Shown here: in pieces, positions 1 to 64,000 of the stretch
Numbering within the stretch: position 1 is the stretch's first letter
How the letters are laid out: each line of letters opens with the position of its first letter
Assembly (NCBI GenBank): GCA_002269645.1
Contig: NIVC01003394.1
Location: 35,976-99,975 of the forward strand
DNA: 64,000 nucleotides
Source of the DNA: Macrostomum lignano
Lineage: Eukaryota
Reading direction: 5' to 3'
Notes under the pieces: model-generated
Seen by the model: the letters and a program-made list of their open reading frames with translations, nothing else
Databases searched by the model: none
Told to the model about the DNA's origin: nothing
Position numbers and translations under genes: made by a program

Positions 1-2
1 TT

Positions 3-104
<102 letters not shown>

Positions 105-189
105 TAAGAGAAGCTTTTTTAGTTTTAACAAGCATTTAAACTTTAAAACACAGATAGTGATTGAATATATTTATAATTTTTAATTGCAG

Positions 190-347
190 GTTCTGCAAGC
201 GTTTCGAGCTGCCACTTTTGGCCCAGAGTTTCGTGATGCTGGCCGCCATGCTGGCCATGGTGCACATCTCGGTGGCCTCCAAGCGGCAGCAGCGGCGGAT
301 CGCCCTGCCCACGGAGGGTGGCAGCAGGAAGTCTGCAGGTGGCAATC
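190..347 (+). CDS. SLC66A2: PQ-loop repeat protein (SLC66A2/PQLC1-like), internal exon; 5' exons lie outside the window
   Basis: Acceptor taattgcag|G at 190 and donor C|gtgagt at 348 (phase 1). Translation FCKRFELPLLAQSFVMLAAMLAMVHI resembles PQLC1 'FGRRFESPLLWQS..MILTML'. Confidence 0.8.
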
Positions 348-644
348 GTGAGTTACAGAATCTAGATGCAGAATTAGGAAGCAAAAGAATGATATTTTGG
401 TCTGGGATTTTTCAGCATCAGAGCCGCTGACTTGGGTTACCAAATTGGATTTTTGTTTTATGATGACACGAACTCTTGGGTTTACAAGCTAACAAGCTAT
501 CACCTACTGACAAGTAGGGTTTAATGAATGCAAAAAGGAAATCTAATAATAGTGTGATGCGAAAGTTTTCCATACTGACTCTTGAATAGAACTTTGGGTT
601 TGTACATAGCTTGTCGGTTAAGACCAGCTGAGCAGGACTTAACG

Positions 645-3600
645 CAGGGGTCGATAAACTTTTTTACCTCTAGATAGGCTGGATAGGAAACCTGGCGCAT
701 GACTGGGAGAGGAAATGGGGAAGAGAGAAGAGAGGAGAAAATATGAGACGAGAGAAGATGAGAAATGCAATGGAAGCGGAGAAAAGACAGAAGAGAATTA
801 GAGGAGAGAGGGGAGAAGAGAATTAGAGGAGAGAGGGGAGAAGAGAATTAGAGGAGAGAAGGAAAGAAGAGAATTACAGGAGAGAGGGGAGAAGAGAATT
901 AGAGGAGAGAAGGAAAGAAGAGAATTACAGGAGAGAGGGGAGAAGAGAATTAGAGGATAGAGGGGAGAAGAGAATTACAGGAGAGAGGGGAGAAGAGAAT
1001 TAGAGGATAGAGGGGAGAAGAGAATTAGAGGAGAGAGGGGAGAAGAGAATTAGAGGAGAGAGGGGAGAAGAGAATTAGAGGAGAGAGGGGAGAAGAGAAT
1101 TAGAGGAGAGAAGGGAGAAGAGAATTAGAGCAGAGAGGGGAGAAGAGAAGAGAAGAGAAGAGAAGAGAATATAACTAGAGGAGAGAGGAGAGAAGAGAAT
1201 AAGAGGAAAGAGGAGAGAAGAGAATTAGAGGAAAGAGGAGACAAGAGAATTAGAGGAAAGAGGAGACAAGAGAATTAGAGGGGAGAAGAGAATTAGAGGG
1301 GAGAGTAGAGAAGAGAATTAGAGGAGAGAGGGGAGAAGAGAATTAGAGGAGAAAGTAGAGAAGAGAATTAGAGAAGAGAGGGGAGAAGAGAATTAGAGGA
1401 GAGAGGGGAGAAGAGAATTAGAGGAGAAAGTAGAGAAGAGAATTAGAGGAAAGAGGAGACAAGAGAATTAGAGGAAAGAGGAGACAAGAGAATTAGAGGA
1501 AAGAGGAGACAAGAGAATTAGAGGGGAGAAGAGAATTAGAGGGGAGAGGGGAGAAGAGAATTACAGGAGAGAGGGGAGAAGAGAATTAGAGGATAGAGGG
1601 GAGAAGAGAATTAGAGGAGAGAGGGGAGAAGAGAATTAGAGGAGAGAAGGAAAGAAGAGAATTACAGGAGAGAGGGGAGAAGAGAATTAGAGGATAGAGG
1701 GGAGAAGAGAATTAGAGAAGAGAGGGGAGAAGAGAATTAGAGGAGAGAGGGGAGAAGAGAATTAGAGGAGAGAAGGAAAGAAGAGAATTACAGGAGAGAG
1801 GGAGAAGAGAATTAGAGGATAGAGGGGAGAAGAGAATTACAGAGAGAGGGAGAAGAGAATTAGAGGATGGAGGGAGAAGAGAATTAGAGGAGAGAGGGAG
1901 AAGAGAATTAGAGGAGAGAAGGAAAGAAGAGAATTACAGGAGAGAGGGAGAAGAGAATTAGAGGATAGAGGGGAGAAGAGAATTAGAGGAGAGAGGGGAG
2001 AAGAGAATTAGAGGAGAGAGGGGAGAAGAGAATTAGAGGAGAGAGGGGGATAAGAGAATTAGAGGAGAGAAGGGAGAAGAGAATTAGAGCAGAGAGGGGA
2101 GAAGAGAAGAGAAGAGAAGAGAATATAACTAGAGGAGAGAGGAGAGAAGAGAATAAGAGGAAAGAGGAGAGAAGAGAATTAGAGGAAAGAGGAGACAAGA
2201 GAATTAGAGGAAAGAGGAGACAAGAGAATTAGAGGGGAGAAGAGAATTAGAGGGGAGAGTAGAGAAGAGAATTAGAGGAGAGAGGGGAGAAGAGAATTAG
2301 AGGAGAAAGTAGAGAAGAGAATTAGAGAAGAGAGGGGAGAAGAGAATTAGAGGAGAGAGGGGAGAAGAGAATTAGAGGAGAGAGGGAGAAGAGAATTAGA
2401 GGAGAAAGTAGAGAAGAGAATTAGAGAAGAGAGGGAGAAGAGAATTAGAGGAGAGAGGGGAGAAGAGAATTAGAGGAGAGAGGGAGAAGAGAATTAGAGG
2501 AGAGAGGGGAGAAAAGAATTAGAGGAGAGAGGGGAGAAGAGAATTAGAGGAGAGAGGGGAGAAGAGAATTAGAGGAGAGAGGGAGAAGACAATAAGAGGA
2601 GGGAGTAGAGGAGAGAGTAGAGAAGAGAATTAGAGGAGAGAGGGGAGAAGAGAATTAGAGGAGAGAAGGAAAGAAGAGAATTACAGGAGAGAGGGGAGAA
2701 GAGAATTAGAGGATAGAGGGGAGAAGAGAATTAGAGGAGAGAGGGGAGAAGAGAATTAGAGGAGAGAGGGGAGAAGAGAATTAGAGGAGAGAAGGAAAGA
2801 AGAGAATTACAGGAGAGAGGGGAGAAGAGAATTAGAGGATAGAGGGGAGAAGAGAATTACAGGAGAGAGGGGAGAAGAGAATTAGAGGATGGAGGGGAGA
2901 AGAGAATTAGAGGAGAGAGGGGAGAAGAGAATTAGAGGAGAGAAGGAAAGAAGAGAATTACAGGAGAGAGGGGAGAAGAGAATTAGAGGATAGAGGGGAG
3001 AAGAGAATTAGAGGAGAGAGGGGAGAAGAGAATTAGAGGAGAGAGGGGAGAAGAGAATTAGAGGAGAGAGGGGGATAAGAGAATTAGAGGAGAGAAGGGA
3101 GAAGAGAATTAGAGCAGAGAGGGGAGAAGAGAAGAGAAGAGAAGAGAAGAGAATATAACTAGAGGAGAGAGGAGAGAAGAGAATAAGAGGAAAGAGGAGA
3201 GAAGAGAATTAGAGGAAAGAGGAGACAAGAGAATTAGAGGAAAGAGGAGACAAGAGAATTAGAGGGGAGAAGAGAATTAGAGGGGAGAGTAGAGAAGAGA
3301 ATTAGAGGAGAGAGGGGAGAAGAGAATTAGAGGAGAAAGTAGAGAAGAGAATTAGAGAAGAGAGGGGAGAAGAGAATTAGAGGAGAGAGGGGAGAAGAGA
3401 ATTAGAGGAGAGAGGGGAGAAGAGAATTAGAGGAGAAAGTAGAGAAGAGAATTAGAGAAGAGAGGGGAGAAGAGAATTAGAGGAGAGAGGGGAGAAGAGA
3501 ATTAGAGGAGAGAGGGGAGAAGAGAATTAGAGGAGAGAGGGGAGAAAAGAATTAGAGGAGAGAGGGGAGAAGAGAATTAGAGGAGAGAGGGGAGAAGAGA

Positions 3601-3906
3601 ATTAGAGGAGAGAGGGAGAAGACAATAAGAGGAGGGAGTAGAGGAGAGAGTAGAGAAGAGAATTAGAGGAGAGAGGGGAGAAGAGCAGAGAAAGAGTAAA
3701 GAGGGAGGAGAGGAGAGAGGAGAAAAAGAGAGTAGCAGGGAGAGGAGAGGAGAGAGGAGAGAAATGAAAAGAGAGGAGATTCGACTAGAGATCTGAGAAG
3801 AGACACAAACCTTGAGCAGGCCGGATCGCTATTGTGAAATTTCAAAGGACCCGAGGGCCGGATAGAGAGGTTTTGCGGCCCGCGGGCCGGAGTCTGCTGA
3901 GCCCGG
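645..3906 (+). mobile_element. hAT(Charlie)-like non-autonomous element with an internally expanded purine satellite
   Basis: Starts CAGGGGTCGATAAAC and ends GTCTGCTGAGCCCGG (degenerate TIR). Flanks acttaacg/actcaaca match 6/8 (8-bp TSD). Both ends are homologous to the short copy at 8377-8865. Confidence 0.7.
720..3780 (+). repeat. Purine-rich minisatellite, unit about 25 bp (GAGAAGAGAATTAGAGGAGAGAGGG), with about 1-kb higher-order duplication
   Basis: Directly visible tandem units. Rare variants (agaatataactag) recur at about 1168, 2123 and 3153. Confidence 0.95.
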
Positions 3907-4250
3907 ACTCAACAGCTCAGAAACCTGCCCTGTATATGCCGAGTTCAAATCCCACTTTCTGGCAGAGATGCGGAAGCGTTAATTTAGAGCCAATGAGAGG
4001 TAGAGTTTTGATTGATTTAAATTCAAACAAACTTATTTCTTGCCTAGGCCATTTATTTAAGACTACATTTACAATCATCAATGTAGTCAAGTATTCAGAA
4101 AAGCCTTTTGAACACCCTTAGCATTATGCTATTTTACTGCTTTTTATGTATACAGTACAATAGCTGTTCCTCAGTGACACAAAGAATTAACCAGTAGCCT
4201 AGAATGCACCGCGAGAGCCGCAGTTGCATAATTCGCTGCACCGCCCGCAG

Positions 4251-4633
4251 TCGAGTCGCCACAAGGCGGATTCTGGAACTGGCCGGACTTCTCCAGCTAC
4301 GCGGCATTCCTGCTGCTGTTCTCGGCTGTTGCCGGGTTCGTCAGCTTCGCACTGTCCGGCTGGCCAGCCTACGTTGAACTTCTCGGCCTGGCCGCGGTAC
4401 TGACTGAGGCGATGCTGGCTGTGCCGCAGTTCCACCGGAATCGGGTGAACAAATCCACGGCCGGAATGAGCGTTGCCATGGTGGCTCTGTGGACCTCTGG
4501 CGATCTGTTTAAAACCGCATATTTTGTGCTGCGCTCCGCCCCGGCCCAGTTCTGGCTGTGCGGCCTGCTGCAGATCGGCATCGATCTGGCCATCTTTGGC
4601 CAGGTGTTCGCTTACCAGGGGCGCAAGGAATGA
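4251..4633 (+). CDS. SLC66A2: PQ-loop repeat protein (SLC66A2/PQLC1-like), last exon
   Basis: Acceptor ccgcag|TC at 4251 is phase-compatible with the upstream exon. Translation FWNWPDFSSY...TEAMLAVPQFHRN...GMSVAMVALWTSGDLFKTAYF...CGLLQIGIDLAIFGQ contains the second PQ motif and closely follows the PQLC1 C-terminal half. Confidence 0.88.
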
Positions 4634-4749
4634 ACAGGCAGGTTGACAACACATCGTTGTTTTGTTTTATGTCGTCGTCAATACATCGACGTGGACATGG
4701 TGGACAATACATACTACCCTACCCCCATCAAAATAAACAGGGGTCCAGG

Positions 4750-5038
4750 CATACATGCGCAACCTCCAACATTCGGTCGGCCGTGCGACTTAGTTTTAAC
4801 AAAAATGCGACGTAGTTTTTGGCTAAAAAATGCGACTTACATGTAAAAAACCCTAAAGCAAAATTAACGCAACTTTGGGTAAACGGCAAGAGTAACAATA
4901 ACTTTTTTTATTAAATCAAAATGCCTCGTCAGCTACTTAGTAGTACTACTTTGGTATTTTTCGGGTGGGAATTTTTGCGACTTCCTTGATTGGCCGCCAA
5001 ATCGGTCGGCCGGATCGGCCGACTGTTGCGCATGTATG
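4750..5038. mobile_element. hAT-type MITE (TIR CATACATGCGCAAC), copy 1
   Basis: 14-bp perfect TIRs and a perfect 8-bp TSD GGTCCAGG (4742-4749 / 5039-5046). Confidence 0.9.
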
Positions 5039-5313
5039 GGTCCAGGGTCTTTCAAGTCTCAGTTGAGTGCTATTACTAGATACGGGAACTAGATATGGGA
5101 AATATGTGTTCCCGTAACCATATCCGCATCCGTATACTTTGTCAAAACACCATAGGCCGAAAAACCGCTGGCACGCACTCGTACACACTCTCACAGCGGT
5201 CCTGACTTTCTAATCACCAAGCATGTACACTCTCTGTGCCTTGGGGGTTGGCCCCCGTGGACGTGAGTCGCACGATAACCCTCTAGCCTATTTTCGTGTA
5301 CAAGCCCCGAAAT

Positions 5314-5551
5314 CATACATGCGCAACCCCCCTGATTTACACTGGCCATGCGACTTACCTGTGGAAGAAACCCTAGAGCAACATTAACGCAATTTTGGGT
5401 AAACGGCAGGAGTAACTATGTGCTAAATGCCTCGTCATCTAATTAGTACTACGTCTATTCTTTGGGGTGAGCATTTTTGCGACTTACCCCTGGTCCACCA
5501 CAATTTACGGTGGCCAGATCGGCCAGGTCGGCCAGCAGTTGCGCATGTATG
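5314..5551. mobile_element. hAT-type MITE (TIR CATACATGCGCAAC), copy 2
   Basis: Same TIRs and a perfect 8-bp TSD CCCGAAAT (5306-5313 / 5552-5559). Interior is homologous to copy 1 (ccctaRagca..attaacgcaa..ttgggtaaacggca.gagtaac). Confidence 0.9.
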
Positions 5552-6105
5552 CCCGAAATGAACCAAGATTTGCGACGCGAGAGTCAGTGATTGTCATTCG
5601 GGAGCTTTCAAGACAGAACTATCCACTGCCTCCATAGTCCCATTGATTCTATCTGTAGTGTTCCCCAAAAATGGGAAAAACTGGGGTCGATTTACGAGTA
5701 CTTTGAAAATCTTCCAACATAATGCTTTTTCACGCTACTAACGTATATAAACGTATAAACGTATAAGCGTATGGGAGCCGGAGCCGGAGCCGGTGGACTA
5801 GCATATGCTGGTTCTATTATTAGAAATGGCATATGCCAGTTCATGCTTTGTATGAATGCATTGCTCTTTCAAGTTGCCAATGAATTTTAGTTCCATGTTG
5901 TCGTCGCCTGGCTGATTAATACGAGTATTGAGAATGTTAAGCTGGCGTTGGGCCGGAACTTTTGCATGTTGCTGTGTTAGAAGATTTTCGAACTCTCTTG
6001 AGCTCTATTCGAACTCTTGAAAGTATACTCGTGACAACTGCTCAGAACTGCTCAGCCCCTAGCCAAAGTTGGACTGTGTTCCGTGTTCGTGTGCCTGCCT
6101 GCTCA

Positions 6106-6427
6106 GAGGGTGTAGCGTAATGGTTAGAGCGTCGGACTTACAATTTGAAGGTCGGGGGTTCGATTCCGATCCCACTAGAAACAATTTGTGTCTTTGAGCA
6201 AGACTCTGCAGCTCTGCATTGCTTCAGTTCACCCAGCTGTAAAATGGGTGCCAGTATTAGCTGGGGTAATTGAGGATGTGTGTGTGTGTGTGCCCCTCTT
6301 TCCCCAGTGCTTGGACTGAACAGCCGTACGCAGCCTTCAGATGCGCCGCGCAATGGTTGCGGCTGAGCTGTTGGTTGCACATCTGCCCCTTAGGGCAGGT
6401 GTTATTAATTAATTATTATTATTTATT
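6106..6427 (+). mobile_element. tRNA-derived SINE, full length
   Basis: A box TAGCGTAATGG and B box GGTTCGATTCC. Central cttgagcaagac...cacccagctgtaaaatgggtgccag block is shared with four other copies. (att)n-like tail. Confidence 0.85.
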
Positions 6428-6731
6428 GATTCAGTGGGAAAACGTATATCATGCCAGTCACCTTTACACTGATTACACTCACTACATTATTTATCAATTT
6501 TCAGATAAATTCTTTACTAGCTGTGCCTTCACGAATAATTTGTTAAAACAAGTTTTATTTATAAGCTTTCGCGATTCATTCATTAAAAAAGTTTAAATTT
6601 GTGTGTGCCTTTAGCATAGCGGTTTTATTTTTAAGTTCGGATATTTTTATCGATTCGATATATTATAGGTAGATATTACCCACCAATGTTGGTTTATTTT
6701 TTATATTCATAGTTGCATATTTTGCTTAATA

Positions 6732-7497
6732 TACCTTTTAACAGTGTTGTTGGGCGTAGGTGAAATTTATCTGGTCCAAGTGCTCCTACCACTGAGCGAA
6801 GTGAGTTTGATTTAGTCGCTTCAATTAGCTTGCAGCCATAGACGGTGAATTCAATATAGTCGTTTTTAGCGCGCGCAACGAGATCGTGACTTTTATTTAG
6901 TCAAAGTGAAATGAATATGGTCAACGAGATCGTAAACTTTCATAAAAGGCGCAAAAACACATAAGATGTGTAAGATGTAAGATGTAAGATGTAAGGTGTA
7001 AGATGCAATGGCAGCACACAACTAGTGACCGTCAGGCAAACAAAACTGTTCAGTGTTCAATTAGGCAACGATGTCCTCCATGGCTATGCAGCGCGGTACA
7101 TAGCGCAGACTTTCTCGGTGCCAGGCTTCGCAGTGCAGCTGTGTAACTGCGCTCATACAGTCTTCCAGTTCACGCTCCAGAATGCGTGCGCGGTGTTCCT
7201 GCAGCGTAATGCCTAACGCGGCAGCTGCATTCCTATCGCCAATAGAAAGAATTCTATGATTCAGCAAATTCTATAGCCAAACAAGAACTCTAAGCGGACT
7301 AAATAAATTTCACTACGACTAACTTTAAGTCACGGTAAGCTCAGCGCTAAGCAAGAGCGACCAAATATATTTAACTTTTCCTCAATCGTCTATGGCCAAA
7401 ATCAACAGCTAGACTATATCAAACTCACTTCACTCAGTGGTAGGAACACTTGGACTGGATAGATTTCACTTGTGCCCAACAACACTGTTAAAAGGTA
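6732..7497. mobile_element. Tc1/mariner-like MITE with about 120-bp TIRs
   Basis: TACCTTTTAACAGTGTTGTTGGGC... at 6732 is the reverse complement of ...GCCCAACAACACTGTTAAAAGGTA ending at 7497. TA dinucleotide on both sides. Confidence 0.8.
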
Positions 7498-8376
7498 TAC
7501 TTACTCTCAGCAACCTTTGACTCGACCATGTCTTATAATGATTTATCTACCGAATCCGAATTTTATATTTATATTCTTTGGTTTAAAGTTCATGTGATAA
7601 AGATGACGTCACAGATTGGTTTGCACTTTACTGTATGTACTTTTATCAATGGGAGTTTTATCTGTAATAATTTTTTTATAGATTCAAATGCGTTTGCTGT
7701 GTCGGCGACTGTGTTCAACTCTTGCTTGGCATCATCTTGTTTGTCGCGTTCTTCCACGAGTCAGTACAGTGATGTGGCTTTCATAGTTCTTGTAGCCTTC
7801 TCTATACTTATATAATAATATAATAGTAATAAATTTCGTTTCTATTCGGTTAATAAGATGTATACGCTAGCATTAGTGCAATGTTTTTCCTGTAATCACA
7901 ATCAATTTAACTATGATGCTTTTTATTGTTGCCTAATGTACTTTTAGGTATGTACTTTTATGCTATTATTATTTCTATTGCTTTCAACTTTAATAGTCAA
8001 TTTATAATTGAAGACTGTGCACTTTGCGCATAGAACACTTTTTCAAAATACATGTTTAGATCTTGTCACGTGACTACTATAGCGAATGTCTTGCTTAGAG
8101 TGTTTTACACAATTGAGATTTGACTTTGACTAACTTCTTAACTAATTTCGAAACAGGTTGGAGTAAAACAAACAAATGGGACCCAGTGTAATCTTTTGGG
8201 TCAAAACAATTATGACTATATGGTTGCAATCGCAAGACCGTGGGGTTGCAAGTGAAGACCAAATTTAACCCAGAGCTCTCTTTTGGCTCTATGTTTGAAA
8301 ATATATTCAAATTGTCGTGACGCGAAAGTGACTTTCACTTTTGCATTTGAATTTGACTAGGGTTCATCATCTTGAC

Positions 8377-8865
8377 CAGGGGTCAGCAAAAACTTCTTAC
8401 CTCAAGGTTCAGATGAAGAATCCAGGTCATGGCTAGGGGCCAGATGAGAGAGGAAAAGAGGAAATAGAAAATGAGAGAAGAGAGAGAAGAGATATAAGAA
8501 AGAAGACAAGAGGAGAAAAGAGGGGAGAGACGAGAGAAGGGAGTGAGGGAGGAGAGGAGAGAAGGGGAGAGAGGAGAGGGAAGAGAAGAAGGTAAGAGGG
8601 TATAGAAAGGAGAAAGAAAGAGGGGAGAGAGGGTAGAGAAAAGGGGGGAGAGGAGAGAGGGTAGAGGGGAGAGAGGAGACGGGAGAGAAGAAGGGAAGAG
8701 GAGAGAGGGAAGAGAAGCGGGTGTAATAGCTCACGCGAACTCCACTCGTTAAGTAAGTTAGAACTCTACGAGAAAGCTTGAGCGACTGCTCAAAGGACCC
8801 CAGGGCCGTATAGAGGGAATTCGCAGGTCGCATGTGGCCTGCGCGCCGGAGTTTGCCAACCCCTG
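8377..8865 (+). mobile_element. hAT(Charlie)-like MITE with a short AG-rich core
   Basis: TIRs CAGGGGTCAGCAAA / TTTGCCAACCCCTG. Flanks atcttgac/atctagat resemble the Charlie-type NTCTAGAN 8-bp target. Confidence 0.8.
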
Positions 8866-9592
8866 ATCTAGATCGAGATTTTAGTGAACTTTTTAAGCGC
8901 TGAAGACGGACGGCTCGCGAGCCAAAGAAATGATCTGAGAGACTGACGCGGTTGAGCGAGAGAAGTCCATGAATACAGCTAACGGCTTCTCATCTCTCTT
9001 TATTGCAAAAGAAAAAAATCATTATCATAATAAATAAATAAAGTTGATGTTGGTTGCCCTCCACCATAGTACCCCCATCTGAAAGAGCGAAAAAGTATGC
9101 GAAGCTGCATCAAAACTTGAACTGCTCGGTATACGAGCGGAGTTACGAACATAACGAACATTGCCATACGAAACAAAAATATGATAATAGCTTAATAAAC
9201 CAATGATGATCTAGTAAAAATGCACTAGTAAACGGTTTAAAGTTCGTTTGATTTAAAACCTCTCAAAGCTGGTCAAATAAGGTCTTATACATGTACTAAT
9301 ATCGTGCAGGGGAACAGCCCCGGATTTTTATCGGAGGTGCCACCCGCCTGCACTAACAAGAGGGCTCGAGCAGCTCAGCAGTAAAAACACCTTGACTCTC
9401 GCGCCACGACGGTATTGAGACGACGTCACCGAACGCATTGCGCCAGGAGGCCCGAAACCCTGCTCTGAATGCTATATAAAAATATTGCATCCTAACCATA
9501 AAGAAAGTGCAGCTCTACAGCACACCTGGTATGTAAAGTTACGAAAAACTGCACCACCTCAGTTTGAGAAAATTTAATAAAATTTACTTTCT

Positions 9593-9818
9593 TCAACCGA
9601 GAAAAGCTCCGATGGTGGTGAGAATGGCTTTGCCGCAGGCTGGGCAGGTGCAGAAGCTTCTCGCGCATTTCCGGCAGTATTTCAGGTGCGCGCAAGGCAA
9701 CAAAACGCAGTCGAGGCTTCGCTGACTGCAGTTCTTGCTCATCGGGCTGTCGTCGCAATCTGTTGAAGCCGGGCCGGAGCTTCTGGCCGGCTCCTCGGGC
9801 CTGTAGTCATCTGAATTT
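9593..9818 (-). CDS. IAP-like gene 1, exon 2 (RING-like domain; first Zn ligand is Ser)
   Basis: Acceptor ttttcttactcag|A at 9818 is phase 2, in frame with exon 1. Translation NSDDYRPEEP...DSPMSKNCSQRSLDCVLLPCAHLKYCRKCARSFCTCPACGKAILTTIGAFLG*. This frame is absent from the ORF track. Confidence 0.8.
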
Positions 9819-9977
9819 CTGAGTAAGAAAAAATCGAGGCCATTGATCGTATTGTTGTGTTCTGTACTTTTGTTTCAATGTAAGGGCACCCCGTCCTTCA
9901 GTCTTTGGATGACTCGTTAGTTGTGTGCGTTGTTCCATGCACCTTCCATGTGATTTGTCATTCGGCTTAAGCCTTTG

Positions 9978-10359
9978 CCGAGGTTAATTCCCTCCTCTCC
10001 CAGTTCTCCTTGTTATTAACTTATCACAATTTTCGTGCCGTCAATTGGATTGGCGCTTCTGTGCCTCTTGTACTATTTGCTGTTCACTGCGTTCTGATTG
10101 GCTGGGCTGGGCGGCGGACTCGGTGTTTCCTTTCCCTCCTGGAGGTGTGGTTGGCTGATGCGGGATGGGGTCGGTGGTGGGGTGGTGGGTCTGGGTTGCC
10201 CAACCCTCCCCCTGTCGTTTTGGGTTTTGTCGTGCCATTTGATTGGCTTTTCTCACTTAGCCGGAAAGACGGGTCTTACTGCGAAGTCTCAATAATGAAA
10301 GAAGACCCGCTAGACCTACCGAAGCGTACCGGCGCACTTGTGCCATGCTGCTTTCGTAA
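9978..10359. mobile_element. About 380-bp insertion with an 11-bp TSD inside the intron of IAP-like gene 1
   Basis: TTAAGCCTTTG at 9967-9977 and 10360-10370. Family not recognised. Confidence 0.5.
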
Positions 10360-10644
10360 TTAAGCCTTTGTTACTAATTACATGAGTGCGTGCTGCTCTG
10401 TTCATTGTTTCGGTTGCCTAGGGGTTCGAAGAGCCCATGTGTCCGGACGCTCACCCCGTAGGCTAGTAGGGATCCTGGTATACAGCACTACGACTGTCTA
10501 TATCTGTATCTAAATATCGCCCAGCACAGATGAAATATTTGAATCGCTGAGGCTAATCTAATTTGTTGCATAGTGTTAAAGATACCTAGACCTTGAAAAA
10601 GGTTTTAACACTAAAAGTCGAAAACGTATCATGTTAGAAATTAC

Positions 10645-11372
10645 CTCAAGCAGTTGATGCGCTCGGTTTGTGCAGGTGTGGCTACGCACCAGCTGGCAGC
10701 TGCCTTCACCAAATCTGCGGTCCAGGAACCCAGCGTGCGCAGAGCATCCGGTATGCCGTGAATCACTCTGATGAGGTCTCCCGGCTGCGTCAATTTCAAG
10801 TCACTGCCTGCCGCCTGCTTCAAAACCATGAGTTTCAACAAGGACAGGACGACGTCTCCTTCGGAAAAGCCGTACGACTTCACGTGTCCAACGATGGGGT
10901 CAAGAAGAGCTGATAGAAGCTGGCCGATCAGTTTTTCGTGTTTTTTAGCATCAGCAGCAATTTCAGCGTTGGGCGGCTTCTTGTCAATGAGCTGCAGCAA
11001 TTGAAGCAGCTTGCAGTTGGGCTGGTGAAACGATTTCCACTGCTCCAGACGGTCTGTCAGTTTCTCAACTCGGAAGCCGCAGTGACAGCAACTGGCGCCC
11101 CAACTGCCATCGAAATGAAACCCCTGCTCGGCCACCTTTTCTGCTGCAGTTGCTTCTATAATGCCTTTGAACGACTGAAGACGGCGATTAAAGATAATCT
11201 GATCCGGTCTGTTTGATGTGCCGATTATAAGTAGTAGATAACCGGCCAGAACCAAATTCCAAACTCTATTTTCTGCCCCTTGAATAGACTTTTTAGCCTG
11301 TTCGGCTGAGAGTAGCGGGATGGTCAGGGTCTGAATATTGGTTTGGTTGCTAGATTGACTGGCGCGGGCCAT
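10645..11372 (-). CDS. IAP-like gene 1, exon 1 (BIR-like + UBA-like)
   Basis: ATG at 11372 (MARASQSS) downstream of acceptor ccttcag. Motifs FNRRLQSF...AEQGFHFDG..ASCCHC...HQPNC (BIR-like) and DPIVGHVKSYGFS...PGDLIRVIH (UBA-like). Donor AG|gtaatt at 10644. Spliced product 317 aa. Confidence 0.8.
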
Positions 11373-12429
11373 TAATCGGTTCTTCAGTTGCCTGCTTGAA
11401 CTCTGAAGGAACCTGTGAGGGTGCAAGCCAAAAAAACAAAATGAATCGTACGAAGCTTTATGGAAGGTATAACTTATTGGGGTTGTATTGCTGTCCAAAA
11501 ATTACTGTAGCAGTTTTAGTTTTCATAAATTTAATCTTTACTACGAGTACTAGGAAAAATCACAACAATAAAGTAGGCTGTGCGAATTTTAACTCTTTTT
11601 GTATTAATGAGCATTTCATGTATATTATGTGGTATTCAACAATAAAGTTAGACAGATTCACGACCTACCATAGGCCATTTGCAGCAGAGAAAAGCTCTAC
11701 ATGTCCTATGTGTACATGTAGTGGCTGTGCTCCATTAGCCTTGCTGCAATGCAAACCGTATACTTCTTTACTCAGAGGCGATTTTCTTTTGCGAACAATG
11801 AGAGAGACTCATTGTATATTCGGAACTTTTGTATTCGGAACAGCAAAATCGGAAACCGAAACCCTACACCCTGTGCGCCTGATCGAGAGTTGGAAAAACT
11901 TTGGGAAACTCGCAGTGTACAATCAGTCTTCCATGCAATTCTCCAGGTTTTCAGTGTTGCTGAGTATGTGGCTCCTACAAATAAGGAACTAAGGAGTCAA
12001 GGACTATGCAGTTATTCAAACAATACGCTCGTAGAGGAACAGATCTGTGCCAAATTATAAGGGCATAAGCAATATAGACAGACCACTATTCTAGCCAGGA
12101 ATATACGGGCCAGCTTTTCGAAGTGCGGTTTTAAAGAAGGCTCAAAATACAAAAGCTACTATTGGGTGTGGCCATAGACGATTCAGTCGCACACACACCC
12201 ATGCAGCCATGAGCTAAGAAAGCAATGCTTTAAGCTGGGAAAATAAAAAAGAACGTTACGATAACATGAAATAAAAATAAGACGCTCGGTTAAGAGAGCA
12301 AATACTTTGTAGTTGGCTCACTGCTGTCTTCCGCTAGAGAAGAAGTCACAACAGCTGCAAAATGGTAGGCTACAAAACTGACTACTTACAAAAGCCGATC
12401 GTCAAAACTGTCATTTCAGCTACTACGAG

Positions 12430-12777
12430 CAGGGGCGTCGCTTTGGATTTTGTAGTGGAGGGAAAAAGCCAAGAATTCTACACATGTACATGTACATCAC
12501 TAAATTCCGACATGTACGTTATTTTGAGAATCGCTTATTTTAGCATTTTAGCTTACTTTATATAAGAGAGACACTCCTTTCAACGCAGCTGGCATTCATT
12601 TTGGCACCGCAGGCACTCATTTTGGTGCCGCAGGTGCTATTTTTATCGCCCTAAAGCAAAATTATTGATTTCCATAACTGGTCACCAGGTAAAGGGGTGG
12701 GGGGGACAAAGCATCAAAGCTCCAGCCTTTAGTGGAGGGGGACACGTCCCCATGTCCCCCCGTTGGCGACGCATCTG
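12430..12777. mobile_element. hAT-like MITE (TIR CAGGGGCGTCGC / GCGACGCATCTG)
   Basis: Imperfect TIRs. Flanks actacgag/actacgac match 7/8. Subterminal palindrome GGGGGACACGTCCCCATGTCCCCC. Confidence 0.7.
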
Positions 12778-13607
12778 ACTACGACTCTAGAATTTGAAAC
12801 GTAAATTGAAATCAAAATGATTCCCAAACATTCAAACGTAAACCATTTTCACAACAAGTCTATAGACTCCGTTGCGTTACTATGAATTCAATTCATTGCG
12901 AGTGACATATCTAGTGCTTAGATGTTTTAAAATTAAAATGTCTAAATAATATACCAAGAAGCTTCCAAAAACCTAACAATGGGTTGAGAAAATTGTTGCA
13001 TATTCTGTCAACTTGTAGAATAAAGCTTGAAAAAGGTTTCTAAAAATTGAATTTTAAAAGTTTTGCAAAAAAATCGTTAGGCCCATTAACGTATAGTATT
13101 TTTTTCATGCTACAGAATCGCAGATGAAGGCTTTAAATCACAACAGCTTTATTTTAGGCGACTTAAACTCTTTATAGGTCTCTTTTAGGAATTTTACTTG
13201 AAAATAAATCTTCTTTTAAAAAATAATCCGCTTTGTGATAGACACGTCTCGCTTTGAAACAGCTCACAGTTTCCCAGTAGAATAGAGTAGAGTAGCAGTA
13301 GGATTCCCATGCAGAAAATGATGTGGCTTAATATTTTATATTTCACTTTCTAAACAGTTTTTTTTCAGTTTTTTTTCGATGACTGATTAGCATATCTTTC
13401 CTCCTCCTCTTCGAAGAGTTGCAGCCCTTCCCAAGCTCGGACACTGGTGTTTTCCGTCATCTGATTAATTATGTCTTCAGCGAAGTAATTTTACCATCTC
13501 AGCGATCGCAATTCAGCTCTCTATCGTCAGACGAGGAATTACAAGAAACTCTGGGAGATTTAAGAAATAAAGAGCCGTGCGCAAAGACTACAGTGAGTTT
13601 ACATATG

Positions 13608-13695
13608 TACTCAGCAACATTGAAAAGACGCCATCGTAGAAGATTCCTTCTGTGGTTGGCACTTTTGAGAGTGCAGGTAAAGTCTCTGATTGGCG
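13608..13695 (+). repeat. Dispersed repeat shared with 30616-30700
   Basis: ctcagcaacattgaaaagacgccatc..agaagattcc..ctgtggt..gcacttttgagagtgcaggtaaagtctct recurs near 30616. Confidence 0.7.
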
Positions 13696-14141
13696 CGAGA
13701 TTCCATTCCCATATAGTAAAAAGGACGTCTCCATGTGTGGGTAGTCTAGATATAAAATTCTAGCAGAAGTCTGTTTCAGGCTATCTGACAGTCGCTAAGT
13801 CACACTATATAGGCAGGTACATTGCACAGTATATAGCGGCCACAAAGTTGACAATTCTTCATATCGCTGACGCACACTTGGCAGAACTTCAGGTGAGCGC
13901 ACGGCAGCACGATCCGATTGCGTTGGCGACTGCGGCACTGAACACACTGCGGGCTGTCATCGTCTTGAAGCAGTGGATTGGCGTGCGTTACATCTTGCTC
14001 ACTGCAATCGGGTTTTGTTCAAGGGGAATGTTTGAGAGGGTTGCGTGCAGCAATCACATCAAATCGAAGCAGACAGCTTAGACTAATATGTTATTAAATT
14101 TCCTCAGATAGGAGTTTTTAAACACCCGTGAACTAGCTACT

Positions 14142-15856
14142 GGCTGGCGCCCCTGGTGCTGGCGCCCCTGGTGCTGGCGCCCCTGGTGCTGGCGCCCCTG
14201 GTGCTGGCGCCCCTGGTGCTGGCGCCCCTGGTGCTGGCGCCCCTGGTGCTGGCGCCCCTGGTGCTGGCGCCCCTGGTGCTGGCGCCCCTGGTGCTGGCGC
14301 CCCTGGTGCTGGCGCCCCTGGTGCTGGCGCCCCTGGTGCTGGCGCCCCTGGTGCTGGCGCCCCTGGTGCTGGCGCCCCTGGTGCTGGCGCCTCTGGTGCT
14401 GGCGCCCCTGGTTCTGGCGCCCCTGGTGCTGGCGCCCCTGGTGCTGGCGCCCCTGGTTCTGGCGCCCCTGGTGCTGGCGCCCCTGGTGCTGGCGCCCCTG
14501 GTGCTTGCGCGTCTGGTGCTGGCGCCCCTGGTGCTGGCGCCCCTGGTGCTGGCGCCCCTGGTGCTGGCGCCCCTGGTTCTGGCGCCCCTGGTGCTGGCGC
14601 CCCTGGTGCTGGCGCCCCTGGTGCTGGCGCCCCTGGTGCTGGCGCCCCTGGTGCTGGCGCCCCTGGTGCTGGCGCCCCTGGTTCTGGCGCCCCTGGTTCT
14701 GGCGCCCCTGGTTCTGGCGCCCCTGGTGCTTGCGCCCCTGGTGCTGGCGCCCCTGGTGCTGGCGCCCCTGGTGCTGGCGCCCCTGGTGCTGGCGCCCCTG
14801 GTGCTGGCGCCCCTGGTGCTGGCGCCCCTGGTGCTTGCGCGTCTGGTGCTTGCGCGTCTGGTGCTTGCGCGTCTGGTGCTTGCGCGTCTGGTGCTTGCGC
14901 GTCTGGTGCTTGCGCGTCTGGTGCTTGCGCGTCTGGTGCTTGCGCGTCTGGTGCTTGCGCGTCTGGTGCTTGCGCGTCTGGTGCTTGCGCGTCTGGTGCT
15001 TGCGCGTCTGGTGCTTGCGCGTCTGGTGCTTGCGCGTCTGGTGCTTGCGCGTCTGGTGCTTGCGCGTCTGGTGCTGGCGCCCCTGGTGCTGGCGCCCCTG
15101 GTGCTGGCGCCCCTGGTGCTGGCGCCCCTGGTGCTGGCGCCCCTGGTGCTGGCGCCCCTGGTGCTGGCGCCCCTGGTGCTGGCGCCCCTGGTGCTAAAGC
15201 CCCTGGTGCTAAAGCCCCTGGTGCTAAAGCCCCTGGTGCTAAAGCCCCTGGTGCTAAAGCCCCTGGTGCTAAAGCCCCTGGTGCTAAAGCCCCTGGTGCT
15301 AAAGCCCCTGGTGCTAAAGCCCCTGGTGCTAAAGCCCCTGGTGCTAAAGCCCCTGGTGCTAAAGCCCCTGGTGCTAAAGCCCCTGGTGCTAAAGCCCCTG
15401 GTGCTAAAGCCCCTGGTGCTAAAGCCCCTGGTGCTAAAGCCCCTGGTGCTAAAGCCCCTGGTGCTAAAGCCCCTGGTGCTAAAGCCCCTGGTGCTAAAGC
15501 CCCTGGTGCTAAAGCCCCTGGTGCTAAAGCCCCTGGTGCTAAAGCCCCTGGTGCTAAAGCCCCTGGTGCTAAAGCCCCTGGTGCTAAAGCCCCTGGTGCT
15601 AAAGCCCCTGGTGCTAAAGCCCCTGGTGCTAAAGCCCCTGGTGCTAAAGCCCCTGGTGCTAAAGCCCCTGGTGCTAAAGCCCCTGGTGCTAAAGCCCCTG
15701 GTGCTAAAGCCCTGGTGCTAAAGCCCCTGGTGCTAAAGCCCCTGGTGCTAAAGCCCCTGGTGCTAAAGCCCCTGGTGCTAAAGCCCCTGGTGCTAAAGCC
15801 CCTGGTGCTAAAGCCCCTGGTGCTAAAGCCCCTGGTGCTAAAGCCCCTGGTGCAAA
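14142..15856 (+). repeat. GC-rich 15-bp minisatellite (CTGGTGCTGGCGCCC and variants), about 113 copies in homogeneous blocks
   Basis: Blocks: ctggcgccc (14.15-14.83 kb), cttgcgcgt (14.83-15.07), ctggcgccc (15.07-15.19), ctaaagccc (15.20-15.85). Confidence 0.95.
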
Positions 15857-17927
15857 GGTGCTCTGAAGATTGGCCCAGTCATCTAATATCTAATATTTGG
15901 AAAGCTCGGTTTAAATCTGATAGCGGACTCATATAATGGACAAAAATCTGTACATGTTGGTTAAATGCAAACTCAAAAGCATAGAGCAATAATACACGTA
16001 ACTCGTAGTTACTACGACTTTAACAGTTGAACCGCAGCAGAGCAGCAAAAGCAGCATCTGTCGAACTTTGAAGCCACCGAGTTAACAAAAATCCTATAGG
16101 CGGCCTGCCGACCTCCTTAGCATCAGCGATGTTGCTTAATCAGAATGCATCCTATTGGCACGAGTACGCTGGATCAATGGCGAGTTTTGACTTTTACCGT
16201 GTTTTGTTTCAGTTTAGCAACTAAAAACGATGGCATAAATGAATTCGATATTAGTTTTTTAGGGGCTGTGTGCACCCTGGCGCACTTTAAGCGACATTGT
16301 CACACAACCGGCGAGAGGCATTACTGCTTATTCCGCCGACTGCCCTGAGCAGGCACACAAGCGCGCGGATACGCACGCAGTCATACCCACAGGCGCGCAC
16401 TCACATAGGGGTGTACAGCGGCCCTGACTTTATTTATCGTTAGGCATGTACACTTCACTGTGCCTTGGGGTATGGATTCCAATTTAGCCCCAAATTCATG
16501 TGACTGCACTTGGAATCGAGCCTGGGCCGCTGGCACATGAGAGCGCCGCACCACACCACTGGTTGTTATTGCTTCCCCAAACAACAAAAGGTGTTATTGC
16601 TCATATTTAAAATTATGATTACTATTAATATTTTTAAAATACGTCCTGTGTGTTGGCACGCAGTTAGTGACTTGCACTTCCGACTGAACTGTTGAATCTA
16701 TCGACGGTCTGCATGGTGATGTTGCTGACTTCTTCAAATCTAATCAGGGTACGAGGCGAAAATCCGATTTGCATGCTGGTGTATACAGAATTTCTTCTAC
16801 CTGAACAAAAAAGAGTATACAGGGTAGATTTCGTTTCCGTTTTATACATTGATCAGATCGAAGCCTTACTTTGGGCTCAATTCCGTAGCCTAAGCTGACG
16901 TCCCGCGAGCAGTCAATTTAGTTCTGAATGTTGAAAAACAGTCTGAGAGTCTCTGAGGTTCTATGGCCAAAGTGTTGCATAACGCTCTAATCAATTTGAT
17001 CCTGCGAGCAGTAAAATTCACACAATCTTTTTAAAATCTATGTACTGTAGATCAGTTATCATGCATCCCAGGGTCTAACACGACAACGCAACACAACACA
17101 ACACAACGCAACAAGGCAATGCAATGCGGAATAACACAACAGAATAGGAACCATCATGCTATAGTCAGTTTCGAAGGTTATCAAACTCAGAGAATCGGTA
17201 GGCCAGTGATGCAGCGGTGAAGCTGTAGGCTGTATAGCCAATCATCATTTCACGATGCCAACCTCCGCATTTTTCAATGCTTGCAAGATCAAGGAGATGA
17301 AGTAACGCTAACACGTCTTCATCCTGCAACTTCTTGGGACTGTCTGCCACCTTTTGGTGTACGATATCGGCGTTCAGTTATCTGGTACCGTCTTCTGATT
17401 GAATCGACTGTCCGGATCTTCAAATTCCGCCACTGAGCAATTGCCGATGGCCTGTATGATCAAGAAGTACCTTTCGTCCCCGATCTTATCGTATGAACCG
17501 CGTCCTTCGAGCAGTTGCTTTTCAGCAGTGACGAAACTTTCGCTGCTCTCCGAATCGCTCATTCCAGCACGGGCTCCGAACAAAGTCAGTCTATGGGTCT
17601 CTGACAGTCTGTGGCTTGAGCGAAATCAAGTGCTCCCAGGAACATATCATTGCTGTCCGGTAAATCGGGTGGGAACCATGGATGAAGGAAGGACGGATCC
17701 TTTTCTATTCCTTCATCCATGGTGGGAACATGATTGGAACGAAACGACAGTTCTGGCCATAGAACCCTAGGTGCCTCTGTGAATCCGTGTGGACTTTTAC
17801 CTTTCAGATTAAATCCACTGCTCGCAGGACCGAATTGAGTGGGAGTGGTATATTGCAGCAAAGAACAAAGCACAAGCAAAAAGCAGAGTTAAAGCACAAA
17901 TTCGATCGAGCAAACAAATACAGAATC

Positions 17928-18791
17928 TTACGGCATCGTAGCTCCAAAATTGATATTCGACACATGGTTTCCGTTGTTAATACGAGCAGCAACCACTTGC
18001 TCAGGTACTCGATCGGTGGTTCCCAGACAGCTCGAAAGATCTCGCTGCAGCAGGTCTCTGAATGAGCCTCTACCAGCCAATGCTTCTCTCAAGAATGACA
18101 CCAGCTCAGGCGACAGAGAGTGCAAGATCTGAATTAAGTCTCCAGGTCTCAGGTCTGAGCTTTTATCCGCTGGACAGAAGGCGTAGTTATTTATTGCCAG
18201 TGTCACGCCGTCCTCCGGGAAGCCGTACGATTCAACCTGGCCAATCAGTTGTCCGTTCAAAAGCAGCTCAAAGAGTTTTCGCAGTTTAGTCAAAAGCTTT
18301 TCAACTCGGGAAGCGATTTCAGCCATCATCACGGATAGTTCAACATTTAGAAGTCGGATCAGTTGATGCAGACTGCACTCTGGCTGCTGGTTCGCGTGGC
18401 ATTCAGCGGGCTCGCAAGCAGTCAGATTGTCCGCGTGACCTCCGCAGTGGCAGCAGCTGGCACCTCCAAGTCCATCGCTGACAAATCCGTGCCTCGCCCA
18501 ACGCTCCGCAGTTTCAACATCAACAAAGCCGTTACCAGAGAATGAGCGCAGACGATTTTCATAGCTCAGATTGGCTGGGCTGACGGATGCAGCTAAAATA
18601 GTCAATAAGTTACCCAGAACATAAACTCGCAGCCTCGGGTTCGCATCCGGTGCCAATTGCACCTTTTGCTCACTTGGATTTGTCTTTTCATTTTGTTCCG
18701 ATTGGGGAATTATCTTTGGCAGCACAGTATTTACCAAAATGTTGTTTTCTTCGTTGGCCGTCGATGCTCCGTTGTGGTTGTAGTTGGACAT
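17928..18791 (-). CDS. IAP-like gene 2 (BIR-like + UBA-like, no recognisable RING)
   Basis: ATG at 18791, 9 nt after acceptor ttttgcag. Motifs YENRLRSF...ARHGFVSDG..ASCCHC-x15-H-x6-C and VESYGFP...RPGDLIQILH. Confidence 0.78.
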   Translation of the reverse strand: MSNYNHNGASTANEENNILVNTVLPKIIPQSEQNEKTNPSEQKVQLAPDANPRLRVYVLGNLLTILAASVSPANLSYENRLRSFSGNGFVDVETAERWARHGFVSDGLGGASCCHCGGHADNLTACEPAECHANQQPECSLHQLIRLLNVELSVMMAEIASRVEKLLTKLRKLFELLLNGQLIGQVESYGFPEDGVTLAINNYAFCPADKSSDLRPGDLIQILHSLSPELVSFLREALAGRGSFRDLLQRDLSSCLGTTDRVPEQVVAARINNGNHVSNINFGATMP

Positions 18792-19750
18792 TTTGGCCGC
18801 CTGCAAAAAATAAAAATAGTAATGCAAAAAACCAATTCTGTCTAAAATTCTAATTTATTTCTGTAAACTGAAATATCCGTTACGAACTTTTTTGTTCGAT
18901 GCGAACACGCTCGCTGAGTTTCCAGGAAATCAGCGGAAACTGTCGGACCTCCCAGCGCATAAATCTGAATCCTATAGCTGACTGGTCTGGCTTCAATCAA
19001 ACTATTGTTTACATGTGTCTAATGACGAATTCACAATCAATCAATCAATTCGTGCACCAAAACGTACCAATAAAACACATTAGAATCCGTAAGGGTAAAA
19101 AGCCTGTTTGTTTCTGGCAAGAGTTGAGCAATGCGCGAGAGCCGATGTGTTTTAGATGTTTTTGTCTCGTACGGCTAAAGAGGTTTATCTTTATGCCTTC
19201 GAGTATTTCGCTAGCATTGAATTGGCATATGCACATGGCTGGCCGCAGCAAGGACAGTCATTGTACACGGAGCCTTCACAATCTTTAACACGTCAAGAGA
19301 GTACAGCGATGTGCAAAACCCATGAAAAAAAGTAATGCAGGAGCGTAAGCTTGATGAAATGCTTATATACAAGCTGTTTAAACAATTTTTACAACAAGGA
19401 TACAAGAGTAGATGCCACTTCAGTACAAGAACAGCCCGTAGTATTAGGCATATTATTAGCAGTGACGCCGTGCTTGTATTGTAATTGTACACCGCAACAT
19501 TGACAAGCTCAAATATTCTGTGGATCCGTGATTTTCAATCCATTACAGGCGTTGAGATTATTGTAGAGTACTTTTGCACCTGTGGTAGTTATCTACTTCG
19601 TAATAAACTAAAGTTGTTCTACGCGAAAGGCATTGCATTTCTCTTTTTATGCAATATGGTGAAATTATATCCGATTAATGCTTCAGAAAAATAGTTTTCA
19701 AGCATACATTTACTTCACCTAATTTTTTATTACACCTGCTCTAATGGGTA

Positions 19751-19919
19751 GATAGATGTGCAACCGACAGCTCAGCCGCAGCTATTACGCGGAGCATCTG
19801 AAGACTGCTCACGGCTGTTCAGTCCAAGGACTGTGGGGGGGGGGGTCGCCACCCAAATCCTCAATTACCCCAGCTGTACTGAAGCAATTCAGAGTTAAAA
19901 TTCTTGCTCAAGAACACAA
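19751..19919 (-). mobile_element. 5'-truncated copy of the tRNA-derived SINE
   Basis: Reverse complement matches the 3' half of 6106-6427 (ctcagccgca, ctgttcagtccaag, caattacccagct, cttgctcaag). Confidence 0.75.
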
Positions 19920-20627
19920 ATTCACCACATACTAGTACATATCAAAACAATATGATGCTTACCTTTGCGATAAAATTCCTCACTATGATTCCTGATGTTC
20001 ACTCAGATTGGCATAATGGTACGTACGGTGGTATGCTAGTTTTCTGCTGTTAACTAGGAACCAACCTTGTATGCATGCAAATTTTCCAATTCACATCGTA
20101 AACACAGGGTGTGCGCCCATAAGCGTACGTTTTTACTTGTGTGCGCAATGCAAGTACACTGGTATACGGGCGTAGCCAGTACAGGGTATCCCAGCTAATG
20201 TACGATGCCAGTGCACCAGACACTTTCCTTCAAATTTCAGACAATATACATACTAGGTACTACTCTGATAGATAGCTTCTCAGTAGCTACTACATCTATC
20301 GTTTAATTAAATTCCAATGCCACTTCTAAAGACGTCAGATAGACCTCACTTTTGGAATTTAATTTGTTTAAAAAAATTTTGAACAAACTCCACGGTAATT
20401 AAATGGAGCTACGTTTTTTCAAGATGATATTTATAAACAGTACATATTTCTTTTTTCTTATTGACATGTGTACATGTCATTCGTACGAGTACATGAAATT
20501 TGTACATGAAGTAGCTGTGGAATATTGACCAATATTAATTGCTATTGTGTCGGTGTGAAAGTATGCCGCATATACAATACAAGTATCAACTGTACAAATT
20601 GAGCGTCAAAGAGAGCATTCGGTTTAA

Positions 20628-21638
20628 TCACAATGCCAAAACCGCAGTCAGCATGCTCAAGATCTCAATCCCACAGCGGGGACATGAGCTCAGGAGATTG
20701 AGACATTCGCGGCAGGCGATGAGGTGAGTACAGGGAAGGCAGACTCGGTCGCGAGGTCGTTCGTAGCACTCGATGCACCGCCAGTTCGTTCCCGAATCCT
20801 CGGCCTCCGTCTGCCTCCGTCCCGCAGAAGCAGTTTTCTCACCCGACTGATCCTCTGGCGGCTGGCAGACTTCATCGCCTTCGGTCTCCAAGGGCACGGG
20901 TGTTGAGTCCGTTGGAATTCGGAGCCGGTCTTGAACGATGGGTGACGCTAGGAGCAGGTCTAGCACGTCAGGAAGCTCGTCCAAGTCAGTCCGCAGCTCG
21001 TGGATCAAGCCAATGATTTCGCCTGGCTGCTTAGCGCCAGAAGCTTCAGGGCCACCAGCCAGCAGTAGCTTAAGCTGGACAAAGATGACTTCATTGGCCG
21101 AAAATCCAAAAGACTCCACAAATTTAGTTACAGGATCTCTGAGTGCAGCTAAGAGTCTTCTGATGAGCTGCTCCAGCCGCTCTGCATCGGCGATGTACTT
21201 AACGTCGTCTACTTCGGGTCTTGCCTTGTTGAGAAACTGCCAAAGGCGTAGCATAGCACAGTGAGGTCGTCGGTTCGAGTGCCAGTCTCCAGGATCGCCA
21301 TTCACCAACGAGTCAACTCGCGCACCGCATAGAATGCAGCTGACACCGCCGAGTCCATCGCTGTAGAATCCGCCATCCGCCCATTGGTGAGCAGCGGCTT
21401 CGTCCACGAGACCTTCGAAGGAACGCAGTCGACTTGTGAAGCTGAGCTTGTCCTGGTAGGGTGAAGATGATCCTAGAATGACCAGGAGACTGCCGACCAG
21501 AAAGTTTCGAATCGTCTCGGAGCCAGACTTCCAGCGCTCCTTCAGTTCTGTCAGCCGGGAGTTTGAGAACAGACAAGAGCTTACTCGAAGCTCATTGACG
21601 TCTTTCGGAACCTGTAGCTTTTGAAGACCTGAAATCAT
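20628..21638 (-). CDS. IAP-like gene 3, intronless BIR-UBA-RING protein (336 aa)
   Basis: BIR-like FTSRLRSF...ADGGFYSDG..VSCILC-x15-H-x6-C. UBA-like DPVTKFVESFGFS...PGEIIGLIH. C-terminal IAP-type RING CIEC...LPCTHLIACREC...CPRC. Confidence 0.88.
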   Translation of the reverse strand: MISGLQKLQVPKDVNELRVSSCLFSNSRLTELKERWKSGSETIRNFLVGSLLVILGSSSPYQDKLSFTSRLRSFEGLVDEAAAHQWADGGFYSDGLGGVSCILCGARVDSLVNGDPGDWHSNRRPHCAMLRLWQFLNKARPEVDDVKYIADAERLEQLIRRLLAALRDPVTKFVESFGFSANEVIFVQLKLLLAGGPEASGAKQPGEIIGLIHELRTDLDELPDVLDLLLASPIVQDRLRIPTDSTPVPLETEGDEVCQPPEDQSGEKTASAGRRQTEAEDSGTNWRCIECYERPRDRVCLPCTHLIACRECLNLLSSCPRCGIEILSMLTAVLAL

Positions 21639-22515
21639 AATGTTACCTTGAAATAATATATAAAGATAAAACCCTCCATTTTAGACATATCTCATTAGCT
21701 TCATTCGAAATTGCCTGCAATTCCAAGGGCTAGCCAAGTTTGTTCCTCGGAAACGCCAAGGAAATGCCTTTGAAATCGGTCTAATAGTTTAATAACTGCC
21801 TGAAGTTCCACTTAATAAGCGCACTAATGGGTTAAGTGCTTTGCTAATGAACTGTGCAGTACATGAACTTGCTATGCAAGCATTTGACAGTTTCCTGAGC
21901 AACAAGAATCTGCACATTTCTACCCTCATACACTAAAGCAGTTATATCGATTGGAATTGTACACTATATATAGCTATTTCAGGTGTAAACGTTAGTACAT
22001 AAACAGTAAAGTAAATAAATTGCTTTAGTACTTCAGTAGATTAGAATATTTATACCTTATTACAGATTTTTCGTTCCTAGTAGCAAGGCACAAACTTTTT
22101 TAAATAGCGCCGCTGTTTTTGCTTTGCCTTCAAAGCGTAGAGCGAGTGTACAACCTACACGGTACTATCCACGGTGTGCATGGGCGCCTCTGTACATTTT
22201 GCATTGTAAGCTTTTAACTGTCATGGCGACAACGCTCTTGCAATTTTGGCAGTAACTATTCACTATAGAATCAAGCAGTGAGCTAGAAAGTGTACTCAAG
22301 CTGAATGGTAGAATGATGCTATTAGAGCATCATATCGCTGCAGTATCCTCGATGTCTCAGAGAATGATTGTTATAAGTACATGTACAGCAGTTAGATTAC
22401 ACGAATGAGTCAGGAATTATGTTCTATTTTGCTTATTTATCCCTCTTTTGCCCCGGGCGATAGTTTATGTCACGCTTGTTTTTATTTATTTTCATCGGTG
22501 AAAAATCTCTCAGTC

Positions 22516-22723
22516 TCAGGGCATATACGCTTGTTTCTCAGCCGAAATCTTGCAGTTGCAAGCGGGACACACGAAATATCCTGAAATGCAACGCTTGCAG
22601 TACAAGAGATGCTTGCACGGCAGCAGCAGCACTTCCCGAGACCTGGTCTGGCAAAGGTGGCACAGCGGGCTGTCTTTCAATGCCTTCTGGTTGGCAGTGG
22701 TCTCTTGATGGCCTTCTGGTGCC
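22516..22723 (-). CDS. IAP-like gene 4, exon 2 (RING)
   Basis: Acceptor aactattacag|G at 22723 (phase 2). Translation DSPLCHLCQTRSREVLLLPCKHLLYCKRCISGYFVCPAC...*. Confidence 0.85.
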
Positions 22724-22769
22724 CTGTAATAGTTAATAAGGTAGCATAAAAACATTGTTTTGAGCATGA

Positions 22770-22990
22770 TTCTTACCCTCAGAATCTCACGATTCTTACC
22801 CCCCCCCCAGAATCTCACGATTCTTACCCTCAGAATCTCACGATTCTTACCCCCCAGAATCTCACGATTCTTACCCCCCAGAATCTCACGATTCTTACCC
22901 CCCCAGAATCTCACGATTCTTACCCTCAGAATCTCACGATTCTTAACCCCCAGAATCTTACGATTCTTACCGGCAGAATCTCATGATTCT
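22770..22990 (+). repeat. Minisatellite of about 23-27 bp (GATTCTTACCCCCCCAGAATCTCAC) in the intron of IAP-like gene 4
   Basis: About 9 visible units. Each carries the inverted pair GATTCT/AGAATC. Confidence 0.9.
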
Positions 22991-23092
22991 TACGAGCGTA
23001 CCCCCAGAAAAAAAAGTACCCCGATTAAAATTCGCTGGGGTGGGGCAACACTGGCTGTCAATTCTGCGAAAGGAAATTTGCAAAAGTCTAAC

Positions 23093-23793
23093 CTGATCGA
23101 GGGGCTTTCATCGGCTGAAATCTCCAGATTTCGGATGGTACCCGGCCGGTTCATGACGTCTGAGCTTCTCGGGTCAGCGGTGACTTTGTGACTGGCAAAA
23201 TCCAGCAGCCTCTGCACCATGCTAGCCAGCTCTGCAATGTACTCCGGAAGCGAATGCTCAGCCTCTATCAGATCCCCCGGTTTCCACGCCAGAGCTCCGC
23301 GATTCAGCTTGAAGAAGAGGCGCAAGGCGCCCAACGCGGTCTTGGCTTTCGAAAACCCGAACGATTCGACGAAACCAATTTTGAAGTCCCTTAGAAAGAG
23401 GAACAGCTTCATGATTAGCTTATGAAACTTGGCAGTTTCAGCGGTCAGCTCAGAGTCAGGAATCGATCCCGGCTTTTCAGAGAGTCGACGGAGCTGCGAC
23501 AGGGCGCAGTCAGGCCGGTGGTTCGCGCTCGATTCTCCGCAGTGGCAGCAGGCGCTGTCGACTCCATTGCTGTAGAAACCGTCCTGCGCCAATCGATGTG
23601 CCACTTCTTCATAGTGACGATTGTCCAGGAATGATTTGAGACGATCCTTGAAGCTGAGCCGGTTTAAGCTCACTGCTGTTCCAAAAATAACCAACATCGT
23701 GCCAATTAGATAAATTTCCCGTCCTGATTGCAACTCTTCCGGAGGCCAGATAGACAATATGTACTGTATAACTTGCTTTATGCTGTCGTCCAT
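23093..23793 (-). CDS. IAP-like gene 4, exon 1 (shortened BIR-like + UBA-like)
   Basis: ATG at 23793. Motifs FKDRLKSF...AQDGFYSNG..ACCHCGESSANHRPDC and FVESFGFS...KPGDLIEAEH. Donor AG|gttaga at 23092 (phase 2). Confidence 0.82.
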
Positions 23794-24324
23794 TGTCCTT
23801 CTGAACAGTGACTACGCCAAGTCCCATGAAGGCTCGTTTTATGCAGTAACATGGAACCGAAAAAAGCAAATCTCTTATCAACCAACACGCACAATGCAGT
23901 GAACGCTACAATCTATTGTACAATGTATGCAATAGGTTTTAACAAAATAATTTCGCTCAGCCAATAAGATGCCGCTCTATTGCCTGGCTGTTGAAAGCAA
24001 TATAACAAAATTGTATCTCGCTAATGGGTGTTTTAAATGACTTATTTACTGTGTAAGAAACGCAGATCTCTATGAAATATACTATTGAGATACAATGACA
24101 CTAATATAATATATCGATGCCTTGTGATAGGCATCTATCAGCAGTCTATTGAGCCTTAGAAATGAGAGCAGCGTCTCATGGCGGGCGCAACTCAAGGCTT
24201 GGTGCATAGACCGAACAAGGACGACGTAACTGTTATGTTAATATGACTCAAACTCGTCGAAAAGGAATTATCAAAATATAAATATCTAATTACAAAACTG
24301 CCTATCAGCAACGCTCGCTAGGAG

Positions 24325-25338
24325 TCAGCAAATTGTCGCTCTGATGACAGTCAAAATGTCAGCTCGGCATTTCGGGCAGCTCCGGACCTCAGCGGTCAGG
24401 CAGCGGCTGCAGAAGCAAAAGTGAGCACACGGCAGGATCACTCGGTCCCGGTTGCGCGTGAAGCACCGCTGGCAGAGCGGACTGTCGCTGCTGCTGAGGT
24501 CCGGCTGGCTGAATGATGACAGTTCAGAGACTCGACGACCCGAAGCCGGAGAAGTCTCAGCTGATTGGGCGGTCGGCTGTCGATCTTCAACTGGGTGGTT
24601 CTTCGTCGAGGTGTTCGCATCGATGAACTTTAGCCAGCGACAGGAGGCTGCGCTGCCGACGGTGGCATTGGCTTGCTTCACGAGCTGGATCAGCTCGCCA
24701 GACCTCAGTTCGGCATCAGCTGTAGCCTGGAAAACATGAGCCGCAGCAGCCAAGGTTAAATCGAACTTTGAGAATCCGAACGATTCCGCGAGCAGCACAG
24801 ACTGATTGTTGATGGCGTCCTCGACTTGTCTGAACAGCGATTCAAATCTGAGTGAATCGGCGACCTTGGCGGACAATCGCTTATCGAGAAGTTGCAGCAG
24901 CCGCAGCAACTGGCAGTCGGGTTTCTGGCTGATGTGCCACCGCTCGGGGTCATCCGCGATCAGCCGGTCAGCAGGGACTCTGCACTGGCAGTAGCAGCAG
25001 CTGGCACCGTCGCCGCCGATGCTGTAGAATCCAGACTGCGCCCACCGGCAAGCCGCGGCGCTGTCGAGGACGCTCAAGAATGACTGCAGTCGGGTGTTGA
25101 AGTCGAGCTGGAGTCGGTTGGCAGCCACGGCGTGAATGACGAGCAAGCGGCCGACCACAGCAGCGCTCACAGAGTCGCTGTTTTGCTGCAGAAGCTTCTC
25201 AGCGCAGTTCAGATGCCAGGGACACAGGAGCAGCAGCTCCCTGGCTTGAAGCAGCAGTCGCCATGCAGAGCTCGCGGCTTGCCTTCGACAACAGATTGTC
25301 GGCTCCGAGGCCCAGTCGTGCCATTGATGAGGGTCCAT
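24325..25338 (-). CDS. IAP-like gene 5, intronless BIR-UBA-RING protein (start uncertain)
   Basis: Motifs FNTRLQSF...AQSGFYSIG..ASCCYC-x17-H-x6-C and LAESFGFS...SGELIQLV. RING CQRC...LPCAHFCFCSRC...CPKC. An alternative ATG at 25417 is in another frame. Confidence 0.85.
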   Translation of the reverse strand: MDPHQWHDWASEPTICCRRQAASSAWRLLLQARELLLLCPWHLNCAEKLLQQNSDSVSAAVVGRLLVIHAVAANRLQLDFNTRLQSFLSVLDSAAACRWAQSGFYSIGGDGASCCYCQCRVPADRLIADDPERWHISQKPDCQLLRLLQLLDKRLSAKVADSLRFESLFRQVEDAINNQSVLLAESFGFSKFDLTLAAAAHVFQATADAELRSGELIQLVKQANATVGSAASCRWLKFIDANTSTKNHPVEDRQPTAQSAETSPASGRRVSELSSFSQPDLSSSDSPLCQRCFTRNRDRVILPCAHFCFCSRCLTAEVRSCPKCRADILTVIRATIC

Positions 25339-25730
25339 CACCGTGCTCCAGCGGCCGACTTGTCAGATCGTTTGCCTGAGACTGAGAGTTGGATCCCGTG
25401 AACTGTGCTTGAGTCATGTGTTGCTTCTAAAAGTGGACGTTGGTGACAGGGTGCCGGCTACTAATAAGTAGTCTAAGTGATCTATTTTTAGAAACAAAAC
25501 TGGAACACTGCCAAGTTTTTGAAGTGCAACTGGAATGCTGGGCAAAAAATGGTCTGTGCGTCGTCAACTTTGCTTTCTACCTAAGTAGTCCGTACTTCAA
25601 ACTGTATTGATACCTTGTTGCACCTCTTTTATTATAAATGATTTAAATTATTATAATTTTAAAGACGTACGATTTGTGATGAATTTCTTTCAGCAATTCC
25701 TAATAACCTAAAATCCTAATATTAAGTGTC

Positions 25731-26950
25731 CGCCCCCGTCGCGGTACGGTGACGCAGATCCTGGCCCTCCGCCGCATCATCGAGGAGGCGCGCATCCACC
25801 AGTCAAGCCTTATCGTCATCTTTGTTGACTTCCTCAAGGCCTTCGACTCGGTGGCGCGCGGCGCGCTGCCTCACGTGCTCCGTGCCTACAACGTACCGCA
25901 GCAGCTGATCTCCGCCATCATGGCGCTGTATCAGGACACCACCGCCGCGGTAGCGACGCCAGACGGACCGTCGGAACTGTTTAGCACGACCTCCGGAGTG
26001 CTACAGGGTGACACTCTGGCCCCTTTCTCTTCGTGCTGGTGATGGACTGGGTGCTCAGGACCGGCCTGCCGACATCAGAGGACGGCTTTCTGCTGCAAAG
26101 GCGCACCAGTAGACGGCACCCGGAGAAGAAACTGTCTGTCCTTGGCTACGCGGACGACCTCGCCCTGCTGTCTTCGACGGCCGAAGGCGCCCAACGGCTT
26201 CTGGACGGCCTGACTGCGGCGGCGGCGAGGGTCGGTCTCGTCATCAACGCCAGGAAGACCGAGGTGCTGACGGTGCCGCATGATCTACCCGCCGAGATTC
26301 GACTTCGAGACGGCGACGGCCCCGGGACGGCGCTCCCGAAGTGCCTTCAGTTCGTCTACCTCGGCGGACTGGTGCCGGACGTCGGTGACGACCTAGCGAG
26401 ACGGCGCGGCAAGGCCTGGGCTGCCTTCCGATCTGTGCGGGCGGTGCTGCTCTCCGAGGCCCTGTCCGACGGCGCCAGGTCCCAGCTGTTCCAGGCGGTT
26501 GTTGAGACCGCCCTGCTGTACAATGCTGAGACCTGGACGCTGACCGGGGCGCTTGAGGCGCAGCTCGACGCGGCGCATGCGGCCCTAGTCCGCGCCGCTT
26601 TCGGCGCCCGCCGCGGCCCTGGCAGCGAGACAACCGAGTCCCTGTACAAACGCACAGGCCTGACGCGGCCTTCTGCCCTGCTGAGTCAGCGGCGCCTGCG
26701 GCTTGCCGGACATGTCATCCGGGCCGAAGCCTACTGCCCAGAGCCGCTGCAGGACGTCCTGATGTGGACCCCGCAGGGACCGCGCAGACGTGGTCAGGGA
26801 CGGTCAGCCCGCTACGTCGACCGCCTTTTTGAAGATGCGCGAGCACCCAGCCAGACGGCCGGTGTGAAGCACATTAGAGACCTGGCTCTGAAACGCGCGA
26901 TTTGACGCTCCCCCTTCTTGGCCACTCCCGTGGCTGGCGTGGGGCGTAAC

Positions 26951-26977
<27 letters not shown>
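25731..26977 (+). mobile_element. 5'-truncated RTE-like non-LTR retrotransposon (RT fragment, frameshift near 26026)
   Basis: RT motifs VDFLKAFDSV, GVLQGDTLAP, GYADD. (ATT)n tail. TSD TATTAAGTGTC at 25720-25730 / 26978-26988. Confidence 0.92.
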
Positions 26978-26983
<6 letters not shown>

Positions 26984-27824
26984 GTGTCAATCATACACGT
27001 ACTCGTATAGAGAAAGGCGCAAGTGTCCACCTTACCTTTTCAATTCGTTTGTTTTTATTAAAGCCAATAATTTTTCAATGCTTTTCGGACGTGTCGACAG
27101 TTATGAAGAGCTTTCTTACAGCACTGCAATGCGCGTGCAGTGCTGTATAGGGCTTTTTTGTGGTTGATCCAGGGCTTGTCCGAGGAAATTCCCGGGCTGC
27201 ACCGGGGGCATTTTGCTGCGGCCGTTCATGCCGCATTCTATTTTTAGATTCTTAGAAGACTTGACGCGTTCTTTGATTGGTACATTTAGTCTACTGTGTG
27301 ATAAGTAATCCAGATTGGTGTTTGCATGATATGGCAACAATTTGAGCGTTACAATTTATGCATGAACTATGCTTGAACGCAGACTCGTGTGACGCTTTAG
27401 TGTATGCATGAGTACAGCTTGTGCATACGGCCTTGGCATGGGCTATTTTTAGCAGATTACCTGATGTGAGCTGCTGCAGGGGAGGGGGTACTAACGTACT
27501 TACGTATTTCGTAGAATTTAGGACGATGTGGTGTTAAAGAATCGACGTAATCTAGTTCGAATGAAAATCAACGATCATATTTCTGTCCGATCGTGTTGTA
27601 TTACTTGAGCAGCGCAGAGTAAAACATGAGACCAGGATCTCTCATTCAGGAAGTGAATGCCTGCAGTGCCTGAATGATGGCACCGCCGCACCGAGGTCCG
27701 TTGAAGTCCGTCTAAGCGGGCGCACAGTGCCAAGTGGCTGCAGTGGCTGCTGCCTGTCTGCAGAGACCTGAGATCCGGCGCTGGGTCAGAGGGCGGTCTG
27801 GAAACGGTGCTTTTAGTGATGAGC

Positions 27825-28470
<646 letters not shown>

Positions 28471-28994
28471 TGGTTGTCATGGGATTCACAGCCATAAGGG
28501 CTAACCCACAAGACACTATAAGAGTGTACATGCCTGACCAATTAGAAAGTCAGCGTTGCTGTACACCGTGTTAGCGTGTGTTTTGAGTGCGTGCGTAACA
28601 GTATACGCGCCTTTGCTTGCGCTCAGGAGTCAGCGGAACGGGCAGAATTGCTTGAAATGGTTGTGGGACGATGTACACTTCAAGTTGTTGCTTCAAGGGG
28701 TTGCTTTATGCGGATATATATTGTTATTATTAGTCTCCACAGTGAAGTGTGTACTTTTAAAAAATCAAATGTTAATGTATCAAAAGTTCTTTGACAGTTT
28801 GACTTTGCCCACACTGGCGATGTTTATCTTGGTTTATGATAACATTGAGGTTTGCTGGTATGCAAAACTGTAGCATAAGCATTTTGCTTCGAAATGAGCA
28901 AGTGCCAAATTAGTTGCTTTTCGCATTGGCAGCGTCTTCCTGTTCATTAGCAGCTGCCTACGCTCGTAGTGTAGTTCAAATATTGTTGAAGCGA

Positions 28995-29181
28995 TCAAAT
29001 CCACTCGACTCCCATCTGTAGTTTTGAACCAAACAGCTTTCTGAGATGCGTCAGATTCTGGAAGTAGAGGCTTGTTCCCACATCATCGTAGACTGCGCCA
29101 ATCTTTTTTATGTCGTGCACGGCGATCATGGGTTGCGTCTTGTCAGTGACTGGGTCCATGTTGTTCGGGTCGGAGCAGTAC
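28995..29181 (-). CDS. GT32-type glycosyltransferase, putative last exon
   Basis: Acceptor cacccaag|G at 29181. Translation YCSDPNNMDP...MIAVHDIKK...* has a late 'VH' as expected near the GT32 C-terminus. The upstream donor phase is unresolved. Confidence 0.5.
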
Positions 29182-29256
29182 CTTGGGTGATGAATTGAAA
29201 AACACAGGTACAAATTCGATGACGAGTCTTTGTCAAGTTAGCCTACAGAAGTTAGT

Positions 29257-29540
29257 GAGGGTTGTGGCCTAGTGGTTAGAGCGTCGGACTCACGAATGAA
29301 AGGTTCGATTCTCGATACACCTTAAAACAATTTGTATCCTTGAGCAAGACACTAAACTCTGCCTTGCTTCAGCTCACCCAGCTGTAAAGTGGGTGCCAGC
29401 ATTAGCTGGGGTAATTGAGGATGTGTGGCGACCCCCCAGTCCTTGGACTGAACAGCCGTACGACAGAACAGCTGCGGCTGAGCTGTCGGTTGCACATCTG
29501 CCTATTAGGCCAAGTGTAATCAATCATATTATTATTTTTA
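29257..29540 (+). mobile_element. tRNA-derived SINE
   Basis: A box TGGCCTAGTGG, B box GGTTCGATTC, and the shared central block. Confidence 0.85.
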
Positions 29541-29649
29541 TCAAGTTGGCTAACTGAAGATGCTAAAAAGTTTTGGTAACAGTTCATGCGCTTTGTATGA
29601 CTGCATATAAAGCTTGAAATTTATTAAGATCGGAGCAACAGATTGCGAC

Positions 29650-29830
29650 CTACTCAGAGCACCAATTCTAAAACCTGCTCAAGCACCAATTCTAAAACCT
29701 GCTCAGAGCACCAATTCTAAAACCTACTCAGAGCACCAATTCTAAAACCTACTCAGAGCACCAATTCTAAAACCTACTCAGAGCACCAATTCTAAAACCT
29801 GCTTAAGCACCATTTTAAAACCTACTCAAG
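29650..29830 (+). repeat. About 25-bp tandem repeat (CTCAGAGCACCAATTCTAAAACCT), about 7 copies
   Basis: Directly visible. Confidence 0.9.
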
Positions 29831-29942
29831 CGAATAAACGGCTGCTCTCAAGTCATTGCAAGTCTAGAAAGTCAGTGAATACCAAAAATAGCCATAAGTT
29901 CCTTTCTCACTTTTGCAGCGGCTCAGGCCAAGTTCCACTGAC

Positions 29943-30380
29943 TTGTTTGCAAGAATTCTTCAGCAAAACCAGTCGCATAGGCATATAGACGCTGCCTGAT
30001 GAGTTTAACTTGTTGCCCTCATAGGGATAGAAGCTGTACGATGGCGGGATGTACACAGTCTCCAGTGGACTGCTGGCCACAGGACATGCCGCACTGTACC
30101 GCTCCAGTATTGCAGTCAGGCCGAATGGACCGGCAAAGCTGAGCGGGCTGCCCCTGGTGAATGGCATCATCTGCAGACAGTTGATGCAGTGCCGATAGAA
30201 GCTGTGCCCGGGAGCGGCCATCAGGAAGGCGGGATTGTCCAATGTTCTCGGGGGCCACTGGAATTCGAAATACTGCAGCGAGTGAGCTTCGGGCTCGCGG
30301 GTCACCACGGCGTAGAAGCGACGGTGGTCGTCCAGACTGGCAGTCAGACTGTAGTCCAGGTCCGCGTACACGCCTCCGTA
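29943..30380 (-). CDS. GT32-type glycosyltransferase, exon 2 (DxD motif); 3' boundary approximate
   Basis: Acceptor cttgcag|TAC at 30380 (phase 0). Translation YGGVYADLDY...NPAFLMAAPGHSFY...SFAGPFGLT...SFYPY shows the Gly_transf_sug/OCH1-SUR1 family pattern. Confidence 0.85.
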
Positions 30381-30615
30381 CTGCAAGTAGTAGAGCCAGT
30401 TTTTAACCCGGTAAATTTGGCGCGTGCCTTTATTTTATGACTAGCCAAATAATGAAGGTTGCACCTCTTCTTTTCCTCGGTGGAAAACTAATACTCTGCA
30501 TAAAGTCATACCTCGACCCAAAAAAGCGGACACGAATAGTCAACTTTTCTCCGGTCTCAGCCCCCCCCCCCCAAGTCTTAAAGGGAGGCTTTGATGCCAA
30601 GAGGATGCTGATATG

Positions 30616-30942
30616 CTCAGCAACATCGAAAAGTCGCCATCACAGAAGATTCCGTCTGTGGTCGCCACTTTTAAGAGTGCAGGTAAAGTCTCTCAATCTT
30701 GCGAGTGACGCATTTTGGATGGATTAAAGCTACCCTGATCAGTTTTCTCGTATCCTTTATTTCAGAATAGTCCAAGAGAAATTGCTCATTGGCGCATAGA
30801 GTGGCGACTTTTCAATGTTGCTGAGTACAGTTTATACTCAACAACAGTTGAAATTCCCACCCGCCAAGCAAAGATATTTTCATTCAGTTTCTCTCAACTA
30901 CGCGTACTTTGTACAGGTGGAACTTTTGACTGTTGCTGAGTA
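30616..30942. repeat. Internally inverted dispersed repeat (MITE-like)
   Basis: ctcagcaacatcgaaaagtcgcca (30616) is inverted at gtggcgacttttcaatgttgctgag (about 30801-30825), with a further partial copy near 30921-30942. Confidence 0.55.
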
Positions 30943-31290
30943 TATTGAGTAATTCCTTAAAACTGGCTCTTCCCAGCGTTTTTTTATTGATTTAACAAAT
31001 TCTATACAGCTTCAAATTCTAAAATACACCACTCTGCTATCAATTTTGAACGAATTTGATTTTCACTCAAACTATAAATAAGAATTTTAATTGGGACAAT
31101 CCGGTGGATTGCTGAGCGTTTTGCAGAACAGTTAAATGTAGCTGTGGCCGAACTACTGCTGTTCTTTTTAACCGCTGTTGGCATAACCGAAAGTATTGCT
31201 ACTCTATGAAAAGTATTGAGGCATTGAGAAATGTTCAAATTTTGCAATTTTTCTATATAGTCTAATTTTTATCCAAGAGTTCATTCATAC

Positions 31291-31806
31291 CTTGAACAGC
31301 AGCATGTACCTGACCATGTCCACCTGCATGATTGTATACGGCGCCAATTCCATGAAACGTGGCAGCGCGCCAGGAAAATGCTTCTTCACAAACGGCTGCA
31401 GATCTTGGTCACGCCAAAGCACCACAGTCCAGTCCGGGTGAACTCGATGCCAGGTTTTCAGTTGCTCAGCGAAATAAGCGGACACGGATTCATTTTTCCA
31501 TAACAGGTGTCGAATAGGTGGAATGGGATGATGGCCATCTGCCCGATGTGAACTGCTGGCCAGCGGCAGGTGCTTGAGGTAGGCAGCCTTGCAGTCGAGA
31601 TCCTGGCACACTGTGGGCAGCTGTACATCTTTGCTGATCATCCGCAGGTGCAAAGTGGAGTTGTTGCTACAGTAAACTGATACAGACGACAGAAAGAGCT
31701 CAGTTGCCGTTCTATTAGAGAAGCGAAACAACCAATAAAATAGCGTACAGGTGAGGCTTGCGGCCGTTGCTAATTGCAGTAGAGTCCTGATCTGGCACCG
31801 GACCAC
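31291..31806 (-). CDS. GT32-type (DxD sugar-binding) glycosyltransferase, exon 1, type II membrane topology; start codon uncertain
   Basis: Hydrophobic N-terminus, then IPPIRHLLWK...TWHRVHPDWTVVLWRD...QVDMVRYMLLFK. Donor AAG|gtatga at 31290 joins YGGVYADLD. Confidence 0.82.
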
Positions 31807-32295
31807 TGTGCATCTTCTTGGAGAAATTTCGACTTGAATGTTTGAATTTCAGCATGAAAATTATTGCCGCAAAGTTTTCAACTTGAGCTGGGTGTAACGC
31901 TATAAGAGCGTATATCTATCAGCTAAAAGGCGTGCAACGACTGTCTCAAACAGCTTCTCCTGTTGGCTGGCGCTTTGCGCGCCGTATATTGAGGCCGGGA
32001 GATAAATCGGAGTGGAGTGGACTGCAGTGGAGTTGCAGTATGAAACTCAATCCTAGGCTAGATAGATAAGAGCCTTTCTGTTCCTCCCTTATCTTACTTG
32101 TGTTTCTACAGATTCCTGAGCCGGGGGCAATGCTACGAACTCGTAAAACTTAATCCAGATCCTTCAAGAAACCCAAGGAAAAACTGCACATTGAGGTTGG
32201 AAATAAGCTTTATAATCAAATAAACTCGACACTCAAGGGCAGAGGAGCTCTGTGGTAAACATTCCCGGCTCTCGTGCCACGATCCCTGGTTCGAT

Positions 32296-32308
32296 AGACA
32301 GACTGACT

Positions 32309-32352
<44 letters not shown>

Positions 32353-32355
32353 CTA

Positions 32356-32388
<33 letters not shown>

Positions 32389-32391
32389 CTA

Positions 32392-32452
<61 letters not shown>

Positions 32453-32455
32453 GGC

Positions 32456-32500
<45 letters not shown>

Positions 32501-32503
32501 GGC

Positions 32504-32568
<65 letters not shown>

Positions 32569-32570
32569 CT
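32296..32570 (+). repeat. (CAGA)n microsatellite
   Basis: Directly visible. Confidence 0.95.
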
Positions 32571-32657
32571 TAAAGAGTTAAAAAAGCTATATAAGCCCTT
32601 TGTAAAATTCTTGTGTAAGTCTGACTTTTACTTGAAGTTACAGTTCGAAGCAACTTC

Positions 32658-32900
32658 ATGACTAAACGCAAGCGAAAGATCACCAAAGTTAAAAGTAGGC
32701 AACGCCATAAACATGAAAGTGCGCTCGATAGAGAAAAGAAACTCCGGTTGCAACGAGGAGTGAGTCATAGTCGGTTCGCTGAAACTGACGACGAACGGAA
32801 TTCCAGACTACAAGACGCTGGAATTGGAACCCTGCGGCCACCCTGCTGAACTCTTCGATTTACAAAGTCCCAGAAATGCTCGGTGGGGTTTCATATCTCG
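32658..32900 (+). pseudogene. Possible decayed Helitron Rep N-terminal fragment
   Basis: R/E-rich ...DREKKLRLQR...RFAETDDERNSRLQ followed by IGTLRPPC*...KC resembles the Helitron N-terminal repeats plus a Cys cluster. The similarity is weak. Confidence 0.3.
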
Positions 32901-33386
32901 GGGAGACTTTGACGGCCTGCTTAAATTTGCGAATTGTGTTGCGCAATACCCCTCTCCTCTGATCCCTTATGCCGCACACTGCATAGGCGTCTGGGCGTTG
33001 GCAGCCATTTCTGAATCATTTTTCGATGTCTATAATTCGAGTATTTCAGAGGGCTGTCTTTAGCTCATACACTTTTGGCTATGGCCATAGACAAATCAAT
33101 AATATTCCATTGTACTTGCTCGCGCACAAGTTCATCCACTAAATAGTAAAAAAATCGATTGTCCCAGCGACTGTACTGAATTCGAACTGGAAGGATGCCC
33201 TTGGTAGACCTTAAAGTCGTAGGCTTCTATAGCTAAGGCCATAGACAAAAAATATTATTTAAAAAAATATTCTCTGATTATAATCGCTGCCGCACAAGCT
33301 CATCTACAGCAACATTGCCTCAAAGAGAGAGAGAGAAAACTCAAAAAAACAAGTTTGAAGCAAACATTCTGCCCAAACGAACAGCA

Positions 33387-34589
33387 ATGAAAATAAAAGG
33401 CTTCTTTCTTCTGGCCTGTGCATCGATTGCGCTAATCATTGTTGCTAATCTCTTTTATAGGAAACAAACTGCCCCACCTTGGAGTCGTATCTTTTCCTGG
33501 CGAAAAAATTGGACCGCTTCAAAGACACATCTCATTTGAGGCGAAGGCCTGACCACTGCGGAGTCGCTACCAACGCTGAGCGATGTCGAAATTAGTTGGG
33601 GTTCATGTCACGTCGACTTCATGAACCCCAGCCTGCGGCACCGGCTGTGTCAGCAGACGCCGGCCTACCAGTTAGTTAGGGGCAAGTTTCCCCTGTGCGA
33701 GCTGAACAGGGACTTACCGCAGCCGCTGTAAACCATTGTCAGGCAAGGGTCCCCTGTGGCCAATGTGACCCGAGCGATGGGTGGCCCTATTCACCTTCGC
33801 TATGTCGGGATGTCGCTATTCACCTTCGGCAAGGAGGACTTAATTTCCGGCCATATGCTAAAAAGCGGCGCATGGGAAACTGAGTTGATTCGGACCATGC
33901 TCAACCTGTTAAAGAAGTTTCCGACAAACTCTGTGACTTTCCTCGATATCGGCAGCAACCTTGGCATCTACAGCCTGCAGGCCAGAGAGCTTGGGTATCC
34001 CGTGGTGGCCATCGATGCGAACATCCGCACGCTGGTCAGGCTGCAAATGTCAGCGAAGCGGCTGAACTTGCTTGACGACAAGCTGAGGCTCTTCTGGGGC
34101 TTCATCGGCGACGACGTGGCGGTCAAGCGGATGAGTTGGGACGCTGACGACGTAGATTGCAACGTTGGAAGCGCCTCAGGCGGAATGGCTGACTGGAAAC
34201 AGCAGGTCAAGAAGTCAATCGAGGACACGATTCCCGTGACGACTGTGAAAGCGGACGAGCTTCGAGCGCACATCGGCACCAAGAATGTGGTCGTCAAGAT
34301 GGACATCGAGTCCGGTGAGCACCTGTTCATGAAGACTGGCGAGAGACTGTCCAGCGAGCTCAACATCATGGCGCTGCAGATGGAGTTCTGGCGAAAAAGC
34401 GGTCGCCCACAGCAATCGAACAAATATTTCGAGTTTTTGACGAGCTTCATGACCTCAAGGAACTTCTCTCTGCTGTCCATGAGTAGCTTCCGAGTGCAGA
34501 ACATCTCTACATTCAGCGAATGGGACGGACTGTGGGTCAGGAACGACTTTCTGGATCAAGTTGCAAGAAAGGTTGAACAAACTCGCTGA
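33387..34589 (+). CDS. FkbM-family SAM-dependent methyltransferase with an N-terminal signal anchor; two in-frame stops upstream of the catalytic ORF
   Basis: FLDIGSNLGIYSL (motif I), VVAIDAN and VVKMDIESGE are FkbM/Methyltransf_21 motifs. The same frame runs from MKIKGFFLLACASIALIIVANLF (33387) through TGA 33537-39 and TAA 33729-31. Confidence 0.75.
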
Positions 34590-34699
34590 CAAACTAGAAA
34601 TTAAAGGGTCAAATAATTTCGATATCTCGCATTGTATGGTCCAATTATTATATTCTCCTAATTATTGTTGAATTGTTAAAATTTACTCCAACTGCAACC

Positions 34700-34982
34700 C
34701 CTCTCTAATACTCCCACTCCTCTCTAACACTCCCACTCCTCTCTAATACTCCACCTCCTCTCTAATACTCCACCTCCTCTCTAATACTCCACCTCCTCTC
34801 TAATACTCCACCTCCTCTCTAATACTCCACCTCCTCTCTAATACTCCACCTCCTCTCTAATACTCCACCTCCTCTCTAATACTCCACCTCCTCTCTAATA
34901 CTCCACCTCCTCTCTAATACTCCACCTCCTCTCTAATACTCCAACTCCTCTCTAACACTCCAATTCCTCTCTGATACTCCTC
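34700..34982 (+). repeat. 19-bp tandem repeat (CTCCTCTCTAATACTCCAC), about 15 copies
   Basis: Directly visible. Confidence 0.92.
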
Positions 34983-35145
34983 TCTAGAATCCAAACAAGA
35001 GAAATTCTCAGGTTAAAAGAGTACTAACGGACGGACAACAAACTCTGAGGCTTCATATTTAATTTGGTATCAAAAAAGCTCGAACTGCAGGACCGGAGAA
35101 TTTCACGTGAATTAGAAACTCAGTGTGGATATGTGTATGTGTGTC

Positions 35146-35652
35146 TTAATTTATTTGCAGTCTTAATTTATTTGCAGTCTTAATTTATTTGCAGTCCTAA
35201 TTTATTTGCAGTCTTCATTTGTTTGCAGTCCTAATTTATTTGCAGTCTTCATTTGTTTGCAGTCCTAATTTATTTGCAGTCTTAATTTATTTGCAGTCTT
35301 AATTTATTTGCAGTCTTAATTTATTTGCAGTCTTAATTTATTTGCAGTCTTAATTTATTTGCAGTCCTAATTTATTTGCAGTCTTCATTTGTTTGCAGTC
35401 TTAATTTATTTGCAGTCTTAATTTATTTGCAGTCTTAATTTATTTGCAGTCTTAATTTATTTGCAGTCTTAATTTATTTGCAGTCTTAATTTATTTGCAG
35501 TCTTAATTTATTTGCAGTCTTAATTTATTTGCAGTCTTAATTTATTTGCAGTCTTAATTTATTTGCAGTCTTAATTTATTTGCAGTCTTAATTTATTTGC
35601 AGTCTTAATTTATTTGCAGTCTTAATTTATTTGCAGTCTTAATTTATTTGCA
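35146..35652 (+). repeat. 17-bp tandem array (CTTAATTTATTTGCAGT), about 30 copies, at the 5' end of the RTE element
   Basis: Directly visible. It ends about 15 nt before the ORF ATG at 35668. Confidence 0.95.
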
Positions 35653-38600
35653 CCACGGTGCAGATAAATGCCGCTACCTTCTCGTGGTGAGAGCGGAGAG
35701 CCGCGCTTAACTGCTGCGGCGGCCAAATGCGGCAGGACCAAGCGAGGGCAGCGAAGCGCGCGTCGGCGAGTCGAACGCCGTCGCGAGCGAAACTGGCGAG
35801 GTCGGCAACGTGGCGCCGCCCGTCGAGCTGCTGCTGCGCTGGCCCAATTGGATCTTCCGGGTGGCGCCGGGGACCATGAGGCTCACCAGCACCGAGCCCC
35901 AGCCGTACCAGAGGGCACGCTTCGGGTCGGGACGCTGAACTGCCGCACTCTCAAGGCCACATGGCGGAGAGGGCTGCTGGCGAGGCTAGCGCTCGACCTC
36001 AGCTGTGATGTCATCGCACTACAGGAGGTGTCTATCAGAGCCGACCCCGGACTTCACTGTGAGGACCTGGGCGCCGGTTGGACACTCTGGTACACCTCAG
36101 CGGATGAGCGAGGCCGTGGAGGAGTTGGAGCGCTGATCGGACCGAGGCTGCAGCAGAGCTGTCGCTGCGTCTCCCTGTCTTCTCGGCTGCTTCGGGTCGA
36201 CGTCCGGCTTCGCGGCCGGAACGCCCGCCTGTTCTGCGCGTACGCGCCGCCTGCTACCCGCTCCGATGAGGCTCAGGCCTTCTTCGAGCAACTCTCGGTG
36301 CGGGTGGAGGAGATGGCGCAACGTGACACAGTGGTCATTCTCGGAGACCTGAACGCAGTTCTGCGTAGGTCCGAGCGATCGCTGTTCGTGACAGCGCGCG
36401 AGAACGGCAACACCGGAGCGCTAGAGGACTTCCTGGAGAGACAGGACATGGTGTCGGTCAACACCAGATTCCGCAAGTCACCGGGCAGGCTCGCGACCTT
36501 CGTGGGCTGCAAGCGGAGGCGGCGGAACGCGCGCGGCCGGAACGCTACGCGGAGGCTGGCACAGCTCGACCACGTGCTTGTGCGCTTTCGTGAGCGCCGC
36601 CGCGTCACCAACTGCCGCACCATTACGCCGCTGGCTCTGCGGTCCGACCATCGGCTGCTCATATGCGACCTTCGGCTTCGGGACCCGCTCTACCGTCCGC
36701 CAAAGCGGCCACCGCGGCGCTACTACGCGCGCTCAGGGACGCCGAGACGCGACGTCGCTTTGCCGGTGCCTTTGTCACTGCGCTGGGCGACAAGCGTGGA
36801 GGAGCCGAGTACGCGGAGGTGAGCGCTGCAGTTCGAGCCGCTGCGGAGCAAGCAGTCCCGCTGATGCGACCGGCCCAGCGCGGGCAGCCAGTCTGGCAGG
36901 ACGACCCCGCGATCGACGAAGCGAGGGAAGATCTGGAGAGGCTCCGTCTGAGTGGGCGGCAAACTCGCGAGGCGGAGGAGGCTCTGGCGGCTGTCTACCT
37001 GCAGCGGCAGCAGTCCGCTGTCGATGACGCCATCCAAGCCGTCTCTGCCGCAGGGCCCGATGCCAGAGGGCGCGTGGCCTGGTCCGTCATCAACACTCTG
37101 ACGGGGCGAAAGCGGCGCATTGCGCTCAACCTGGCAGGCGACACTCCGGATGAGCGCAGGAACGAGCTGCGCGAGTTCTTCGCCGCCATTGTCAACGCGC
37201 CGCCCCCTCCGCTTCCAGAAAATCTGAGGCTGCCGCCGGAGACGCCGTTGCCGGCGGAGGAGAGCTTCAACGTTGCCCCAGTCAGCACAGCCGACGTTGT
37301 GAAGTTCGCTCGGCAGTCGCCGGGCGGCAAAGCGCTTGGTCCGGACGAGGTGCCCACCGAGGCGCTGCGGATCCACTGCGTGGCCACTGAGGTCGCCAGA
37401 GTGATGAACCACGTGCTTTCCGGTGAGGTGGCGCCAAACGAATGGACCACGGCGCACATCGTCGCCATTCCAAAGAAGCCGGGCACCACCAAGCTCGAGG
37501 AGCATCGAGGCATCTGCCTACAGTCCTGCGCCGCGAAGCTGTTCAACCGCATGCTGCTATCGCGGCTACAGCCTGTGCTGGACCCGTACCTGCGGCCTGA
37601 GCAGAACGGATTCCGGCCCCATCGCGGCACAGTGACGCAGATCCTGGCTCTTCGGCGAGTCATCGAGGAGGCGCGCATCCGCCAGTTGACCCTGATCCTG
37701 ATCTTCGTCGATTTCAGGAAGGCCTTCGACTCGGTCGTGAGGGACGCGCTCCCAGAGGTGCTCCGTGCGTACAACGTGCCAGAGCTGCTGATTTCTGCTG
37801 TCATGGCGCTGTACCACGGCACGACGGCTGCTGTCTCAACACCGGACGGCCTATCGGATTTCTTCGAGACGTCCTCCGGGGTGCTCCAGGGAGATAAGCT
37901 AGCGCCGTTCCTATTTATTCTGGTGCTTGACTGGGTGCTACGGACTGCTCTGCCTTCCAACGACGACAGCTTCCTGCTGCGGCGACGCGTGGGTCGACGC
38001 CAACCGGAGAGACGGCTCAGCGTGCTTGGCTACGCCGATGACCTCGCCCTGCTGTCCTCGACCGTCGAGGGCGCCCAACGACAGCTGGATAGGCTGGTTG
38101 CCGTTGCGGCGAGCGTCGGCCTGGTGGTCAACACGCAGAAGACCGTCGTGCTATGCGTGCCGGACGACACCGAGGCTGCAATCTTCTGCCGAGGCGCTGA
38201 CGGACAGGCGAGTGAGCTTCCAAGATGTCAGCAGTTCGTCTACCTCGGCGGTCTGGTTCCCGACGTTCGCGAGGATCTGCGGCGTCGCCGAGGACTTGCC
38301 TGGGCTGCCTTTCGTTCTATAAGGTCAGTCCTGCAGTCCGAGGCCCTACCGGACCGCCAGAGGGCGGCGCTGTTCCAGGCGGTGATCGAAACCGTCCTGT
38401 TATACAACGCCGAGACCTGGACGCTGACAGACTCGCTCGAGGCTCAAGTCGACGCGGCGCACGCTGGCCTGCTGCGCGCCGCCTTCAAGATCGGCAACGA
38501 GCGAGTCACCAACACGGCGCTCTATCATCGCGCCGGCCTGGCCCGTCCTAGCGATCTGCTGCGCCGTCGGCGACTCCAGCTGGCAGGCCACGTCATCCGC

Positions 38601-38833
38601 GCCAAGGCCTACTGTCCGGAGCCGGTGCAGGAGGTGCTGCTACTTACGTTGCAGGCACCCTACCGGCGGGGACAGGCGAGGACACGGCGCTACGTCGACT
38701 GTCTGCTGGCTGACGCCGGCGCCCCGGACTCTGCCGGCGGTGCGGCCTTTGTTCGCGCCCAAGCTTCGAAGCGTGCCATCTGACGTTGCTTTTGCGATCC
38801 GGCAGCGTACTCTGCTGCTGCTGCTGCTGCTGC
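35146..38833 (+). mobile_element. Near full-length RTE-like non-LTR retrotransposon (APE endonuclease + RT; 1-nt frameshift near 36727) including a 5' tandem array
   Basis: APE motifs GTLNCRTL, DVIALQEV, ILGDLNA, QLDHVLV, SDHR. RT motifs VDFRKAFDSV, GVLQGDKLAP, GYADD. (CTG)n tail. TSD TATGTGTGTC at 35136-35145 / 38834-38843. Confidence 0.95.
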
Positions 38834-41274
38834 TATGTGTGTCAGTGAATGACAACTGTCCTGTAACATCCAGGTGGCATGAAATCAAGAAGCTGCTTTG
38901 AACTTTGTTTAATTTTTTTTCACTTGACAAGTCGATTAATTGATTCAGTTCGATTGAACGGGGGCGATTTTCAGAATTCACACATGCAGCATTTGCAGTG
39001 CATCATCCTCAATATGAGTGTATTTTGAATTTTAACGCAGCATCAACAGAATTACGTAACAGCTATGGGTAATAAAAACATCAATATTTGATGCTAATGT
39101 TTGATGCTAATAATAAAAATTGTTGAATGTGAGCTTATTTGATTGATGCGTTTGACGTGCAGGTGCAATCACTCAGCCACCATCAGCATCATGTTGCAAA
39201 GCCTGTCTCTGAAAAGCCGGAGAATTTCAGCGTTCAGTCTGGGCTAGGATGACATTTAAGCAATCAACGAAAGCTCGCAACCCACCTGCCAATCTGCCAG
39301 AGACACCGGCATGAATTCTGCGTCAAAGGCTGGAACAATCGGGCTACTCGTTGCTGTCGGGCTGCTGAGCTGCTTGCTGACATTTTCCACTGCTGGCATT
39401 GTTAGGTTCTGGACTCGGAGTCTGATGGCATGGCCGATTTGAGTCTCAAGTTTACATATATATATATATATTTATGTGTGGGCTCCTCTCTACCTCTCTC
39501 GCTCAGTCAGGTTTTACATTCTCACTCTAGCGTTTGGTCTGGGCGTGACCCAATGAAATTTAATCAATGAAACAATTGATTATTGAAACAACAAAAAACA
39601 CAAGACAGACGAAATAGCGTTCGCAGCTTATGTGCATATGTGCATATGCGTTCGCAGCTTATACACATAGACGAACATGTGTATATGTTCGTCTGTACAG
39701 TGCACAAAATTACAGTTTTGTAATTTTACGTGTACAATATTTATTTATTTATATATTTATTTACGTGTTACGTGTACAATTTGAACTCGTAAAAATTGTT
39801 CAAATTTTGTTTGTACAGACGTGCATAAATCTGCATTTATGTGCACTGTAGTTTGGTTGACTGGAGTGTGTTAAAAATAGAATAGAATTAAAAATAGAAT
39901 AGAATTCCAACTCTTTTTCGATGCCAATCCCTACGCGCAAAAAGAATTACTGTACGTCGCTAAATGTACAAAATATTCTAAATCAAAGTCCGGTGAAAAA
40001 TAGGACAGTTGCTGTAAACTAAGGGAAACAAAGAAACAACCAGAACAAACAAGATAGTCACTTTTCCTGTTTGTATTATATATATTTTACATATATTTTA
40101 CATGTAAAAGGCAGACAACCCGCGAGGACTTGCCGTGGATTTGCCGTGAAGCCCCACTCCCAACCCGCCATTCGCTCTTTCTGAACCTAAGTGTACATGT
40201 ACATCGCCCTCGCTTGCCTGCAATCTTTAGATTGCAACTTTCGCAATAGAATATCGCGAATTTCTCAAGGTCATTTCATTTTGGATCTACTTTGTATGAA
40301 TTAGCATGCAAATCAGTGTGCCCATGCACATGCCCATGCAACGTACGAGTATAACAGTGCGCCCGTTTTACAGTGTTGGAGGTTGATCTCTTTCTCTACT
40401 GATAGTAAACAAAGCTAAAAAGCTGCACAATTGACTCTTTCCTGGGCCCATTCCCCGACTCATATTCCCCAACAGCCATTCTTTTACTTTGAATAATCCA
40501 AGTTGAATGCTTCTCACGAAGCTTTCCTGTAAGTTACTTGCTGATGTGGGCAGCTTTCGGACATGACAGGCCTCGTTAGAGTCGCTCGTACGGCTGGTGC
40601 GGTTCTCAGCCGTGTGTCCTGCAGCTCATTGATGAGCGCATCCCGAATGAAGCTGGCTGCTCCTTGGCGACTCGCCAGCAGCAGCTTCTGTTGGTGCAGA
40701 CGGTTGCCGCTCAGCTGAGCAGCTGCGGCGACAGAAGAATCCGTGAAGTGCCATGCTCAGTGCCGACTCATCGTTCGACTTGAAGCTTGGCTACACTCGA
40801 GTCTGGTTATTTGTGTTGATTTGTCTTGAAAAAACTAATAGGATAAATCTTAGGAATAATATTTGAGACGCATAGAATTTGGTTTAGTAGAAATTTATAT
40901 TTATTTATTTATTTATAATTTATAAACTTATAGTACCAATAATAAGTAGAGATTGCCATGTGAAGAACATGTGGAATAAGTTACATGAAGAATGTGTGAC
41001 ATGAAGAGTGTGTGACATGAAGAGTGACATCAAGAACAAATGAGGATGGGATGGTATTGGGACGGGATGGGATGGGATTCATTTCGTCTTTCCCAGCGGA
41101 GGTCTAGATGTTAGTTAATATTTAACAATGAAAAAGCTATCGGGAATACATACATGTACATACGAACAGCAAGAGGATAACAACAGCAAAAACAAACAAA
41201 AAACATGTAAACAAAGATAATGGGGGAGGGCAACTGTGCAAGCAGAGAAGCAACAGACAGCGGTGCTGGCAGGC

Positions 41275-41890
41275 TCACAATGAGCCGCAGCCATTCACAC
41301 CGGCCAGGCACCACAGGGCCTCCACATCTACATCCCTAGCAACTTCCGCGAGTCCGTCACCAGCCCCCTCCCACCGTTGCAGCTCAGCGACAATGTCGCC
41401 GCATCTCGGCGGCGCCGGCATCGACAGACGGCAGGCGGCCAGCAGGCAGGAGCGGCGAGGAAAGCCGAAGCTCTCGGCCAGGCAGATGGCGGTCCGGGTG
41501 CCGGCTGACAGCGGGCAGATCTTCACGATGCCAGCTGGCACAGAGCAGTTCAGGACGGCATCGAGCAGCTGGCTGAAGCAGCAGCTCTCCAGATGACGCT
41601 TGCTCCCCAGGGGGGACACGCCGCAGGAGAAGCAGGCCACCTTGTTGCTGTTGCTGCTGTTGTTGTTGCTGGCGCCATCAACAAATCCCGGTTGGCGCCA
41701 GAATCCAGCAGCTGCCAGCTCCCGATGCTCCCAATTGATGCTGCTGCTCGAGCTGCTGCTGTTGGCCAGGTAACTGCCGAATGAGCTCAAACGGTTCTCA
41801 AAGCTCAAAGCCTGCAGACAGTCGCTACGGCAGGTGACCAGCAGTAGAATGGCCAGACTCGCTGCGCTCGCATTTTGGCGGAAAAATGAA
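41275..41890 (-). CDS. IAP-like gene 6 (divergent BIR-like + UBA-like; no native ATG or RING found; may be a pseudogene)
   Basis: Motifs LSFENRLSSF...ELAAAGFW...KVACFSC-x9-H..CC and LAESFGFP...RCGDIVAEL. The only in-frame start lies inside the upstream SINE. Confidence 0.65.
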
Positions 41891-41936
41891 AGGATTGAAG
41901 GATCAAATGAAAAAAATGAATTCAGAATTTTGATTA

Positions 41937-42161
41937 GTGCAACTGCGTACGGCTGTTCAGTCCAAGGACTGGGGGGTTGCCACACACAACCTCAATTACC
42001 CCAGCTAATGCTGGCACCCATTTTACAGCTGAGTGAACTGAAGCAATGCAGAGTTAAGTGTCTTGCTCAAGGATAAATATTCCTTTGAGATGTATAGAGA
42101 ATCGAACCCCCGACCTTTCAGTCGTGAGTCCGACGCTCCTATCACTGGGCTACAACCTCCA
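41937..42161 (-). mobile_element. tRNA-derived SINE
   Basis: Reverse complement has gtagcccagtgatagg (A box-like), gggttcgattc (B box) and the shared core. Confidence 0.85.
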
Positions 42162-42629
42162 TTTCTTACGTAATAACAAAATAATGAAATATATTTTTAC
42201 TGTTTCAGCTAATATTTTATTTAATCCAGGTTAATCTTTAAAAATGTGCTAATATGCGTATCACACTACTAAATGACAAGTCTATGCATATAATTACATT
42301 CTAAAAAGGTGCTTAAGTTTGCTACCAAGCTACAAAGGAAATGTCTAATTTCATTACCAAAGTAAGAGCTCCGTGACTCGAAAGCCCTCGTACGATTTGG
42401 TCTTTGAGTATTGGAGGTCTTCTCGAACAATCTGGACCGGTTCAGACTGCTCAGAGGCATGAGGAGTTCCAGAAATCTGTGAACGCTTTTGCAGGCGTCC
42501 AGCTTTTGATGAGTCTAAAGGATGGTATTTTGTGCCAGAATATTCAGCTAAGATAAAGTGACAATGACTAAAATACTGCGGGGAGGGCGCCACGGCTACA
42601 CACACTATCTTTAAAGCTATACGTTAAAA

Positions 42630-42865
42630 ATAATTTTTTTTCTCAAGATTTTACAGAGCAAAAAATGAATGCTTGCCTTGACGATAATCGATTCAAGCAG
42701 CGTCAGTGTTCGTAGTTCCTCTTGCACTGGACAATGGATGGAATGAACAAGCTCGAGTAGCGGCATTCTGGGCAACTCGACAATCGTGTCGGCAGGTACA
42801 GCGAAAGCCATGTCAGCAGCAACTACGTGGTGAATGAATATCTTTGAAGAACTTGTAGACAGTGG
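42630..42865 (-). pseudogene. Possible remnant of a further IAP-like paralog (UBA-like segment)
   Basis: DMAFAVPADTIVELPRMPLLELVHSIHCPVQEELRTL aligns by eye to gene 2 NYAFCPADKSSDLRPGDLIQILHSLSPELVSFLREAL. Confidence 0.35.
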
Positions 42866-42868
42866 GGT

Positions 42869-42980
42869 CGTACTATAAAGCCGTCGTAGCGTAAGTTCGA
42901 TCGTAAGTCGGAACTTTTATATATACTGGGGAGATAGGAGCTAAGAACGATCTTAACTTACAAAATGGCTTTATAGAACG
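42869..42980. mobile_element. Small MITE-like inverted-repeat element
   Basis: CGTACTATAAAGCC / GGCTTTATAGAACG inverted pair. TSD not established. Confidence 0.45.
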
Positions 42981-44349
42981 GGCACAGTGCACTATACTCG
43001 TAGTTATAGAAGCTTTTGGCATAAAATTCCATGGATTTTCCGTGGCCTTGCCTTCTATTTATATTCCGAGAACATTGGCTCGTACATTCGCTTGTTAAGC
43101 TATACTCGTACAACTGTTACCGTGCAGCCGGTGAAGGAAAGAAAAAATTATTCGTACAACAATTGCGTACAATTGACACTGAACAAAACTACCTTTCATT
43201 CAAAGTAGGAACCATACAGGCTGCTCATTCTGTGCTGCTGGTAAATGAGTCATTCCTATGCAGTTTGACGGAATACGCTTCACAGACCATATAGAATATA
43301 GACTGCGAATCTTTGGGGCCTTCCCAGGCACGTTGTGGGACAAAAAAGCAACACAAAAAATGGTCCTTCCACAAAGCCCCAACTTCGATCGATATGTGGG
43401 ACAAAAAATGGGCAAGTGCAAGTTTTCAAGCTTGAAATTTACTTATTATAAAGAGTTTAAAACCACAGGGAGGCAAAATAAATGTAAATAAGATTTGAAT
43501 TGAATTGATTGAATTGAATTTAAATTAAATTGAATTGAAATTGAATTTGATTTGAATTAGAATTTCCTTGCAAAAATATCCTGCAAAAAACCAATTAAAG
43601 CATTCTTATCCATGCAGCCAGCTTCTATAGTGTATCAAAAAGGAGAAAAGCGCCAGAAAATGTGGCAACTATTGCTGTGCTCAGGGAGCTGAACAAGAAG
43701 CGCCAGCGACTAAGGGCGCGGTCAAAGTCACTGACAGAAATTGTGAAAGTACTGTAGGCAAAGAATATTGTGGATGAAGCTGCAGCATCCCGTCTGAATT
43801 AGATTCGCATTCAGCAGCTGTTAGCACAGGTATTGAGTCAAGAAAGTTATGAGCATTTTTTACATCAGAATTCGCATGAAGAAAATTGCGAAAGACATGT
43901 CGCACTTATTAAGAAAGGCAGGAAGGAGACAAAAGCTGCTGCGCACATCAATTTTTCTTAATCTGAAAGCTTGGACTTTGAAGGACATTTCGGGGTAATT
44001 TAATTTAATTTCATTACTTTTATGTATTTGGTTTTCGTGGCGTTTTATGTAAAAAATAAGAAAAAAGGTATCTCAATTGCATGTGTCCAATAGGAGCACA
44101 ATGGAAAAGAGGCCCGCCCTGTACCACATATCGATCGAGCTGGGGTGGGTGAGAGGGACCAGTTTCTTATGGGGGAAAATGGCCCACTTTTTTCTTCACT
44201 TTACTGGTCTATATTCTATATGGTCTGTGCTGCGCTTAGATGAGGCCTGTTCTCATCTCATGGCAACCACCTCCAAGATGCAGCGATAAAGGTGACTCAA
44301 CAACTCAACAATCTAAACATAACCGTACTCCGGTGCTGGCGCTCTGGTA

Positions 44350-45190
44350 CTCGAATCAAATGGCGCCCCTCACTCGAATCAAATGGCGCCCCTCACTCGA
44401 ATCAAATGGCGCCCCTCACTCGAATCAAATGGCACCAATTCACTCGAATCAAATGGCGCCCCTCACTCGAATCAAATGGCGCCCCTAACTCGAATCAAAT
44501 GGCGCCCCTCACTCGAATCAAATGGCGCCCCTCACTCGAATCAAATGGCGCCCCTCACTCGAATCAAATGGCGCCCCTCACTCGAATCAAATGGCACCAA
44601 TTCACTCGAATCAAATGGCGCCCCTCACTCGAATCAAATGGCGCCCCTCACTCGAATCAAATGGCGCCCCTCACTCGAATCAAATGGCGCCCCTCACTCG
44701 AATCAAATGGCACCAATTCACTCGAATCAAATGGCGCCCCTCACTCGAATCAAATGGCGCCCCTCACTCGAATCAAATGGCGCCCCTCACTCGAATCAAA
44801 TGGCGCCCCTCACTCGAATCAAATGGCGCCCCTCACTCGAATCAAATGGCGCCCCTCACTCGAATCAAATGGCGCCCCTCACTCGAATCAAATGGCACCA
44901 ATTCACTCAAATCAAATGGCACCAATTCACTCAAATGAAATGGCACCAATTCACTCAAATGAAATGGCACCAATTCACTCAAATGAAATGGCACCAATTC
45001 ACTCAAATGAAATGGCACCAATTCACTCAAATGAAATGGCACCAATTCACTCAAATCAAATGGCACCAATTCACTCAAATCAAATGGCACCAATTCACTC
45101 AAATCAAATGGCACCAATTCACTCAAATGAAATGGCACCAATTCACTCAAATCAAATGGCACCAATTCACTCAAATTAAATGGCGCCACT
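44350..45190 (+). repeat. 23-bp minisatellite changing from CTCACTCGAATCAAATGGCGCCC to TTCACTCAAATGAAATGGCACCAA-type units
   Basis: Directly visible, with a polar change in unit sequence. Confidence 0.95.
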
Positions 45191-45462
45191 CAATCAACAG
45201 AGCGCTTTTTCCTTCTCAAAGAAAGACTCTTGGCACTTAGATTTTGCAAATTACATTACCGAAATTAAATCATAAGTCCGTCAGAAGTGTTGAGAGTTTC
45301 TAGGAAAGTGCAATACATTTTCTGAGCTGAAGAGCACGGCTGCATGGCTTGTGTGTCGTTTGTTAGTAAAAAAACACTTGACAGAATTTATTGCAAAATT
45401 GTACTACGTATGACAGCTCCAACATGTACACATGCTTTTTCACCAATGCGGCTTGCAGTTGG

Positions 45463-46205
45463 TCAGTTAAAAAAGGCCGCAACACCCACAGATTCGTTAG
45501 GCGACCTTTCAGCAAGAATTTGAACAATTTGCACCTGCAGCAGGCTGGGGTGCACCTGGTCGGAGCATTCGTGCGCCAGCTCGATAAGGTCGCCGGCTCG
45601 ATTCGGCATTGAGCCGCCGTTCCGCATGAAGTGGCGAGTGGCGGCGAACTGCAGCAGCTCCGGGCTGAGCCCGAAGGTCTGCGCGAACTGGATTGAAGTG
45701 CTGGACTTCAGGTCTGCGTGCAGGCGCCTCAGGGCGCGGTCGAACCTGATAATCATTGATGATTGGGCTGATAATCACTGATAATCATTTGAGGTGTTGT
45801 GGCTGATAAATCACAAATTAATCAAGGCACTCTCCTGTCGTGATCAGCAGCGACATCAGCTAACAGGATTTTATCGTCGCTTCCAGCAGCCAGTCGCAGC
45901 AGTTTCTGCAGGTAGCAGCGCGGCCTCTGATGCAGGTGCTGCTGCAGCGGGTCGGAGCTCCCAGACTGCAGTCTCACTGAGCAGTGGAAGCAGATCAGTC
46001 CGCCACTTGCGTCATAAAACAGGCCGTTGGACGCGAGCTGCTCAGCAACCGCCAAGCTGTTGACCAAAGAGGCTGGACTCGAGCTGAAGCTGCTTATCCG
46101 GTCCTGATGAAGCATAATTTGAGGCTGAGTTGAGGCGGCCAGTATCAGAACGATGCAGCCTGCGGGATCAAAAGTGTTCGGTTGTTGATTTTTCAGTTGC
46201 CCCAT
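45463..46205 (-). CDS. IAP-like gene 7 (BIR-like + UBA-like) split by an 89-nt AT-rich interruption (45746-45834); no RING found
   Basis: ATG 6 nt after acceptor aaccag. Motifs HQDRISSF...LASNGLFYD...ICFHC-x14-H-x6-C, then in another frame FDRALRRL...FAQTFGLS...RAGDLIELAH. Confidence 0.7.
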
Positions 46206-46224
46206 GGTTGACTGGTTTTCATAA

Positions 46225-46480
46225 GGGGGTTGCAGCCTAGTGTGGTCAGAGCGTCCGACTCACGACCTGAAGGTCGGGGGTTCGATTCTCAATCCACTCG
46301 GAATAGTTTGTGTCCTTGCGCGATACATTCAACTCTGCCTTGCTTCAGTTCACACAGCTGTAAAATGGGTGCCAGCATTAGCTGGGGCAATTTGAGGTGT
46401 GTGTGGCGACCCCCCCCCCCCCTAGTCCTTGGCCTTCAGATGCGCCCAAATTAGGGCAGGTGTAATCAATTGTTATTAAT
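46225..46480 (+). mobile_element. tRNA-derived SINE
   Basis: A box-like tgcagcctagtgtgg, B box GGTTCGATTC, and core cacagctgtaaaatgggtgccag. Confidence 0.85.
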
Positions 46481-47384
46481 TTTAGAACTTATGAATTTAC
46501 GAGCTACTACTCAGACGCTAATTCGAGCTTGCAAATTTTGGTGGTCTTTTTCACTCCTTTGTACATTGAAAATAGCAACACACTTAATTCTGAAAATTTA
46601 CCGAATATGAAGAGCCGCTGAGCCGAGTCACCTTGGGAGAGACGATTGCAAATCTGCTGCCGCGCATTCGGGCCCAGCATCCGCACGACCGTCTTCTGCC
46701 AGTGCTGCTCCATCACTCTGCGTTGGTCTGGCCTCGATCTCTGTCTGCGTCTTACTGCTGAAGTTTAACTTTTAACTTTGGAATACTGAACTACGTAAAA
46801 ATGATATTTTTAGTTCCTTTTTTGTTAACCATACTCTGCAAGCACAGCCAGCCATTAGCAGCTGCACAGGGCGTGTGTGTGTACTTTCCAATGTACAGTC
46901 TAGCCTGGCCTTATCAGCCCCGCGCGCAGCTGAACTGAACTCTATTCGTATTTAAAGTAGGTGTAGATTTAATATGCATGGTCACGTAAGCTACTGCAAG
47001 TAGAAATAATAGAAAAGAATAAGCAAATATTTCTTTTCACTCGTACAACATTGCATTAATGCAATTTTTTCTAGAGTTATAAGCATTATTCTCATATTTA
47101 TTTGAAGCGCAAAAATTTTGCGACTGCCGACTGATGGAAGCAAAATGCAAATTGAACTACTAAGTTAAATAACGATTAGTTAACACATTGATTGATTGAG
47201 CACTCGAAAGTTCACTCCGATTGGTCACACATTGATTGAGCACTCGAGAGTTCACTCTAATTGGTCACACCTTGATTGAGCACTCAAAAGTTCACTCCGA
47301 TCGGTCACACCTGGATCGAGCACCCCCTGATAATAATCCCCAGCATTGAGTCTCAGGAATGAGCTGATAGCATCCTCAGCCTCA

Positions 47385-47660
47385 TCAGCGCGCCTTCCAG
47401 GTCCACTTGGCCCGGGGACCGTCCTGTCCGTAGTAAAACCGCTCGGGCAGGCGCATGTCCGGGGTGAGCAGGCCGGACATTCGCAGGCGATCGCGCAGCT
47501 GCTTTGTGGGCAGGTGGCAGGCGATGGCGCGGGCAATGGCCAGACGCAGCGCCCCGGCCTGGGAGGCCATGTAGGCCACATCGTCCACCCGGGTCCTGAC
47601 GCGCAGCCGGCCCTCCGGCTGTTCAGGGCTGGAGACTGTCACTGTGGCATCGATGTCAAC
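47385..47660 (-). CDS. MRPS9: Mitochondrial ribosomal protein uS9m, exon 7 (last)
   Basis: VDIDATV...SQAGALRLAIARAI...LRMSGLLTPDMRLPER...GQDGPRAKWTWKAR*. Acceptor tcgcag| at 47660. Confidence 0.92.
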   Translation of the reverse strand, partial: VDIDATVTVSSPEQPEGRLRVRTRVDDVAYMASQAGALRLAIARAIACHLPTKQLRDRLRMSGLLTPDMRLPERFYYGQDGPRAKWTWKAR

Positions 47661-47760
47661 CTGCGAGAGGATGAAGAGGGCAATATGCTCAAGCGGCTAA
47701 AACGGCCCCTTTAAGACCCACTTTATTAAGGCTATTAAAGGTCATCAAAGTTTGTCTTAC

Positions 47761-47955
47761 CTTGCCCAGCATCCCGGTGACCACCAGGGGCGAGGCCAGA
47801 GCCTCCCTGTCAGCTAGCAGCGGAAATGCCTCTAGAATGCTCTCGCCGTTGACCGTGAACCGGCCGATGCCACCTGAATAGAGCCGGCAGCTGGCTGTTG
47901 CCCATTTGCGCTGACCGTAGGCCTCCGAGTACGGGCGCTGGGTGGCTTCATCAAA
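47761..47955 (-). CDS. MRPS9: MRPS9 exon 6
   Basis: FDEATQRPYSEAYGQRKWATASCRL...GRFTVNG...PLVVTGMLGK. Canonical AG/GT ends, phase 0. Confidence 0.9.
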
Positions 47956-48004
47956 CTGTGGAGAGCAGATGGAGAAGTGCTTTAGAAATTGTTTAAGATT
48001 TGAG

Positions 48005-49150
48005 ATTACTGAAATTCTCAAATTGAGATTAGTGACTGCTCAAATCCTCAATTTGAGATTAGTGACTGCTCAAATAATCAATTTAAGATTAGTGACTGAT
48101 CAAATCCCCAATTTGAGATTAGTGACTGCTCAAATCCTCAATCTGAGATTAGTGACTGCTCAAATCCTCAATCTGAGATTAGTGACTGCTCAAATCCTCA
48201 ATTTGAGATTAGTGACTGCTCAAATCCTCAATTCGAGATTAGTGACTGCTCAAATCCCCAATTTGAGATTAGTGACTGCTCAAATCCCCAATTTGAGATT
48301 AGTGACTGCTCAAATCCCCAATTTGAGATTAGTGACTGCTCAAATCCCCAATTTGAGATTAGTGACTGCTCAAATCCTCAATCCGAGATTAGTGACTGCT
48401 CAAATCGTCAATCTGAGATTAGTGACTGCTCAAATAATCAATTTAAGATTAGTGACTGATCAAATCCCCAATTTGAGATTAGTGACTGCTCAAATCCTCA
48501 ATCTGAGATTAGTGACTGCTCAAATCCCCAATTTGAGATTAGTGACTGCTCAAATCCTCAATTCGAGATTAGTGACTGCTCAAATCCTCAATTCGAGATT
48601 AGCGACTGCTCAAATCCCCAATTTGAGATTAGTGACTGCTCAAATCCTCAATCTGAGATTAGTGACTGCTCAAATCCTCAATCTGAGATTAGTGACTGCT
48701 CAAATCGTCAATCTGAGATTAGTGACTGCTCAAATCGTCAATCTGAGATTAGTGACTGCTCAAATCGTCAATCTGAGATTAGTGACTGCTCAAATCCTCA
48801 ATTCGAGATTATTGACTGCTCAAATCCTCAATTTGAGATTAGTGACTGCTCAAATCCTCAATTCGAGATTATTGACTGCTCAAATCCTCAATTTGAGATT
48901 AGTGACTGCTCAAATCCTCAATTCGAGATTATTGACTGCTCAAATCCTCAATTTGAGATTAGTGACTGCTCAAATCCTCAATTTGAGATTAATGACTGCT
49001 CAAATCCTCAATTTGAGATTAATGACTGCTCAAATCCTCAATTTGAGATTAATGACTGCTCAAATCCTCAATTTGAGATTAGTGACTGCTCAAATCCTCA
49101 ATTTGAGATTAATGACTGCTCAAATCCTCAATTTGAGATTAGTGACTGAG
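48005..49150 (+). repeat. 30-bp minisatellite (CTCAATTTGAGATTAGTGACTGCTCAAATC), about 38 copies, in MRPS9 intron 5
   Basis: Directly visible. Units contain the near-palindrome ATCtCAAtTTGAGAT. Confidence 0.95.
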
Positions 49151-49240
49151 CATATCCTGAGCAAGATGCCCGCCCACTGCTCAAACCCGCCCTACTCAAG
49201 CTATAAATTAACACTGCCGTCAAAGTATTTCAAAACCCAC

Positions 49241-49534
49241 CTGCAGTTCGGGCAGCGGCAGCTCAGTCGCGGTGCCCACAATGACATTGCGGTATTGCAT
49301 AATAAATTCAGACTCTTCGGCAGACAGCGGCATAGCAACCAGAAATTCCAGCGCGGCAATAGCCTGACTGTACTGAGCATCGGACACGGTCTCCAACAGG
49401 CGCTTCTCAATCTGCTGTTTGTCAAGCCAGTGCGAGTTGCTGAGATCCAGGTTGGTTCGCGCCGGCACCAGCCTGCCCGCACGGAGATGCTCGTCCTCTT
49501 TGCGCTTCAGCTGCTCCACTTTCCAGGCGATGTC
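49241..49534 (-). CDS. MRPS9: MRPS9 exon 5
   Basis: DIAWKVEQLK...SHWLDKQQIEKRLLETVSDAQY...EFIMQYR...PELQ. Canonical splice sites. Confidence 0.88.
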
Positions 49535-50363
49535 CTGCAGCAGTTATTCACAATTGCAAACTTATTTACGCTACATATCGGGAAATAATTATATTCGCGG
49601 AAGGGCAGGTGGCTAGCCCCACAGATACTAGAATAACTAGATGGGGCCACTCAGAACATTTGCGTGTAAGCTATTTTCAGTTCAGTAGTAGATTAAACTG
49701 AAGCATTTTAATGTATTTTTAAAGCCGAGGCTCGTTTTATTGGCTGACTCCCCAGCTTGAACCCTCTAACCGCGTTTTTCCACACTACCCCCCGCCCCGC
49801 CCCAATTTTTATTGCCTTTCTCGGAATTCCAGCCTAAAGCTGCCATGTACATTTTCAGTGGACTGGCCAATGTACATTATGGCTGAACCAATTAGCAAGT
49901 TGTTTACGCCTGCAAGCTTGGGGCTTCTAAACTTATCAAAGTAATTTCAGCCGCCTTTATTCTTATAAAATAGCTTATGTATTCTTCTTTGCTACTGAAC
50001 TGAAAGTAGAAAGCTGTTTGAATACGAGGCTCGTATTTATGCCTGAGTATTCTCATCCAAGTTATTTTATTATTCTTGTGGTTTTTTAACAAGCTAATAT
50101 GGCCTCAAGTGGCCCCAAAACATCTTTAACTGGTTCCTACAAGTATATTGCTACATCGTACAAAGATATTTACGCTACATATCGGTAGTTAAAAACTTTC
50201 TATTAGATATGGTGCCACTAGTATAAAACAGTATTATAAAGTAAAGAGAAATAAAATATTATATTAAAGTAAATATTGTCCTGAACTCTATCACAGATGG
50301 TGCTCAGCAAAGTTGATTTCGCTACATATCGGCGGGCATTGAGTAACTTAAAATAACACTCAC

Positions 50364-50443
50364 GCTTAGTAGCTGATAAAAGTTGGGCTGCTTCATGTAA
50401 AACATGCTGTGATTCGGTCTGCCAGTGTAGTCGCATTGCAGAG
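50364..50443 (-). CDS. MRPS9: MRPS9 exon 4
   Basis: (S)LQCDYTGRPNHSMFYMKQPNFYQLLS matches the uS9m 'GRPFH.LFYT' region. atttaag| and |gtgagt sites. Confidence 0.85.
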
Positions 50444-50539
50444 CTTAAATAAGGTTAAATGGGGATTATAACAAATTTGATAATAAAAAGATTGAATCCG
50501 ACATAAAAGCTATAAATTACATCTGTTAAACTGACTTAC

Positions 50540-50570
50540 ATTTTTTCTTAGGAAACACATCTTCTGGAGT
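50540..50570 (-). CDS. MRPS9: MRPS9 exon 3 (31-nt micro-exon)
   Basis: ttcag|ACTCCAGAAGATGTGTTTCCTAAGAAAAAAT|gtaagt encodes TPEDVFPKKK; phases fit both neighbours. Confidence 0.8.
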
Positions 50571-50664
50571 CTGAATTGAAAGAGTTTTTTTTAATTGGTT
50601 TATTTTAACTTAGTACATTTTAATGGTAAAAGTTGAATACTGATTATGATCGAAATACACCTAC

Positions 50665-50727
50665 CGACATGTGAGGCTTCGCTTTAACGTGAAACAAGCC
50701 TGACGGGAACAGGTACTGGATGGCTTT
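50665..50727 (-). CDS. MRPS9: MRPS9 exon 2
   Basis: KAIQYLFPSGLFHVKAKPHMS matches the conserved uS9m 'AI.YL.PSGLF' motif. Canonical splice sites. Confidence 0.88.
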
Positions 50728-50829
50728 CTGCAATGCGAACGAATTAGCGGCGACTGCTGTGGCATCAGCTCTCTCGGCTGTTATACTTGCGAGTGCATTG
50801 AATAAGGAGAGTAAACACAGCTCAGAGCA

Positions 50830-52035
50830 GGGAGGGAGATCCCCGAGGATCAGAGAGAAGGGGTGAGATGAGAGAGGGAGCAGAGAGACGGGGTGAGATG
50901 AGAGAGGGAGCAGAGAGACGGGGTGAGATGAGAGAGGGAGCAGAGAGACGGGGACAGATGTGAGATGGGATCAGAGACAGGAGAGATGGGAGAGGGATCA
51001 GAGAGACTGGGTGAGATGAGAGAGGGATCAAAGAGACACAGGAGAGATGAGAGAGGGATCAGAGACACATGAGAGATGAGATAGGGATCAGAGACACAGG
51101 AGAGATGAGAGAGGGATCGGAGATACAAGGTGGGATGAGAGAGGGATCAAAGAGACGGGGACAGATGAGAGAGGGATCAGACAGATGGGAGAGGGACAAG
51201 AGAGACTGGGTGAGATGAGAGAGAGATCAGAGAGATTGGGTGAGATGGAAAAGGAGTCAGAGAGACAAGGTGAGATGAGAGAGGGAGCAGAGAGACGGGG
51301 ACAGATGGGAGATGGGATCAGAGACACAGGAGAGATGAGAGAGGGATCGGAGATACAAGGTGGGATGAGAGAGGGATCAAAGAGACGGGGACAGATGAGA
51401 GAGGGATCAGACAGATGGGAGAGGGACAAGAGAGACTGGGTGAGATGAGAGAGAGATCAGAGAGATTGGGTGAGATGGAAAAGGAGTCAGAGAGACAAGG
51501 TGAGATGAGAGAGGGAGCAGAGAGACGGGGACAGATGGGAGATGGGATCAGAGACGGGGAGAGATGGGAGAGGGATCAGAGACACAGGAGAGATGAGAGA
51601 GGGATCGGAGAGACAAGATGAGATGAAAGAAGGATCAAAGAGACGGGGAGAGATGAGAGAGGGATCAGAGACACAGGAGAGGGACCAGAGAGACTGGGTG
51701 AGATGAGAGAGGGATCAGAGACACAGGAGAGGGACCAGAGAGACTGGGTGAGATGAGAGAGGGATCAGAGACACAGGAGAGGGACCAGAGAGACTGGGTG
51801 AGATGAGAGAGGGATCAGAGACACAGGAGAGGGACCAGAGAGACTGGGTGAGATGAGAGAGGGATCAGAGACACAGGAGAGGGACCAGAGAGACTGGGTG
51901 AGATGAGAGAGGGATCAGAGACACAGGAGAGGGACCAGAGAGACTGGGTGAGATGAGAGAGGGATCAGAGACACAGGAGAGGGACCAGAGAGACTGGGTG
52001 AGATGAGAGAGGGATCAGAGAGACGGGGAGAGATG
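50830..52035 (+). repeat. Purine-rich degenerate minisatellite in MRPS9 intron 1
   Basis: GAGATGAGAGAGGGATCAGAGAC-based units, with about 48-bp homogeneous units near 51660-52020. Confidence 0.9.
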
Positions 52036-52103
52036 AGGGATCAGAGGGACGCGGAAAAAACCAGGGGGAGGGCAGCAAAGCAGCCTCATCAGCAGCGGCA
52101 AAC

Positions 52104-52445
52104 CTCAATATTCTCCTGCGTGAGGTCGGCCACTGAGACGCCCAGAATGCTGGCCAGAAACCGTTTGCCCAGCTCGAAATTCTCTCTCTCCATTCGGATA
52201 AATTTGTCATAATTTTCAGCGCTCTTCAGATACGCTCGGATGGCGCTGGTCACCTTCACCGCGCGCAGGCTGGCCGCCTTGGGGTCCTCAGACTGCTGCT
52301 GCTGAGGCGCTGGCGAAGTCGGGGGCTTCTGCTGCTGCTGCGCCTTCCTCGGACTGGCAACCGCGGCAGAAGCCGCTGACGAGCGGAACTGGCGGACAGC
52401 TGATTGACAGCCGCGAGTGCAGCAGCCAGCGGCTCCTAGTAGCAT
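52104..52445 (-). CDS. MRPS9: MRPS9 exon 1 (mitochondrial targeting peptide)
   Basis: MLLGAAGCCTRGCQSAVRQFRSS (R/S/A-rich presequence)...AIRAYLKSA...ENFELGKRFLASILG...LTQENIE|gtttgc. The full spliced CDS is 426 aa. Confidence 0.88.
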
Positions 52446-52609
52446 GGCAGCGATGGGTTGGTAAGGTCAGGAGTTTATTTGCCTCGGTTTCACTGGCCAA
52501 AAGCGTGACGCAATGGCTGAGCATGAATGCATTTTTATTGCATATTTTGTTTTATGCTGGTAAAAGAGGAACAATCGGAAAGAGACCTAGGGGATAGAAA
52601 ATGGGATTA

Positions 52610-55229
<2,620 letters not shown>

Positions 55230-56344
55230 TAGGAGAAAAACCCATGATGATGGTAAAGAAAAAAATTAGCCGTACAACAAAGCATTGGAGAACAGACTCC
55301 AGTATTTTACTGCAGGCTTGTACAGTTAGCATATACAATAGCAATGATAACAGTAAGCATATATATATCGATAGATTGCAGCGGAACAAGAATACCAAGC
55401 AGCTGTGTGTTTCACCAGTGTTGCCATGCAGAGATTCAAGTATATAAAACACAGTTTTCATATTTATCAGCTGCAGCAGAGTTGCCAGATACCAAATAGC
55501 TTATAAAACCGGTATACAGATTAGTAAATAATTTTCAATTAGGCTGCGTAAGCACGGCAAATCGAATCGCATAAGGTGAAGGGGCATAATATTATGGCAA
55601 TCCTGAGTCAATGGCATTTCATAATGTGAATAGTGACTGAGTCCAACAAATATTAATTAGCTGGTATTGCACACAAGCTTTGTATATTTTCTACAACTAA
55701 TTTTAACATCAATAAGTTCACAATTTGGATGAATACTTAAAATAATATTGTTATTGTAAAAAAACAAAAATAGGAAAGCATATGCCAATCCGTCTACTGA
55801 CAGTAGGCTTGCACTGCACTTTGTTGGGAAAATTTGAACAAATTGAATATTTGGGTTTAAAGCAAATTGCAAACAGGTAACAAATAAACAAGGTTCAATA
55901 AAAACACAAGTGATAAATTATTGCTCAAAAAACCGCAGATCTTTAATAATAAGATGTCTATATTGCGCAGCAGGGGGTATGCTCAGATAAACGCGAGGTG
56001 AAAATTCATTTACAATCGGTGCCCTTTTGGTAAAGAAATATCATTTGGTCACGTGACAGGTGTAGCTCACTTAGTTCGCACTTCAATCTGATGGTAAGCT
56101 CAGCACGAAAGTGGACCCTGCATAACTGGTTGATTAATTGTTTTCGAAACTTACTTGGGTATTTTGCGATTCGCCAGGAATCTCAGCGGAAATCTCACCT
56201 TAGAAATCGGAGATCTCAACTAAGTAATCGGAAATCTCGCAATCGGAAATCTCACCTAATAAAACGGAAATCTCACTTAAGTAATCGGAAATCTCACCCA
56301 GGTAATCGGAAATCTCACGTTAGAAATCGAAATCTCGCCTAAAT

Positions 56345-57912
56345 AATCATCAGTCTCACCCAGGTAAGCATCAAGCTTAACCAGGTAAGCATCAATCTCA
56401 ACCAGGTAAGCATCAATCTCACCCAGGTAAGCATCAAGCTTAACCAGATAAGCATCAATCTTAACCAGCTAAGCATCAATCTTAACCAGGTAAGCATCAA
56501 TCTTAACCAGATAAGCATCAATCTTAACCAGGTAAGCATCAATCTTAACCAGGTAAGCATCAATCTTAACCAGATAAGCATCAATCTTAACCAGGTAAGC
56601 ATCAATCTTAACCAGGTATGCATCAATCTCAACCAGGTAAACATCAATCTTAACCAGGTAAGCATCAATCTTAACCAGGTAAGCATCAATCTTAACCAGA
56701 TAAGCATCTATCTTAACCAGGTAAGCATCAATCTTAACCAGATAAGCATCAATCTTAACCAGATAAGCATCAATCTCAACCAGGTAAACATCAATCTTAA
56801 CCAGGTAAGCATCAATCTTAACCAGATAAGCATCAATCTTAACCAGGTAAGCATCAATCTTAACCAGATAAGCATCAATCTTAACCAGGTAAGCATCAAT
56901 CTTAACCAGATAAGCATCAATCTTAACCAGGTAAGCATCAATCTTAACCAGGTAAGCATCAATCTTAACCAGATAAGCATCAATCTTAACCAGGTAAGCA
57001 TCAATCTTAACCAGATAAGCATCTATCTTAACCAGGTAAGCATCAATCTTAACCAGATAAGCATCAATCTTAACCAGATAAGCATCAATCTCAACCAGGT
57101 AAACATCAATCTTAACCAGGTAAGCATCAATCATAACCAGGTAAGCATCAATCTTAACCAGGTAAGCATCAATCTTAACCAGATAAGCATCAATCTTAAC
57201 CAGGTATGCATCAATCTCAACCAGGTAAGCATCAATCTTAACCAGGTAAGCATCAATCTTAACCAGATAAGCATCAATCTTAACCAGGTAAGCATCAATC
57301 TTAACCAGATAAGCATCAATCTTAACCAGATAAGCATCAATCTTAACCAGGTAAGCATCAATCTTAACCAGATAAGCATCAATCTTAACCAGGTAAGCAT
57401 CAATCTTAACCAGATAAGCATCAATCTTAACCAGGTAAGCATCAATCTTAACCAGATAAGCATCAATCTTAACCAGATAAGCATCAATCTTAACCAGGTA
57501 AGCATCAATCTTAACCAGATAAGCATCAATCTTAACCAGGTATGCATCAATCTCAACCAGGTAAACATCAATCTTAACCAGGTAAGCATCAATCTTAACC
57601 AGGTAAGCATCAATCTCAACCAGGTAAACATCAATCTTAACCAGGTAAGCATCAATCTTAACCAGGTAAGCATCAATCTTAACCAGGTAAGCATCAATCT
57701 TAACCAGATAAGCATCAATCTTAACCAGGTATGCATCAATCTCAACCAGGTAAACATCAATCTTAACCAGGTAAGCATCAATCTTAACCAGGTAAGCATC
57801 AATCTTAACCAGGTAAGCATCAATCTTAACCAGATAAGCATCAATCTTAACCAGGTAAGCATCAATCTTAACCAGATAAGCATCAATCTCAACCAGGTAA
57901 GCATCAATCTCA
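56345..57912 (+). repeat. 21-bp minisatellite (CCAGGTAAGCATCAATCTTAA), about 74 copies, preceded by degenerate AATCGGAAATCTCA units (56170-56340)
   Basis: Directly visible. Confidence 0.95.
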
Positions 57913-58084
57913 TCTCGCACAGCAGGCAAAGGCAGGTACAAAACTCAACAGTACAAATATAAGCTATAAGGGAGAATGCAACTTCCATTACTCAGAAAAT
58001 CTATAAAAAACTTACAGATAAAAAGCATGCAGCTAACCGTATTAAGTAGCAGAATACACAAGAGGCATTTTCACCGGGCAAGGG

Positions 58085-61440
<3,356 letters not shown>

Positions 61441-61494
61441 TCAATAATGGATTCCTAAGACTGAATTAAGGTTGATTAGCTAATGAGGCCTCAC

Positions 61495-61812
61495 CTTGGT
61501 GTCCAAGACGCCAACCTCGGCGGTCAGGCGACCCAATTCGCGGTTCTGCAAGTCTAACAGCTGAATGAAATCGGCGGACACCACGTTAACCTGATAGGCT
61601 ACGCTGGCCAGAGCCTGAGTAGTGTAGTGCATGGTTTTCTCTAGCGCGGCCTGCCTGTCAGGCGCAGACAGGTAATTCTCTTTGCAGAATTTCGCCACAT
61701 TTCCCAGATTGCAGTAGCTGCGGTCCAGCTCGTTCCGGCTCTCCGTCAGCCGCTGATCCAGATAGTATTTGATCTTGTCGCCGCCCTGGCTGCTGCTGGC
61801 TGGGGCCGACAT
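61495..61812 (-). CDS. ABI: Abl interactor (ABI), exon 1 (WAVE-binding N-terminal coiled coil)
   Basis: ...LDRSYCNLGNVAKFCKENY...ALEKTMHYTTQALASVAYQVN...LLDLQ matches ABI 'ALEETK.YTTQSLASVAYQIN'. Donor AAG|gtgagg, phase 0. Confidence 0.93.
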
Positions 61813-61959
61813 TCCCGCAGTGCTGCTGCAACGGTTGTCGGGGGGGCGTCCTTACTAACTGATTGTCTGCTTCCGGTATTACGCTTTCTACGAGTTCATT
61901 ACTCCTTGCTCGCAATTGCTCGTTTATTACCTCTTTTCTAACGTCCGTATTCCCGTCTC

Positions 61960-62375
61960 ACCTGTCTATTCCCTCTCACCAGCTGTCTATTCCCTCTCAT
62001 CAGCTGTCTATTCCCCTCTCACCAGCTGTCTATTCCCCTCTCATCAGCTGTCTATTCCCCTCTCATCAGCTGTCTATTCCCCTCTCATCAGCTGTCTATT
62101 CCCCTCTCATCAGCTGTCTATTCCCCTCTCATCAGCTGTCTATTCCCCTGTCATCAGCTGTCTATTCCCCTCTCATCAGCTGTCTATTCCCCTCTCATCA
62201 GCTGTCTATTCCCCTCTCATCAGCTGTCTATTCCCTCTCATCAGCTGTCTATTCCCCTCTCATCAGCTGTCTATTCCCCTCTCATCAGCTGTCTATTCCC
62301 CTCTCATCAGCTGTCTATTCCCCTCTCATCAGCTGTCTATTCCCCTCTCATCAGCTGTCTATTCCCCTCTCATCA
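61960..62375 (+). repeat. 22-bp minisatellite (TCATCAGCTGTCTATTCCCCTC) upstream of ABI
   Basis: Directly visible. Confidence 0.93.
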
Positions 62376-62944
62376 CCAGACTCATTTATTCTAAAAGTTA
62401 AGCAAGGGAAATCGCCGAACACAAACATTTATGATAGTAAAAAGAATGCAAACATTAGTTGAGCTATGACAATTTCGTACAAATACAATGAAACAGATTG
62501 ATAACAGTCACGAACAGCGGTAGTATTATAAATTGATGCCTACTGCACTTGTGGATATCCTGGATGTAAAAGTACACAAAAAATAATAAAGGCTACCGAG
62601 AATTACAGGAATTCAGATAATTGTTGGACAACATAACAGCAAACGCTAACAAAATTTCATTGCTTAGAACCAAGTTATAAAGCGATTAAAAATGCAAATT
62701 TCCAGCACGCTAAATTGATTTGAGTACTATAAACAGATGCATAAAAATATAGGAAAATTAAAAGCAAAAACTAAAAATACTAAATAGATTACGAAAGCAA
62801 TGAGTAGTAAAAAATGCTTGTGTGAATATTTAGCGCAAGCACCACTATTTACTCGTGTGAGAGTCTTGCGTCAGATATACAATTACAAAAGTTTAACAGT
62901 TAACGCTGTTTTACTCAAGCGACTGAATCGCGATGCCGGAGGCT

Positions 62945-63736
62945 CAGGGAGGGTTCTAAAGGGAGACTCAGGGAGGTTTAAAGCCGGGTTTAAAGGGAGG
63001 GTCAGAGCCGGTTCTAAAGGGAGGGTCAGAGCCGGTTCTAAAGGGAGGGTCAGAGCCGGTTCTAAAGGGAGGGTCAGAGCCGGTTCTAAAGGGAGGGTCA
63101 GAGCCGGTTCTAAAGAAAGGGTCAGAGCCGGTTCTAAAGGGAGGGTCAGAGCCGGTTCTAAAGAAAGGGTCAGAGCCGGTTCTAAAGGGAGGGTCAGAGC
63201 CGGTTCTAAAGGAAGGGTCAGAGCCGGTTCTAAAGGAAGGGTCAGAGCCGGTTCTAAAGGGAGGGTCAGAGCCGGTTCTAAAGGAAGGGTCAGAGCCGGT
63301 TCTAAAGGAAGGGTCAGAGCCGGTTCTAAAGGAAGGGTCAGAGCCGGTTCTAAAGGAGGGTCAGAGCCGGTTCTAAAGGAAGGGTCAGAGCCGGTTCTAA
63401 AGGGAGGGTCAGAGCCGGTTCTAAAGGAAGGGTCAGAGCCGGTTCTAAAGGAAGGGTCAGAGCCGGTTCTAAAGGAAGGGTCAGAGCCGGTTCTAAAGGA
63501 AGGGTCAGAGCCGGTTCTAAAGGAAGGGTCAGAGCCGGTTCTAAAGGAAGGGTCAGAGCCGGTTCTAAAGGAAGGGTCAGAGCCGGTTCTAAAGAAAGGG
63601 TCAGAGCCGGTTCTAAAGGAAGGGTCAGAGCCGGTTCTAAAGGGAGGGTCAGAGCCGGTTCTAAAGGGAGGGTCAGAGCCGGTTCTAAAGGGAGGGTCAG
63701 AGCCGGTTCTAAAGGGAGGGTCAGAGCCGGTTCTAA
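62945..63736 (+). repeat. 24-bp minisatellite (GGGAGGGTCAGAGCCGGTTCTAAA)
   Basis: Directly visible. One unit is shorter by 1 nt near 63357. Confidence 0.95.
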
Positions 63737-63794
63737 TAGTAAAATTCAAAGAGAATGATACAAATGTTTGTGGTTTGATTCGGTCAAGCCAGGC

Positions 63795-64000
63795 CTAGTA
63801 CAGACTGACAAAATCAGCTTCATCTGACTCGTCCAGCCTCTGCTGCTGCTGATGATGACGCCGCGATGGTTTCTTCTTGACAGCTTCATTAGTCGAAGCA
63901 CGTTTGATGTCTTTTTTAGGTCTTGGCTTCTTCTGCAGTTTCTGCTGTTGCTGAGGCGACTTGCTGTCGGCGACTTGCTGCGGCAGTTTGCGACATTCTG
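63795..64000 (-). CDS. C-terminal fragment of an unidentified gene continuing beyond the window
   Basis: Open frame ECRKLPQQVADSKSPQQQQKLQKKPRPKK...RRHHQQQQRLDESDEADFVSLY* with coding-like GC content. Confidence 0.55.
   Translation of the reverse strand, partial: ECRKLPQQVADSKSPQQQQKLQKKPRPKKDIKRASTNEAVKKKPSRRHHQQQQRLDESDEADFVSLY

Follow-up and report, generated by a model that had tools for sequence, protein, structure and literature searches.

A tandem array of IAP-like genes

In the window, a 64-kb stretch of DNA from Macrostomum lignano, a flatworm capable of regeneration, seven IAP-like paralogs (c1–c7) lie in tandem and co-oriented on the minus strand, between positions 9593 and 46205. 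A preliminary description of this DNA had proposed such an array, and it is borne out by the ORF list, by tblastn searches of the window with each copy and by a family HMM. The copies lie at, or a few bases away from, the positions where they were first noted. When the HMM was run on all six-frame ORF pieces, the c1–c7 loci scored 78–328 bits (E 1e-23 to 4e-99), and no eighth family copy was found in the 64-kb window at E <= 1. The ORFs are open in all seven copies. Protein identity between the paralogs is 20–39%; in the alignment of the seven proteins (A2) c3 shares 25–35% identity with the six other copies, and in alignment A1 c1 shares 16–35% with the others, the minimum belonging to the short c7b fragment. 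A second, diverged and collinear copy of the whole array is present on NIVC01000019.1, with 88–95% nucleotide identity to the window.

The BIR and GFS-type motifs that had been described as shared are seen in the alignments of c1–c7. Every copy contains R-L-x-S-F ... G-F ... C-x2-C ... H ... C, followed by (E/K)S(F/Y)GF ... (R/Q)PG(D/E)(L/I)I ... H. The full architecture consists of a family-specific N-terminal helical segment, a BIR, a UBA-like three-helix module, an unstructured linker and, in c1–c5, a RING. The same linear arrangement is seen in human ILP-2 and in the BIR3-UBA-RING half at the C-terminus of XIAP/DIAP2-like IAPs. A C-terminal RING is present in five of the seven copies, and the family HMM found none in c6 and c7 over the window ORF pieces.

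Structures of the individual genes

In c1, c2 and c4 an intron precedes the RING exon, each time with GT-AG borders and in phase 2. The two exons of c1 (9593–11372), assigned from sequence and splice sites, are exon 1 (11372–10645; 216.7 bits with the family HMM), which encodes the N-terminal helices and the BIR-like and UBA-like domains, and the RING exon 2 (9800–9593; 82.1 bits), separated by an intron at 10644–9801. The c1 RING has Ser in place of the first zinc-ligand Cys. In c2 (13800–18791) exon 1 (18791–17932) encodes the BIR-like and UBA-like domains, and a complete C3HC4 RING is encoded 3.9 kb downstream by exon 2 (14001–13800), beyond a 3930-bp intron (17931–14002; GTAAGA...TTGCAG) that includes a minisatellite at 14156–15936. 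The 353-aa product of this model agrees with that of the gene at the sister locus L001 (15058–20585), which has the same length, start and stop.

Both c3 (20628–21638) and c5 (24325–25338) are single ORFs, of 336 and 337 aa. The former encodes the N-terminal helices, BIR-like and UBA-like domains, linker and a complete RING; its protein is absent from the public protein sets searched. The latter, with BIR-like and UBA-like domains and a complete RING, matches the annotated M. lignano protein P0001 exactly. Between them lies c4 (22516–23793), with a first exon (23793–23093) encoding a BIR-like domain with a shortened Zn loop and then the UBA-like domain, an intron (23092–22724) filled by a minisatellite, and a RING exon (22723–22516). 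The spliced c4 model is 100% identical to UniRef A0A1I8HW95 (P0153) across all 302 aa.

The two RING-less copies lie at the far end of the array. The start codon of c6 (41275–41985; 130 bits with the family HMM) is uncertain; its BIR-like domain, in which poly-Ser/Asn is inserted and the Zn loop is shortened, is followed by the UBA-like domain, and its sister copy (P0017/PAA93984) stops at the same place. The first reading of c7 (45463–46205) is revised here, as the gene consists of two exons in different frames: exon a (46205–45835), with the top-scoring BIR of the array, and exon b (45745–45463), with the UBA-like domain. The 89-bp intron between them (45834–45746) has a GA donor in the window instead of GT, and the product would be 217 aa if spliced. 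At the sister locus the donor reads CAG/GTGAGC (exon/intron), and the called gene encodes 252 aa.

The BIR domain

Single-sequence searches with Pfam BIR (PF00653, cut-off 22.9 bits) gave matches in all copies, at 13.9–27.1 bits. The scores of c1–c6 (13.9–20.1 bits; c1 14.3–15.4) fall below the cut-off, and c7 (25.5–27.1 bits) is the sole copy to pass it. A profile built from the seven paralogs was also run against PDB chains: dozens of XIAP, ILP-2 and DIAP1 BIR chains are matched, the best of them XIAP BIR3 (33 bits, ~3e-7), and cIAP1 (2.5e-13) and NAIP (4e-12 overall) are also found. In the AlphaFold2 model of c3, residues 20–240 have a pLDDT of 70–90 and the BIR region one of 80–90. The best 50 Foldseek matches of this model in the PDB are all BIR3 domains of XIAP, ILP-2 or cIAP1 (probability 1.00, target TM-score 0.53–0.69, E = 2e-3 to 2e-2). 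The BIR first described has therefore held up: the predicted structure of c3 has the BIR fold, and the recognisable BIR profile argues for membership of the IAP family.

Zinc-ligand spacing was compared with the IAP BIR reference, C-x2-C-x16-H-x6-8-C. It is near-canonical in four of the seven copies (x15/x6 in c2 and c3, x17/x6 in c5, x14/x6 in c7) and deviant in c1 (x17/x3, with the His displaced), c4 (x6/x3) and c6 (x9/x3-4). The loop from C-x2-C to His varies between 6 and 20 residues across the family, compared with 16 in XIAP, and is reduced to 6–9 residues in c4 and c6. We also compared the peptide groove, in an alignment for which the zinc ligands and the D-P motif served as anchors. 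The reference residues were XIAP W310, E314 and W323, the conserved groove residues of type II, IBM-binding BIRs. Their equivalents are non-aromatic and non-acidic in all copies (in c3, for example, L, G/N and R/Q), and are unconserved in family members elsewhere in the genome too. A type II BIR like those of XIAP BIR3 and ML-IAP is not supported, nor is the earlier XIAP/ML-IAP-type label, which implied a Smac- or caspase-binding BIR.

The RING domain and C-terminal tail

Four copies exceed the 27-bit cut-off of Pfam zf-C3HC4_3 (PF13920), namely c2 (33.6 bits), c3 (34.3), c4 (36.0) and c5 (36.3), and c1 (26.7) lies slightly below it. The best PDB RING matches of the paralog profile are the RINGs of cIAP1/2 and XIAP (~1e-10). 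In the full-length AlphaFold model the RING region is of low confidence (pLDDT ~57–63). The RINGs of c2–c5 have a complete C3HC4 ligand set and, judged from sequence, are of the IAP type. This type had been recognised from the outset, and the Pfam and PDB matches support it; the number of copies with a RING had to be corrected to five, the c2 RING exon at 13800–14001 having been overlooked.

In the C-terminal tail used by dimeric IAP RINGs, position -3 is aromatic. Such a residue is found in c1 (AFLG), c2 (AYIV) and c4 (AYMP), in P0004, P0007, P0012, P0015, P0161 and P0070, and in the majority of family members from other parts of the genome. It is absent from c3, where a non-aromatic residue replaces it and the protein ends in AVLAL, and from c5 (ATIC), where the replacement is Thr.

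The middle domain

Profile–profile comparison by hhalign of 13 family mid-domains with 45 canonical IAP UBA regions gave a probability of 88.5% (P = 2.7e-6) over 56 columns. The alignment covers all three helices and places ESFGFS on MGFS, and 21 reversed or shuffled controls scored 12.7 or less (P >= 0.028). When applied to canonical IAPs, the family HMM recurrently matched the MG(F/Y) segment that follows the last BIR and precedes the RING. The AlphaFold model of the domain (pLDDT 83.8) has helices alpha1 at residues 22–28, alpha2 at 34–53 and alpha3 at 58–72, with the FGFS loop between the first two. However, neither PF21290 (UBA_BIRC2-3) nor PF00627 (UBA) matched any of the 13 mid-domains at E <= 10, the mid-domain profile retrieved no UBA chain among PDB sequences, and Foldseek of this confident model against the PDB returned nothing below E = 1.6 and no UBA. 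The IAP-type UBA first proposed is thus partly supported, the putative likeness appearing in profile–profile comparison only.

Family distribution, selection and expression

In an exhaustive family HMM search of 1.84 billion representatives, full-length single-stretch matches came from M. lignano only. The next-ranked matches, from molluscs, ticks, insects, sponges and echinoderms, were canonical IAPs with several BIRs. The alignment of canonical IAPs with the family profile runs as a single stretch from BIR through RING. The close relatives of c1–c7 are all uncharacterised M. lignano proteins; UniProt names them just ‘RING-type domain-containing’.

Between the window and NIVC01000019.1, dN/dS is 0.27 for c2, 0.40 for c3, 0.44 for c4, 0.61 for c5, 0.44 for c6 and 0.18 for c7 (dS 0.07–0.125), or ~0.4 when pooled. 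Six of the seven pairs are open in both arrays, and splice sites are conserved, as are intron phases; the flanking DNA shows ~9% neutral divergence and many indels. Two lesions were seen, a premature stop codon in the sister copy of c4 and the change of the splice donor from GT to GA in c7 of the window; together with the dN/dS of up to 0.61, they indicate weak constraint on some copies. Selection on the array is purifying but relaxed, with occasional gene death. The lineage-specific birth-and-death expansion suggested at the outset is supported by these lesions and by the restriction of close relatives to M. lignano. The GenBank Mlig_3_7 gene models were built from RNA-seq transcript assemblies (PMC5730564), and these transcript-derived models include c5 of the window contig as well as c2, c4, c6 and c7 of the sister array.

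Discussion

The genes c1–c7 are new, cryptic members of the IAP family, produced by a gene expansion of a known kind. We consider it likely that they are seven paralogs of a Macrostomum-specific, strongly diverged IAP branch, the RING copies acting as E3 ligases with non-canonical BIR partners. The RING-bearing copies are probably active ligases. The RING of c1–c5 would recruit E2~ubiquitin, with the tail aromatic of c1, c2 and c4 matching the tail of dimeric IAP RINGs, whilst the UBA-like module would bind ubiquitin chains and the BIR would select the partner. The c6 and c7 proteins would then serve as non-catalytic BIR-UBA adaptors or competitors. A part in immunity, stress or regeneration, as suggested at the outset, is a hypothesis. 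Since the groove residues are replaced and the loop length ranges so widely across the family, BIR specificity is probably non-canonical: the partners would probably not be canonical IBM-bearing caspases or antagonists, and would probably differ between paralogs.

If c1–c7 were instead canonical apoptosis inhibitors, their nearest sequence and fold matches (XIAP BIR3, ILP-2 and cIAP1 BIR3) and a domain order equal to that of the C-terminal half of XIAP would fit well. Nevertheless, W310, E314 and W323 are conserved neither in any copy nor in family members elsewhere in the genome, and the groove-forming loop, so variable in length, is largely deleted in c4 and c6; we regard this alternative as unlikely. 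We give somewhat less credence still to the view that the array consists mostly of decaying pseudogenes that no longer have a function. The degenerate zinc sites of c1, c4 and c6, the missing RINGs of c6 and c7, the two lesions and the high dN/dS of c5 would all suit such decay, yet reading frames have stayed open, throughout the window and in six of the seven pairs in both arrays, despite the divergence and indels around them. The pooled dN/dS, the low value for c7, the conserved splice sites and intron phases and the existence of transcript-derived gene models also speak against it.

It is very improbable that the ‘BIR’ is another treble-clef zinc finger of superficial likeness and the proteins generic RING ligases unrelated to IAPs. 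Six of the seven copies do fall below the Pfam BIR cut-off, UniProt recognises just a RING in the relatives and the Foldseek E-values are modest (~2e-3), but three independent IAP signals (BIR, UBA and RING) occur in the same order along the protein. The BIR profile matches many XIAP BIR3 chains, the best 50 fold matches are without exception BIR3, the hhalign match is specific to the IAP-type UBA, the best RING matches are to cIAP and XIAP, and the family profile covers canonical IAPs from BIR to RING in a single alignment. Finally, although redundancy is high in the M. lignano assembly (180–312 Mb duplicated; PMC5730564) and a second copy of the array exists, pairwise protein identities of 20–39% and differing intron and domain content refute the idea that a single gene gave all seven copies as haplotype or assembly duplicates, the redundancy concerning the whole array and not the paralogs inside it.

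Comparison with known IAPs

As a diverged IAP branch, c1–c7 most resemble the C-terminal half of XIAP (BIRC4) and ILP-2 (BIRC8). They share the domain order BIR3-UBA-RING, a BIR closest to BIR3 by profile and fold, a middle module that hhalign sets in register with the UBA of XIAP type (ESFGFS over MGFS), a zf-C3HC4_3 RING and, in c1, c2 and c4, the aromatic residue three from the C-terminus. In contrast to XIAP and ILP-2, the M. lignano proteins have unconserved IBM-groove residues, a Zn loop of variable length and a family-specific helical N-terminal extension of ~40–60 residues; most copies are below the Pfam BIR cut-off, some are without a RING, and there is no BIR1 or BIR2. ML-IAP/Livin (BIRC7) is likewise small (~300 aa) and has one BIR, after which comes an IAP RING that ends in a C-terminal tail. 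It has no UBA, however, and its BIR is of the canonical IBM-binding type II, whereas in c1–c7 a UBA-like module is present and the groove is non-canonical.

Type I BIRs (XIAP BIR1 and cIAP BIR1) are without a deep IBM pocket and make signalling-adaptor contacts rather than binding caspases (PMC13159474). The missing pocket is a point of likeness, although c1–c7 are closest by profile and fold to BIR3, not BIR1. For flatworms, no adaptor partner is known. Lineage-specific IAP expansions are found in bivalves and other invertebrates (PMC7831173, PMC8917759, PMC13159474), and share with this array tandem duplication, loss of domains (some members being RING-less) and a rapid divergence confined to one lineage. 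Those expansions, in molluscs among others, have standard BIR signatures, whereas the present array comes from a flatworm and is cryptic by Pfam cut-offs. A 2026 survey states that RING-containing IAPs were lost in Platyhelminthes, naming Schistosoma and Echinococcus and nowhere mentioning Macrostomum (PMC13159474); the M. lignano array qualifies that claim.

The array and its gene models

Seven sets of related open reading frames lie on the minus strand between 9593 and 46205, and the seven co-oriented IAP-like genes of the preliminary description were borne out across the whole window: tblastn with every copy returned no loci beyond the seven, while a family HMM run over all six-frame ORF pieces scored 78–328 bits at these loci and gave no further family locus at E ≤ 1 in the 64 kb. 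The copies, termed c1 to c7, share 20–39% protein identity and, judged by their sequences, are old paralogs. The window is of eukaryotic character, with LINE elements, numerous minisatellites and spliced genes.

Two of the copies, c3 (20628–21638, minus strand; 336 aa) and c5 (24325–25338, minus strand; 337 aa), are single uninterrupted ORFs spanning all domains from BIR-like to RING. The RING occupies a separate exon in c1 (11372–10645 joined to 9800–9593), c2 (18791–17932 joined to 14001–13800) and c4 (23793–23093 joined to 22723–22516), all on the minus strand, behind GT-AG introns of 844, 3930 and 369 bp, respectively, with phase 2 common to all three. A minisatellite (14156–15936) is enclosed by the c2 intron, and another occupies that of c4. 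According to the family HMM, c6 (41275–41985) and c7 (46205–45835 joined to 45745–45463), again on the minus strand, are without a RING. Thus a RING is present in five copies, c1–c5, once the c2 exon at 14001–13800 is joined, and not in four as first described. The c4 model agrees with UniRef A0A1I8HW95 at every one of its 302 aa (100% identity), and the c2 model agrees in length (353 aa), start and stop with the gene call at the sister locus, which belongs to a second array copy. In the precise form encoded by the window, the c2 protein was absent from the public protein collections searched, as was the c3 protein on exact look-up, and c3 as a single query in a word-index protein search gave no matches. 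In these collections c5 is the sole annotated protein from this contig.

Domain content of the copies

The Pfam BIR model matches all seven copies, at 13.9–20.1 bits in c1–c6 and 25.5–27.1 bits in c7, which alone passes the cut-off of 22.9 bits. A profile built from the seven paralogs matched cIAP1 BIR3-UBA-CARD-RING at 2.5e-13, NAIP at 4e-12 and many XIAP BIR3 chains at ~3e-7. An AlphaFold2 model of c3, with the paralog alignment as input, reached a pLDDT of 70–90 over residues 20–240, and its best 50 PDB matches were all BIR3 domains of XIAP, ILP-2 or cIAP1 (target TM-score 0.53–0.69). Copies c2, c3, c5 and c7 have near-canonical zinc spacing; the His is displaced in c1, and the loop between C-x2-C and His, which ranges from 6 to 20 residues over the wider family, is mostly deleted in c4 and c6. 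In an alignment anchored on the zinc ligands, the XIAP BIR3 positions W310, E314 and W323, which form the Smac/caspase peptide groove, are substituted in every member. The loss of this groove for the IBM peptide motif, together with the variable loop, argues for diversified BIR specificities. All members also have an N-terminal helical extension, closing with a short hydrophobic G-x-L-L-x-I segment, for which no counterpart was found outside the family.

The RING of the array copies is, on its sequence, of the IAP type. Pfam zf-C3HC4_3 scores 33.6–36.3 bits in c2–c5, and the seven-paralog profile matched the RINGs of XIAP and the cIAPs at about 1e-10. In c1 a Ser stands at the first zinc ligand, and the score of 26.7 bits is marginally below the Pfam cut-off. 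Dimeric IAP RINGs typically carry an aromatic residue at the third position from the C-terminus; c1, c2, c4 and most relatives have it, and c3 and c5 lack it.

The middle domain, with the consensus (E/K)S(F/Y)GF...RPGDLI..H, had been described as an IAP-type UBA, and here the methods differed. Pfam gave no match to 13 family middle domains, a middle-domain profile found only chance-level SH3 and PDZ matches among PDB sequences, at the RPGDLI motif, and a structure model of this domain alone (pLDDT 83.8) had no Foldseek match below E = 1.6. In contrast, hhalign comparison of the 13 domains with 45 UBA regions from canonical IAPs, one XIAP orthologue among them, gave a probability of 88.5% (P = 2.7e-6), with an alignment of 56 columns that spans all three helices and places ESFGFS on MGFS; reversed and 20 column-shuffled controls scored at most 12.7 (P ≥ 0.028). 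Repeated matches of the family HMM to canonical IAPs also lie on their MG(F/Y) segment, after the last BIR and before the RING. The middle domain is therefore probably a UBA.

Relatives in Macrostomum lignano

An exhaustive HMM search across 1.84 billion protein representatives gave 12,399 matches. The full-length, single-stretch matches at the top came from M. lignano only (P0001, which is c5, P0002–P0004, P0007, P0012, P0015, P0017, P0022, P0070 and P0097), and below them ranked canonical multi-BIR IAPs from scallop, abalone, tick, beetle, sponge and sea cucumber. A word-index protein search with a 12-sequence BIR and UBA profile returned two matches only, the index being too insensitive for this family. 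The M. lignano relatives bear database names such as 'hypothetical protein BOX15_Mlig...' or 'RING-type domain-containing protein', and they are without IAP annotation because most fall under the Pfam BIR cut-off. At least six family clusters lie elsewhere in the genome.

A neighbour-joining tree pairs c7 with P0097, a RING-less protein of another contig (100% bootstrap); c1–c5 form a weak local cluster (45%), and c6 stands beside the P0004/P0161 group (39%). The only well-supported groupings are c7 with P0097, P0004 with P0070, P0161 with P0004/P0070 (97%) and P0007 with P0012. The array thus combines copies that expanded locally with representatives of older subfamilies, and, with 45% at c1–c5, the tree does not settle the order of duplication.

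The sister array and selection

A collinear copy of the array, from c7 to c2, is present on NIVC01000019.1 of the same assembly (GCA_002269645.1) at 88–95% nucleotide identity; the spans compared were 13700–25730 and 44230–47187 of the window against the two sister loci (1223014–1266710). The coding regions align without frameshifts. Against the sister copies dN/dS is 0.27 for c2, 0.40 for c3, 0.44 for c4, 0.61 for c5, 0.44 for c6 and 0.18 for c7, and dS (0.07–0.125) is near the intergenic substitution divergence of 0.085–0.094, which indicates purifying but relaxed selection. Two lesions show that gene death is ongoing: a TCG to TAG change within the BIR of sister c4, and a c7 donor that reads CAG/GA in the window as against CAG/GT in the sister copy. 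The RING is absent from c6 and c7 in both arrays, so its loss is old and tolerated. P0151 (UniRef A0A1I8IKD2, 593 aa), a public M. lignano model, joins sister c5 to the C-terminal part of sister c4; this fusion, at the locus of the premature stop, probably arose as an artefact of read-through or of a trans-splicing precursor.

The GenBank Mlig_3_7 models were built from RNA-seq-based transcript assemblies (PMC5730564), and hence c5 and sister c2, c4, c6 and c7 have transcript support. The two array copies differ by about 9% in substitutions, whereas SNP divergence between M. lignano subgenomes is 1.9–2.4% (PMC10733133), which leaves two explanations for the pair, an older segmental duplication or a locus of unusually rapid evolution.

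Surroundings of the array

The minisatellite density of the window is exceptional. Besides the one in the c2 intron, minisatellites lie at 22740–22990, 27575–28574, 32216–32569, 44292–45240, 47942–49300, 50850–55225, 56339–57988, 59198–61168, 61863–62462 and 62800–63798. Several of them occupy the c2 and c4 introns or directly adjoin a family gene (downstream of c7), and their lengths differ between the two array copies; positions 1–4000, listed with these regions, have strong GC/AT skew. A non-LTR retrotransposon of ~65% GC with Exo_endo_phos endonuclease and reverse-transcriptase ORFs (35668–38783, plus strand) separates c5 from c6, an interval across which the sister array does not align, and a 5'-truncated relative (25749–26905, plus strand) lies directly upstream of c5. 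The c5–c6 interval also contains two genes unrelated to the family, namely a glycosyltransferase-like gene (29907–31806, minus strand; weak Gly_transf_sug DXD match) and an FkbM-type methyltransferase-like ORF (33756–34589, plus strand; weak Methyltransf_21 match), both slightly below the Pfam cut-off, the latter with no entry in the public protein collections searched by exact look-up. Conserved housekeeping-type genes flank the array, namely a ribosomal protein S9/S16-type gene, represented by one of its exons (47689–48021, minus strand), and an Abl-interactor (Abi) gene (58085–61812, minus strand) with an HHR domain, a C-terminal SH3 and minisatellite-filled introns. A short repeated element (46220–46400, 41985–42076, 29423–29461 and 6270–6330), with copies directly upstream of c7 and c6, has translations containing '...WTEQPY...' and a tRNA-like 'GFDSQ' stretch; ARAGORN called no tRNA in this stretch upstream of c7, and the element may therefore be a SINE-like repeat.

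Discussion

The array genes belong, in diverged form, to the IAP family, whose RING ligases control cell death, NF-κB-type immune signalling and stress survival. The preliminary description proposed a role in immunity, stress or regeneration. Most likely, the RING-bearing copies would act as RING E3 ligases, with the BIR recruiting partners and the UBA-like module binding ubiquitin chains, and c6 and c7 may serve as adaptors or competitors. That they are canonical caspase inhibitors fits less well, since both the loss of the IBM groove and the variability of the loop disfavour classical caspase or Smac binding. A graveyard of pseudogenes, for which the lesions in sister c4 and window c7 speak, also fits the array less well, the coding regions aligning without frameshifts under purifying, if relaxed, selection. 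So does a zinc finger other than a BIR, in spite of Pfam scores under the cut-off in c1–c6, given BIR3 matches throughout the c3 model's best hits. Assembly duplicates as the origin of the seven copies are excluded by their low protein identity.

A survey from 2026 that covered 312 metazoan species and required standard BIR signatures reported RING-containing IAPs as lost in nematodes and Platyhelminthes; the flatworms named in its text, Schistosoma and Echinococcus, are both parasitic, and Macrostomum is unmentioned (PMC13159474). The divergence of the M. lignano family is so large that standard BIR cut-offs miss it. The array and the clusters elsewhere in the genome show that BIR-UBA-like-RING genes were kept and multiplied, in cryptic form, in an early-branching free-living flatworm, at least Macrostomum. 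Literature searches for the Mlig gene identifiers and for IAPs of Macrostomum yielded no specific report. Because M. lignano serves as a transgenic model in stem-cell and regeneration research, these candidate regulators of cell death or ubiquitin can be tested there directly.

We regard it as rather improbable that the family is a flatworm-specific, diversifying recognition repertoire, in which the 6–20-residue BIR loop would offer a variable surface for binding foreign or selfish-element proteins and the UBA-like module and RING would give a ubiquitin output. If true, it would account for the ~9% array difference against the subgenome average of ~2%, and its analogues would be innate sensors of the NAIP or TRIM type. 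In architecture the array genes correspond to human ILP-2 and to the BIR3-UBA-RING half of XIAP/DIAP2-like IAPs. As a set of diverged IAP genes, the array corrects and refines the view of IAP evolution, and the kind of system is not new: lineage-specific tandem IAP expansions are well documented, above all in bivalves (PMC7831173, PMC8917759).
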